DNA of 64,000 nucleotides. It comes from Somniosus microcephalus. Lineage: Eukaryota. The position numbers and the translations under genes were made by a program. Shown one piece after another: positions 1 to 64,000 of this stretch. The notes under the pieces are model-generated. The model was given only the letters and a program-made list of their open reading frames with translations, was not told the origin of the DNA and searched no databases. The stretch lies in assembly GCA_052327205.1 (NCBI GenBank), contig CM126225.1, forward strand, positions 38,006,001-38,070,000, given 5' to 3'. Position 1 is the first letter of the stretch. Every line of letters starts with the position of its first letter.

Positions 1-2994
1 GGAGAAATTGGAGGAGGAAAAAAAAAGCAATGGGCAAAATGTAAACAAATAAATTGGTTTGGGCTAGACAGAAAGAATGACCAATCTATGCATGCGCACA
101 CACACAAAATGTACAATTTTTTCTTAAAATGTTCCTAATGGAGAATATTTTTGGTTTTATATATATAAATTCATTCATAAATTAAGCTTTATAACAATTG
201 CCTATTGAAATGTATAGAAGTCATGTTTTTCAAGTGGATATTCGCAAACATATGTGAATTTTAAAACCGGCAAGAACAACATTCACTGATTGGAAGGCTA
301 ATGACAATGCACAGCTGGGTGTCTGTCATGTGTGCAGACCCATCACTATTGTTCAGAGTCTCCAAACCAAACTAAGTACACCTTCCATTGACCCGATACG
401 GAGTGAACATTGGCATACTCCACTTATCTAAGCCCAGAGGACTTGGGTGCAGGCTGGAAAAAGCTATGGCTTGGGGATTTCCAAGTGTGAAAGGGCACTG
501 GCAAAGTTTAACCAGACAGAAATGCACAGCTCTCCAGAACAGAGCTTACCCATCTAGGACCAAACTAACTGTTGGTAACCCAGCAAGCCAAGGCCCTAAG
601 AACTGAGTCAGAACATTCCCAGCCCCCAGTGACAGATCTACCCCTCCAGGTCCCACCAATGAGCCAATTATTGATAGTGACCTGGAGTACTGTGGAGCTG
701 CCTGGATTACTGAGTCTGTCACAGAGGATCAACTAATTCCAACCTCCCATCACCAGTTATGTAATCTTGGAGTCAACGCAACCCAATGAGGATAGTCACC
801 AGTTGGTCAACAACTAATGAGAGCATGTTGGAACTTTATCACCTGGTTAAACTGGCTTCCATTGTCCAGAACCCAGGCACTGCTATATCTGTTCTCGTTG
901 CACCTGAATTAGATTTCATAATTCAGGCCAGTTACAAATTTGGGGACTGCACAGCATGTAACAATATTTGTGTTATGCCCATCTTTGTGCAATGCATCCT
1001 GGAGCACAGAATCATGAGCCCACACAGGTTTGTAGCTGTGCTGCAGCTGAACATTTCCAAAATCTGGAACCTAAACCAACTTATTGTGGCAGTTTTTTGG
1101 GCTCTGGTCTTGACCAGCTCAGGAGCAAACCCTGTATTTTAAACTACTTTTCAAATCTAATTTCAGATCATTTTAGTACTGTTCTAATACCAAAATGAAT
1201 TAGAGTCTTACTTTGACTAGATTATTTGAGCTATGATACATGTTTGAGACACCTTTCCAAAAAAACCTACAAGCCAGCTAGCTGCCTGTTGCTGTAAATC
1301 CTAATGCCTAATTTGAGTACTGCTGTTAAAATGGGACATGAGGCTTTTGTTCAAAATGTACTGTAGCCAGGTCTTGCATTTTACGCCTGTCCAAACTCCA
1401 GCTTTAGTATTTCTCTCTCTCTTCCATATCTGATAAGACTTGTGCTTATTTTTTTCCTGAAGGAGTGACAGAGCATGAATCCAGCGCACTAACTGGAATG
1501 TTGACAGTATATTCTATTAAGGTCAGATTGCTGAGTGCTAGCTCTCTCCAACATAAACATCAGTTCACTTGAGTTCAGCAGACAACATTGCAGATGCTCA
1601 TCTGGTTGTGAGTGATTTTCATCAAAAAAAAAGAAAAGCTCAACTTTGATATATTTGGGTAATTTATTATTTTTTCAGAAGAGGGGGCAAACGGTTTTTA
1701 AATATTCCTGGGGTCCACATCTGGAAGTAATTTTCTACATTCCAAAAGGATTACCACATGCTCTGTGATGAATTGGATTTGACTGATTGTTCGGACTGAC
1801 AGGTTTGAATAATGTTAAGAGAGAAAAGTATTTACAGTTTTTAATGGCTTTGAACTGTACCCGGAGATCCAAGCCAGGGAGAATTTATCACTGCTGTTGG
1901 TACATTTATAATTCACATAGAACTTTATCCGTGCTTCAGACAATGCAGTGCATGTTTCCTATTCAGACAGGGCGGGTTGCAGTGGAAACTGTTAACCCGT
2001 TGTTGCTGAAGATTCTTTGCAGCACTCGAAGCTCTCATTTTCTGTCATACAACTAAATGATTTTTTTGTTAAAAAAAAAAAATTATAATGTATATATTTT
2101 TTTGATTCTTCAGTGTTAGTTAAGCATAAAATGAGTGTTCTGAGAGATTTTGGAGTGGGTATACAAATACTTATTAAATTAGCCCCCCACCCTTGTCAAA
2201 AAAAATGTACCGAGTAAAGTTTCCCCTCACTTCTTGAGTCAGGGAAAAGAATGCGGTTTTAACTATATTTTTTTAAAGATTCAGCTGATGTGGGATGGAG
2301 TCCTCATCTTTATATTTTTTCCAAGGTGGCCATTTTTCCTATTAAATGGGATTTTCCGATGAGCGGGTTTGAATATGAGGTGGAGTGCAAACTAGTTTTA
2401 ACAAATCTGATCGGGGCCAAGAGTGAATTTTAACTCATCCCTTGATGTGCTGCCTGCAGTTTTGTTTGACTTTCTGTACGGGATTGGGATAGGGCTGGTG
2501 CAGTAAAAGCAAACATATAAAAAATTGGTAAACATGGTGAGTCGGTTAAAAAGGGTTTAAGTAGGATTGGCTCAATGAACTGCTGCCAGATTCTTTACTG
2601 AAGGTTGGTCCTTTTGGAATGTATTGAAATTGGGGAATAATCCATCACATAGCATTAGAGTTCTTGGCTTAAGTAGTAGTTGTTATTGATTTGTCAATTG
2701 CTTGTTGGTACAAGGTAAGCAGCTGGCTTAAGTAGCCAGTATTGTGTATGTACATAACAAACAGAAGACTTCCCCTGTGGGGATGGGCTAAAGTGTTGCA
2801 TTTTACCGATAGTTGGGTTCACATAAGTGAATATTTAAATAAATAGCATTGATAATCTAAGTCCACTATCTGCCAATCATTCACTACTGTTAATGGAACA
2901 ATTTTACTTGTTTACCCCTCAAAATGAATTTTAAAAATTTCCATGGTTATATATTTTACCAGGTTTCCACCTCAAATTCTTGGTTACCTGTTAT

Positions 2995-4020
2995 ACAACA
3001 ACAACTTGCATTTATATAGCACCTTTAACGTAGAAAAATGCCTTAAAGTGCTTCCCAGAGGTTAAATCAAAAGTTGAACGGTGAGCCAAGGAAGGAGATA
3101 TTAGAAGGGGTGAACAAAAGCTTTGTCAAAAGAGGTGGGCTTTAAAAGGATTCATAAAGGAGGAGCGGGTGGTGGACAGGAGGAGGTGGTTTAGGAAAAG
3201 AATTCCAGAGTGTGGGGCCTAAGCAGCTCAAGGCACGGCTGCCAATAATGGGGCAAAGGAAGGGGAGAATCCACACGAGGCCAGAACCAGAGAAGTGGAA
3301 AGTTCGGGTGGGGTTGTAATGCTGGAGAATATTACAGAGATAGGGAGGGGTAAGGCCATGAAGGGACTTAAACTCGAGGCGCATAATAAATTTGATGCAT
3401 TGTTGGACTGGGAGTCTATGTAGGCCAACGTTAACAGGACTGATGAGTGACTAGGATTTGGTGCAAGATAGGATATGGGAAGCAGATTATTGAATGAGCT
3501 GAAGTCTACGATAAATGGAGGATGGGAGGTTGCTTAGGAGAGCATTGGAATAGTTGAGTCTCGAGGTGAAAAAGGTGTGGATGAGGGTTTCAGCAGCAGA
3601 TGGGCTGAGGTAGGGCAGAGGCGTGCGATGTTACAGAGATGTAAGTAGGCAGTCTTTGTGATGGAGTAGGCAGCCTTTGTGATGGAGAGGACATAGAGTT
3701 GGAAATTCAGCTTGGAGTTGAGTAGGATGCTGAGATCGCGAATATTCAGGTTCAGTCGGAGACATTGGCTGGGGCGAGGGATTGAATAGGTAAGCAAGGG
3801 AAATCCCCCTGACATGGGACAATCAAGGAAAGACATTGGATGACGATGGTACGTTTGACTGTGTCAGAGAGGACGAGGAGAGATAATACGCCATAGTCAC
3901 AGAGAATGTCATTTGTGACTTTGATTAGGGTCATTTCTGTGCTGTGGCAAGGGTCCAAACCTGATTGCAGAGATCCAGACAGGGAGTTGCAGGAGAGACG
4001 GACAAAGATTTGGGAGAAGA
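2995..4020 (-). mobile_element. L2-clade LINE, degenerate 3' fragment
   Basis: Left end is the reverse complement of the L2 tail (acaacaacttgcatttatatagcacctttaacgtag). Minus-strand ORF remnants FKSLHGLTPPYL, GSRALSCLGPTLWNSFP and HSTEMTLIKVTND are typical of L2 ORF2. Confidence 0.85.
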
Positions 4021-5494
4021 CTTCAGTAATTTCAAAAATCTTCTAGATGAAAGCAAGATAAATGTAATTAAAACATTAAAAGATTTTGCCTTCTGGCATT
4101 CATCTATTATAGTGAAAAGTGTACAAGAAACTGCACAGCAAAGACTTCCTTGTAATACTTTTCCATGAATTCCTTAACTCATTGAATAAAATGCTATCAA
4201 GGTAAACTATTCACATAACAGGAATTCACTATCTCCAGCTTTACTGTCTTGGATGTGTTGCTTTAATTTTTGTGTGTACAGAAACAGCGCTGTTCTTTTA
4301 AAAATCTTATGCCTCCTATTCCTTTTAAGATTCATAATTTCTCCTGATCAGCGTTAGTTACTTGAATATTAAAGGAGAATACTCACTATACAAGTACTTC
4401 ATTAGCGCTTGATGTGTTCCATGTGATTTTTATGTTTACGTAATACACTCTTGTTAGGCAGCTGCATTTGTAGATCTCCTCCCCAGAGACATCCATTTCT
4501 TGCATTTAAGGGACTCTACTCTGGTTTCTTCAGCCAAAGAGACCCCAGTGGAGAACATCCACTCCTCAGCATTGCTATTCTCTTTGGTTTGCTTTTAGGC
4601 AGACTGTAAGTTATAACAACAACAACTTGTATTTATATAGTATCTTTAGCATAATAAAACGTCCCAAAGTGCTTCACAGGAGTATTATAAGACAAAAAAA
4701 TGACTGAGTTATCATCTATTTTTGTTCTGGTTTACTTTCAAATTCAGACCCTGCTGTGGTTCTAACAAACATGGGCAAAACTCAACAAGCTCTCTATTTA
4801 AAAAAAAAACAAAAAGGTAAAAAAAAACAGTTCCTAATGGATCTGGAAGCAGATCAAATATGTTGTTAATAATGTGGCCCTCGGGTCTTCCCTTGGCAGA
4901 ACTCTCAGGGACTTATCTTCTCAACATCTTCATCCAGGAAATAGGCACCTTCTGGGCTGTACAGAGGGTGAGAGGAGTCCTTGATTTTCTAACCAAATAT
5001 ATTAGATGAGTAAAATAAACTAGCCTCTAGGACATATTGAGGGCTAGGTGCTTCATATTTAACTAACAACTTCATCACCTACACTTTTCAGTGGCTTTAC
5101 TGTTACAAAATTTACAGAAAAAAATAAAACTAATAAACTTCAGACATTTTAAGTTGCAGACAATTAGTTGAGATACTAAATTTTGAGCCTCCAACTTAAT
5201 ACCTGATCGTTGGGGTGTGGATGGGGTAAAATTGCTTTTTGGTGCCATGTTTGATTAAACTTTGCTGTTGAAAATGAAATTATTTTCTTGCAAAAATGTT
5301 TCAATGTCAAACACAGTAGGCTTTAAACAACTTCACAAAATATTATCACAGCTGAGTTTATTGCAGCAAGAATATTGAAATGCTATAGAGAGGAGCAATA
5401 ATAACATAGCATATGGTTTATAAAAGAAATTAAATGACTTTTAGTTGTATAGAATTTCATTTGAGGAAGAAACAAAACTAGCAAAACTACTTGA

Positions 5495-6259
5495 GGGCTT
5501 GACAGGGTAGATGCTGAGAGGCTGTGTCCCTTGGCTGGAGAGTCTAGGACTAGGGAACATAGTCCCAGTGTAAGGAGTTGGCCATTTAGGACTGAGATGA
5601 GGAGAAATCTCTTCACTCAGAAGGTTGTAAATCTTTGGAATTCTTTACCCAAGAGGGCTGTGGATGCTCAGTTGATGAGTACAGGAAACTCTTTGGTAGA
5701 CGGGACCGGCGTGTTGCCGGTTGATTTTAAAATTCCGGATGGCGGAGAGGGTTATCTACCGAGGCTATTTTTAACAAAGAAAAATAAAAAAATCAAGAAA
5801 TGTGCAGTATACAGTAATTGGGTACTCACCTACAGAATGTTGTGTTAGAGACTGCCGGCAGCGCGGGAGAGTCAGACTCCTGTTATTGAGGTGTTCCAAC
5901 TTCTGACAGCGCCAAGAAGCCAAGTAGTGGCAGTTTGTAGAACTACCCCCACTGACTAACTCGGCCACCGCGGGAGACTCGGACTCGGCAACATTGCTGG
6001 TTATTGAGGTGTTGTTTTCGGAGTATGAATTTTGCCAGTTAATAGAGAATTCCGGATATTTAGGGGCTGTTTAAATGAGAGTTTCCTGTATATTCAAGAC
6101 AGATTGATAGATTTTTGGACTCTAAGGAAATCAAGGGACATGGGGATCAGGCAGGAAAGTGGAGTTGAGGTGGAAGATCAGCCATGATCTTATTGAATGG
6201 CGGAGCAGGCTCGCAGGGCCGTATGTCCTACTCCTGCTCCTATTTCTTATGTTCTTATG
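5495..6259 (+). mobile_element. CR1 LINE 3' fragment, interrupted by a MITE
   Basis: Encodes GESRTREHS...FRTEMRRNLFTQKVVNLWNSLP. Resumes after the MITE at 6089 and ends in the tail ...cctactcctgctcctatttcttatgttcttatg. Confidence 0.85.
5682..6088. mobile_element. Tc1/mariner-type (pogo/Tigger-like) MITE with CAGGAAACT ends
   Basis: TA|caggaaactct...agagtttcctg|TA. Splits the CR1 at gagTAtattcaag. Confidence 0.8.
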
Positions 6260-6289
6260 CTGCTGCTTTGTTAGTGACAAATAGCATTG

Positions 6290-6590
6290 CCTGATATGAC
6301 ACTGAGTGACGCAGACTAGCAAGATTCTAGGTTTGTTCTGTGGTCTGCATTGAGGCAGCTGATCTTGGCTAACTGGCAGAAATTGGTTTGCTACAGTTGA
6401 CGTCACCTGGGCTAGGGAGGAGAAAAATAATTCAAGGTTCTCATTCATGATTGATATTCAGGATGCCTGCTGGAAGATGCGTGTAGGTAGGTATCCAGTG
6501 AGAACAGGCTCGAACTTGGCTGAAATGCCCTTCATAGGCTTGAAGCAGGAAGAATGGCCACTTGGGAGATGTACAGGAGTGCTGCTATTA
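6290..6590 (+). mobile_element. Old tRNA-derived SINE, unnamed family 'B'
   Basis: Shares the blocks agctgatct..ggctagggagg..aaaa..cctgctggaa..gaagaatggccacttggg with copies near 9880, 11270, 12070-12400(-), 25370, 28770, 31040-31400(-), 36400-36720(-), 48820-49160(-), 54372 and 60965. Confidence 0.65.
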
Positions 6591-7699
6591 TCTGAGTCAA
6601 ATATCAATACACTGAATTAAAAATACATCTCCAGGGGATCCAGGTACTTTATTTTGTTTTACTTTTCAAATAAAATGTAGGTCAAAGTTAAAAAGATGAA
6701 GTGAGAAGCACTACCTATGGCTTATTGCCACTTCTCTCTGGGATCAATTTGGGATTGGAATTTATTTTCATGTTATAGCAGTTACTTAGGGGAGGGGACT
6801 GTATGGACTGCCAATTTTTTTTGGAAAAAGATTTCAGCACTGGATTTACACTAGTTTCTGGAGCGACTCCAGTGCATTTCGGTCTGGATACTGCTGAGGT
6901 CAGGACTGAGTTCTGCTAAATTTACAGAACTTGGCCTAAACAGTGGGCTTGCATGGGTATACAAGACAGTAGGACCACTGCATCTCTCTGGCATTCCTTG
7001 TTAACTGAAAACAAATGGTGTAGATAGACGTAAGATTCTGTGTTCATTCTGGACTCCGAGATTTACATCTGAGTATAAAACAATGCTTCAATGCCCAAGT
7101 CATTTGGAAATAAAACAGTGGCTATAGCAACGAGTTTCTGGCTTTGAAGTACACATGAGTTTGATATGAACATGATACTTTATGATTTACTCCAGGGTTA
7201 TATCCATATTAAAATTGCTCATGTCAAACTTATACATGGAGGGGAGGGGGTGGTAACATTTCCACAAGACTGACAGCCTTGTATGAGGATTATCGCCTGT
7301 GATTCCTGTGCAGAATTGACCATTGCTTGGTGAATGAGTGTTATTGTGTACTTTGCTTGCTCACTTGTGGCACAGAAAGGTTTTTCCATTCTAACTGTGC
7401 TCTCAGCAGCCACCAAAGTACATTTGTTAGACATTTGACCTTGTTGCAGTTGCCTTTGGCTATACCCTGTTTTTACGCTGTTGTATACAAAAGATAACGT
7501 GTAAAATGTAACCATAGTGCTGATCACCTTTCAATTACAGATAGGTGATTCTGATTATTGTTTTAACCTAAAGGGGTTCTTATAAAATGTAGGTTTCAGC
7601 TGATAGAGACTCTCTGTAATGCAATGCTCTTTGCTGTGCTGTACTGTACTGAGTGGAAATACATCGAGTGTGAGCACTGTTGTCATTTCTCTGAGCTAA

Positions 7700-7900
7700 A
7701 AAAAGACAAAAGAAAGACTTGCATTTATATAGCGCCTTTCATGACCTCAGGACGTCCCAAAGCGCTTTACAGACAATGAAGTACTTTTGAAGTGTAGTCA
7801 CTGTTGTAGTGTGGGAAATGCAGCAGCCAATTTGCGCACAGCAAGCTCCCACAAACAGCAATGTGATAATGACCAGATAATCTGTTTTAATGCTGTTGAT
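7700..7900 (-). mobile_element. Deu-domain SINE (SacSINE1-like), 3' fragment
   Basis: Nearly identical to 26781-26975 (aaagacttgcatttatatagcgcctttc...gcagccaatttgcgcacagcaagctcccac). Confidence 0.8.
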
Positions 7901-8204
7901 TTGTTTTCTACAACTTGGCCCTAGTTTTACTAACGTTTTCTCCTTTTTGGTTCCCTGTGCTTGCTCCATCCTCTGGCTGAGAGTGGACAGCGGAACAGTT
8001 CCCAAGCCTCTATTGATGCTTCTATCAGCCTAGTGCTAGGAGGTGGGTAAGAGCAACCAAGTGTGACTCACCCACTTTTTTTTCCCTTCTCTTCCTCCCT
8101 TGGAGAAACACCTAGCCCTGATGCCATGCCCAAGATTAGGAACTCATCCCTGGGAAGTGGCAAATGCAAACTGTTCTATTATTGGAGCACATATTATTGG
8201 ATGT

Positions 8205-9234
8205 TGCGGTGATTTGAAGGTCAATCATCACAGCCCCAGGATATCGCTGCAGGAGTTCCTCAAGGCAGTGTCCTAGGCCCAACCATCTTCAGCTGCTTCA
8301 TCAATGACCTTCCCGCCAACATAAGGTCAGAAATGGGGATGTTCGCTGATGACTGCACAGTGTTCAGTGCCATTCACAACTCCTCAGATAATGAAGCAGT
8401 CCATGCCCGCATGCACCAAGACCTGGACGGCGTTCAGGCTTGGGTTGATAAGTGGCAGGTAACATTCGCGCCACAGAAGTGCCAGGCAATGACTATCTCC
8501 AACAAACGAGAGTCTAACCACTGCCCCTTGACATTCAATGGCATTACCATCGCCGAACCCCCACCATCAACATCCTGGGGGGGTCACCATTGACCAGAAA
8601 CTTAATTGGACCAACCACATAAATACTGTGGCAACAAAAGCAGGTCAGAGGCTAGGTATTCTGTGGCGAGTGTCTCACCTCCTGACTCCCCAAAGCCTTT
8701 CTACCATCTACAAGGAACAAGTCAGGAGTGTGATGGAATACTCTCCACTTGCCTGGATGAGTGCCGCTCCAACAACACTCAAGAAGCTCGACACCATTCA
8801 GGACAAAGCAACCCGCTTGATTGACACCCCATGCACCACCTTAACCATTCACTCCCTCCACCACCGGCGTACCGTGGCTGCAGTGTATACCATCTACAAG
8901 ATGCACTGCAGCAACTCGCCAAGGCTTCTTCAGCAGCACCTCCCAAAACCGCGACCTCTTCCACTTAGAAGGACAAGGGCAGCAGGTGCATGGGAACACC
9001 ACCACCTCCAAGTTACACACCATCCTGACTTAGAAGTATATCGCCGACCCTTCATCGTCACTGGGTCAATATCCTGGAACTCCCTACCTAACAGCATTGT
9101 GGGAGTACCTTCACCACATGGACTGCAGCGGTTCAAGAAGGCGGCTCACCACCACCTCGAGGGCAATTAGGGATAGGCAATAAATGCTGGCCTTGCCAGC
9201 GACGCCCACATCCCAAGAACGAATTTAAAAAAAA
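8205..9234 (+). mobile_element. CR1-clade LINE, 5'-truncated; RT C-terminal part with frameshifts
   Basis: AGVPQGSVLGPTIFSCFINDL, MFADD, WVDKWQVTF, IYKEQVRSVMEYSPLAW, WNSLP. Ends with aataaatgctggccttgccagcgacgcccacatccc plus an A tract. Confidence 0.92.
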
Positions 9235-12200
9235 TGTTTTTTTACTACATATTGTGCCATTTCCTTAAAATTAGAATAGAAACCCACTACAGTTACCGTG
9301 TATAATAATCGGACTTGATTGATGAGGAAAAACATTAACATTTATAATTAACATACAGTTTGGCTCTTCCTTTGCTATTTCAGACTTGCTGCTGTTAGGT
9401 TTCTTAGATTGTAGCATTCCATCAAGAGAATCCGCCTTAAACACTGAAAGCACTCGATTAACAGTGATAATGAGTGTCTATGTGCATGTCTAGCATTTGC
9501 TTTCACATGCCAACATGAGTTTAGTGCTCTGCTTCATCCTTTTTCAAAACCAACACTGAAGCGCAAAACCAAAAGTTTATGTTCGCTTTCATATTTATCA
9601 AAGAACAAAGTGTACTAAAGACTCCTGAATAACAGCCTATGTGCACTGGGTGATTGCTCGTGCGATTGATCGTCCTGCCATTTTACAGGGTATACGTGAC
9701 AAGTGAGTGCTGGAGCTTGCAGAATGCTGTATAGTGGTGGAAGGGTGGCAATGGGTGGAAGGGTGGCAATTCAACCAAGTAACATTCTAACAGTTTCCAT
9801 GTGTACAACACAGCATGAATTAAATTGAGTATTTTTCAATCTCCAGTTTTTGAATCTGCGTTTTATCAGCTGCCCCACTGAGTTAATGGGTAAATGCACT
9901 CCCTGGTGTTATATTGAGCCATATGGATCAAAAGGTCCCAGGTTTGATCTCCAGTCTGTGCTAAATTAGCTGAGATCATCTGGGGTAGTAGCTTGGATGC
10001 TGCAATTAGTCTTGAGCACTTCTGGTCTGGTTAGGGGAAAGAAATCAGCCAGCGCTTCCACTCCTGATTGTTACCAATTACAAGAAGTTGTATTTGTATA
10101 GCACCTTTAATGTAATAAATGTCCCAAGACGCTTCACAACAGGAAAGACAAACTAAGCAGTAGAGAATTTCTAAGACACATTCAATAAGATAGTTGTGAC
10201 ATTTTTAAAAGTAGGGGGAGAGTTCCAGAAGATGAGGACCAAGACGGCCGAAAACTGTGCCACCAAATGAGGAATGCTGGCCGGGAGTGGGGGATGAGAA
10301 TCAAGTTGGTTTGTGTATCTCCCCCCTCCTTCATCTGGTTGAATGCAGACATACGCTGATGCTGTTCAGGCTCACACATAAGGAATTGACACTTGGTCGA
10401 AGTTCTAGAAGCATGCCCATGGAATTGTGTACTCGCACAAATAAGTGACTTCAGCAGAGTAGGAGGAGAAAATTGGAGGGAAAAGAATCACCATTTTATT
10501 AGACAATGTTTCATGTCCTACAATCTATTTTTGTAATTTTCGATGCTGAATACAATTGAAGTGGGATTTCATGTGGAAGACTGCAATTTTTCACTGTTTT
10601 CTACATAAAAGAAAACTTTTTTAGATTTAGTGCAAAAATTCCTGTAATGGAGTTTGAAAGGATTCCATATCTGGCGGAGGGCTTCTTTTTATTGGTACTG
10701 ATTTACAAATAAATTAGGGTAATCACCAAGTGTTGAAGGTGACGGTAGTTACATGGCAGCAGGTCTGATTACACTGACAGCTTTTTGTTTGAACTTGATA
10801 CAGGCAGGACCGGCATGACTTGCTATGTTACAATTTTGCTCCAGTCCACCTGCTTTCTTGGTCAACATGGCATCCTGTTTCTTCCCAATTCACGTGGAAA
10901 AGTATTCTCGAAACATTTTCTTCAGCGCGGGCAATTAGCCGAATTCCATTTGTCATAGATGTACAGTTAAAACGAGGTTTCTGTGATTAGTGTACCAGGG
11001 AGGTGCCTACACCTAGTGTACTGAATGTTTCTACCACTTTACAGAGCAAACCACACTTTCCATCATTTATATAAATCAGGTAGTAAAACTGTTGATTGTA
11101 CGCAGCAAAAATGTTTTCATGCACTATCTTGACGAAACTGAATCCTATTGTGTATTATTTTTAGTGCCGATGACATTCAGATGAATATGAGTCAGATGCA
11201 CGCAGTGCTGGCGAAATGTTATGAAGTTACTCACTGATTACTATATATATCCTGTCCGTGTTGAATTAGCCTAACTCAGCAAGGACGGTGGTAGAGACAC
11301 TAGAATTATCCTCAGTGCCTCTGGATTAGGGAAAGATAAATCAATCAGAGTTCCTGCTCCAGTGACCTTTCCAATCACCCCTGCCTGAAAGTTCACAAGT
11401 GCGAACAGGATCAGGCTTGGCTGAGATGTCTCTGTGGTTAAATAGTCTGCTGCCACTCAATATCAAGGTTCACACTTGAATGAGGTTCTGGATTTTGACC
11501 ATGCAGCAGCAAAGAATTGAGCACAAAAGAACTTGCATTTATATAGTGCCCTTAATGACCTCAGGATGTCCCAAAGAGAAGAGGTGACTAAATTTACTCT
11601 TCTGTTAGCAGCAATCCAGCCAGAGCTCTTCGTAGTTTAGTGGACCTCGTTGAATGGTACCAAGACGCACAGACCAGAAAGTCAATTTCTGTTTTCTTTA
11701 TTTGGAGAATTCACACTTTGGAGATAAGACACGCATTTCTTGCCGCGTTAATCTCTGCTTTTTTCAAGTGGCATATGTTAAAGTGAAGTTACATTTAATT
11801 GCTAGTAGTGAATTATGCACAGTAATTTAATAGTGGGCTAATGACATCACATAGTGCGGGAATGAAGCCCGAGTTGTTTCTGATCAGTAAAAACCAGAAA
11901 TTGAGTTGGAGTTCAAGGAATACTCCAGTTATTCTAAAGTTTTTGTCTAAAGGACCCAACTATCTGGAAACTCTCCACAAAATGATTGTTCAGAAAAGAC
12001 TATTATTTTCCAACCAAGCTTCCCAGATGGCAGGCAGACCCGGTCAGCAGAATTCGCACTATATTTCTTTTCCTTGTTTTTCTTTCAAATCAGTTTTATT
12101 TTCCTCTCCTGAAGGTGTAGATTCCCTTGAAGTTTATTTCCATGGGTGTTAAAGCATCCTCCACTACTCTTCCCCAAATGGCCATTCTTCCTGCATGTGT

Positions 12201-12706
12201 CTTGATGTGTCAACAACTGCGGGGGCATCACCGGCGAGCCTGGTGCTGTCCTCACCCACTGTCACACTTGCATGCACTTTCCAGCATGGGTCACTAAACA
12301 GTGGGGGGAAAAAGTGAAAGCCCTGCCCAATTTTCTATTCCCTAACCCAGGGAGGCAAATTCTAGGACCTCTACTAGTTACAACAGTGACTACACTTCAA
12401 AAAGTACTTTGTTGGCTGTAAAGCACTTTGAGACACCTGGTGGTCATGAAAGGCGCTATAGAAATGCAAGTCTGGCTGTCTTTCTTTCTTTACTGCCACC
12501 CTGGCACAAAACAGGAAACTTATCACACACCGGGGATCAAAACTGGGGCCTTTCAGATCTGTGTAGCTTCGTTGTGCTTCTATTGTACACTATAGAAACA
12601 TATTAATGTTGGAATTAATATAAAATGTGAGGGCAGTGGTATAATTTGAGCAGCTTTTTAAAGAGCTCATGACTTTCTGTCACTTTACATAGGACCGTGA
12701 CACTAT

Positions 12707-12881
12707 GGGGGTAATTTTACCCTAGCCCGCCAGGCAGGAAACTGACCCGATTGCGTCGAACGCCGGTTTTACACCCCACCCAAATTTGCTCTCCATTGAC
12801 TTCAGCGCTTAGGGTGTAAACCTGGCTTTCAACCCAATCCATTCAGTTTCCTGCCAGGTGGGTTATGTTAAAATTGCCCCC
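12707..12881. mobile_element. Palindromic MITE, PIF/Harbinger-like
   Basis: Inverted arms gggggtaattttaccctagcccgccaggcaggaaactga / tcagtttcctgccaggtgggttatgttaaaattgccccc, flanked by a 3-bp tat duplication. Confidence 0.7.
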
Positions 12882-15800
12882 TATGTCAGGCTCAGTTTTG
12901 AGGCAGTAGTATGGTTAGAGCTATCTCACTTTTTTTTAAAGAGCCTTTGGCTTAGTTACCACTTTTCAGAGGATATTGACATTGTCTGTAGAGCTGATTT
13001 CTAGGGCAGTTATCTAGTTGAAGTGATGATATTGCGAACTGTTAAAGAGCCCATAGCTCTCCAGAGGGTGCAAACAATGTTTCACGGCAGCGCATAGTTA
13101 GAACTGTCTTGCTGCAGGTTTTTAAAGGGAACTGTTCACGGGCATAAAACTCTTGCAGCTGGATGCAGTACTATGTTTCTTGTGTTGGTTCACCATTTTT
13201 CCAACCAATGCATCAATACATTCCATTAGAACAAGGTTCAAACTAGTGTAAGGGCAATTTAAGACTGGTGACAGGAAGTTCTTCACAAAGAGCAATCAAC
13301 ACAGAGAACAGACTTCTGAGTAGGGTGGTGGCAGGGGAAAACAAACTGGACTACTATAGAAGGTCTTTACACTATAGGATGCAGCCAACTGCAGCACGTG
13401 CAGGTGCTCTTCCATCAGCTGAACTCTATAGTGTAAACAAGCCGAGTTTCCAGTAACCAGCAGTATTGTAGCCTAACTGATATATGGCTCTACAATACTG
13501 CCATCTGGATGGATGAGCTAAGATTGGAAAGTGGCCTTTCTCATCTGTATCTATCTTGTGTCCTCCCTGTAATTAATCTTATTACAGTACATAGGGGAAA
13601 AAATGTACAGGACCATAAAAGACCATTGTAGCCCATCTGGCTGGTCTCAGACTGTTAAACCAAGTACTTAAAGTGCGATTCAGAGCAATCATTAGTTGAT
13701 TTTATTTCAATATCAGTGAAGTGTTTCGTGCTGCTGGTTCCCAAAGTGTTCGTCTCACACAGGCAGCAACAACCTAATGCAAACCTGTTAGATTCGTGAA
13801 GTTTGGGGTCCAGTAAGATCTTGTATCAATGGCTCTTCCTAGAAGCCCACCTTAGTAAATCCAGCAAGTATACACTGGGTCGCCTCTGGCCGCATGAGTC
13901 CTGCATTTCAGGAACCACCGGTGCAAACATGAGCTAAGATGAGAATAGTGGTTTAACATTAATGTAAAAGTAGCTATTGTTGGTGCTAGCCTAGTTCTAC
14001 TTGTTCCTTCAGTGGCTGCCTTGTACCATTTCTAAACTTGGGAGCATCTGTTTCTTTCTGCCATTGGAGACCTATTCTGTGGCCTTTGTGCAGTGCAAGG
14101 TATTACTCAGTGCACATCACAGTGATTGACAGGATAGCCTCTGTCAACAAAACATGTGAAGTGTTCAAGAGCTGATTGCTTTCAAAATTAAAACCACATG
14201 TATCATTCTAATATACACATTAGAGAGCATTGCATTTTAACAACATTTCTGTTCATCTGTCACAATTATGAACAATTACAGTGGTTTCACATTACCACAG
14301 CAGGGAATAACAAATTTGCCTCGTGCCAGTCTAAAGTGAGGCCTTTGTGATTGTCAGGTCTTGATAATACAGAGACCTTTTTTAAGCACTTTGTCAGGAG
14401 AAGAGGTGGCCTTTGCATATCTGCTAAAATAGGGAGGGACTGGATTCTGTCGCATTTGTTGGCATTAAAAATGAATTACGGCTTTATTTTGAAAAGCCCT
14501 TAAAATTAAAGTGCTCTTAAACTCAAAGCTTTTGTATTAAGTACATGGGTACAGTGTAACATATTGCATCGTATGGGTGCAGTATAACATTGTGATGGGG
14601 TCCTACATTATAACAGTGACTGCACTTTAAAAAAAGTACTTCATTGGCTGTAAAGCACTTTTGGACTTCCTGAGGTCTTGAAAAGTGCTATATAAATGCA
14701 AGACTTTCTTTTTAGTTCCCACTGAGGGTTTTAAATAACTCAATATTGGGGAAACGGCATTGATACACGGGGAATCTAGGCTCTCAATTCATTAGTGATG
14801 AATACACGTGTGTTCTTATAGACATTTAATGAGTGTTCTAAGTGCCATAGCATGAGTGTTCTAAGTGCCTTCTCAAGGGCAACTAGGGATGGGCAATAAA
14901 TGCCAGCCTTGCCAGCGACGCCCACATCCCATGAACGAATAAAAAAAAGCATCTATATTACCATCGAACAGCTCGTTTTCTCGATGCTAAATTTGACATT
15001 GATTGTGTTTGAGGATGGGAGTAGTCAGGGAATCTTGCAGTTCTCTGAATCTGCACCCTGCCGTGGTTGTTTATTTTATTTCAGATACGGCTGAAGGCTC
15101 TGTGTGAGCAAGTGTTGGCAGAACATACTTGGCACTGTCAGCATTTTATTTCCCTAAAGCAAAAAATACATTTTTTTAGATTGTGCTATTGTACCATTGA
15201 TTTATCCGACTGAAAATATCTTGTGTAAATCCATATAGTGTGTATCACCCTTTAGGCATACAAGATTCAAATGTTTATAATAATCACAATAGTCTATAAT
15301 AATCTCCACCATCAAAAACTATTGTAAGGTATTTCTGGCCTCTGGGGGTGCCCAGCTGTAGGATACACAATTACATCACAGATGACCCAAACTAGTAGTT
15401 AATATAGGGAGAAAGATGGATTATGCAAGGTGCAGCCTCAAAAGGAAAGAGAAATCCATTCAAGCACAGTGGAGATAGAATCACATTAACAGTGACAGAT
15501 GTGTTTACTGAGGAAAAATAGGTTAATCCCCTCCACAGCTGGTTGCAGCCCAGGATAACTCTGCCCAGTTCCACAGAAACCTATCTCGAGTCAAAAACGA
15601 CAACACTGAGACAAACCAAACATTGGTTTCAGTGTGATATTTTCTTGTGGCATTATGATACCAATAAATGATATAGTGTAGGGGAAGTTTTACAAGGTTG
15701 CGCGCCCAGTTCAGATCCTCGCACATCTTGAGCGCAAATCAAGGTATGAGGCGCAGGGTTGAGCACCCAAGTTTTGTAACCCGTCTGATGTTCTGTCCAT

Positions 15801-17114
15801 TAAAATGAATGGACAGGGAAATCAAGTGGACTGCCAAACTGCAAGGGTAAGAGACTGGACATGGCTTCTAGACAATCAGGAAGTTCTTCTGACAAGGAAT
15901 GATCAATACATGGAATGGACTTCTGGATCCAGTAGTAGAGGCAAAAATCCTGGAATCTTTTAAGAACCAATGGGGTGACTGTAGAATGGATGAACTAAGA
16001 TGGGCTGAAAGGCCTTTCCTGTCCATAATTGTCTTGTAAACCTCCACACCCCTATTCTGATGTGCAATCCCAGTGCACAAAGCCATACACCTGGCAGTGA
16101 AAACTTCTAAGTTACCGCATGTATGCTTAGTGGGAACGCTGCAGTGCATGCCCTTTCCACTCACCTGTGGTGTGAATTGGGGCCAGGGTTCCCTTCAACT
16201 GAAGAGAATGATCAATGAAAAGATTCCAAACAGCAAACTTGGATGGATACCAGCAAGTGGTTTAAAAACGAGGAAGCGCAAAAAAGATGTGGTCTAAAGT
16301 TCTGAGAAGTAGCTTTAACCACAGTCTTATTTTGCATACCAATTTTGGTTTAAAATCAAGCCAGTAGCTGCAAAGCTTTGCAGTCCCATGTCAACAAACT
16401 GGAGTAAGTCAACTCTCTTGCATTCCTCATTCAAAACTGCAGAGTTTAAGTCCATTTGAGTGTCACTTTGTGCTCCAGATTGTTGCAGATTAACTGACCA
16501 CATCACATCCTTGTGGCATGGTGACAGCTGCTTGTTCAGGAGGAGTCTAGCTTATTTAACTGAAGTGTCAATACATGTAGTCATAATCTTTCCTGCTTTT
16601 CAGGTCAATGCTCTTTTACCTCCCTCTTTCTCAGAACCTCAAAACTGTAGATCTCCTTATGTCACTCAGTCTTTCTTCTCTTACTATTGTTAAGGCTTTT
16701 AAACACTTCATGTCACCTAATCACTAAGTGCTGCTTTATCTCATCTAGTTTATACTTTTCAAACTTGGTGGTGCCTTGAATTTATAGGCTTAAGAACCAA
16801 TGGTTTAAAGTTTAATTAATCCACTGTCAAAGCGCGATGAAGAAAATGCCATCTCCAGACAAAGTTTTGAATGAAGGAAGACTTGAAAAATTGGGGCGTT
16901 TATTAGTAAAACAACATGGATTACGGAACAATAGGATAGAAGTATTTAACATTACAAAAGGATGGGACAGATACAGATATAATGGGGTAGATATGAGCAG
17001 ACTGCTTCCAGTAGTTTAATAGCAAAATACTGCGGATGCTGGAAATCTGAAATAACAACAGAAAATGCTGGAAATACTCAGCAGGCCAGGCAGCATCCGT
17101 GGAGAGAGAAACAG

Positions 17115-17151
17115 AGTTAACGTTTCAGGTCTGGGACCCTTCATCAGAACT
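17115..17151 (-). ncRNA. Minimal type I hammerhead ribozyme motif in the PLE 3' end
   Basis: Minus strand reads AGTT-CTGATGA-AGGGTC-CCA-GACCT-GAAA-CG-TT-AACT: stem I AGTT/AACT, intact core, stem II, palindromic ACGT stem III. Confidence 0.75.
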
Positions 17152-17269
17152 GGAAAAAGCTGGAAATGTAACATATTAAGCAGGTGCAGAGACAGGGGGG
17201 GTGTGGTGTTAGGGGAGGAAGGAATTGAAAGAACATACTGTGAAAATGTTGCAAATGGGAATGGCAAAA

Positions 17270-18354
17270 TCATACTGCATGAAAAATGGGGGCAGGGATT
17301 ATTATCTGAAATTGTTGAACTCGATATTGAGTCCGGAGGCTGGTGGGGTGAAAGGTGAGGACGAGGGGAACCCTATCGTGGTTCTGAGAGGGAGGGGAAG
17401 GGATGAGAGCAGAAGTGCAGGAAATAGAACGGACACGGTCAAGGGCTGTGTCAACCACAGTAGAGGGGAATCCTCGGTTGAGGAAAAAGGAAGACATGTC
17501 GGAAGCACTGGTATGGAAGGTGGCATCGTCAGAACAGACGCGGCGGAGACGGAGAAACTGGGAGAATGGAATAGAGCCCTTACAGGAAGCGGGGTGGGAG
17601 GAAGTGTAGTCCAGGTAGCTGTGGGAGTCGGTGGGCTTGTAGTGGATGTTTGTCGAAAGCCGATCGCCAGAAATGGAGACGGAGAAGTTAAGGAAGGGAA
17701 GGGAAGAGTCGGAGATGGACCATGTGAAGGTGAGGGAAGGGTGGAAATTGGAAGTAAAGTGAATGAACTTATCTAGTTCAGGGTGAGAGCAGGAAACGGC
17801 ACCAATACAGTCATCAATGTACCGGAAAAAGAGGTGAGGGAGGGGACCTGAGTAGAACTGGAACAAAGAGTGTTCCACATATCCCATGAACAGGCAGGCA
17901 TAGCTAGGGCCCATGTGGGTTCCCATAGCAACACCTTTAATTTGGAGGAAGTGAGTGGAGTCAAAGGAGAAGTTGTTCAATGTGAGAACAATTTCAGCCA
18001 GGCGGAGGAGGGTGGTGGTGGATGGGGACTGGTTGGGCCTCTGTTCAAGGAAGAAACAGAGCGCCCTAAGGCCGTCCTGGTGGCGGATGGAGGTGTCGAG
18101 GGATTGGACGTCCATAGTGAAAAGGAGACGGTTGGGGCCAGGAAACTGGAAACTGTTAAAGTGACGGAGGGCGTCGCAAGAGTCGCGAATGTAGGTGGGA
18201 AGAGACTGGACAAAAAGATAGTCGAGATAGGAAGTTCCGTGGGGCAAGAACAGGCTGAAACGATGGGTCTACCAGGGCAGTCCTGTTTGTGGATCTTGGG
18301 AAGTAGGTAGAAGCGGGTTGTGTGGGGTTGGGGGACTATGAGGTTGGCGGCCAT
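17270..18354 (-). pseudogene. PLE reverse transcriptase, 5'-truncated and frameshifted; endonuclease deleted
   Basis: FYLLPKIHK..PGRPIVS (17977..18354 frame), then TMDVQSL, QIKGVAMGTHMGPSYA, FRYIDD, FLNFSV, TNIHYKPTD, YLDYTSSHP (17270..18247 frame). Confidence 0.92.
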
Positions 18355-18366
18355 GGAGGGAAGATC

Positions 18367-19040
18367 TCCGTTCTATTTCCCGCACTTCTGCTCTCACCCC
18401 TTCCCCTCCCTCCCAGAACCATGATAGGGTTCCCCTTGTCCTCACCTTTCACCCCACCAGCCTCCACATTCAACGGATCATCCTCCGCCATTTCTGCCAC
18501 CTCCAACGTGATCCCACCACCAAACACATCTTCCCGTCACCTCCCCTTTCAGCATTCCGAAGGGACCGCTCCCTCCACGACACCCTGGTCCACTCCTCAA
18601 TCACTCCCAACAGCCTTTCTCCTTCACCAGGAACCTTCCCGTGCAAGCGCAGGAGATGCAACACATGCCCTTTTACCTCCTCCCTTCCCACTGTCCAGGG
18701 CCCCAAACACCCCTTCCAGGTGAATCACCGATTTACTTGTACTTCTTGCAATTTCATATACTGTATTCGCTGCTCACGATGCGGTCTCCTCTACATTGGG
18801 GAGACCAAACGCAGATTGGGCGACCGCTTTGCGGAACACCTCCATTCGGTCCGTAAGGGTGACCCTGAGCTTCCTGTCACTTTAATTCTCCGTTTCACTC
18901 CCACTCTGATCTCTCTGTCCTCGGCCTATTACATTGTTCCAATGAAGCTCAACGTAAGCTCGAGGAACAGCACCTCATCTTTTGATTAGGCACTTTACAG
19001 CCTTCCGGACTCAACATTGAGTTCAACAATTTCAGATAAT
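18367..19040 (+). pseudogene. PLE Cys-rich linker and GIY-YIG endonuclease, disrupted
   Basis: CKRRRCNTC and FIYCIRCSRCGLLYIGETKRRLGDRFAEH. A 7-nt deletion near 18874 relative to the 58 kb copy shifts the frame. Confidence 0.88.
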
Positions 19041-19105
19041 AATCCCTGCCCCCGTTTTTTATGCAGTATGATTTTGCCATTCCCATTTGCAACATTTTCA
19101 TAGTA

Positions 19106-19438
19106 CAGGAAACTTTGTGCTATCCGGCACCCACGGGACCGAGCTGCTGCCGTTGCCTAAAAAGTGCCGTACTCTCCAGAGTTAATGTTGAGAGATACGG
19201 AGATTCTTATCTCCGTATTTGACAACAAACACTGTTGCTTAGCAACAGCTTCTAAACACTCGGGTGTGGCCCTAAAGCTCTGTAGCTGAAGCTGTTGCTA
19301 TAGCTACAGACCTTGCACAACTTGACTGTTCAAACAAAGCAAAAAAAACAAACAAAAAGAATAAAAAACGGCTGCTGATTTTTGCCGGTGGCTCCAGATT
19401 GCCGGATAGCTCACCTCCGGATAGCACAAAGTTTCCTG
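19106..19438. mobile_element. Young Tc1/mariner-type MITE nested in the PLE 3' UTR
   Basis: Perfect 22-bp TIRs caggaaactttgtgctatccgg / ccggatagcacaaagtttcctg with TA on both sides. The empty site cagTAtgttc is seen in the other arm near 17235. Confidence 0.92.
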
Positions 19439-19712
19439 TATGTTCTTTCAATTCTTTTCTCCCCATCTAACCCCCTCCCCCCTGTCTCTGCACCTGCTTA
19501 ATATCTGTTACATTTCCAGCTTTTTCCAGTGATGATGAAGGGTCCCAGACCTGAAACGTTAACATCTCCACGGATGCTGCCTGGCCTGATGAGTATTTCC
19601 AGCATTTTCTGTTGTTATTTTGCTTCCAGTAGTTGATGGGTCTAGAATGAGGCGCCATAAATACAAGGTATAATGTGAGAAATTTAGAACAGAGAACAAG
19701 AGAAACATCTTA

Positions 19713-19840
19713 TACAAAAGCAAAATACTGTGGATGCTGGAAATCTGAAATAAAAACAGAAAATGCTGGAAGCACTCCGCAGGTCAGGCAGCATCTGTGG
19801 AGGGAGAAACAGAGTTAACGTTTCTGGTTGATGACTTTTG
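19713..19840 (-). mobile_element. Solo PLE 3' end (pLTR fragment) with decayed hammerhead
   Basis: acaaaagcaaaatactgtggatgctgg...agagttaacgtttc. Diverged TSD agagaaacatcttat / agagaagcatcttgt. Confidence 0.75.
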
Positions 19841-20932
19841 AGAGAAGCATCTTGTTGTGAGGCTGTTGAATTCACTTCCAGGGTTAGTGGTTCAGGCAGA
19901 AACTGTGTCAACATTCTAGATTAGATTGGTTCGGGAATGAAGGAATATGGGAACAGGGAAGGTAAATGTGATTAGGACTATTTTCTCTCATGGAGGGTAT
20001 ATGCCGACATGAACTGATTGGGCCAAAATGGCCTGTTTCCATGTTGTAACATCTGTGTATCTCTCTCTATATAAAGCCAGCGTGAAAGCTTTGCTATTTC
20101 ACTGGCTTAGAAGCTTCACGACAGCCCTAATTGCATTGTCATTGTGCACAAAGAGTTGACAGTGTTTCAAAAGCCGAAAGCTTAGTACACAGGCAGAACA
20201 GGGGGCAAAATAAAATATTTAAATAACTTGAAATGTTGTCAAATACTTGGATATGTATGGTTTGCAAAATTGTTGATAGATTCAAGCAGTGTTCCGATGT
20301 ACCGTATTTTGAGTACTAACATGCACTACCACAGTAGGACATGAGCTTGTTTCTCCTATTCTCAACACACTTGAGTTTCCAGTCTTTGCTGTGCATCAGG
20401 GGAAATGCAAGCTGGAAGTCTGGCATTTCCCTACAGGGAAAGAGGAGCCGTCAAAGGGCGAGCAATCCTGTAGCCTCCTTGGGTAACCCCCAGTAGCCAA
20501 GTAAAGAATGACATTCCAGAGGCTTGAAAATAGTTCACCTGTCTGCCCTTAACACCAGGGAATGTAGACCCATCGTGAGGGGGAAAATATTTTAATGTTA
20601 GAAATGAAAAAAATGCAAGTTTAGGTCTCAAGTGTTTAATTATAGGAACTAAAAATAAGTTGTGGGGCAGATATCTGCTCTTTGTTACTTGTGGTAAAAT
20701 TGTAAATGTGTTTATAATGAGCACATTTCCCTATTTCCTACAAATAGTGAACATAGGAAATCTCTCTTCCCACCACTGCCCCCCCCCCCTTCAATTCTTT
20801 GTACATGTTATAAAAAGCCACTTTATTTTAAAACCTGGCTGGAGTATGGGTAGCAGTCAGCTGACCATCAGCAGGCTGCTTGATCAGGGGAGCATCACAG
20901 TTAAGCCCAATACAGCCCTCACTTGATTTCGA

Positions 20933-21640
20933 CAACAACAACAATCTGTATTTATATAACGCCTTTAACGTAGTAAAATGTCCCCAGGGCGCTTCACAGG
21001 AGTGTTACAAAACAAAATTTGACACCGAGCCACATAAGGAGAAATTAGGGCAAAAGACTAAAGGATTGATCGAAGAGGTAGGTTTTACTGTGCATCTTAA
21101 AGGAGGAAAGAAAGGTTGAGAGACGGAGAGGTTTAGGGAGGGAATTCCAGAGTTTAGGTCAGAGGCAGCAGAAGGCACGGCCACCAATGGTTGAGCGATT
21201 AAAATCAGAGATGCTCAAGAGGCCAGAATTAGAGGAGCGCAGATATCTCGGTGGGGGGTGGGGGCGGGGTTGTGGGGCTGGAGGAGATTAGAGATGGGGA
21301 GGGGCGAGGCCATGGAGGGATTTGAAAACAAGGATGAGAATTTTAAAATCAAGGTGTTGCTTAACCGGGAGCTAATGTAGATCAGCAAGCACAAGGATGA
21401 ACGGGATTTGGTACGAGTTAGGTCACGGGCAGCCGAGTTTGGAATGACCTCAAGTTTACGTAAGATAGAATGTGGGAGTGCATTGGAATAGTCCAGTCTA
21501 GAGGTAACAAAGGCATGGATAAGGGTTTCAGCAGCAGATGAGCTGAGGCAGGGGCAGAGACGGGTGATGTTACAGAGGTGGAAATAGGCGGTCTTAGTTA
21601 TGGCGCTGATATGTTGTCAGAAGCTCATTTCAGGGTCAGA
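20933..21640 (-). mobile_element. L2 LINE 3' fragment
   Basis: (caa)n tail followed by tatttatataacgcctttaacgtagtaaaa. Collinear with 2995-3720. Confidence 0.85.
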
Positions 21641-22935
21641 TATTTCTGCACATAAATTTTACACATGTAACCTTCTGGTAAGGGTCCTTGGACAGCAGTC
21701 AGGGTCCATTTTAGTGCCTTAATACTATGGTGACACAGATCTCCTCGCTCAAACTGGACATCATACCTGAGACCTTCCTGCTTTGTTTGGCTATGCTCAG
21801 TGCTGGGTTTACTTCCTGAGCCACCAGGGAATTGCTTGGAGCACCTTTGTTCATGTTTGAAAGTGTATTTAACCCCAGTGCCGTAGCCAAAAGTATTTTC
21901 ATAGCAGTAATTGTGATAACATAAAGTCTGGAACTGTTGCTCCCCCCCACCACTGCTGTACATCTGTCATATCCTGGCATTTACTAGCAGTATTACCACA
22001 CTTTACCAGCTGCCATTTGGTTTTGAAACAACTTTACTTTCCGCACAATGACAAATTTTGGAGAGAATAATTTATTTGTCGTACTGTAGTATGTTCAGAT
22101 TGAGTTACTGTGCTGATGATGTGATATTTGGCTGATCTGGTTGTAGAAATGTATCAGAAATGCCTTGCCTTGCGCAAGTCATTTAATTGACTGTGTTCTT
22201 TATACGGCTTTCTTAGCCACCTCAGTTATTTTGTAATGTTTTGTAATTGTAACGTGAAAGGATGATATCATAGGTCCATCAATGTCATGCTGGTTGTTTT
22301 ATCCAATAAACTTAATGTTAAATATTTTGCTGCTGGAATCTCTGGGGTAAAGATCTTGCTGGAGCAAATAGAACAGATTTATATTCACAGACTGATTCTA
22401 CCTCTGCACTGTTGTAGGTCATGGTTGTTTCACACCGAGCACCGTTAGCAGTTCTGAAAACTGTTTACCCATTAATCTCTCTCTCCAACTGGCAGCATTC
22501 CCATTAAATTCACTTAGTATGTTTTTTTTTGCCCCCTTTAGTTTCTTTTATCTTATTTCTTTAGCTATACTGTTCAAACAGGATATTTTGTCGCGACAAG
22601 TGGGATTCGGCTACTCTTCGTAAATTGAAGAGTCCTAATTAATACACAATTGGGATTAGAAGTTTAATTTGTTTTTTTATCGCTGACTGGCTTTTCATTA
22701 TTTTGTTGTAAACCACGGCAGATGAATTCAACTGAAGCACACTGGGAATTGAGACTGAAACCTGCTATCGTCTGGTTTTGAGGCGGGTACTATTCTGCGT
22801 ATGGTATAGCGCTGGCGGAGAGTGGGTGGTTTCTAGAAAAGTAAGTTCAGTGATGTTCAGCTTCATAACCCAGAGGGTAAGAGGCCTGAATGGGCTATCC
22901 GGTTCAAGTCTTCCAAAGATAGTTTTTGTGTACAA

Positions 22936-23674
22936 GGGGCCAGTAATTCCGGTCCCCGTCCGTACTCACGCGTGGGCCCGTTGGAAGTGCCGGATTTCAG
23001 CATGCACAGCGCATGCGCGGGAAACCGGCATTTCCTCCAAGGGGTTCAGAGGTCCAACACGTGCGCGCAGGACTCTGCGCGCACGCGTTGAACTTCCTTC
23101 TTTTTGACAGGTTTGCCCATGTGTAAGGGCCTGAACTTTTTAGAAATGTAAAAAGGAGACGTAAGGACTTGATTCTTTAAGGTAAGTGGTCTATTATTTA
23201 AAATTATAACATTTTTTCCACAGCTTTATTGTTTTTAAGGACTTTACAGTAAGGTAAGTTTATTTTTAGACCCGATTTCTTAAAAAAATATTTTTTTCAA
23301 AAATTTGATTAATTGTTTAAAATAGTTTTTTTTAAAGTTATTTATAGTTCATTTAATTAGTGGGATGTTTTCTAAAATTTTATTTAAAGTTAAATTTTGG
23401 GCGCCCGTAGTTTTCATGAGTTTGACAGTTCTTACTATCAAACTCATGAATGAAGTTTCCCCTCCCCTGATTGGCTGCCCAGTGCTCACCTGATCCCAGC
23501 CGGCACATCGCACTAACTACGCCACTGGATCAGGCAAGCACATCGCGCCGACAGCTGAACCGGGCCAGTGACAGGAATTCCAAGCAGGCCCAGGCTTCAG
23601 CTGTCGGCGCGCCGGGTAAGTGCACATCGGGGGCTTGCAAGCGCGGCAAGCCCCCGATCCTAATTTCTGGGCCA
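22936..23674. mobile_element. CpG-rich MITE, Harbinger-like
   Basis: Imperfect terminal inverted repeats ggggccagtaatt / aatttctgggcc, GC-rich subtermini and an AT-rich core. Internal motif gcatgc..gcgcatgc is shared with 39639-40520. Confidence 0.6.
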
Positions 23675-23848
23675 TTATGTATTGCTGACTCATTTAATTT
23701 GCTACAATTTTTCTCCATTTAATTTTTTTCTGCTTGTTTGGGGCCTCTCTCGCACCTATATACTCTCACATCCAAAAATGGAGAAGAGTGACTTGCTTCT
23801 AGCCAAGCCTTTCTGTGTCATTCTTTAACAAGATGCTGGGACATACAA

Positions 23849-24026
23849 ATGTGAGAAGTCACACAACACCAGGTTATAGTCCAACAGCTTTATTTGAAAT
23901 CACAAGCTTTTGGAGCACTGCGCTCCGAAAGCTTGTGATTTCAAATAAAGCTGTTGGACTATAACCTGGTGTTGTGTGACTTCTCACATTCGTCCACCCG
24001 AGTCCAACACCGGCATCTCCACATCA
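23849..24026 (+). mobile_element. Miniature palindromic PLE derivative (second PLE family)
   Basis: 143-bp near-perfect palindrome at 23848-23990 (one mismatch, 5-nt loop) plus a 36-nt one-sided tail. 12-bp TSD TGGGACATACAA at 23837-23848 and 24027-24038. Centre GGAGC-actgc-GCTCC-GAAA-GCT resembles a hammerhead stem II plus GAAA. Confidence 0.75.
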
Positions 24027-24312
24027 TGGGACATACAAGAGAGTAGCTTAGGACTTGACTGACCATTTTCTCTCCCTGTGGCAAAAGTTCCCAGTTTCTC
24101 ACTAGGAAGTGCGACCTGTGATTTATCACTCCATTGTGTAGCTTTTTGGTATACATACCCACTGCACCAGCAGCCTTCACCTTTAGGTTTTAACCAAAAT
24201 GAGTCAATTCGAGAAGGATCTTGTGAGATTTTTAAACTTACATTGCTTAATCTTAACATGATCAGAAGACTCACCAAATGGCACCTTGGATCATTTTTCC
24301 TTTACTTTTTTA

Positions 24313-24478
24313 AATTCATTCCTGGGATGTGGGCGTCGCTGGCAAGGCCAGCATTTATTGCCATCCCTAATTGTCCTCGAGAAGGTGGTGGTGAGCCGCC
24401 ACCTTGAACCGCTGCAGTCCTTGTGGTGAAGGTACTCCGATAGTGCTGTTAGGAAGGGAGTTCCAGGATTTTGACCCA
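24313..24478 (-). mobile_element. CR1 3' end, same family as 8205-9234
   Basis: Reverse complement of about 9062-9225. Confidence 0.85.
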
Positions 24479-25029
24479 TCAGTTATAGTTCTCTTGTGAT
24501 GTGCATTAAAAAGAAAGATTTGCATTTATATGACGCCTTTCACAATCTCTGGATGTCCCAAGGCCCTTTACAGCCAATGAAGTGTAGTCACTGTTGTTAT
24601 GTAGGAAATGGGGCAGCCAATTTGCGCACAGCAAGAGCCCACAAACAGCAATGTGATAATGACCAGATAATTTTTTTTTACCGTTTATGGATATTATAAC
24701 AAAATGGCACCAGAAGTGGGAGGATACTGGACAAGATATTAGGTTAGAGTGTTGGATTTCTGAATACTCAAACTTATTTACTCCATAGTTGCTCTGAGTT
24801 TTGTAAAAGCAGCTCACTTTATCCTTTTGAAATGATTGGGGACCTGAAATTGACAGCAGCATGCTCTGGAATACATTATGCCTATGCACTCAGTAATTAC
24901 ACCATCAAATGTTATTTAATCGTGATTGCTTTTTATGTTCTGGGATGTTTTATGCTGGAACACGGGTCATCCAGTGAATTAAAACTCTATTGCACTCGCG
25001 CTTTAATCGGCTCTCTGGCTACTACTTAA

Positions 25030-25308
25030 GGGGTCGCCCAATTAAAATGGAGTTGAGGAGGAATTTCTTCTCTGAGGGTCGTGAATCTTTGGAATTCTCT
25101 ACCCGAGAGAGCTGTGGAGGCTGCGTCATTGAATATATTTAAGGTGGAGATGGACAGATTTTTCAACGATAAGGGAGTCGAGGGTTATGGGGAGTGGGCA
25201 GGGAAGTGGAGTTAAGACCAAGACCAGATCTGCCATGATCTTATTGAATGGCGGAGCAGGCTCAAGGGGCCAAATGGCCGACTCCTGCTCCTATTTCTTA
25301 TGTTCTTA
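25030..25308 (+). mobile_element. CR1 3' end, same family as 5495-6259
   Basis: RRNFFSLRVVNLWNSLP; tail ctcctgctcctatttcttatgttctta. Confidence 0.85.
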
Positions 25309-26439
25309 AGTACTTCAGGATGAAACCCATAAAATTAGAATAGAATATCTGCACATAGATCTCCTTCCTTGTCTCAGTGGTTAAATGTACTACATGTCAT
25401 TGCACTGATCTAAACAGACCATGAAGGTTTTTGTTTCACTCCCTAATCTGTGTTGGGTGAACCAATCTCAGTCAATGAAGGGAGAAAGTTTAGCTCGGAT
25501 TCCTGCCCCTGATTGCCATCCATTAACCCTGCTGGAAAGTCGATATGTGTGGATTCAAGATTGGACCAGTTGTGATGCTCCCCTGGTTTGATGGCACACA
25601 TTATCAAAGCTCATGAATTAAGGTTGGTTATTTGGTGAGGTGCTGCAGCTGCATGTTTTCAATAGAGGAAGGGTAAGGCAAGAAAATTGAATAGAATTTT
25701 TTTTTTAATCCGTATTTCACCCTCTTACGCCCAGCCTCGTGTTGAGATGACAGGCAAGTGAACTTTGTTCTGGCATTTGACACTACCGTTTTTAACCATC
25801 CCCTCAGAGATATGAGCCAAGCGTGATTTGCCCTCTGAATTTCACTTCCTCTTTGTGAAGAAGGGCCACATTCGGTGCTTCCTCTTGATGGCAACAGGTT
25901 AGATTGAGAGCTCATCCTATGGAAAAATTGTGGATGCAAACCAAAGTCCATTGACTGGCACATAGGCCCACCAATACACAGTACCACCAGGTAGCCCCAC
26001 AGAACAGGTGCAGAATCCGAAAGGCAGATAGTAAAACAGTGCCCAAAAGGTGTAAGAATCTCAGTAAACAGACACAGCTGGAAGAATGAAAAGAGGAAGG
26101 AACTTTCTGCATTTACTTTATTGCGGAAACACTGGGGCGAAATTCCTCTCGTTGATAATTTTTACGGAGAAATCAGTACGTGTACAAAATTGGATCATCG
26201 ACACAAGGAATTTCACTTCTACTGTTAGTTGCCTCCAACTACATGCAATCAGAAAAATAGGAACTTTAATGGAGTTTATGGCTTTACCAATGAGATTTGG
26301 AAATGGAGAGTGAGAGATTTTTTCCCAGTGATGACAATCTCTGGAAATGTCCATGAGAGAAAAATGTCCTGTTTCCTCTAAGGGAAAATATGCATAGGCT
26401 ACAGAGCCCAATTGAGTGTAGTGGTCACATGATATCGCT

Positions 26440-26780
26440 GAAATGCATTATGAAGATGACATTCTGGGTAACAAAGAAACTGTTTCCAGTGGCAGAAGGG
26501 TCGGTAACCAAAGGTCACATTTAAAGTCATTGATAAAAGAATCAGTGGTGACATGAGGGAAAAAAGATTTACGTAGCGAATTGTTATGATCTGGAATGCA
26601 CTGCCTTGAAGAGTGGTGGAAGCAGATTCAATATTAACTTTCAAAAGGGAATTGGATAAATATTTGAAGTGGAAAAAATTGCAGGGCTGTGGGGAAAGAG
26701 CAGGGGAGTGGGACTAATTGGACAGCTCTTTCAAAAGAGCCGAATGGCCTCCTTCTGTGCTGCATCATTCTATGATTCTA
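26440..26780 (+). mobile_element. CR1 3' fragment
   Basis: gaaactgtttccagtggcagaagggtcggtaacc...tggaatgcactgcc...ccgaatggcctccttctgtgctg..ttctatgattcta. Confidence 0.75.
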
Positions 26781-27246
26781 AGAAAGAAAGACAAACTTGC
26801 ATTTATATAGCTCCTTTCACGACCTCAGGACGTCCCAAAGTGCTTTGCAGCCAATAAAGTACTTTTGAAGTATAGTCACTGTTGTAATGTAGGAAACACG
26901 ACAGCCAATTTGCGCACAGCAAGCTCCCACAACAGCAATATGATTATGACCAGATAATCTGTTTTAGTGTTGTTGGTTGAGGGATAAATATTGGCCCAGG
27001 ACACCGGGGAGAACTCCCCTGCTCTTCTTCGAAATAGTGTCATGGGATCTTCTACGTCCACTTGAGAGAGCAGGCGGTTTATCGTCTCATCTGAAAGACA
27101 GCACCTCTGACAATACAGCACTCCCTCAGTACTGCACTGGAGTGTCAGTCTACATTTTTATGCTCAAGTCTCTGGAGTGGGACTTGAACCTACAACCTTC
27201 TGACTCAGTGGCGAGAGTGCTACCAACTGTGAGCCATGGCTGACAC
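26781..27246 (-). mobile_element. Full-length tRNA-derived Deu-domain SINE (SacSINE1/AmnSINE1 superfamily)
   Basis: Minus strand begins gtgtcagccatggctcacagttggtagcac (A box) ...ggttcaagtccc (B box), then a central domain recalled as Deu, then an L2-like tail ...gctatataaatgcaagt(cttt)n. Confidence 0.85.
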
Positions 27247-28960
27247 GGCCGAAAGCTCGCTGCCTATCTTATTGAAAGGACCTTGTTATGTAGAATTAGT
27301 TTTTCCAGTTTTAGTGGGCAAGAATCCATAGCACAAGTTGGCAGCCTCACTCTGATACCATTGGAAGATTTCCTCTATGCAATCATAAACCTGTTTATAA
27401 AGAACAGTTATAATTTTGCTACATGCAGAGTATAGAGGAAATCTTCCCCATAAGGGTAAATGATGTGGCAAATGGAAAAAATATCACCATGTTGTGGTGC
27501 AGTAATTGTTCTTCTGAGTTTGGAGTTGAAGTGCATTGCTGAGTAGGTTTGGCCAATGCTGTACCTTACTTGAAAGGTGTTGGTGCTGGGTGCCACGTGT
27601 ACAAAAGTGTTCCATTACTCAACAGTAATCATCGTGATGGGGGCAAAAACATCACAAAAGAAAAAAATATTGACATAAAAGCAGCTTGTTTTGCTTTAGT
27701 TATGTTACTTAAAAGACTCGCATGCCCTATTTTGGACTTAATAATACAGTAGGTCTGAGTGTTGATTTGGTTGCCATTTCATATGTCGGAGAATCCAAAA
27801 TGTTGTTTTTTCACATCGTGAATTAATACTTCATGGCCATTGGTGCAGGTCAATGTTACAGAATTAATTTTATAAGTCACCTTCAAAGTTTCATCCAGAT
27901 ACTGAACTATAGGAATAATAGAGCATTTCAGCCATGACACAGAATGAGGTGCGAAAGACAGCCATAGCTCACTACTTCCCGTGGAGCTCATGAGTTATGG
28001 GCTGTTCAAGCTTTAGAAGGAATTGCTGTAACTCACCGTCACAGGTGAGGTTCCCTTTGTTTAAAACATATGGAAAATACCCTAGAGGATGTTGTGGGGG
28101 ATTTGCAAAACAGTACAGCTTTGGTGTTTAGGATTGTAGCATTTCGGTCTTGCCCACCTAAAGACCTGTATCATACCTTTATGCTAATTTCAGGAAATGA
28201 AAAGAACGTTCTGCCCAGAACAATGCAATGTTGCTTTTGGAACATTAGTCTGAAAGATTTGTTACTCACAGTTTACAAAGGATACATTGAAGACAGAATC
28301 CAGGAAATGCTGCAGGATAGCTTGGGGCAGATGCAAAATGCAGATAGGTGTATATTTCTCATGCAAATTTCTTCTTCATCTGCTTTAGAGTAAAATATGT
28401 GAAGGTTTTCAATATTTTATAAAACTTTTTATTTAAATGTGGCTATTTAACTTTCGTTTTGCAAAAGGATTCCATTTGCACACTGGTGTGAAATACTGTG
28501 TAATAACAAGCTGTCGGTAATGGTTAATGAAGTTATAATGAACAAGAAGTCTGCCTGTATCTGTGGGGGTAACCACATTGTGATAATGTTGGGACATAGC
28601 GAGGATGAGCCTGTTTACAAAGAATTGACTTATGGATAAATGCACCACCCATGTGTGGTACTGAGACGTACAAATAAAAGTAAGGTCACTTGTTCAAATC
28701 AAGAACTGGACACGACAATTAGCCTCAACGTCCCTGATGATATCCGTTAACTCAGTACTGACCAAGGATCAAACCTCGGCAGGGAAAGTGAAAATCAGCC
28801 ACGGTTCTTCATCACTATCCAGGGACCCCTGCTGGAAAGTGCACATTTGTAGGCACAGGGTAAGGACTGGATCAGCCTCGGATGTGATGCCCCACAGTTG
28901 AATAGTCTGTTGACATTCACTGTCTGGACTCATAACTGAAGAATGGCTACTTGGATGAGA

Positions 28961-29284
28961 TAAAAACAGAAAATGCTGGAAATGCTCAGCAGGTTCGATT
29001 TCCCAGTGTCCTATTATAAACCCGAAAGACACTACACATTTCCAGTAGAACTTCCATTTTAGTTTACTGCAAAACAGCTCACGCACATACCTTGGAAGTT
29101 GCATTAAAATGGTACTTTGTAGTGGACAGAGAAATAAAGTTAACGTTTCAGGTCGATGACCTTTCGTCTGACCTGAAACGTTAACTCTGTTTCTCTCTCC
29201 ACAGATGCTGCCTGACCTGCTGAGTATTTCCAGCATTTTCTGTTTTTATTTCAGATTTCCAGCATCTGCAGTATTTTGCTTTTG
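28961..29284 (+). mobile_element. Miniature inverted PLE pLTR pair containing a 129-bp templated insertion
   Basis: Tailless inverted arm at 28961-29168 and tailed arm at 29170-29284. Centre agttaacgtttcaggtc...gacctgaaacgttaact. Diverged TSD tacttggatgaga / tacttggggtgaga. Inserted into a family-B SINE. Confidence 0.8.
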
Positions 29285-31459
29285 TACTTGGGGTGAGATG
29301 CTGGATGGCTGCTGACATCTGTGGAATTTTATCTTACCATTAGTCAGTGCTTTCAGGAGAACGGGAGAAAACCAGAGGAAAAAACAAAATAAAATGATCA
29401 CTACTAGCATGGAAAAGAATGCTAACGTGCCGACAGCTTCTTGCTTATTGTTGACATCAGATTCTGGGCCTACTAACAATGCTATATGAATCTAAGAGGA
29501 AATTTTCCAATGGGTGATCTTTTTGTGTGAGCACTTAAGGCAATCCTGCCAGCATTATTTAAAGGCAGGCATTAACCCGACCATGTTTGACATTGAAAGC
29601 ACAGTGCAGGTTAAAATGGCAGCTGCTGTTAAATGGAATGACTGTTGATAACTGCAGCACCAAGCAACAGTTAAGTCAATTGCAGTGATCTAATGGGTAT
29701 GTAGTACCTAGGCATTATTCGATATAGTACTCTAGCAGTGAAGATCGTGACTTTTTGAAATACTGTCAAGTTTACTGGTCAGGACAGTGCTAATTTTCAG
29801 GTCTCCTTTGTTCCTCTTGTTCATTGCTCGATTTCCCAGTGTCCTATAATAAACCCGAAAGATGCGACACATTTCCAGTAGAACTTCCATTTTAGTTTAC
29901 TGCAAAACAGCTCGCGCACATACCTTGGAAGTTGCATTAAAATGGTACTTTGTAGTTTGCAATATCACCATAGTTGTGTTTCAAAACCATTTCCTACAAC
30001 CAAGAATAAAAAGATTCAATGAGTCTGATTAATTATTAGTAAACATGTTTTTGGATTATTCATCAGTAGGAGTGAAAATAAATAAAGGTGAGTGACATGC
30101 CTCCTCCCCTCCCTGCAGCTCACTCGCCATCATCTGTTTATACAGTCTGTGGATGTGCTATTGTAATCAATTGCTAATTGGATCCATTGATGCAACTCAG
30201 CTGCTCGATGCCCTGTAGCCTCCTGCCGTTCCCCTGTGTAACAATTGACATTTAAAAAAAAAGAAAATTTGTACTTTTCAAAGCCCAGAAAACTACAATT
30301 CAACAAATTGTTAATGGCCGAGAAAACACATAGGTCTGTCTGTAGCCATACCATGTGTCCTATGGCAGTGAAAGATTTGACAATCTGATATTTTTTTTTG
30401 CTAAGCTTCATTGCCTCTGCTGTTCAGGAGAAGCTTGTACTGTGGTAATCCCAATTGAATGAGAACTGCATATGGTTTTCACTAACCCTTGACGTCAACC
30501 AGTAAGTGCATCAGATGGTATTGGATTTCAACTTCACCATTATAGAATAGGGCAAACAGTTCAGGAGAAGTGAGTTTTAAAAATGATTTGCTTCTCTGCA
30601 GTCTCCCCATCCCCAGTAATTTGAATGTTTCCCCACTTTAGGTTTGCTTGAACCATTACTCTATGAGGGGACAGGAAAGTGACCTGTACCCAGATCTCTC
30701 CCATCACTCACCCTCTCGGCAGTAGCTTTGCCTCTCCCTGGCACTTGCCCTTAGATAATCTAACTGAAATTGGGAGTTTGAGACAGGAAGAGATTTTGCT
30801 TGCAGTGGCATCAGAGCACATTAATCACCGTTCACATGCTGCTTTTTGATTTGGAACAGTAGGCAACGGCGAACAAATTTGAGAGTGTTAAGGCTGTGCA
30901 ACATTTCTATATTGCAAAATGGAACTTTTTGTGGCTGGTTAACAATATCAAACACAATTTGAGAAGTTCAGGCCTGTTGTGATCTTTACAATAGGAAGAA
31001 AATCTTAAAAATTTTTGTTTGAAGATTTTACTCATTTTTATTTCTTTCATTCCTCCTTTCCCATCGCTTTTCTCCCTCCTCACCTTGCTGAGATGCAGTT
31101 CTTTGGGTACCAGTCTTCTTCCAGTACCTCTCTCAAGTGGCCATTCCTCATTTGCGAGCCAAGACAGACAGTTTGACCATATTAGCGCAATAGCATGAAT
31201 GACCCAAGATTCATGCATATGTACTTCCAGCAGTTTTCATTTTTAATGATCAAGTGTCGAAACCCAAGCTGATTTTCCCTTCCATAACCCAGGAACTCTG
31301 AGGCCAATTGTAGTACCCTAACGTCAGCGAACTCTGCATAGACATGGGGACTTCCCTGGTCTGTACAACTCTGCTGGTTACTACCATAACTAGTCAAGCT
31401 GTTTGAAAACTCCAGATCGATTTTCCTGACCTTTGGTCCTTTCCGCAATTCTGCAAAGG

Positions 31460-31641
31460 CAGTTGATGCTAGATCAATTGTTAATTTTAAATCTGAGATT
31501 GGTAGATTTTTGTTAACCAAAGGTATTAAGGGATACGGGGCAAAGGCGGATATATGGAGTTAGGTCGCAGATCAGCCATGATCTCATTGAATGGCGGAAT
31601 AGGCTCGAGGAGCAAAATGGCCTACTCCTGTTCCTATGTTA
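31460..31641 (+). mobile_element. CR1 3' end
   Basis: gatcagccatgatctcattgaatggcgg...tggcctactcctgttcctatgtt. Confidence 0.75.
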
Positions 31642-31998
31642 CGGGGAATGCCCATTTTTCCATGCACAAGGGTCAGGATAAAGGGAGTGGAGTCCTGTTT
31701 TTGCTGTGACTTCATTTCTTTTTGCATTTCTCAGGATTTCCAGGGCGCTTCTGCATGGGTGGAACTCTGCTTGCAATAGGTGTAGCCCCATCGTTCTCGT
31801 GTAAATGAGGCATGAGGAGATCTTTTTCTCTTGGAGTTGTGGCTAGGAGGTGCCCCACAAAGCAGGCATTGGGCTTGTGCAGCAGCCAGAAGGCCCTAAG
31901 GCTGACAGCCAGGAAAATTTCTTCCAATTATTGCCAGCACTCTGCTCTGCTGGAGAGCAGGCCTGTGCTGGGAGTGTCCCCAAGCTGTGTTACAATAT

Positions 31999-32272
31999 AA
32001 GCTTTAGATTTATGACTTGGCGAAATGCTTTAAACTTGAGGAGCCTGATTTTCCTGGTTTCCTTCTACCCCAGCACTGAACAACAGTAGCTCATCCACAG
32101 TGCACTGCGCCTGTACAGGTACAGGTGGGCCGGAATGGCAAACCTATACCTTGTTAGGTGCAGTGCACTTTGGATGAGCTGCTGCTGCTGTCCAGTACTG
32201 GGGCAGAAGGAAACCAGAAAAATCAGCCTCTTAAACTCTAAAGCATTTAACAATTTCGTAATTGTAAAGCTT
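31999..32272. repeat. Long imperfect inverted repeat, probably an old fold-back MITE
   Basis: ~115-bp arms (ctgattttcctggtttccttctaccccagcactg...gctcatccacagtgcactgc / gcagtgcactttggatgagc...cagtactggggcagaaggaaaccagaaaaatcag) around a ~45-bp spacer. Confidence 0.8.
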
Positions 32273-33534
32273 GCAATGGCCATATATCTCCACCACCATC
32301 TTGAACTTTAAAAGAGCTGCTTTGTTTATAAACATCCGTTCCTGCCTTACTGTCTTGAATTACTGGTGCTGCCTTTTCATCTTCTTCAACAAGATGGCAT
32401 GCAGTACAGGAGAGGCCTTAAGACCGAGTCAAATGGCCTGTGCGGTAGTTGACTTTCATCTCGGGAGGTGGTATTTGTTTTGCTGCAAAGTGGTAGGCAA
32501 CTGCATTTTTACCCTTGTATTGTTGCAGGAAGGCTTTGATTCTATCCCTTAGAGACAGCTTTATTACTCTTCTTCCTCTCAGCAGAGGGATTGCTCTAAG
32601 TCCACACACTCACCTAATGGCACTCAAAACCCTTTGTACTTGTTTTTGCACAATACAAAGCAGGAGAAAAGGGCTTTTGTTTGGACCGATTTGTCTAAAG
32701 TAGTAAAGAAAAAAAACTTGTCTAGAAGGGTTAGAAGGTGCAGCCCACCACGCCTCATCCTTCCAGCTTTCTGGCCCTGAGTTAAAACAGTATAGCTGTT
32801 CTCAGGGGAATCGACCCTGGGATTTTTGGGTGGATTTGTGCAATATCATTAATCACCGACCAGGGAGTCACTTGGCAACTGGCAAAATATTTGTCAGACG
32901 TGTAGAAATGGGAAGCGAGTTGAGGGATTGAGCTACCAGACGGGAACATACTCAGCGAGCAGCATGCATGGGGGCGACAGGCTGCAGACTGCTCTGAATG
33001 CCTTCACACGACAGGAAAGACGCCTGGGAAGGGGATAATAAGGCAAGGGACAGGAAATCCTTAATGTTGCTGGCAGTCACTGGTAAATATATAACTCTCA
33101 GCAGAACTTAAAAGATAAAATTAGTTTGGATGTGCAGTGCTGTTAAATGATATCCAGACTTAAGTCTTTGACTTCCAGGAATAGATATTTTAATACTTTG
33201 TATTTTTTAAACAGTTGACTCCCACTGTTGATTAAAATGTTTGAAGTACTTTGTACAAAGCGTTTTTTGTTAGTTGCACATGTCTCTGCATCAGAGCATA
33301 GCTTGCATTAATTAACGCAACAGCAGTGAAAAATGGTCATGTTTAAAATGAAAGAGTAAAATTGTCAATGTGTTTTAATAGTTTGTCCCACCAGAACATA
33401 GAGTAAATTTATTCACTGTCAATTCAATAACTGATGACACTGTCTTTTTGAGAAACTGCTCTGGAGGACAAGCTGCCTTAATCAGTCTAATTTTGTGTTC
33501 GGAATTATATTGAAATGTGTGTGTTTATTATGCA

Positions 33535-33800
33535 GTGGTTTACTAACTGGAACTGTGCACTGCGCCATTGTGTTGCATTGTAATGTATTGTGTTATGCAG
33601 TTGTGTTGCATTGCATCGTGCCTGAATGTTGTGTAGTTCAGTCTGTCTGGAGATATTTTCTGGCATCTTATGTTTTGTTCAGCTGTACTGTGTTGAATTG
33701 CATTGTGTTGAGCTTTGTTGTGCTGTGCTCTCTTGAGTTGTGTTGTCATGTCTTGTGTCAGTATTGTATTTAATTGAATCATAGTGCATTGTGCTGTGAC
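33535..33800. repeat. Degenerate pentamer-like microsatellite (TGTGY/TGCAT)n
   Basis: Repeated tgtgt/tgcat/tgtat units; explains the Cys/Val-rich ORF 33495..33773. Confidence 0.65.
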
Positions 33801-34407
33801 ATGTTACGTTGAACCCTGCTGCACTATGCGTCGCTGATATTGTGGTTGCAGGAGACCGCGCTGCTCTGTGAATATGCTGAAACTTACAGCAGTTTGCTAC
33901 TGGTTTCAATAGATATTTAAATTACTGTATTTTTTGGGTGGGGTCTGCAAAATTACTGTACTGTGGAACATTACCATTTCACTTCATGTCGAAGGCATTG
34001 TTGCACAATAGAATGATTCTAAGAGTAATAGAAAATGTTCCGCCACTGACGTCTGTATTAACTCGCTACTAATGAGCTGTATTTGTCCCTCCAGCAGAAG
34101 GGGGCATCTACTTTGACGTAGCAGTTGTCAAATTATTTGTAATGCTGCGGAAGTGTTATACTGGAACCTTGATTATGCACCGTATTGGAAATCGGCGGGT
34201 AATCAAAGATCCATTTTATTCCTTAATGTCATCCAGAGTACATTTTATTCAAATCTAAACCAAGAGAGGATGATGCATAGTCACTGTTAAAGAAATGTAT
34301 GTTTAGCCACATTCTATCAAAGCTTGTGTTTGGGTTAAGCAATGATAATTTTTATATGGATTTCATGTTCACAGTTTGAGAATAATCAGCTGAGTTCAAC
34401 AATATTC

Positions 34408-34975
34408 TAGAATCATACTGCACAGAAGGAGGCTATTCGGCCCATCGTGTCTGTGCCGGCTCTTTGAAAGAGCTGTTCTATCAATCCCACTCCCCCGCTC
34501 TTTTCCCATAGCCCTGCAAATGTTTCCTTTTCAAGTATACAGGAGACTTTGTATTATCCGGCACCGACGGGACCGAGCTGTTGCCGTTCCCTCAAAACTG
34601 CTGGACACACCAGCGTTAATGTTGAAACATACGGAGCTTTTCATCTCCGTATCTGACAACAAACACTGTTGCTTAGCAACAGCTTCTAAACAGTCGGCCC
34701 GTACCTTGGAAGCGTCTCTGTAGCTTAGCAACAGCTTCAGAGAGACTTTCCAGAGCCTGACTGTTGGGAAAAAAAAAGCCACGAGAAGGAAAAAAAAAGC
34801 CACGAGAAGGAAAAAAACCTAACAAAACGGCTCCTGATTTTTGCCGGTGGCTCGAGCTTGCCGGACACTTAGCCTCTGGATAACACAAAGTTTCCTGTAT
34901 ATCCAATTCACTTTCAAAAGTTACTATTGAATCAGCTTCCACCACACTGTCAGGCAGTGCATTCCAGATTATAAC
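34408..34975 (-). mobile_element. CR1 3' fragment interrupted by a MITE
   Basis: tagaatcatactgcacagaaggaggctattcggcccatc... resumes after 34899 with tatccaattc...caggcagtgcattccaga. Confidence 0.8.
34540..34897. mobile_element. CAGGAAACT-family MITE
   Basis: TA|caggagactttgtattatccgg...ggataacacaaagtttcctg|TA. Internally collinear with 19106-19438. Confidence 0.88.
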
Positions 34976-35519
34976 AGCAGCAATTTCTTATGTTCAAGAA
35001 GCATTGTTGCCAATATCAGACCGTCTTAAAAGGAGAAATAACAGCAGAAAACGCTGGAAAAACTCAGCAGGCCAGGCAGCATCTGTGGTTGTTTTTTAAC
35101 AGCTGTGAAGATAATGAGGGGGATGTGTTCGTCCACCTCATTCTTTTGGCAAGAGTTTTTTCCTCTTCCCAGAAGGAAAGATAATGGGTGGAATCATTTA
35201 CTGCTGCTCGTGACTCCCCTTGCTTTCTCGGCCTTGACTCCTGTTTCTCCAACCCAGAATCCAACTACGACCCTAGCCCTAACTCCTGCTGCTTTTACAG
35301 CCTTGAATCCAGTTACAGAGGTATGTGGATAGTAGTAAGGCATACTGTACTGCGTACCTACTTCATGGGCACTATTCTTATTCTTTTGTCTGAACTCTTT
35401 TGGGTATGTTCAGAATAATCAACAATTTAAAACACATACGGTTATAATTTGAGAGAGAGCACTCTTCTCTACTTAACTCAAACAGACCATCACTTTCATT
35501 AAGAATTGACAAACACTTA

Positions 35520-36216
35520 GCCAAAGTCAAGAGAGACCTTAGCTGAGCCTGCTTGTCTGACAGCCAGTCCTGGATGAGTTGCAGTTTCCTCCAGTTCACC
35601 ATTGGGAAGATCAATGCCATTGTCTTTGGCCCCCACCAGAAACTCGATTCCCTCGCCACTGATTGCATTCCCCTCCCTGGCCGCTGTCTCTGGCTGAACC
35701 AGACTGTTTACGACCTCAGCATTCTATCTGACTTTGAGGTGAGCTTCCGACCCCATATCCTCTCCGTCACACAGGCCACCTACCTCTCCACCTCCATACG
35801 TTGCCTGTCTCCGCCCCGCCTCAAGTCCTCTGCTGCCGAAACCCTCATCTGTGCTTTTGTTGCCTCCAGACTCGACTATTCCAGGGATGCCGTGGCCATG
35901 GCCGGCCATCTTCCACCCTCCATAAACTTCAGCTCATCCAAAACTCTGCTGGCTGTATCCGAACCCACACAATGTCCCGCTCACCCACCACCCCAGTGCT
36001 TGCTGACCTACATTGGCTCCCAGTCCACCAAAGCCTCGGTTTCAAAATTCTCCTTCTTTAAGACCCTCCTTAAAACCTACCTCTTTAACCAAGCTTTCAG
36101 TGACCTTCCTAATATCTCCTTTGGCTCGGTGTCAGTTTTTGTCCGATTACGCTCTTGTGAAGCGCCTTGGGATGTTTTCCTACGTTCAAGGCGCTATATA
36201 AATGCAAGCTGTTGTT
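35520..36216 (+). mobile_element. L2 LINE 3' fragment
   Basis: SSAAETLICAFVASRLDY, LQLIQNSA, TPVLADLHWLPV; tail aggcgctatataaatgcaagctgttgttg. Confidence 0.85.
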
Positions 36217-36728
36217 GGCAAGAAATCTGCTTTGAAAAGAGCTAGCAAAACTTTTAGCATTGTAAACACTGATTAATGAGCATTGAGATATACATTTATT
36301 GTAGTTTAATTTTATTCTAAGCCTTATGCAGCTGAATAAACAGCAGTACCATCTGTGAACTCACAAAGACTAATGCAGGATTATGCACACTATGATTTTT
36401 TTTTTCTTATCAGCTTTCCCCACATGTTTTCACCTCCCCACTCTTGTCATGAAAGTAGTGACTCTCTGCTGAGGTACAGTTCCTCAGGCACTGGGCACTC
36501 TCCAGTACCTTGTCCAAGTGGCTGTTGTTCATATGTGGGCCTCAATAGTGAGTATTAGCAGGCTATTTAACCACAGGAGCATCAAAGCCAAGCTCGATCT
36601 TGTCCTCCGCCAATGCCCACACACACGTGGTTGCTGAATAGCAATTAGATATGGGAAGATGAGCTAATTTACCCCTCCCTAACCTTGTACTGGAGTACTG
36701 AAGCCAGTTTTCACACCCAAGCTGAGAC

Positions 36729-37089
36729 AGAGTTGCAAACATTCCAGGAATTAAATGTTAATCTCCAGGACACTGCAGCGAGCAACCCAGGAGAAAAATC
36801 GTTGGAGCATCAAAGAAAATGTTTTTTTTCTCACTTTCCTTGAACACTTTTGTTTATTAGTTATAAGATTATTGGAGATGGGAGAGAAGGCTGTTTGACT
36901 GAGTCAAGAATCATCCATTGAGTAATGAAGAGTCTCTTTGCTTTTCAATTGGCTGTGGGATGGCAGTGCACTGAGAGGATGGGCGTGTCAGGCGACCAAT
37001 GACAGGAGCGTGGGGGTGGAGCGGTTGGAGGCAGGAGGTCATGTGATGAAACCTCCTGGATTACATCTGACCAGAGTTGGCAACCCTAG
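36729..37089. mobile_element. Possible old hAT-type non-autonomous element
   Basis: Right end gttggcaacccta; left end agagttgcaaac approximates agggttgccaac. No TSD confirmed. Confidence 0.4.
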
Positions 37090-38495
37090 GCTGAGATCAG
37101 CTATGGATCGAGCAAGAGACCTGCCTTTTCTGTTCAGCTCAGCCACTCATTGGATGAACTCTCTGAATCATTGGGGGAGTGTTTTGATTATTTTCATGGA
37201 ATTAACTTCTAAACTGCAATCCCTACTCTCTAACAGAGTACAATCTTTGCTGTGGTAGGTGTTTGCGGCTGCGTGATTTATGGAGTTCCTCTTCCATATT
37301 TGGCTCAAGTCCAGACGGGCATGGTTTAAGGAAGTGGAAACACTTTACAGTTTAAAACAAAGGTAGGTGGGAGCAGAACAGCACAGCATTCTGTGCAGAA
37401 GTTTCTTCATTTTCTCTGAAGACTTGGGGCTAAGTTCTGTAACCGTGATTCCGCCATAAAATAGTGTTACTTCCATGGTTAGCGGCACTGATCCAATTAA
37501 TTTGTCGTGCAAGCTGTGTTCTGCATTTTGATCTCCACTTTTTGTTGTGGTCGTTCGGTATTTGTTTTATTTGCCGTTTATTGTTGTATTTACAATGCAT
37601 AGGATTATGCATGTCACAAAAACATCATTTTTATGTTGTTGAATATTGGAATTTATTACTTAGCCTTTCACTAAATTGGAGGAGATGAAAAGTGTTAAAT
37701 ATAAGTTGCACAGAATTTGTCTCTCACTGGGTGTCCATTGAAAAAACAGTTTCCTACCATTTTGCTTCTCCTGCATGGCTTCTTGCTTCACGAGACTAAA
37801 CCTGGTGAATGCTTGTCTACTGTCGCTCTGGCCTAATTGACTACTGAAAGGTGCTCCGATAATTGAACAGGTAGTGTTTCAGCATGAGTGCCACATTGGC
37901 TCAGATCACTGGAGCACCATCGGGCAGTGTCATGCAGTGGTACAATGCTGGCTTCACTTCTGAGTTCCTGATCTTGGCTGCGCTCTTATGGGGAGATGCC
38001 TGGTATGCACTCGGTGGCTCTTCACTGTGTGGAGGGAAAATTGAAACTAAAATCATCCAGGGCCATTCATAGGACATAGAAAGGGAGGAATGGTTTGAGA
38101 CACTGAACATCAAACATATTTAAAGTAAAAAGAAGTTCCTAAAAGCATAACATTTGAGAATGCCATAGATGACGAGAGAATCTTGCATATGCTATCACTC
38201 GCACTCTATCAAGGTAGGAGTCATTATTAGTAAAAGCTAAAGAGAAATTGCCGCTCTCAACATCTGTAAAAAGGAAAGACTGGGTAACATTTTAGGTATC
38301 AGCCCTTCATCAAAAATGTTTACCTGTCTTTTCTCTTTACTGATACGAATGTTTTTCCTCCATTTTCTATTTTTATTTCAGAGTTCTAACATTTACAGCT
38401 TTTTATTTGTACTGCCTTTGTTGGTTTTATCTCATGCCCTCACATGGTCTTCCTTAACATTGGAAGGTGGCGAATACACTTCACTTCGGTGAGAT

Positions 38496-38591
38496 AGGCT
38501 TTAATTGCTGAACTAAATTTATTGAAAAGGCTTTAATTGCTGAACTAAATTTATTGAAAAGGCTTTAATTGCTGAACTAAATTTATTGAAA
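38496..38591. repeat. Tandem repeat, 3 x 32 bp, perfect
   Basis: Unit aggctttaattgctgaactaaatttattgaaa at 38496, 38528 and 38560. Confidence 0.95.
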
Positions 38592-38814
38592 GTAATCAAA
38601 TGAACAATAACTGTGACACGCTGAAAATTTTACAATAGTTATTAAACCTACCTAATTCAAGTAAGTAGAAAATAGTCACAATGTACATAATATTTTTTTG
38701 TTTTTTTATTACCATCCATGGAAGCTCTCCGGCCAGGCTATCTCTTTTCAAAGGCTTCAGATGAACTCTTTAATTTGAAACAGGCAGGTTAAGAAAAACA
38801 ACTGAACGTAAAAG

Positions 38815-39082
38815 AACCCATCGCGCTGTTTCAAAGAAGAGCAGGGGAATTATCCCTGATGTCTTGGTCAATATTTATCCCTCAATCAATATCAATAAAA
38901 GAGATTATCTGGTCATTATCACACTGCTGTTTATGGGAGCTTTCTGTGTGTAAATTGGCTGCCGCGTTTCCTACATTACAACAGTGACTACACTTCGAAA
39001 GTACAGTACTTTATTGGCTGTAAAGTGCTTTGGGACATCCGGTGGTCGTGAAAGGCGCTATGTAAATGCAAGTCTTTCTTTT
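38815..39082 (+). mobile_element. Deu-domain SINE, 3' part
   Basis: Reverse complement of about 26781-27050. Confidence 0.8.
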
Positions 39083-39638
39083 CCAAAAGAACTGCCAAAC
39101 AAATATGTGTTGGAATCAATCACATAACGTGCTTGCATTTTAATTGAATGCTTTAGACCTTCCCTACACCTTGTCCAGACTGGATTTGTAATAGTTGTAT
39201 CCAAATAAGGTGATTTTTAACCTCATGTAACATAAGCTAGTACCATGATATATCTTAGATAAAAATGTTTCAGCAAGGTCCTCCCATCAAATCAAGGCAC
39301 TGTCAAATATAAAGGACCTGACCTTTAGAGTTCTGATGTCATTGCAAACCCAGATTTTTGTAGGTCTTGGAATCTTCTGTAGGATTAAGTGCCTCTAATC
39401 TTTGTCCGCTAAACAGTTTTGTGCATCTATATGCTTGTGTCATGATGCTTTCCTGTATCATGATGCAACCCTGCACATCAATATCAAGGTCTTGGCTCCA
39501 AAACCCAGATCAACAGCATTGTTCATCATACGGCTGGTATACAAGTGGCTAGTATGTCAGCCCTATGCAAAGCACTCTGGAAATGGCAGTCTCTTACTCA
39601 TTGAGCTGGGCCAAGTATTTTTAATTATGTTTGACATT

Positions 39639-40520
39639 GGCCTGTATTTTCCGATCGGAGGCTTCCTGCGTGCGGAGGCCTCCGATCTGGAAAAAATCTA
39701 CGCCCTTACCTGAGGGCTCCCGAGGTCCGGCCATTTCCGCTCCTGGGCCTCTCCACGACGAAATGCACAGGGCTCACGTATCCCAGGGCCGCAGGCGGTT
39801 CAATTCAATTCAATTCAATTTTATTTGCCATATGTAACCAGTACTAGTACAATGGAATGCTTACTCCCCGTAGGGACACGTCAGCTATTCTTACAGCGCC
39901 GTGTTCAGAAAGTCAGTTCAATGGCTTCCAGTGGCAGTGGGAGCACGATGTCCGCAAGCGTCCCTGGGATCACGTGGGCCATGGGGAACCAATGAAAGAA
40001 GGGAATCTCCCGTCATACTTTTGACAGCTTAGTCCTGTCAAATATATGAATGGTGATTACTCCAAAAACACTTCAAAACATTAAATAATTTTTTTTTAAA
40101 TCACATTTTTAAAATTAGTTAAAATTACATTAAATTTAATATTTTAAAGAAAAATTTAATTTTTTGAAAAAAATTAATGTTTTTTACAGGGCTAAAAATA
40201 AACTTACCTTTTTGAAAGTATTTTATAAAATTATGAATGAGTGGGAAAAAATGTCAACTCTTATGCTGGTAAAAGCAGGCCTTACGCCTGCTTTTACCAG
40301 GCGTAAGATTTTTAATGGATTTCAGCGGGCGGAGGTTCTGCAGAAAGCAGAACTATCCCCCCCCCCGCAGAGGCCCTTCTCCAGGGCAGGCGTAATTCTT
40401 GACAGATCAGAAATGCCGGTTTTCAGCGCATGCACTTCGCATGCCTGAAACTGGCACTTGCGAGGTCCCTACGGGTGTGTACACAGCTCGGACACACCCG
40501 TAGGCATCGGAAAAAAACCT
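39639..40520. mobile_element. CpG-rich Harbinger-like MITE with a nested LINE tail (about 39798-39940)
   Basis: Ends ggcctgtattttccgat / atcggaaaaaaacc; architecture like 22936-23674. The nested (ttcaa)n+tttatttgccatatg looks like the reverse of a LINE 3' end. Confidence 0.55.
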
Positions 40521-43500
40521 TTCTGGACAAGCTGTTGACTGAAAATACACCTTGCTCTGTTGCTTCGAGCATTTCCTTTCCTGGCTTACTGTAGGCTTCA
40601 CAGTTGCTGACACTGGTACACACCAACCTATGGACAAAAACAGGTCTCCATTTTATGCATCAGCCTGCGATGGGCATACGGGAAAAGTGTCAGCAGATTG
40701 CAATATGAATTGGAGATAATGACGCACAAAGTCTTGAGTGTCACTCTCTTGGGATATGTTCATTGAGTTAAAAGTGCTTAATTTCATGTTCCTTCATCCC
40801 ATGTTGGTTTTGTTTAAACATCATCAATTGGAAATTGAAAGTACATTTGGCCCAGTCTCTCAAAGCCTAGCATTTGTTCGTAATCAATTGGATGTCTCTT
40901 GTATTCTTTCAGTATCCTGAGGCTGAATCATGTCACCAATTCGTTTTATTAGTGCTAAGGTGCCATTATTACAATACAATGTTCTGGAGGTTGTCAGGAG
41001 TTGTTGAGTGTGGGTTCTTTGAGTGATGGACTTAATCATTTTTATTAAAGAGATGAGTGATGTGATGTTAACAAAAATAATTCTGAATGGAGATGCTTTT
41101 AATTAGCCTACACATGTATTTGATCAAGCTGGTGTTTGACTGCAGAATAGCATATTGGAGGTGTCTGAGGATGTGTCTGTTTTGTGTCCCCTACAAGTTG
41201 CTTCCTGTTTGACAGTTTGAAATGAGCAAATCCAAGATCTATGGTGAGATATCGCACTCGACTCCGCATACTTTCTCATGTGATCAAACAGATACAGAGA
41301 GCCCTGGTAATACTACTTTTTCAACATCTTTTCATGGTACAATACATAGGAATCATGATCAGAAATGTTTTTTTTGCTTCTCACTGTTGAGTTTCTGGGT
41401 CTGTGCCAATTAACCCTTTCACTCCTAAGTTCCGAAGGATTCCACTTGACCCGTATTGGTGACGGTAATTATATTTCATTCAGCGTAAGTGAGACTTGAT
41501 CCATCACAGCATCTGAGCAGTAGTTAAACAAGGCACAATCAAGATTTATATTACCCGTTATGCCCTGGGTGGAAGATGCGACCTCCGTGGGTCAAGCCCC
41601 GTCGGCCCTGGCCTCTAGGCTCGCTCGTCTGCTCGGTGTGATGGGTGTGGGTCCTCCGCCAACCCGAAATCCTCCTCGCCTCAACTGGTGGATGTTCCCA
41701 AGCTTCTTGCCGAATGCCTCTACAACCTAAGTGTTTGAGAGACCCCTTCTTAAATTTCTCCTTCCCAGCAAAGTCTATGGGGACCAGTTAACCCAATCAT
41801 TGACTTACACCTGAAACCCCCTGTTCAATTACAGGGATGCCACATACCTAATGATCCTGCCTGCCTTGTCAGGCCCTCATCTCATGACATCCTGACATCA
41901 TCTGTTTTTGACCATCAAGAACCATATCGGGGTAGTTATGACAATACAAAAGCAACACATCTCCAATGTAGAGATATGGAACCTTGCTTTAAACTATAAT
42001 TAATAATTTAGTTCAGGTGAGTTAGTAAGGGAATATAAAGATAGAGACTTCCCAGGATTCTCTCATTCCTTCTAAAAGCTTATTATTGATTATGTTTGGT
42101 CCCAGTTTTCTATTTTTGAATTCCCAATTAAGTTTATTTGCGCCCATCCTCGAGCAGCTGGTTCAGCAGGCCCTTAGTCAGAATTTTCTTAGGATTTGAA
42201 CCACTTCAAGAGTTTATCTGTCAGAGATGCTTTTTATACTGAGCCAGTGAGGTTTCCCCTGCAGTGGGAGTTTTGTCGAACTCAAGAGTTTGAAAACATT
42301 TAGGTGTCAAGACCAAGCACTCATCCCTAGCCGAGAAAGTGTGTCTAATAATCCATTCACTTAAAGCTACTTTTATATTGGTGCTATTTTAATTAGGATA
42401 CTGGCATCTCTGAGACAGCTATCCATGGGCATTTACACTCCCATATTCCAATGGCAGTCTCATAAACCGAGTTTTTCACGGGACTGAGAGTCTACCATCA
42501 GGAAAAGAGAGTTGGATTTAGTAGCGTAAATGCTGGGGACCATGCAAGCCAAACTAAAACAGCATTTGACCTCAAATATTGCCAATGAAGAAACGTCTTT
42601 GGAGACAACTCTGTAAAATAAACAAAGCAACGGAGACACCCAATCGCTTTGGGAGGGAGTTTAGTCGGGTGCTTCCTCTAACTCCAAGGTGCCCTAGCAA
42701 CACAAAGGTCATGTCTGCCATTTTGGGCCTCTCAGCATGGCAGGTGGGGGGGGTGGTGTCTGACCTTTCATCCCACCCATATTGGCCAGAAGTGTGCTTT
42801 CAGCTTTGTTGCTCTGTATGAATGTTCTCTCAACACCGGCCAGGCCTTACCTAAAACTAGGTCTGGTCCTGTAGTTTCTAACCCTGTGTATGAATTTAGT
42901 ATGTGAACGTTAAAAATATTTTCAAATATAATAAACAAAGGCTAGCTGACATGAATACATTGGATCACATCTGCAAGAGCAGCATTGCTTTCAGCAGTGT
43001 TTTTGCCTTTCCTTGACCAGTGCTACAATAGGCTGATTCAGATTGCCAGCCCCATAATTTGTGCTACTACGTGTTTCTTACTGCAGTGCTGAAATGTGCA
43101 GTTTGGCTGGTTCTCGGGCAGTGTGGTCCAGTCGTGGCCGAGTGTACTTCGTAGTTTGAACCTTGCTGTAGCTGCACCGTCCTCTCTGAGTAATTCTGAT
43201 CGCTGTTTCCTGCACATTGTGTTCTTGCATTTCAAATGTAGTGTTGATTGAATTCACTGCGCTGGCTGCATTATTTCATTGCCTACTTTGTAATGTAATT
43301 GCGAATCGACAATCCGACGCTGCCCTGAATACAAACTCACATTTTGTATCTGATTCAGTGCAAATACTAACAAAGTAGGATTTTTAACCAATTTTGTGCT
43401 TCCGGTGGGACGCTGCTTTCAACAGGGATGAGAGTCGGAGATAAAGTTACCACAGTGCAGCATCAATTCTCTAACCTTTGCACTCTACATGTGCAGCTCC

Positions 43501-43837
43501 CGATAGTAACATGACATCACTGAATTTACCCTCATGTCCCAGAAATTGATGTGCGCATGTATGAAGATCCACATACAGCGCCAGATATAACAGGGTCTTC
43601 AACTTTTTCAACAAAACTCCAGAAGCAGTTGTATGTGGAATGGAGTGGCCCAAAATTCCCTGGGCCGCAATCCCATTGCTGACGCTGGGTTTGCAACCAC
43701 TGGTACCCGCCAGCTCTGACCTCGCCGCAATATGTGGGGTTGAGGAAGGGCAACTGCCACTTCAGGCACATCTTGGGTACCTGCCTGTCCCAAGTTGCCG
43801 GGAAATCCAGCCTCTGGCTTCTAGATGGGATCCCTGG

Positions 43838-44017
43838 TGTTAAGTCCGTGAATGATTGAGACACGGACTAGCAGGAGTGAAAACAACAGATCTTTACTGG
43901 TGAAAGGTAATAACGAAACTAAACAACAGAGGCTCTCTAGCGCCTTTTATACAGGGGTGGTCACTGCCGGTACTGCAGTCTGAGACCAGTTATTCTCTTA
44001 AAGGTACATACACAACA
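43838..44017 (-). mobile_element. Solo LTR, 180 bp, probably Ty3/gypsy
   Basis: TGTT...AACA termini and 5-bp TSD CCTGG (43833-43837, 44018-44022). Minus strand has tataaaa followed by agtaaa. Confidence 0.8.
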
Positions 44018-44060
44018 CCTGGAAGCACAGGAACATTAGCCCCAAGCGACCCACTTTGTA

Positions 44061-44650
44061 ATCATAGAATGATACAGCACAGAAGGGCATTCAGTCCATC
44101 GTGCCTATACCGGCTCTTTGGTAGAACTATCCAGCTAGTCCCACTCCCTCGCTCTTTCCCTATAGCCGTGCAATTTTTTTTGCCTTCAAGTATTTATCCA
44201 ATTCCCTTTTGAGAGTTATCAGTGAATCTATTTCCACCACCCTTTCAGACAGTGCATTCCCGACCACAACAATTCACTGTCGCCTCTGGTTCTTTTGCCA
44301 ATCACAAATCTGTGTGTAATAAAAACAGAAAATGCTGGAGATACTCAGCAGGTCAGGCAGCATCTGTGAAGAGAGAAACAGAGTTAACGTTTCAGGTCGA
44401 TGACCTTTTGTCAGAACTCTGTGTGTCCTGGAGCTGACCCTTCTGCCACTGGAAACGGTTTCTTATTTACTGTATCAAAACTGTTCATGATTTTGAACAC
44501 CTCTATCAAATCTCCTCTTAATCTTTTCTGCTCTAAGGAGAACAACCCCAGCTTCTCCAGTCTCTACTCATAACCGAAGGCCCTTACCCCAGAAATCTAG
44601 TAAATCTCTTCTGCACCCTGTTAAGGCCTTGACATCCTTCCTAAAGTGTA
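44061..44650 (-). mobile_element. CR1 3' fragment interrupted by a solo PLE end (about 44318-44417)
   Basis: aatcatagaatgatacagcacagaagg tail. The PLE piece is flanked by a tctgtgtgt duplication and its hammerhead core is mutated to CTGACAA. Confidence 0.8.
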
Positions 44651-45405
44651 ATGGGACTGTGTTAATTAAAAACAAATTGCCTGGTGGAAATCTTTGGAAT
44701 TCCAGGCTTATTCCATGGCCTGGAAACCCGCTCTCCCCTGTAGGGCCCACTTCCACCTTTCAAGAGTTGGCATGCCTCTACTCACTCACTGTACCGGACT
44801 CTAAAACTAAGCTGGGTCTATGTGAGGCCTGGGTGCGTGGCCTGCTGACCTCGGGAGCCCCTGCCCCCTCTTCAGCCGATGGCATTTTAGGGGCAGGCAG
44901 GGGTCACGCCCACCTTTCAAACTTTGCCCAGTATCCTGGACCAGACGTTTTGAGATCCTGGCAAAGTTTGTGGCTGTTCCAGCAGGCCCCAACTGAAGTT
45001 ATGGCGGCACTCCACCAGAGGAGCCAAGGAATCTCAGCCCGTGTGTGTTTAATAATAAATAGTATCTGAGGTACAAGACAGGCACTTCTCCTTCTGTCTT
45101 TATTTTTCCGTTCCTTACTCAAGTTGCTTCTTTATATCTAACTTCCCCATCTCTTCCGTAAGGGAGGTGCCCCAGCTCCACCTACTGACTGCTCCACCCC
45201 TCAGAATTGTTGCACATGGCATCACAGTGCACCTATAACCTGGTCCATCGGCTACCAGTCCTGTCCTAATCCTGGAGCCAGTCGACACACTCCAATATGT
45301 AGACTTCAGTGTGCTTGGCTAAAGGAGGGAGGTTGTACATACTGGGTGCAGTTTTCTTTAATCAAAAATTTGGAATGATCATGTGCATGCACACACTAAC
45401 TCTCT

Positions 45406-46162
45406 GGGCTGGATTTTTCCAGCCCTGGGGAGGCAGGTTTGGAGGCGGGACTACCGGGAAAATGACAGAATTTGGGGGTGGGTGCCATCTTGCCAGGAGG
45501 CGGGTAGCTGTCCCACGCCAGGTCCAGTCTCCTTTGAGGTGGAAAGGGGTTACAGCCACTTAACTGCCAGTTAACAGGCAGATAAGAGGATTATCCCCAT
45601 TTTGCCCACACATGTACGGGCTTCCCGAAGGTTCCGAAACCCGCCAGGGTCGCTGACGCGAGTAGTGGGTCTGCGGGGTGCAAAAGTGCGCTGTGAAGGG
45701 TGCAAGTGTGGAGAGGTGAGTATGTGAGGTAAGCGGAAAGTGTTAGAAAAAGTTTACTTACCTTTGTTTCTTCCTGCAGGCTTCAATCGTTGGGGATGCG
45801 GAGAGTCTCGCATCTCCGCGGCAGAGATGACAGATGGCCGTTGCATTCTCCAATGCAACAACCATCTAATTTCTGCAAAAGAAAGAGGTTTGATGAGTCT
45901 TGAATTCAAGACCTCATCAAACTACAGAGAATGTCAGCGTTTGACAGCCTCTCAAAATTGTAAAATTTTTGACAGATGTAACGTCATACGCTGACATTCT
46001 CTGTAACTGGCTTTCCCTTAATTGGCCTGCTAAACCCACTGGGCAGACTTAACAAGGTCAATCAAGGGAAAATAGCATGGCCAGAAGTTGATGGAGGCGG
46101 GATTGAAACCTGACAAATGGGAGTCGTGCCTCCAAAAGCTCCGCATTGATAAAATCCAGCCT
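45406..46162. mobile_element. Harbinger-like MITE
   Basis: TIRs gggctggatttt / aaaatccagcct with a 3-bp tct duplication. Confidence 0.7.
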
Positions 46163-46849
46163 TCTGATTCAGAGGAAAACAGAGCAGCAGCTCTGAGGCA
46201 CAAACATCTCTGTCAGCCTAAAGGAGGTGACGTTTTGTATTGCACTTCATTCACATCAACACCGGAGTCCTTCGCAAATATAACAGCAGCAACAAGGGCA
46301 CTGAAATTCGACCTTGCCAGTCAACACATGCAAAAAGTCAATTGCAACACTTCACTACAAATATGTGTCGGTTGTAACTCGGGTATGGTTAGTTGAGTTG
46401 TTTACATCATTTTCAGTGGCTACCTATTGATTTCCTTTTCCCTTCTGTACTCTGTTTTGATCGATTTGAGACAGGAGAAAGATTCTCTGTTGGTTGGATG
46501 GAGGCTCAGCAAGTGTTAAGTTGTCAATTTGCCTTGAAGTGGCGTGCAGTGCAGCCCTACCAGTGCAGGCTGAATGGTCAAGCCCAACCTTCTCAAATGT
46601 TCTTACAGTAGTAGAATTCTTAGAGGTTAAGCCCTGAGACTTTACCCTTTGCCCTAAAAGAAGAACAAGCTTCTAATGAAGTTTTTTTGAAAGGGAGGAA
46701 TTTCTTGTGAACAAACAAACAAAGTTTAAATCCCTGCTGATGAACCTGGAGCTGTCTCCCAGATTATGTCACTGTGTTTGCTCTACGATACACATTAAAG
46801 TCTGGAACGGATCTGAATTTGTACTCTTAACGAGGTCCTAAAATATGGA

Positions 46850-47010
46850 TTTTCCTGTCCTAAACCTTTCCGCCTCTCTACCTCTCTCACCTTCTTTAAG
46901 ACGCTCCTTAAAATCTCCCTGTCCTAACATCTCCTTATGTGGATTGCTGTCATATTTTGTCTGATAACGCTCCTGTGAAGGTGCTATATAAATGCAAGTT
47001 GTTGTTGTTA
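46850..47010 (+). mobile_element. L2 3' end
   Basis: cctaaacctttccgcctctctacctctctc...gctatataaatgcaagttgttgttgtt. Confidence 0.75.
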
Positions 47011-47244
47011 CTTGCAGATGGACTTGCCAGTAGAGTAGGTCACTTTAGACTGTGAAATGCAAAATGACGATTAGTTAAAAGTGCAATTGCTCCTCCGTTT
47101 CTTCAATATAATATATACTTGCTGGAGTGCCCGGCGGTGCCTAGTGTTTTTTGAGGGCATCATGTTATGAAAAAAGTAGAAATAATTTTTATTATATATA
47201 TAAATGAGTTTGTCTGTCTGTGTGGGAAGGCGAAAGAGAGAGAC

Positions 47245-47701
47245 TGGGGCGGGGGGAGAGAGACTGGGGGGGGTGTGTGTGGGGGGGTGGGTGTGTGGGG
47301 GGGGAGGGGGGTGGGGTGGGTGTGTGGGGGGGAGGGGTGTGTGGGGGGGAGGGGTGTGGGAGGGGGGTGGGGTGGGTGTGTGGGGGGGTGGGGGGTGGGT
47401 GGGGGGTGGGGTGGGTGTGTGGGGGGGTGGGGTGGGTGTGTGGGGGGGTGGGGTGGGTGTGTGGGGGGGAGGGGTGTGTGGGGGGGAGGGGTGTGTGGGG
47501 GGGAGGGGTGTGGGGGGGGGAGGGGGTGTGTGTGGGGGGGGAGGGGGGTGTGGGGGGGGTGTGGTGTGGGGGGAGGGGGGGTGGGGTGGGTGTGTGGGGG
47601 GGAGGGGGGTGGGTGTGTGTGGGGGGGGAGGGGGGTGGGTGTGTGGGGGAGGGGGGTGGGTGTGTGGGGGAGGGGGAAGGGGGGGTGTTGCGGGGGGGGG
47701 C
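47245..47701 (+). repeat. G-rich minisatellite-like tract, G-quadruplex-prone
   Basis: About 450 bp of G3-G9 runs joined by T, A or TGTGT; essentially no C on this strand. Confidence 0.95.
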
Positions 47702-48305
47702 GTTCTTGGGCCGCACGGTTGACGCCGCGGGGAAGGCCGTGCGCGGCGGCTCCCACTCCCGACCGTCGCAGCGGCTTGCCTGCGGCCTAGTCGAGGGGGG
47801 GAAAGCCCGAGTCCCCGGCCCGCAGCCGCAAACGGAGCCGAGCCCCGGGACCGGGCCGAGGGGGGGAAAGCCCGAGGCCCCAGCTGCCCATTGGGCCCGC
47901 CGCACCGCGCACCATCGCTGATCCGCTCCAGCCGGCCGCCGCTGCTTGAGGAGTTAATGTCTGGAGGTTTGAATAAAGTTGAGAGGAGTGAGGAGGGAAG
48001 TCTTCTCTCTGCACCTTTGCTCAAGAATCCTGCTGAAACGCCGAGTGGGAGCGGGATACTGTGCCGGAGCCGCAATGTGGGGATTTGTTGTGCTGTCGCT
48101 GTCAGTATTAAAAAAAAAAAATGGCGGCGACGTTTCGGGAGGCTGCAGGATTAGGCCCGCCCACACACGGAATGAAACGCCCCCCGTGACACACCGATTG
48201 GTCAACCATCAGGTCACTGAACTGCAGGATTGGTCAACCATCACGTCACTCAACGCTAATGAGCGGTAGGATTGGTCAACCGCTAATGAGCGGATTTTTG
48301 AACGT
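47700..48305 (-). promoter_or_regulatory. CpG-island promoter and probable first exon of an unidentified gene
   Basis: High CpG density. GATTGGTCAACC (inverted CCAAT) at 48196, 48228 and 48270; CRE-like TCACGTCA at 48241; GC box GGCCCGCCC at 48154; YY1-type AAAATGGCGGC at about 48118-48128. Direction inferred from motif order. Confidence 0.72.
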
Positions 48306-49183
48306 TTTTTGTATACTGTCCAAACAATTTTTGTCTGACGTTCCTTTGTCCACTAGTTTACTGTAGGCATTAACCTGTTTATTTTTAAACCGGTTAGTAT
48401 TTGCATTAAAATAACAGGGTGTAGAATGTCATCGAAACATGTTAAACAGGGGAATGCTAATATCACAAGCAGTTATTTCTTACACTGAGTTGCCTAAATT
48501 TGCTTTACAGGAAGCTCGGAATCTCAGTAAAACCATTTGTAGAAGTCATGGGTAAATGTAAGAAAATATATATAGGATAATAATTACAGGGCAGTAATAC
48601 AATGAATGGTTCACATGACATTATAAACTACAAGGGTACTTTCTGTATCGTGTGATTACCGGCAATGTGGAACAGGTCCAGTCTGAACGAGTGCTAACGC
48701 ATCTTATGCACATTTGAGTCTTGCCCCGTAAAGCAGCTGATCATTTGTACAAATAGAGAACATGGAGTGTTCCACACAACTAACAGTCCAAAGTACTGTA
48801 TCTTTGTTGTGGTTTCATTTTATCCCTCTTCCCTGCCAAGTATTAACTCTTGCTTGGGTACAGTTCCATGGGTACTGTCGGTTTTCGGCATCACATCCGC
48901 AAGAGCATTCTTCGTATTTAAGCAACAGAAGTGATTGTTGGCAGGCTATTGGAGGGATTCACCTAACAATCCTGATTTGGTTTTCTCTTAACATCCAGGC
49001 ATGTGCACTTTCCAGTATGAATTGCCAGAAAGGGATCAGAAGTGGGAACCTTGGCTGATTTTTTTTTAAACCCCTCCTAGTTAAAGGGTGCTGAGGTCAA
49101 TTGAAGCAACTCAACTGCTGCGTAGGTGAGATCAGTTAGCTCGGCAAATTCTGGGAATCAAGCCATCTCCAATTATAGCTTAT

Positions 49184-49320
49184 ACAAAAGCAAAATACTG
49201 CGGATGCTGGAAATCTGAAATAATAACAGAAAATGCTGGAAATGCTCAGCTGGTCAGGCAGCATCTGTGGAGCGAGTAACAGAGTTAATGTTTCAGGTCA
49301 ATGACCTTTCATCAGAACTG
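49184..49320 (-). mobile_element. Solo PLE 3' end with hammerhead core
   Basis: Minus strand AGTT-CTGATGA-AAGGTC-ATT-GACCT-GAAA-CA-TT-AACT followed by the tailed 3' end. Confidence 0.8.
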
Positions 49321-50448
49321 ACCTAACGTAGTAAAACGTCCCAAGGCACTTCACAGGAGCGTTACTAAACAAAATTTGACACCGAGCCAGCAAGAAATGC
49401 AAGCGAAGAATTGTTCACTGATGCAGTCAAATTTTCGAGGCTGGAGATTTGTCAGAACTTTTACTTCTCACAGTGATTGATGTATGGTATGTACTTCCAT
49501 CAGACTTCATGCTAATTCACTGAGCTCCTTTAAGAAAGGTGTTGGATAACTAGCAGCCAGTGCAATCGAAGTTTGTAGGCATAGACTTAGGCTGAGGTCA
49601 GTAAAAAGCCATGGAACACTGTCGTATATTATTCAACACAGAGTAACAATAGTTGGAGAAAGTTCATTGTTTTGCCCTTTTAGAAGTTTTACCTGGTTTA
49701 AATTGCCTGCTCAGAAACTTTGGATGGGGTTAGGTGAAGGCCTTAACAGTGTAGAGCAAATGGACAGAGTGGTCTTCTCCCATTCCATGGTTTTCTTAGG
49801 TTGCACATCCAAACATCAAATATTGTGAAATGTAATTTGCCGTTTCAAATAAATAGTAACTGGTGTTTAATGAAGTCTTCAGTGAGAATGCAAGGAAGGC
49901 TGTTACAGTGGGACTGTTTGCGTAGTATACAGAGAGGACAATGGATAGCTCTTAGTGAATTACAACCCAGCAGTTAAATCAGGGGGTTAAGATGCCATCA
50001 TCAATCACATCAGAGAAGCTCTGGTTGTATTGGTGTATCATTTTGCTTATATAACAACAGTCACTGCACTTAAAAATCAATTCATAGTGTGAAGTGGTTT
50101 GAGACGATCTGACTTGACAAGGTGGCTAAATGTAAGTAGTTCTTCTGTCTTTGGAGCCTCTTGATTGCATTACAGCATGTTAGCTCACTGAAGTATCTGT
50201 AATTTAGAATATGAATAAGAGTGTGAATTCTTATTATTGTGACCCATTTTCTGTTGCCATTTGAAGATGAAAGCGATGGAACATGATGTGGGGCAGAGCA
50301 TGTCACTGATTTTAGGACAGGGTGTTGGATTTGTAATGTAAAGGTATGGTAGTTTTATCAAGTAAGATTGAAGTATTTCCATTTCTATTTAATCGGCGGA
50401 TTACAGGAAAATTTGATACCACGTACATTATTAAATAAAGTGCTGCTG

Positions 50449-50466
50449 GTCCACTAGAGGGCGCAT
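50449..50466 (+). promoter_or_regulatory. CTCF-binding motif
   Basis: gtCCACTAGAGGGCGCat matches the core consensus CCASYAGRKGGCRS at all positions, in non-repeat DNA. Confidence 0.65.
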
Positions 50467-50819
50467 ACACTAATCGTCAGTCTCTACGTCCCAATCATCA
50501 GTAATACATTGCTTTCGTTTAAAATAGTTTGTTCTCTTCCTTGTAAAATCTATTACTAAAACGTTTTTTGTTGAAAAATTGTGTGGGCTTCTCTGTTTAC
50601 TTTGAAGTTGATGTAGCATCAGACTGCCAGTTTATACGCAAATCAGCATTTTTTTCATTACCATAACTGCAAGGATGAGTTGGAGGAAACAAAAAGGTTC
50701 AAGGGTGCCTGTGGGATGAGAAACCTACAATGGTCTTTATGCCATGTTCTTTTTGTCGTGAGTCCAAGCCTAGATTTGAACTAGGGTTCTGGCAGTGATG
50801 AGGGACCAAGTGAAGCTTC

Positions 50820-51742
50820 CTTTTTATTTATTTGTTTATGGGATCAGGGCGTCGCTGGTAATGCCAGCATTTATTGCCCATCTCTAGTTGCCCTTGAGAA
50901 GGTGGTGGTGAGCCACCTTCTTGAATCGCTGCAGTCCGTGTGGTGAAGGTACTCCCACAGTGCTGTTAGGGAGGGAGTTCCAGGATTTTGACCCAGTGAT
51001 GATGAAGGATCGGTGATATACTTCTAAGTCAGGATGGTGTGTGACTTGGAGGGGAACTTGGAGGTGGTGGTGTTCCCATGCGCCTGCTGCCCTTGTCCTT
51101 CTAGGTGGAAGAGATCGCGGGTTTGGGAGGTGTTGCCGAAGAAGCCTTGGCGAGTCGCTGCAGTGCATCTTGTAGATGGTACACACTGCAGCCACGGTAC
51201 GCCGATGGTGCAGGGAGTGAATGTTTAAGGTGGTGGATGGGGTGCCAATCAAGCGGGCTACTTTGTCCTGGATGGTGTCAAGCTTCTTGAGTGTCAATTC
51301 ATTAAATATATTCAAGAAGGAGTTGGATATATTTCTTAAGGCTAAAGGGATCAAGGGGTATGGAGAGAAAGCAGGGACGGGGTACTGAATTTGGATGATC
51401 AGCAATGATCACGTTGAATGGCGGAGCAGGCTCGAGGGGCCGAATGGCCTACTCCTGCTCCTATCTTCTATGTTTCTGTGTTTGTTGGAGCTGCACTCAT
51501 CCAGGCAAGTGGAGAGTATTCCATCACACTCCTTACTTGTGCCTTGTAGATGGTGGAAAGGCTTTGGGGAGTCAGGAGGTGAGACACTCGCCGCAGAATA
51601 CCCAGCCTCTGACCTGCTCTTGTTGCCACAGTATTTATGTGGCTGGTCCAGTTAAGTTTCTGGTTAATGGTGACCCCCCAGGATGTTGATAGTGGGGGAT
51701 TCGGCGATGGTAATGCCATTGAATGTCAAGGGGAGATGGTTA
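50820..51742 (-). mobile_element. CR1 fragment (8205-9234 family) split by a plus-strand CR1 3' end at about 51294-51480
   Basis: ORF pieces IYKAQVRSVMEYSPLAWMSAAPT and TLKKLDTIQDK...WNSLP are contiguous in the 8.7 kb copy. Confidence 0.9.
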
Positions 51743-52112
51743 ATAACCAAAGTCGTCCTTCCACTTGTTCAACTGAAGGAAATGTTTTGGAGTTTTCGCT
51801 AGTGTGTTTACCGAAGGTGACACTCAACGAGTGAAGCATAATGATCTTTCCATGTGTCTCCTCCTGCCCAGAGTCAGTACCAGGAAATTAGAAACTAAAT
51901 CAAGGGGTAATCGAGGAAAGTTAAAGTCCTGATTCATGTTTGTTGTTCTGAAGATCTCCGTTGGTGTGTGGACTACTGGAAATTAAATGCTGGGATTTAT
52001 GTAGATGCATACAGAACCTGCGCTATAAATTGACTATCCTCAATGCTTTGAGTGGTGTCTACGTAAATGGGTTCGAGAGACAATTGAGGGCATTTCTGGG
52101 GAGAGATTGGAA

Positions 52113-52548
52113 GGGCTCTGCTGCCCACATTCTAACCCGAACCAAGTCCCGTTCACCCATCATTCCTGTGCTCGCTGACCTGTATTGGCTTACGGTTCAC
52201 CAACACTTCAGTTTTAAAATTCTCGTCCTTATATTCAAATCCCTCCATCACGTCGCCTCTCCCTATCTCTGTAACCTCCTCTAGTCCTATAACCTCCAAG
52301 AATTCTGCGTTCTTCCAACTCTGGACTTTTATGCATCCCCATTCCCTTCGCCTCCCCATTTGCGGCTGTGCCTTCAGCCGTCTAGCTCTGAACCTCTGGA
52401 ATTCACTACCTAAATCTCACCGCCTCTCTACCTCTCTCTCCTCCTTTAAGACCCTCCTTAAAACCTACCTCTTTGACCAAGCTTTCAATCACCCATCCTA
52501 ATATCTCCTTTGGCTCTGTATCAATTTTTGTTTGATTACTCTCCTGTT
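52113..52548 (+). mobile_element. L2 3' fragment
   Basis: SAAHILTRTKSRSPIIPVLADLYWL...FKSLH..ASPYL. Confidence 0.85.
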
Positions 52549-53804
52549 CAAATTCTTATGTTCTTATTGCAAAGAAATATATCACTGGCCACATCTCCAG
52601 GAGTTGATGTCAACTGTCAAATCTTAAAGAGCCTTGAGCATAACCAGGAAAACTCACTTTGTTTAACCAGCTTCCAATTACGTGAATGAAAATGAATAAA
52701 AGGAATACAGCATTTCAAACTCGTGCTTAAGATTTTAGACTGCAGACTGCTTCTCAAATAGGCTGATATCTGATCATAGTTAAGAAGCAGCCAGATGTCA
52801 CTGTATGTTGATAACTGAACATTTAAAGGAGCAATGCCAAGCTGGCCCATTCAGTGCAAAGTTCGGGGGACCAATAAGGGGAAACCTTTAAAACCGTTGG
52901 CCTCTTTTGAATTGTAAAGAGATGTAGCTGTTCCTTCCAATCCCACGTTACCATCATTTGCTCTGTTGTAAGTACCTTTCCCTGGCTTCCTGTGACTTTT
53001 GTCTATCTAATTAAATTTACACATCGCTAGTTCCTGTTTGATGCCTAATAGCGGTGATGAATGGCGTCTTTTTGGAGGCTGACAGTAACAGATACCTGAC
53101 ATTTTTCACTCTGTCACAGCTCCCTGCTTCTCCAAGCACTTCTGACCCTATTGTTTTGGGGGTAATTACCATGTTGTACTTCATCATGCTCCCAGACATA
53201 AATGACAGCGCCCCTGTGAAACAAATGAGCGAAGGTCGGACGGAGCAGCTACCTACTCGCCAGCTCCCAATTACAGGTTACCACATGCTAAAGTAGCTCG
53301 GAATGTCAGGCAGTAACGCACTTCCCAAGTCTCAATTAATCACGGAAACCATAAGGAGTTGCAGCCACTGTTTGTAACATCAGTAAAGTCAAACTGACAC
53401 TTCCACTCTGAGATCATTAAGCTCGGCTGCCAGCACCTATCTTAGGCCAAAATCTTCGACAAAGTCAGAGAACAAAAGCTCTGTTTTTACTGGAAACTAA
53501 TGTGGGATGGATCCAGTGAAGAGTTTAATCCCTCCTGTGTAAATTCAGCCCAGAATTATGTTATGGTGTGATACTGACACGTCGAGCTGTGGGTTTTAAT
53601 ATCACATGCTGCATTAAAAAGCAATCTAACTAGTGTCTGAACAAGTCTCCAGAATAACCCTCCGCCCAGGCTGTTTCCACACAACTGTGTGGTGGCATCT
53701 ACTACAACCTTTACAGCTCAGACCTTACCATGGCGGTCGATAGCTGGAGTGAACTTCACCAGAATTTCTAATGGGTGTCAGTGTAAACCGAGCTGTGAAA
53801 AATA

Positions 53805-54371
53805 AGCCCAGATTTTAATTCCCGGCGGGAGTCATGCATGCGGGAGCTGAGGTGGATGGGAAATCATTTAGCCCTCTGCAGCGTGAGATGCAGGAGATTT
53901 TAACTCTCAGGCCTCATTGGCATAGACGCCGTCAGCCTCCCGCCTGATCCTGGCAGGAATCTCCAGCTGGCCGACGGGTAGGAGTGGCATTTCGGGCAGC
54001 AGGAGGCTACCATAGCGACCTGAAGGAACGGTCCCTGGCAGTCAGGTAAGTGGTTAGGAGTAGGGTCAGGAGGGCCTCATGGTCGGGGAATGAAGCCCAG
54101 GGCAGGGGAGCCCCCAACTTTCCTTGTTGGGGGGGGCCTGGAGGAACAATCAGATGTTGGATTAAAATTGCAATCAGGGCCTGATGACATCAACAGAGCT
54201 CGATCTGCATATTTAAAGCAGAACCCCGCTGCCTACCGCCTGCTCAAAAGAGCAAGTTAAAATTACAATCCGTGGGAAGGCAGCAGGTTCGGGGTGGGGG
54301 GGAAGAGCTACGGGCATTTTACCTGCCCGCCAGCCCGATTTCTGCTGGATGGCCAAAGTTAAAATCGGCCC
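53805..54371. mobile_element. Harbinger-like MITE
   Basis: Ends gcccagattttaa / ttaaaatcggccc; GC-rich interior. Confidence 0.55.
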
Positions 54372-54568
54372 TTTAGTGGGTAAATGCACTGTTCGGTGTG
54401 GTATTAAGCCAGAAACCAAACGGTCTCAGATTCGTTCCCCAGCCTGTGCTGTGTTAGCGGATCTCAGTCAGGGTGGCAGTGGTGGAGCTACAATAAGCCT
54501 CAACATCTCTAGGCTGGCGGAGGGAAATAAAGTCAGCCAGAGGTGCCATTCTTGATTTCTATCCAGTA

Positions 54569-54893
54569 CAGGAAACTTTCGATTTACCGGCACCTAAATA
54601 ACCGGAAATCTCGGTTAACCGGCAAAATTCAGGAGTAGGTTTTACTTCATATTGTACTTGCCTTCCTCCAACTGGTGCTGTGCAAGGGTGTGGCTGCAGC
54701 TGTTGCTAAGCTACAGAGACGCTTGGAACTTGAGGCCATTGTTCTGCACTTGTTGCTAAGCAACAGGGATTGTTGCTTTATATGGAGCTCTGAGCTCTCC
54801 CTATCTTTTACTATAGCATTCGGTTATCCGGAATTTTTGATGAACCGGCACCACGTCGGTCCCGTCAGTGCCGGATAAAAAAAAAGTTTCCTG
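54569..54893. mobile_element. CAGGAAACT-family MITE, opposite orientation
   Basis: TA|caggaaacttt...aaagtttcctg|TA. The end tcggtcccgtcagtgccggata mirrors the start of the 19106 and 34540 copies. Confidence 0.85.
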
Positions 54894-54899
54894 TACTTA

Positions 54900-55333
54900 G
54901 AAAAAGAAAACAAAAGACTTTCATTTATATAGCGCTTTTCACAACGTCAGGATATCTCAAAGTGCTTTACAGCCAATGAAGTACTTTTGAAGTGCAGTCA
55001 GTGTTGTAATGTAGGAAATGTGGCAACCAATTTGTGCACATCCAGCTCCCACAGACAGCAACGTGATAATGACCAGAGAATCTCTTTTTCTTTTAGTGAT
55101 GTTGAGGGACAAATACTGGCCAGAACGCCAGGGAAAATTCCCCTGCGATCTTTTGCATCCACCTGAGAGGGCAGATGTGTCCTTGGTTTAATGTCTCATC
55201 CAAAAGACAATGCAGCACTCCCTCAGTACTGCACTGGGAGTGTCGGCTTGGATTTTGTGCTCAAGTCTCTGGAGTGGCACTTGAACCCACGACCTTCGGA
55301 CTCAGAGGCAAGCGTGCTACCACTGAGCCACAG
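54900..55333 (-). mobile_element. Near full-length Deu-domain SINE
   Basis: Collinear with 26781-27246, including the tRNA head (ctgtggctcagtggtagcacg...gggttcaagtgcc on the minus strand). Confidence 0.85.
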
Positions 55334-56917
55334 CTGGAAAGTATGCATATGGAGACCTGATTGGGCTTGACTGTGAAACCTTCTGCAGTCGATTAACTGG
55401 CCGACCAGGATCACACGTGAAGAATGTTCACTAGGGCAAGAGGCTGGAGGCCTGCCAGCATTCGCAGCCAGCCCCTTCAGGAGAGAGGGAGAGAAAATTG
55501 GGTTTAAAAAAAAATAAATCAGAACTGTGCAGTCGCTGGTAAAATATTCATGAGCCCAAGAAGCTCAACAGTGCAAAATGATAGTGATAGATTTCTCTTG
55601 CCACCTCTTGATGACCAGCTCAGAGCAGCATTAGTGAAGGTTTAGGGAGCAGGTCACTTTTCCTTCTTTGGTGCAGTTAGTCTATAGCCTGCATTGACCA
55701 GAGGAATGTATTGAAAAAGTATCATCCTCCGATTTCTGTTTTGCAAAGTATGTCAGAATTTTGCAAGTCCTGTTATAAGTGTTGATGTTCTTGTGCCTAA
55801 ACATTTTATTTGTGTATTTACTATAGCTATTAAAATACATTTATAAGTAATATCCCAATTAAGTCATCAAGTTTCATTTACAATGACTCATGCCCAAGGC
55901 TGACTTCTAGACCTGACATAAAATAGAAGTACAGAACACGATGATAAATGCGCGTCTAATTGTTTAATTAAGTGCTTTCTGCTATCGCATATTAGAAGCT
56001 AATAATTTTCAAAGTATATATGGTGTTGGGTGTTAGCTTGAGATAAAGTAAGAATTGGCTTTGGGCGATAACATAATCGAGGTGTTGTAATCATCTCATA
56101 GACCACAACAGCGTGTTTGAACGGTTTGTGTCGTGACCTAAGCTCCAAAGCTGTGTTGCAGCCAGTCGTGCATTCCCAGACAACTACTGTTTTGTGCAAC
56201 AGATGCAGGACTGAGCCATTTTAATATTTTTACACTTGGTAAGCTTAGCTCCTGCTGTGTTTTGTAGTTTCTGTTTGTGGCACCTGGTTAAAGTTTGCTG
56301 TTTGGATTTTTTCATGTGCAATCCACTAAAAGCTTCTGGCGTTTGGATTCCAATCCTTCTCTACCAATGTGTTTTGCCTTTTCTGCAGGTGCAATTTCGG
56401 TTCCTTGCTTGCATTCTCTGACTTTTGTTCAGGTTCCTATCTTAAATTTAGCAGTTAAAAATACACAGAAGTTACAACATGGAGCTGGGCCCAATCAATC
56501 TGTGCCAGCATTGATCCTCCATCTGAGCGTAGACGGGGGGAGGAGGTAATAACACGCAATAAACCTTCTCTTCTGTCACAGTCATGTGACAGGAAGGGAC
56601 CATGATCTGTGAGGGTGTTTTGCAAAATGTTACATGGCTCTCCTACTTTAGGTTTCCAATGTAATTGTAAGTGAATTGCAGCCTGTAAGGATTGTTCATT
56701 TGGTTTATAAAGATGTGACTTTTCCAAAATGTCGAACTTTCCAGCACATGAGGCCATTCAGCTCGTGCCTACATTGATGTATCTTGTTCTTAAAAACTAA
56801 ACAGAGCTCCGTATGTTTAATATAATAGCAAAATACTGCGGATGCTGGAAATCTGAAATAACAGAAAATGCTGGAAATACTCAGCAGGCCAGGCAGCATC
56901 CGTGGAGAGAGAAACAG

Positions 56918-56954
56918 AGTTAACGTTTCAGGTCTGGGACCCTTCATCAGAACT
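56918..56954 (-). ncRNA. Minimal type I hammerhead ribozyme motif
   Basis: Identical to 17115-17151. Confidence 0.75.
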
Positions 56955-57074
56955 GGAAAAAGCTGGAGATATAACAGATATTAAGCAGGTGCAGAGACGG
57001 GGGGAGGAGTTTAGGAGGGGAGGAAGGAATTGAAAGAATATGTTGTGAAAATGTTGCAAATGGGAATGGCAAAA

Positions 57075-57572
57075 TCATACTGCATGAAAAATGGGGGCAG
57101 GGGCTATTATCTGAAATTGTTGAACTCTATGTTGAGTCCGGAAGGCTGTAGATGTGCCCAATCGAAAGATGAGGTGCTGTTCCTCGAGCTTACGTTGAGC
57201 TTCATTGGAACAATGCAATAGCCCGAGGACAGAGAGATCAGAGTGGGAGTGAAGTGGAGAATTGAAGTGACAGGCGACCGGAAGCTTAGGGTCAACCTTA
57301 CGGACTGAACGGAGGTGTTCCGCAAAGCGGTCGCCCAATCTGCGTTTGGTCTCCCCAATGTAGAGGAGACCGCATCGTGAGCAGCGAATACAGTATACTA
57401 GATTGCGAGAAGTACAAGTAAATCGCTGTTTCACCTGGAAGCGGTGTTTGGGGCCCCGGACAGTGGGAAGGGAGGAGGTAAAAGGGCATGTGTTGCATCT
57501 CCTGCGCTTGCACGGGAAGGTGCCAGGTGAAGGAGAAGGGCTGTTGGGGGTGATTGAGGAGTGGACCAGAGT
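57075..57572 (-). pseudogene. PLE GIY-YIG endonuclease, inverted arm, frameshifted near the C-terminus
   Basis: NLVYCIRCSRCGLLYIGETKRRLGDRFAEH...EEQHLIFRLGT, then a frame change. Confidence 0.88.
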
Positions 57573-58258
57573 GGACAGTCCGTTCTATTTCCCGCACTTC
57601 TGCTCTCACCCCTTCCCCTCCCTCCCAGAACCACGATAGGCTTCCCCTTGTCCTCACCTTTCACCCCACCAGCCTCCACATTCAACGGATCATCCTCTGC
57701 CATTTCCGCCACCTCCAACGTGATCCCACCACCAAACACATCTTCCCCTCACCTCCCCTTTCAGCATTCCGAAGGGACCGCTTCCTCCGCGACACCCTGG
57801 TCCACTCCTCAATCACCCTGAACAGCCCTTCTCCTTCGCCTGGCACCTTCCCGTGCAAGCGCAGGAGATGCAACACATGCCCTTTTACCTCCTCCCTTCC
57901 CACTGTCCAGGGCCCCAAACACCCCTTCCAGGTGAAACAGCGATTTACTTGTACTTCTTGCAATCTAGTATACTGTATTCGCTGCTCACGATGCGGTCTC
58001 CTCTACATTGGGGAGACCAAACGCAGATTGGGCGACCGCTTTGCGGAACACCTCCGTTCAGTCCGTAAGGGTGACCCTGAGCTTCCGGTCGCCTGTCACT
58101 TTAATTCACCGCTTCACTCCCACTCTGATCTCTCTGTCTTCGGGCTATTGCATTGTTCTAATGAAGCTCAACGTAAGCTCGAGGAACAGCACCTCATCTT
58201 TCGATTAGGCACTTTACAGCCTGCCGGACTCAATATCGAGTTCAACAATTTCAGATAA
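57554..58258 (+). CDS. Uninterrupted C-terminal part of the PLE ORF: Cys-rich linker plus GIY-YIG endonuclease (5'-truncated; homology starts at about 57578)
   Basis: RLPLVLTFHP, AFRR, PCKRRRCNTC, FTCTSCNLVYCIRCSRCGLLYIGET..R..RFAEH, VACHF, EEQHLIFRLGTLQPAGLN. No native start, so translation is not implied. Confidence 0.7.
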   Translation: MRSGPEWTVRSISRTSALTPSPPSQNHDRLPLVLTFHPTSLHIQRIILCHFRHLQRDPTTKHIFPSPPLSAFRRDRFLRDTLVHSSITLNSPSPSPGTFPCKRRRCNTCPFTSSLPTVQGPKHPFQVKQRFTCTSCNLVYCIRCSRCGLLYIGETKRRLGDRFAEHLRSVRKGDPELPVACHFNSPLHSHSDLSVFGLLHCSNEAQRKLEEQHLIFRLGTLQPAGLNIEFNNFR

Positions 58259-58411
58259 TAATCCCTGCCTCCATTTTTCATGCAGTATGATTTTGCCATT
58301 CCCATTTGCAACATTTTCACAGGATGTTCTTTCAACTCCTTCCTCCCCTAACACCACCCCCACCCCTGTCTCTGCACCTGCTTAATATCTGTTACATTTC
58401 CAGCTTTTTCC

Positions 58412-58448
58412 AGTTCTGATGAAGGGTCCCAGACCTGAAACGTTAACT
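58412..58448 (+). ncRNA. Minimal type I hammerhead ribozyme motif
   Basis: AGTT-CTGATGA-AGGGTC-CCA-GACCT-GAAA-CG-TT-AACT on the plus strand. Confidence 0.75.
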
Positions 58449-58664
58449 CCGTTTCTCTCTCCACGGATGCTGCCTGGCCTGCTGAGTATTTCCAGCATTT
58501 TCTATTGTTACTCCATATGTTTAAATTGGTTTGTGATCTGTCTCCCTCACTTTGATCGTAAATCGCACTTCTAATATTTTCACAATAATGCCTCTGGCAT
58601 TGAGTAGAATTGTGCCTCAGTAAATTAAACTTAAGTTTTTATTTTTCTAAGTTTATTTAATGAT

Positions 58665-60600
58665 AACTTCCATTTATATGCAGTTGTAGTGCCTTTAACA
58701 AAGAAAAGGCCCTAAAATGCTTCACGGAGACATAACCAAAACAGTGGACCCTGAGCCAAAGAAGGAGATGTTAGTATGGGTGACCAATAACCAGAGGTGG
58801 ATTTTATGAAAGATTGTCAAATATAAAGGAGGAGAGTGATGGGTGGAGGAGGAGTTTAAGGAGGGAATTCCCGAGCTTAGGACCTAGACATCTGGTGGAT
58901 GGCTGCCAATGGACGAAGGAAGGGGGTGGTACACAAAAGGCCAGAGTCGGAGGAATGGAGAGTTCAGGGGGGGGGGTTGTAGGGTGGGAAGAGATTTCCA
59001 AGACAGGGAGTGGCAAGGCCATGATAGGATTTAAACGGATTTTAAATGTGAGGCATTGGGAAACCAGGAATCACTGAGCCAATAAGTGGAACTGAGTGTG
59101 GGATTGGATAAGGGCAGCAGAATTCTGGACGAGCTACAAGTTTACAGAGGGTGGAAGATGGGAGGGTAAGCATTGCAATAGTCGAGACTGAAAGTGACAA
59201 AGGCATGCATAAGGGTTTCAGCAGCAGATGGTCTGAGGTAGGAGCGGAGGCATGTTCTGGAGTTGGAAGTATGCAGACCTTGTGAGAGGATGTGGGGGTC
59301 AGAAGCTCAGCTCAGCTCAGCTCGGGGTCGAATAGGATGCCGAAATTGTAAAAAATCTGGTTCCGTGGCTGGGTAGGGGGATGGAGTCGGTGGCAGGGAT
59401 ATAGAGTTTTTGGCGAGGCCCCAAGATAATGGCTTCAGTCTTCCCAGTGTTGAGGCTCATCAAAAACTGGATGTCAGATGAGCAGTCTGATGGCAGAGGC
59501 AAAAGAGGGATCGAGAGAGGTCTGGAGTGATAGAGCAGGGTTTCATGTGGAAGCTGACCCCATGTCTATGGATGAAGTTGCCAAGGAATGTGTAGATAAG
59601 GAACTGGGAGGAGGCTAAGGGCAGATCCTTTGGGGACTCTTGAGGTAACGGTGTGGGAGTGGGAAGAGTAGCTATTGTTGTTGATACTCTGGCTACAGTT
59701 GGATAGGTAAGAATGGAACCAAGCCAGAGCAATCCCATGAGCTGGTCAACAGAGGAGAGACATTGGAGGAGGATAGTATGATTGACCATGCCAAAGACTT
59801 CTGAAAGATCAAGGAAGGATAATCCACCACGGTCACAGAGGAAATCATGGTTAGGGCTGTTTCGATACTGTGGCAGGAATGGAAACTTACTTGAAGAGAT
59901 TCAAACGGCGAGGTTTGGGAAGTGACGACACGTTCAGAGCTTTTAGAGAGGAAAAGGAGGTTGGGGAAAATGGTGAGGTAGTTTGCAAAGATAGAGGGGT
60001 CGAATTGATTTTTTTGAGAAGGGAGTGGTTTTGAAAGGGAGGGGTTCAGTACCTGAAAAGAGGGAGCCATTTAGAATGTCGGGTAGCTTGGGAGACAGGA
60101 GGGAAGTTTGTTGGTCGGTAGTGGGAATGGGGCCAAGGGAGCAGGAGATGGACGAGATGAGTTTGGAGAGGGCAAGGAACGAGATGGGAGAGAAACTAGA
60201 GAGAGAATGGGGGTCCGGGCTAGGGTAGGAGGCGGCCTGGGGGGAAGGTTTGGTATGGTGTGAAAGGTGAGGGGGTGGGGGCAGAAACAGCAAAGGCAAT
60301 TGAATGGATGGCTCCAATCTTAAGTGGCAAAGAAGTCTATTAGGTCCTTGCACTTGTTGAAGGTGAGGGTGGTAGAGGCAGGGGAGACGGACTTAAGAAA
60401 ATGGTTGGTAGAGGAGAAAATAAGCCAGCGGTTATTTTTGCTCTGCAGCATGTCCCTAGACTAGTGGGTGGTTTTGGCAAAGGGGAGTGAGGTCTGATGG
60501 AGCTTGATGTGGTTCAGTCATATATGTAGCTGGCTGGTGAAACCAGTTGCATGCCAGACATGATCAAGCCTGCACCCCTTGGATTTTCAGGAGGAAAGTT
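58665..60600 (-). mobile_element. L2 LINE, about 1.9 kb degenerate ORF2 fragment
   Basis: Remnants KKSIRP / DPSIFANY..I..L.FLSK..ER, FESLQVSFHSCHSIETAL, NTGKTEAII, LGPKLGNSL. L2 tail near 58670. Confidence 0.8.
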
Positions 60601-60964
60601 GGAAACTGTTATTTACGGGACATCTTTTAATTCTATGTTTTAGTATTCGTCATGAGAAATTTACAAGAAAATCACTTCTGCATTTTTTACTTGATAGAAA
60701 ATGTGTCTGAATTTTGAAAGCAGCAGTGAATAGTTGGTACACAAAGTGTTAACGGTTGAGCTGCTTTGTGTATGTAAATAGTGGGTGTTGACATTGAGGC
60801 TGACAATGCATCTCAATTGTCACATGGACGGGGAGCATGATGACTGTGTAACGAGTATGGTGAGTCACCCTAACCCCAGTTCTTGCTTGGGTGGAGCAGG
60901 CAATTCCTGTGAAATATATAAATGAGCTTGTTTTGATGAGCAACTTATTCTGGTCCTGCCTGAA

Positions 60965-61295
60965 CGCTGTTGTTGTCTGCAGAAACTGGGATTTAAACTC
61001 AGTTGCTGTCAACCAGGTCAGTGTTGCAGATGGCCTCAGTGCACTGGTAAGGGAGCAGAAATTTGTCGGGGTTCTTGCTATTGATTGCTGGAAAGTGAGT
61101 GTGTGGACAGGATTGGGGTTGGCCCACTAGCACGTTGTCTAAGAGCCTCACAAGCCTAGTCAGCAAGTGCTGCTGTGTTGTTCAACCCTGATCTTATTGT
61201 CACTTGAGGGAGCTACTGAAGAGTGTTGGTGACTCTTGAAATGTGTGTCGCAACAAGCAGCAGCAACTTCTGAAGAAAAGGAGAGAAAATTGACA
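60965..61295 (+). mobile_element. Family-B tRNA SINE, degenerate
   Basis: tggcctcagtgc..gggttcttgct..tgctggaaagtg..ggacaggattggg..ggagagaaaattg. Confidence 0.55.
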
Positions 61296-62074
61296 AAAAG
61301 AGTTTCAACAAGTTTATTTTGATGTCCTGCTTATGGCACCTTATTCCAGTCCTGCCTGAATTAATTATGTTGCTGCGTGTGGAAGGTGGGATTTAAAGTT
61401 GTTTGGTTATAAATATGTTCAACTCTTGCTCATATTGACTCTTATCTTGAGAGTTATATTTGAGATAATATGGATCTGAAAGGGAGTGTGTGCATATGCA
61501 GTCCCCTGATTACATTCCCTTACACACTGCCAGTATTTAGTGCAAATTCCCCCTTTAAAGAAGGCTGTCGATGTGTGGTGAAATATTTCTATATGTGGTA
61601 AATAAAAGTTGCAGGTATGCTTTTTTCATTTCTTTTTTCTCATTTGTCGCTTGCCCTTTTGTCCGTTTACCAGCTGTAGATATGAAGGTGAGCAGGAGAC
61701 TTGCTCCCAGCGCCTCACCAAAGCCTCTCTGAAACCAGATACTCGGGAGGTGAATTAGACTGGCTTGGGGATGGATCTTCAAGAAGTAGTTCCCGGTGCT
61801 GTGGGTTCATTCCTATTTATATTGCATGGTTGATTTCCACCGCACATTGTGGCTTTAGCTTCTGGCCATTGGGCCTCCCCTGATGACTGGGGAAACTTGT
61901 ACAGACGCAGGGTTGGAAAACTCAGATTGCTGGGTTGTATTTGAGAACTGAGCACTCAATCCAGGTGTGGCCAACACTCCTGGCAACCTGTGTTGCCACT
62001 GCAGCAGCATTGCTGTCTCCAAAGTCACTGACAAAACCATGTTGGCAAGAGGCAGCAGAACCGCCTCTCTTAAC

Positions 62075-62235
62075 AGATTATCTGGTCATGTATCTCATTG
62101 CCGTTTGTGGGTTCTTGCTGTGCACAAATTGGCTGCCACGTTTCCTACAGCACTTCCAAAAGTACTTAATTGGCTGTAAAGTGCTTTTGGACGTCCTGAG
62201 GTTGTGAAAGGAGCTATGTAAACGTAAGTCTTTCT
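62075..62235 (+). mobile_element. Deu-domain SINE 3' fragment
   Basis: cagattatctggtcat...aaattggctgcc..tttcctaca..ggacgtcctgaggttgtgaaagg. Confidence 0.75.
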
Positions 62236-63374
62236 TAGTGCTGATGCAGTGCTGTTCTTGAAATTGGGTCTGCCACTGGCAGCAGTGCTATGAGGTAGAT
62301 GTACCATTAGGCTGATATTTCCTTCTTGCTGTGGGGATCCACTTGGCATCTACCCACCACGATACAGTTGTAGTCAGGAACTTAGTGCGGGATAGAACCC
62401 TACCATGCTGCAACACTGCACTGCACTTTGGCGAAATGTGTTTTGAGAGTATAAATACCATAACATTAAAAGACACCAGCAGACCACAGTTGGACTAGCA
62501 ACTCCTGCCATTATTGAAACAAAGTTTCTTCCAGTCAGAATATTAATTGTTTTATCAACACAAGGCTGTGCTGTGCTTCAGGTAGGATTAACACAAGGTC
62601 CTCTTAGCACCACAGACACACATATCATGATCCAGGCAGCACCTTATGAATGAGATGAATGCAATTTAATAAGAACTTCAGGAAAATGAAATTGAGGATA
62701 ATGGATATCTCTAAATGAATTACAAGGTAGTAATCCATCAGAGCACGTCGTGGATTGCTGTCTTCAATTCACTTGCAGCTGTCCATTGTCTGTTTTTAAA
62801 AAAATAAAATAATGTTTCATCAAAAATAAATATAAGATGTACAAGGGGTGTTTTCTTCCAGTCACTATTGTGAGCAAAAACTGTTGGTACGAGTATAAAA
62901 CGAGGAGACTTGTTGTATACTCGCACTGACTTGTTTTGCCAGATTAGAGACGGGAGGTATATATACCTAAAGGATCCAGATAGCTGTAAATCAGATCATT
63001 TGTAATGTAGAACAGGTGTGGAATTTTTGTTTCAAATTATCTTTTGTACTGTTATGGTGATGCATTTCTATCAAATGGAGGCCTTGGCTGAAGATGAAAG
63101 TAGTTCCATATGGTGTAGGACTAAGTGCGTGTAATTTTTAATTAGTTTTTTTATGTGGCCTTCGCACTAATTAAGGTGAGGGATGTTAATGTTGGAGAAT
63201 GGAATTCTTTCCAGTGTCGGTACCTGGTTTTCAGCATTAGGCACTCCCAGGTTGCATGCAGAATCCTTAGATGCAAAGTGAAGCGCCGTTTACTCGTCCA
63301 ATAAGGTATGGTTCCAATCTCATAAGAGCATCCCTGATTGGACCAGTGTAACGTTTTGCCATTACTCACTCCAG

Positions 63375-63590
63375 GCACCTCTGAGCAACATTTGCCTATT
63401 ATTGCCAGTAAATGCCCAATTATGGGCAGCTTTGTGCTGTGGGCCCAAGTCCAATCGGAACTCGTTTGAAAGTCATCGCACATAGGATCCATACAGCCAA
63501 CATACATCGGAGACTTTCATCCCATCAGAAAGGACTGAACTCAAATCCAAGTCCCATGGGTGAAAGTGTCTAATCCAATGCACCATGACT
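63375..63590 (-). mobile_element. LF-SINE-like relic
   Basis: Minus strand has collinear blocks ctttcacc, gaaagtc, tggctgt, cctatgtg..atga, agttcc..tggac, ccaca.cacaaa, aattgg.ca..tggca, agagg that match the LF-SINE consensus as recalled from memory. Confidence 0.55.
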
Positions 63591-64000
63591 AACATATTAT
63601 AATAACTATAAAATGGAAGGCATCCTATTAGCAGAACCTGTCTTTTTTTTAATTGTATAGTTATAGCAAAATTCACTGCCTAATAAGTGTATTTTCAAAA
63701 TAATTAGCAGGCAAAAGCAACATTAAGAAAGAACTTCACAATAAGCAGAGTTTTATTCTGTTCAGAGAGAATCTGCACAAAAACACAGTGAAAAGGTGAA
63801 AAGCCCTATTTATAGCGTGATTATTGTTTCAGAGTGAATGCAGGGTGGTGTCAGTTTGGAGCACAAATACACCTGTGTAAATGCACCAACTCAAATAAAC
63901 CACATTCTCTCTGGATTTATAAACTCAACTCTCCTTTAAAAAAAAGCGTACTATTTCAGACATGCAGTTTTCACACGGTCAACAACGCTTGACGTAAACG

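Follow-up and report, generated by a model that had tools for sequence, protein, structure and literature searches.

The window, the whole stretch of 64,000 nucleotides of Somniosus microcephalus DNA that we analysed, carries truncated copies of a Penelope-like element (PLE) and, on their ends, a 37-letter motif (Table 1). The motif was numbered from the A of AGTT (+1). Stem I is formed by +1 to +4 with +34 to +37; the core (+5 to +11) is followed by an extra A (+12), stem II (+13 to +25), GAAA (+26 to +29) and CG-U (+30 to +32), and the predicted cut falls after +33 (GUU/AACU). This cut register was taken as in the published PLE alignment. A cut at UUA was rejected, since stem III would then contain a C-U mismatch and the register would disagree with that alignment.

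Table 1 Features of the PLE family in the window (positions from the first letter of the window)
Feature	Position	Strand	Remarks
Target-site duplication, insertion 1	17003–17016	+	14 bp; right copy 19621–19634
Left arm, inverted PLE insertion 1	17017–18366	-	RT fragment, 3' UTR, hammerhead, long end (about +135)
Predicted minimal hammerhead, intact	17115–17151	-	Young CCA-loop subfamily; predicted cut after letter 33 (GUU/AACU)
Right arm, insertion 1	18367–19620	+	GIY-YIG region (PF01541, E 1e-4); short end (about +102); interrupted by another element at 19104–19440
Dead hammerhead copy	19528–19563	+	C3 lost; deletion after cut site
Degenerate solo stub	19713–19846	-	Absent from the initial annotation
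Complex head-to-head insertion, truncated arms flanking a copy (129 bp) of nearby DNA	28956–29286	.	No intact core; two truncated arms join at 29138–29186, where neither strand has CUGANGA
Tail-only fragment of the same PLE family	35035–35088	-	Without hammerhead
Older-subfamily solo stub	44315–44418	-	Begins at +1; with target-site duplication; motif 44382–44418 has G8>A
Older-subfamily solo stub	49183–49320	-	Begins at the motif's first letters; motif 49283–49319 has intact core; stem III = ACAU, palindrome lost
Target-site duplication, insertion 2	56807–56820	+	14 bp, 1 mismatch; right copy 58511–58524
Left arm, inverted insertion 2	56821–57573	-	GIY-YIG end, 3' UTR, long end
Predicted minimal hammerhead, intact	56918–56954	-	CCA-loop subfamily
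Right arm, insertion 2	57579–58510	+	Linker with CX4CxxC, GIY-YIG, short end
Predicted minimal hammerhead, intact	58412–58448	+	CCA-loop subfamily

The three identical copies of the 37-mer that the initial annotation had reported were all confirmed. The letters of its seven listed sites also read as described, but only three of the seven motifs are fully intact. Self-comparison of the window recognised two inverted insertions (17017–19620 and 56821–58510). The statement that each inverted insertion holds one hammerhead per strand applies to the second of these only, since the plus arm of the first is dead, and the copies at 44.4 kb and 49.3 kb are both solo stubs. An Rfam scan of the window returned no match to a hammerhead model at E ≤ 1.

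The exact 37-mer occurred 4,616 times in the 6.4-Gb genome, and its reversed control 0 times. The genome-wide motif search that had been proposed was run as a pattern: the degenerate intact-core pattern CUGANGA-stem II-GAAACGUUAACU gave at least 33,103 genome matches, compared with 1 for the control. In random blocks, the core was kept in 17 of 47 copies, and 18 of the 47 had a head-to-head partner within 4 kb. Sampled blocks held 53 family copies in 764 kb. Scaling from this sample to the pattern count gave a family size of very roughly 100,000–400,000 copies, a loose estimate because the sampled blocks were richer in pattern matches than the genome average.

We next describe the element that carries the motif. 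The motif is in sense to the ORF and, at the 3' end of the element, lies about 155 nt behind the ORF stop; in full-length copies it is found about 170 nt upstream of the conserved RT/GIY-YIG start codon and is repeated at the 3' end. A search with the 5' part of the ORF detected 30 loci, 17 of which have a pattern-matching motif just upstream in a partial-tandem pLTR arrangement. In 3 of these 17 loci, the reading frame that starts at the core AUG stayed open for 702–703 codons into the RT. The full-length copy L205 encodes an RT (PF00078, E 7e-6) with DKG and YIDD motifs, to which the left arm of insertion 1 showed 89% identity over 228 aa, and the ORF of L062 spans the RT to the GIY-YIG end. 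Within the window, a GIY-YIG domain was identified in three ORFs, and the linker CKRRRCNTC was present in the window ORFs; of 68 homologs over 800 aa, 67 share CX2-5CxxC, which before GIY-YIG is the mark of Neptune/Nematis. Alignment of the homologs starts only at M56 (about +173), and hence the motif lies in the leader and not in the conserved protein. The closest named proteins were those of Chiloscyllium, Mobula and Stegostoma.

A single ORF with RT and C-terminal GIY-YIG, together with partial-tandem and inverted insertions flanked by target-site duplications and with an optional tail, characterises EN+ PLEs, and both were observed. Likewise, the CUGANGA core, the GAAA and an NUH cut site are those of a minimal hammerhead. 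It had been claimed that PLE pLTRs carry a minimal type I hammerhead whose stem III is the palindrome ACGU, and this fits the sequence, the location and the published PLE consensus. On these features, the motif is classified as a predicted minimal type I hammerhead in the pLTR of a Neptune/Nematis-type PLE, the clade being assigned by motif. A non-LTR retrozyme was rejected: Tandem Repeats Finder detected no tandem array of the retrozyme kind in the window, and the motifs are minimal and placed on PLE ends. In contigs from four presumed RNA runs of related organisms, the family was covered, and a GT..AG joint was found in none of the 15 joints listed out of 58.

To describe the architecture, 240 unique copies were collected (144 pattern-picked and 96 incidental), of which 185 span the motif. 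The stem II base pair 10.1-11.1 was G-U in 115 copies, A-U in 48, G-C in only 16 and another combination in 6; A-C was found in 0, and the position was paired in 179 of the 185. In published PLEs, as far as the available part of the source gives them, the consensus pair is G10.1-C11.1 (over 80%), and G-U and A-U are present in some members. The covariation at the base of stem II is real, as was the earlier observation that the stem II loop varies while pairing is kept, in a sample that is enriched for pattern-picked copies and whose counts reflect few changes because the copies are related. A third subfamily carries U3, has four pairs in stem II and reads GUC at the cut site. The 2001 paper by De la Pena and Flores reportedly concerns CChMVd, the viroid to which the initial annotation had likened the extra nucleotide between A9 and stem II. 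This extra nucleotide was well founded: the unpaired base between 9 and 10.1 was A in 25 of the 25 commonest haplotypes, and it is a feature of the published PLE consensus. Stem III positions 15.2-16.2 were CG in 173 of the 185 copies and mostly CA/TG in the remainder, as expected from CpG decay.

Divergence was 6.7% in the older subfamily and 1.9% in the 37-mer subfamily. In 34 unselected copies, mismatches at ten non-CpG core positions amounted to 12 of 333 cells (3.6%) versus 68 of 1,746 (3.9%) in the flank (p 0.88); G8, a CpG site in most copies, was counted apart and differed in 5 of 32 unselected copies. The initial annotation had proposed to compare the conservation of the core with that of its flanks. 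The core is kept from one subfamily and element lineage to the next, but no such conservation is seen among the genomic copies, which decay like their flanks.

The insertion junctions were then analysed. The 3' ends of the 240 copies were bimodal, with 125 short ends at about +103, 101 long ends at about +136 and 14 others. The two end positions correspond to the tail already described for PLEs, which in PAc marks two internal RT start sites. One long end was combined with one short end in 43 of 52 classifiable head-to-head pairs (50% expected, p 1e-6), and a target-site duplication of at least 9 nt was found in 27 of 56 pairs, in a list that includes some false pairings and one locus twice (L161/L162). 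Genome-wide, starts at the cut site gave 174 matches versus 20,582 run-through copies, with 86 and 116 at neighbouring positions other than +33 and +35, and 18 of 30 inspected cut-site starts were flagged as deletions or rearrangements. The +30 control, which was set aside, reached 616 matches, mostly of one recurrent junction class, indicating that the junction counts are noisy. Starts at the cut site are not enriched, and cut RNA left no clear mark in the genome. This is in line with PAc (Poseidon of Anolis carolinensis), in which uncut RNA is the main template.

The 5' ends piled up at -1 to +4, where 31 independent copies fell in 6 positions versus 31 in the 46 positions upstream (p 1e-13). 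The pile-up was found in the older subfamily (31 of 107 copies) and nearly missing in the 37-mer subfamily (1 of 64). Genome-wide, 1,399 matches started at +1, 416 at +3 and 225 at +8, and 19,098 ran on upstream; among 30 inspected +1 starts, 13 traced back to one insertion that another repeat had carried along, and several more showed an AGT microhomology overlap with the target. We do not claim an extra G from a 5' cap, as a G preceded the motif in 4 of 17 independent +1 loci and no clean duplication showed an untemplated G. A spliced short first exon before +3 was also rejected, as the upstream sequence was not shared and duplications abut the start in many stubs. A putative RNA start at +1 is plausible for the older subfamily; the pile-up could alternatively be due to a reverse-transcription stop or to junction microhomology.

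From these results, we propose, with a probability of roughly 85%, that the motifs are copied passively on truncated PLE ends and likely act only on the element's own RNA. By analogy with PAc, the PLE protein would nick both DNA strands about 14 bp apart, and each nick would prime reverse transcription, which would begin at one of two internal sites immediately downstream of the motif. The template would mostly be uncut RNA, and the two cDNAs would be joined head to head. Cleavage, where it occurs, would need two motifs paired through ACGU/ACGU, probably with the protein of the element, as the literature suggests, and would process tandem or read-through precursors at GUU/AACU. Once inserted, the copies decay like their flanks, as shown above.

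Two other roles for the motif were considered, both less probable. It is possible, although rather unlikely, that the motif is mainly a structural leader or RNA-pairing element at the RNA 5' end, which pairs two template RNAs so that both strands can be primed, and that cleavage is minor. The absent cut-site footprint, the older-subfamily stubs beginning at -1 to +4, the genome-wide starts at +1, +3 and +8, and the long-plus-short pairs all agree with such a leader, as does the unimpaired insertion of PAc in hammerhead mutants. However, the pile-up hardly exists in the 37-mer subfamily, nested insertion and microhomology account for many of the inspected +1 starts, both arms could come from one RNA template, and the catalytic core kept across subfamilies argues for catalysis. 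A more specific version, in which uncut RNA beginning at the hammerhead's first letters serves as the template, a protein dimer primes the strands at two different internal sites, and the palindromic hammerhead pairs two template RNAs instead of cutting them, is doubtful, more so than the general one; if true, it would answer what the minimal hammerheads of PLEs are for. It is less probable again that the motif is an inactive vestige kept by overlapping needs such as a 3' splice site, a reading frame or a promoter. A pyrimidine run with CAG adjoins the motif, like the intron end in Drosophila Penelope, the AUG inside the core opens the ORF frame in the young subfamily, and the active fold is not favoured, as described below. 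Nevertheless, homologous proteins begin at M56, which leaves the motif outside the conserved protein, the core AUG is missing from most of the older subfamily, 10.1-11.1 varies among G-U, A-U and G-C but is never A-C, and the architecture is common to PLEs across animals. Passive copying with action on the element's own RNA remains our preferred reading.

The initial annotation had further suggested that host pre-mRNAs crossing these insertions could be cut, one copy being in sense whichever strand is read. In its favour are the abundance of intact-core matches in the genome, the 17 of 47 random-block copies with the core kept, insertion 2 with an intact copy on each strand, and the fact that several sense copies are possible in one long transcript. 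Folding predictions, however, pointed in the opposite direction. When the tails of an inverted insertion face outwards, transcription of either strand passes through the antisense arm before it reaches the sense copy. When a 1,761-nt read-through of insertion 2 was folded, every base of the sense motif was in a long duplex and the stem II probability was 0; on either strand of this insertion, the sense copy was predicted to be 100% paired to the antisense arm. A single arm folded alone formed stem II (p 0.6–0.8), and stem I was absent. The double-hammerhead fold had -8.5 kcal/mol, compared with -19.3 for the best dimer and about -8 for each of two monomers, and the best fold of the monomer paired the core with the cut site. 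Since the double hammerhead is predicted to be far less stable than the best dimer and the monomer misfolds, the 37-mer family may cleave little or not at all. In published work, in the part available, single minimal motifs showed no cleavage in vitro and dimers cleaved weakly. Moreover, a dimer in cis is impossible with one sense copy, cleavage by the PAc motif depends on protein, the core showed no sign of selection in either direction, and head-to-head pairs account for only 18 of 47 random-block copies. Of the 397 unmasked ORFs in the window, the 150 longest were scanned for host exons and none reached the Pfam cut-off; short exons could be missed in this search. If host transcripts were cut, the shark genome would be burdened with intronic ribozymes in very large numbers; the evidence speaks against such cutting. 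The suggestion was accordingly not upheld: the copies are unlikely to cut host gene transcripts, and of the readings weighed here we consider this one the least probable.

The role of PLE hammerheads is still open in the literature (PMC11167929, in its available part). The present analysis adds that cut-site starts are not enriched, that starts pile up in the older subfamily, and that long and short ends are combined in head-to-head pairs, which was counted. With a young family (about 2% divergence) that includes open-frame copies of full length, and with insertion junctions in the tens of thousands, the shark genome allows models of where the template starts, where priming occurs and whether RNA is cleaved to be tested by counting.

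Finally, the shark copies were compared with known systems, using the available parts of the cited papers. The extra nucleotide, the palindromic stem III, the inverted insertions and the one-sided tail are all published (PMC4209133; PMC8557442; PMC11167929). A literature search, which lay outside subscription journals, Repbase and supplement file 1 of PMC4209133, gave no shark report of a PLE hammerhead, and the searched supplement file 2 of PMC4209133 has no shark entries. Animal non-LTR retrozymes (PMC7229834; bioRxiv 10.64898/2026.07.22.740005) also have type I motifs at very high copy number (126,247 in axolotl), and their hammerheads are dimer-dependent in vertebrates; retrozymes are tandem 170–400 nt units with canonical motifs, whereas the shark copies are dispersed PLE ends. 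EN+ PLE insertions (Craig 2021, PMC8557442) resemble those of the shark in 5' truncation, partial tandems, an inverted 5'-truncated copy, and a 30–40 bp tail that is often at one end only. Beyond that description, the one-sided tail was counted here (43/52 pairs), and the 5'-end pile-up at the motif start was specific to a subfamily.

PAc (PMC11167929) is likewise similar to the shark element: it has the hammerhead at the pLTR-ORF junction, two 3' ends 30–40 nt apart, priming on both strands and no sign of a cut-RNA template. PAc cuts and extends both strands, starts reverse transcription at two internal sites, has a hammerhead that is assisted by protein, and uses uncut RNA. The work on PAc included tests in vitro, whereas the shark element is known here from its sequence alone. 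In addition, the shark element has the CX2-5CxxC linker, which Poseidon does not have, and its conserved start codon is placed about 170 nt beyond the first letter of the motif, unlike that of PAc, which is inside the motif. The PLE minimal hammerheads of PMC4209133 share with the shark motif the type I fold, CUGANGA plus one extra base, GAAA-CG-UH, the absence of a stem III loop and a short stem I, and they occur mostly as single motifs dispersed on truncated PLEs, with opposite-strand pairs nearby. The shark copies differ from that consensus in that the commonest 10.1-11.1 pairs are G-U or A-U, both of which are in its coelacanth and frog rows, and they are more numerous (at least 33,103 versus 4,000 and 9,000). 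By the features tested, the shark motif is a PLE minimal hammerhead for which self-cleavage is predicted.

Offsets of 5' junctions in the Penelope-like element (PLE) are numbered from the first letter of the hammerhead motif. One truncated hammerhead-bearing end, together with its target-site duplication, was carried within another, dispersed repeat (loci L261, L263, L267-L270 and others), and this arrangement accounted for approximately 37 of the first 100 listed matches starting at +1. A recurrent junction class comprised 616 copies in the genome that started at +30 behind GCC, GGC or CCC; it may point to either a chimeric family or a favoured target.

The complex head-to-head insertion at 28956-29286 contained, between its two truncated PLE arms, a copy of neighbouring DNA with 96% identity to a source approximately 550 bp downstream. 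A likely origin of this copy is template switching, in the course of insertion, to host DNA close by. At locus L063, the 5' part of the ORF was fused to the hammerhead end in two internally deleted copies; they represented the same form (98% identity), possibly a non-autonomous PLE derivative. Long Ty3/gypsy-like gag-pol ORFs lay within or next to PLE copies at L063 and L064, and an intronless ORF at L067 looks glycosyltransferase-like by eye. In the full-length copy L205 and its equivalents, three stretches of a pyrimidine run plus AG may be 3' splice sites.

Self-comparison of the window identified two relatives of the MITE-like repeat that interrupts the right arm of the head-to-head PLE insertion at 17017-19620. 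A GC-rich stretch adjoining the G-rich array could be a promoter. In the Rfam scan of the window, plant miRNA models matched the near-perfect hairpin weakly, and only because the sequence is a hairpin; it is probably a small foldback element.

Positions of features in the window and at fetched loci
Feature	Location	Position	Detail
MITE-like repeat	window	19104-19440	24-bp terminal inverted repeats
Relatives of this repeat	window	34538-34900, 54567-54909	
Hairpin	window	23872-23967	96 bp
Tandem array	window	47236-48150	degenerate, G-rich
Copied neighbouring DNA	window	within 28956-29286	129 bp
Source of copy	window	29828-29956	
Deleted PLE copies	L063	1116-1877, 7364-8121	
ORF	L067	233-1306 (-)	358 codons
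Pyrimidine-AG stretches	L205	1100-1240	just 5' of, just 3' of and ~100 nt past motif start

Follow-up and report, generated by a model that had tools for sequence, protein, structure and literature searches.

Two short palindromes with a tail at one end

The stretch of DNA analysed here (the window, 64,000 nt) contains two short palindromic insertions, elements A (23849-24026) and B (28960-29286). No convincing similarity was found between the arms of one and the arms of the other, in an alignment run without a shuffle control, and they are therefore handled as two families. The parts of element A are as follows.

23837..23848, + strand: left TSD, 12 bp, exact
23849..23918, - strand: tailless antisense arm, with both CpG-type mismatches
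23912..23934, + strand: centre, with the stem GGAGC/GCTCC around T 23919, GAAA (23927) and palindromic AGCT
23920..23990, + strand: sense arm
23991..24026, + strand: one-sided tail, 36 nt
24027..24038, + strand: right TSD

Element A is built as the earlier note had described it, with a 143-bp palindrome, a 36-nt tail on one side, a 12-bp TSD, and a GGAGC/GCTCC hairpin followed by GAAA. The palindrome runs from 23848 to 23990, one base being borrowed from the TSD, and its arms pair at 69/71 positions; the two mismatches, 23911 and 23917, are both CpG-type transitions in the left arm. The TSD, TGGGACATACAA, is identical at 23837-23848 and 24027-24038, and of 63,750 positions in the window, the TSD itself is the only one with an exact 12-mer repeated at this distance. 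In the tail, 26 of the 36 bases are A or C. The hairpin has a folding z of -25, and the element contains no ORF. The symmetry centre is a single T at 23919, which together with the two CpG-type changes suggests that the 5-nt "loop" was probably itself palindromic when the element was inserted. By the motif rules of PMC4209133, the centre corresponds to the 3′ half of a minimal type-I hammerhead: C11.1, GAAA, palindromic 15.2/16.2 and UH are present at 23922-23934, a short motif that is suggestive only. A hammerhead-like stem stands before the GAAA and there is no CTGANGA box; unlike the published hammerheads, element A retains the 3′ half only.

Element B is more complex, as the following features show.

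28948..28961, + strand: left TSD, 14 nt, diverged
28960..29168, - strand: tailless antisense arm, spanning stem II completely and entering the catalytic core
28995..29123, + strand: 129-bp templated insertion in the left arm, a copy of 29828-29956
29169..29286, + strand: sense arm, starting at the 3′ strand of stem II (+16)
29285..29299, + strand: right TSD, 15 nt
29828..29956, + strand: donor of the 129-bp insert, host sequence, single-copy in the window

The head-to-head arms, the tail confined to the right arm (about 35 nt, 29250-29286, the final 2 nt being common with the TSD) and the diverged TSD of 14 versus 15 nt agree with the earlier note, which had placed the inversion of element B at stem II. 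Two points differ: the arms pair only as far as the 3′ strand of stem II, and the left arm is interrupted by the 129-bp insert, which had been overlooked. The entire stem-loop II and a portion of the catalytic core are contained, in antisense, in the 15-nt spacer; the tailless arm therefore extends past stem II, and loop II is not the axis. In the outer segment, the arm alignments show 1/35 mismatch. The insert differs from its donor, 833 bp downstream, at 5 of 129 positions; it took the place of about 12 nt of the left arm, with microhomology of 0-1 and 2 nt at its ends. The donor is possibly the end of a coding exon. For two candidate exons of a host gene, Pfam gave no significant match, and Atlas gave no result for one exon.

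Perfect inverted arms, the lack of an ORF and the failure to find a parent could make element A a MITE (a non-autonomous DNA transposon) or a microRNA-like hairpin. Rfam matches of element A to plant miRNA hairpins score 53 and 38 bits, far under the gathering scores of 83 and 80, and were dismissed as generic hairpins. In a MITE both TIRs abut a short TSD of fixed length, as they do in the real MITE of this window.

19104-19440: MITE, TA duplications abutting both 24-bp TIRs

In element A, by contrast, the 36-nt tail stands between the right arm and a TSD of 12 bp, and in element B a tail of about 35 nt intervenes before a TSD of 14-15 bp; PLE insertions have a 30-40 nt tail at one end and TSDs of variable length. 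The distance from GAAA to the end and the geometry of the tail are the same in A and B. We consider a MITE or miRNA origin of element A very improbable. The proposal that both elements are retro-insertions derived from PLE pLTRs is borne out for B (see below); for A, we infer a PLE origin from the architecture, and no parent was found.

As the earlier note had stated for a parent copy, no further copy of element A was found in the 64,000-nt window. An exact 24-mer of the element had 0 matches in GTDB genomes, as did a family-2 26-mer searched alongside it; blastn against phage and plasmid collections gave no match, the 49-aa translation had none in the 90% protein set at near and longer lengths, and a full-text literature search with four short motifs returned no paper. 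Eighteen matches of the translation to 50% protein representatives, of which 3 were inspected, were rejected as chance similarity to long repeat proteins (33-41% identity). These blanks weigh little, because the collections searched are mostly microbial or protein-coding.

The family of element B and its other copies

Other copies of the family of element B (family 2) are listed below, with 5′ ends numbered on the ribozyme core.

17015..19620: long inverted PLE copy C, TSD 15/16
19713..19840, - strand: solo short copy E, tailed, 5′ end +7 (stem II start), TSD 13/15
35033..35088, - strand: solo short copy H, tailless, 5′ end +46, outside the ribozyme
38258..38415: palindrome I, the third miniature, old and weakly supported, ribozyme junction, no TSD found
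44317..44419, - strand: solo short copy F, tailless, 5′ end -4 (helix I edge), 9-bp TSD
49183..49320, - strand: solo short copy G, tailed, 5′ end -5, no TSD found when looked for
56821..58510: long inverted PLE copy D, TSD 13/14

Copies C and D carry GIY-YIG sequence, the domain scoring at or slightly under the curated cut-off, and the family-2 RT fragment matches 146 RT proteins at E <= 1e-10, the best with 66%; the parent thus has RT and, C-terminal to it in a single ORF, GIY-YIG. The arms of element B are common with this RT/GIY-YIG element, as evidenced by the right arm, which shares 91-96% identity with three C/D termini and 83% with the fourth. A CX2-5CxxC linker upstream of GIY-YIG, described between RT and GIY-YIG in Neptune-clade PLEs (PMC8557442), suggests that family 2 is of Neptune type, an assignment based on this linker, no named Neptune reference standing among the RT proteins matched. 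On sequence grounds, element B is a head-to-head pLTR pair of a putative Neptune-type PLE.

In copies C, D, F and G a minimal hammerhead is predicted, with core, stem II, GAAA, palindromic ACGT and a 4-bp helix I, and the closing pair of stem II covaries among these copies. Rfam gave no match for it. Minimal type-I hammerheads of metazoan PLEs occur as opposite-strand pairs 100-700 bp apart and as many solo motifs (PMC4209133), and the family-2 motif resembles them in CTGANGA, one unpaired base, stem II, GAAA, palindromic 15.2/16.2 and 4-bp helix I, but its stem II is closed by G-U or A-U and not by G10.1-C11.1.

In copy C, the tailed antisense arm is the longer arm and holds RT, and the tailless sense arm, from 18367, holds GIY-YIG; the junction lies in the ORF at about 3 nt of microhomology. 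In copy D, the antisense arm is again tailed, the tailless sense arm from 57579 reaches about 215 nt further 5′, and the junction, also in the ORF, has about 5 nt of microhomology. For palindrome I, nhmmer gave E values of 0.042 (left arm) and 0.00056 (right arm), and 0/1000 shuffles attained the alignment score of either arm. A reading of copy G as a fourth miniature inversion was dismissed, because the bases beyond its end are part of a different repeat, which runs on for 40 nt. The elements in the window are ordinary decayed repeats. The evidence on inverted insertions comes from five insertions in one window, and the samples are tiny.

Inverted one-tailed pLTRs are already known. According to PMC3846280 and PMC8557442, EN+ PLEs form inverted-pLTR insertions of head-to-head, 5′-truncated copies with a 30-40 nt tail at one end and TSDs of 8-10 bp. 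The insertions described here share the head-to-head truncated copies, the tail at one end and the palindromes at the junction, with TSDs of 9-16 bp. Unlike those published examples, A and B have both arms truncated within the ribozyme, with no ORF and no complete hammerhead in the tailed arm; we read them as the shortest members of this class.

One template or two

The earlier note had proposed that one cDNA self-primes on stem II. Under this explanation a single target-primed cDNA stalls past stem II, folds back and copies itself, in keeping with the near-perfect palindrome of element A and its stem II-like hairpin centre; an antisense strand ending at +10 would have its last base paired (P = 0.80), and copy C has the polarity that is needed. 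Self-priming, however, requires the copied arm to lie inside the priming arm, and in B and D each arm has private sequence: the tail versus 14 nt at the 5′ reach of the tailless arm in B, and the tail versus about 215 nt in D. Such insertions could not be produced by one TPRT-primed cDNA folding back. Moreover, 0/8 short family-2 arms stop at +10, the stem II fold-back position, and the long copies C and D turn over inside the ORF. In element A, undoing the two CpG changes leaves a 1-nt loop at the centre, suggestive of joined half-stems, but a 3-nt loop closed by 6 bp can also be drawn, and the arm match (69/71) is equally consistent with plain fold-back. Single-cDNA fold-back is unlikely and fails as a general mechanism, element A alone staying compatible with it.

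The arms of C and D, moreover, pair across insertions. In a four-arm alignment, all 6 informative sites group C-left with D-right and D-left with C-right, and none groups the two arms of one insertion. This signal, from two insertions, amounts to about two independent events, because a single slippage-prone C-rich tract contains 5 of the 6 sites. The edit distance is 8 between C-left and D-right, 21 between D-left and D-right, and 29 between C-left and C-right (9 of these from one deletion). Private substitutions in the pLTR number 21 in two arms versus 7 in the partner arms (p = 0.013); the longer GIY-YIG stretch of the D arms shows no asymmetry (over 520 columns, 12 vs 9 changes are private; p = 0.66). 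Ectopic conversion between the two copies, which lie 39 kb from each other, could produce a similar four-arm signal. Both polarities occur within one subfamily, the tailed arm being longer in C and the tailless arm reaching further 5′ in D. These comparisons hint that each insertion was built from two separately made DNA copies and not from one folding back.

The published accounts cited here read inverted pLTRs as products of self-priming, whereas the arms here suggest two templates. For the inverted pLTRs and their one-sided tail, that literature offers antisense self-priming, endonuclease resolution and "steps yet to be validated". Self-priming of antisense RNA was proposed for rotifer PLEs from junction palindromes (PMC3846280); alternatively, an extrachromosomal hairpin DNA would be trimmed asymmetrically by the endonuclease before integration, leaving one tail, which PMC8557442 attributes to endonuclease resolution. 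Either route permits the polarity of B, D and I, but copy C needs the opposite polarity, and both predict arms identical at birth, contrary to the C/D comparisons. A further point against them is that later work placed the tail between two RT start sites of the sense RNA (PMC11167929). We judge these routes slightly less likely still than fold-back of one cDNA.

The best model for A, B and the inverted copies is twin priming followed by head-to-head joining, with a probability of about 0.6. The GIY-YIG endonuclease would make nicks staggered 9-16 nt apart, the spacing shown by the TSDs, and each freed 3′ end would prime its own cDNA, one at the tailed and the other at the tailless RT start site. 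The two antisense cDNAs would extend toward one another, and their 3′ ends would be joined head-to-head at a few complementary bases, directly or after one had folded back; this order of priming and the annealing step are what we infer. If both cDNAs stopped early, they would stop in the hammerhead region, a hotspot of 5′ ends that is locally self-complementary, and the product would be a palindrome of 140-330 bp centred on the ribozyme. The role of the ribozyme would be to provide a place for stopping and annealing rather than catalysis, for the arms continue beyond the predicted cleavage site, and the templates would thus have been uncleaved.

Twin priming was reportedly described by Ostertag and Kazazian in 2001 for L1 5′ inversions. 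In L1 the second primer lands far upstream, so that a different segment is inverted; the two starts here are at the 3′ end, separated by about 35 nt, and the outcome is an inverted duplication. In L1, reverse transcription is primed from both ends of the cut target, followed by joining of the two cDNAs (PMC2246262). The anole Poseidon element PAc offers a likeness among PLEs, as in vitro both strands are cleaved and extended, reverse transcription begins at two sites bracketing the tail, a dimer is predicted, and ribozyme cleavage is dispensable (PMC11167929). PAc belongs to a different clade, and the main text of that paper does not derive inverted insertions from these activities.

A broader claim, which we put forward tentatively and with the odds leaning against it, is that inverted PLE insertions routinely arise from a dimeric enzyme priming two cDNAs, often on two RNAs, one per tail boundary, that are joined head-to-head, the hammerhead being retained in part for its structure, where cDNAs stop and anneal, and not as a nuclease. 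If so, inverted pLTRs, the one-sided tail and many MITE-like vertebrate hairpins would share one mechanism. Arms of different subfamilies within single insertions, if found genome-wide, would mean that two templates are used. Our literature search found neither ribozyme-centred PLE miniatures nor two-template evidence, a result on which the alignments of PMC4209133, and likewise Fig. S2 of PMC11167929, could have some bearing. Such miniatures resemble MITEs or miRNA hairpins and so matter for annotation, and if transcribed they could yield double-stranded RNA.

Clustering of 5′ ends in the ribozyme region

The junctions of the short palindromes A, B and the weak copy I lie in the ribozyme region, as the earlier note had proposed for A and B. 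Among short family-2 insertions, solo copies included, 5/6 have 5′ ends at -5 to +21 of the core (P = 7e-5 for a uniform and 6e-4 for a best-case exponential distribution), in an interval picked after the data were seen and with a count that includes copy I, whose right-arm start near +21 was placed by eye. Copy H is the exception. Since solo, non-inverted copies terminate in the same interval as the palindromes, the hotspot concerns 5′ ends and not inversions specifically, and being such a hotspot, the region would be where short copies meet.

Four of the five clustered copies belong to one subfamily, so that a short template RNA could account for the clustering. A non-autonomous RNA would start at the 5′ edge of the hammerhead, and palindromes would centre there because the template ends there. 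Seven diagnostic columns are common to E, F, G and B against C and D; F, G and the left arm of I begin at -4/-5, the edge of helix I; the adjoining pyrimidine tract and CAG resemble a splice acceptor, and the Penelope intron of Drosophila virilis ends at the same position (PMC4209133). Non-autonomous PLE derivatives are reported in PMC8557442 and bioRxiv 10.64898/2026.07.22.740005, the latter describing non-LTR retrozymes, which like the elements here are short, non-coding, hammerhead-bearing derivatives of PLE pLTRs. As described there, however, retrozymes are head-to-tail tandems with intact ribozymes, whereas the elements here are head-to-head with a broken ribozyme. The window holds no head-to-tail tandem units with an intact hammerhead each and no retrozyme-like array of family 2, and the 5′ ends are spread across 12 nt. 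A short template is thus doubtful, though a serious candidate; it fits twin priming too and would alter only the cause of the hotspot.

The junction of element B follows the register of an imperfect inverted repeat, in which helix I and the start of the core are set against the 3′ strand of stem II and GAAA. When antisense strands end at -4/-5, their hairpins do not exceed shuffles in stability (z -0.45 to -1.05). Such strands self-pair in the element B register with P about 0.5, calculated on the long-subfamily sequence, and a fold-back step within twin priming is therefore conceivable.

Element A and the stem at its centre

The window is vertebrate DNA rich in repeats, and the short palindromic insertion A (23849-24026) proved to be exactly as the earlier note described it, with a 12-bp TSD, a 143-bp palindrome and a 36-nt tail. 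The TSD is the sole exact 12-mer repeat with that spacing among the 63,750 window positions checked. The arms are identical at 69 of 71 pairs and the symmetry centre is a single T (23919). As both mismatches, which lie in the left arm, are CpG-type transitions and the centre is 1 nt, the centre at insertion was probably a perfect odd palindrome of 15 nt. Such a centre is compatible with a stem of 6 bp and a loop of 3 nt; the simpler reading is that two stem II 3' halves were joined head-to-head. In similar shark repeats a full core lies upstream of such a stem. As in the minimal hammerheads of Penelope-like elements (PLEs; PMC4209133), the stem in A is followed by GAAA and a palindrome, here AGCT, but the CTGANGA box is absent. 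The tail, with A or C at 26 of 36 positions, resembles the AC-rich RT start region in PMC11167929. No relatives of A were found in the window or in the GTDB genomes and the phage, plasmid and protein collections searched. We infer that A is very probably of PLE origin; by itself it cannot discriminate between twin priming and single-cDNA fold-back.

Element B, its family and its host surroundings

Two long inverted PLE copies belong to the same family (family 2) as the second palindromic insertion, B (28960-29286). Of their four termini, three share 91-96% identity with the right arm of B and the fourth shares 83%. These copies, which jointly carry RT and GIY-YIG, are:

17015-19620: C, long element encoding RT and GIY-YIG
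56821-58510: D, long element encoding GIY-YIG

The best homologue of the family-2 RT is a Chiloscyllium punctatum protein (66% identity), which makes a cartilaginous fish the likely host. The CX4CxxC linker of the C/D protein, of a type that PMC8557442 ties to Neptune, is common to 79 of the 81 homologues having the YxGET motif. The family-2 terminal repeat (pLTR) contains a minimal hammerhead whose stem II covaries. At 17327-17340 the left arm of C lacks ~530 nt, most of GIY-YIG. The flanks of the gap share ~16 nt of homology where they meet, so that either the template was switched by a jump or the segment was deleted later through microhomology. An ATG lies within the ribozyme core (58417-58510 and equivalents), and its frame, judged by eye, appears stop-free across the pLTR; in the anole element, for comparison, the ORF begins at stem II.

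The left arm of B is interrupted by a 129-bp copy (28995-29123) of 29828-29956, which replaces ~12 nt of the arm. The donor, host sequence that is single-copy in the window, lies 833 bp downstream, and its copy keeps the donor's orientation. There are 5/129 differences between insert and donor and 4/68 between the arms of B, which places the capture during or not long after B's insertion; it may reflect a template jump in fill-in or later break repair. The donor may be the terminal part of a + strand coding exon, with an acceptor-like site near 29801 and a frame open to 29892. The 51 open codons at 28193-28348, flanked by acceptor-like and donor-like sites, suggest an intronic location for B within a + strand gene; a Pfam search with this stretch returned nothing significant.

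Templates of the two arms

For PLEs, pLTRs in inverted arrangement, tails on one side only, TSDs and palindromes at the junction have already been described, and self-priming on an antisense template has been proposed as the cause (PMC3846280, PMC8557442 and PMC8969392). Hammerhead pairs on opposite strands are mentioned in PMC4209133, very short Chlamydomonas PLE insertions (median 128 bp) in PMC9977147, and retrozymes as tandem PLE derivatives in bioRxiv 10.64898/2026.07.22.740005; passages of PMC5753468 and PMC3649969 add nothing. A and B are real, and they are PLE debris, A very probably so, with an architecture that is known but is here taken to a ribozyme-centred extreme. We found no literature on ribozyme-centred miniature palindromes, PLE twin priming or their misannotation as MITEs, a weak absence with most subscription papers and Repbase/Dfam outside the scope.

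The two arms of one insertion may derive from two templates, which is the more interesting lead and is testable in any shark assembly. In B and D the tail is confined to the tailed arm, yet it is the tailless arm that extends furthest in the 5' direction, by 14 nt and ~215 nt, respectively; the polarity of C is the opposite. A target-primed fold-back cDNA copies only its own content, and the private sequence on both arms of B and D therefore needs two templated events. In an alignment of all four C and D arms, each of the six informative sites pairs an arm of one insertion with an arm of the other, and no site pairs the two arms of a single insertion, a signal amounting to about two independent events. 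C-left and D-right are separated by an edit distance of 8, as against 21 for D-left and D-right. Private substitutions in the pLTR number 21 vs 7 (p = 0.013), those in the GIY-YIG stretch 12 vs 9 (p = 0.66). Ectopic conversion could also have produced this cross-insertion pairing. The grouping agrees with twin priming, as defined in PMC2246262, and with what an anole PLE does in vitro: both strands are extended, two start sites bracket the tail and ribozyme cleavage is dispensable (PMC11167929). Every short arm except that of the solo copy H retains the predicted cleavage site and extends beyond it on the 5' side, which indicates uncut templates. We favour, with a probability of roughly 0.6, a process in which cDNAs would be primed by twin priming and joined at complementary patches; a one-cDNA fold-back step may be part of it.

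Junction positions and 5' ends

Five inverted insertions occur in the window, one of them the weak, old third miniature palindrome I (38258-38415). The inversion point of A, B and I falls in the ribozyme region, whereas that of C and D falls in the ORF, at microhomologies of ~3 and ~5 nt. Counting from the first C of CTGANGA as +1, the tailless arm of B passes stem II to reach ~+2 and its tailed arm begins at +16; they join in register of an imperfect inverted repeat (-8..+3 vs +15..+25), not on stem II itself. The proposal that inversions sit at stem II holds loosely, for the ribozyme region in A, B and I, but not for the join of B or for C and D.

The solo short copies also end in the ribozyme region in three of four cases (E +7, F -4, G -5; H lies outside, at +46), so the hotspot concerns 5' ends generally. 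Five of six short family-2 insertions have a 5' end within -5..+21 (P = 7e-5, uniform null; 6e-4, most favourable exponential), an interval picked post hoc and a count that includes the weak I and takes together E, F, G and B, one subfamily by seven diagnostic columns. Computed on the D sequence, self-pairing of the last antisense base is 0.89 at +22, 0.80 at +10, 0.56 at +23 and about 0.5 at -4/-5, the end point of F, G and the left arm of I. None of eight short arms ends at +10, and antisense hairpins are no more stable than shuffles. Given this and the private arm sequence of B and D, self-priming of a single stalled cDNA on stem II, as the earlier note had it, is not general.

Helix I is directly preceded 5' by a splice-acceptor-like pyrimidine tract and CAG (58395-58415; equivalents in C and D), where F, G and the left arm of I end; in D. 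virilis Penelope an intron ends at the same position (PMC4209133). The tailless sense arms of C (18367) and D (57579) begin at the identical ORF base, and a small hairpin lies ~10 nt to the 5' side of it. C and D are independent insertions, differing in TSDs and pLTR variants, and the shared start may be a stop hotspot or the mark of a common truncated source.

Other repeats accompany these elements. G lies within another short repeat family (49183-49360) and has no recognisable TSD, and 47200-47700 is a long low-complexity G-rich tract (GGGT/GT). A MITE, presumably of Tc1/mariner type, and its relatives are located as follows:

19104-19440: MITE inside the right pLTR of C; its 24-bp TIRs, counting the TA, are perfect, and there is a TA duplication
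34538-34900: MITE relative
about 54689-54904: MITE relative
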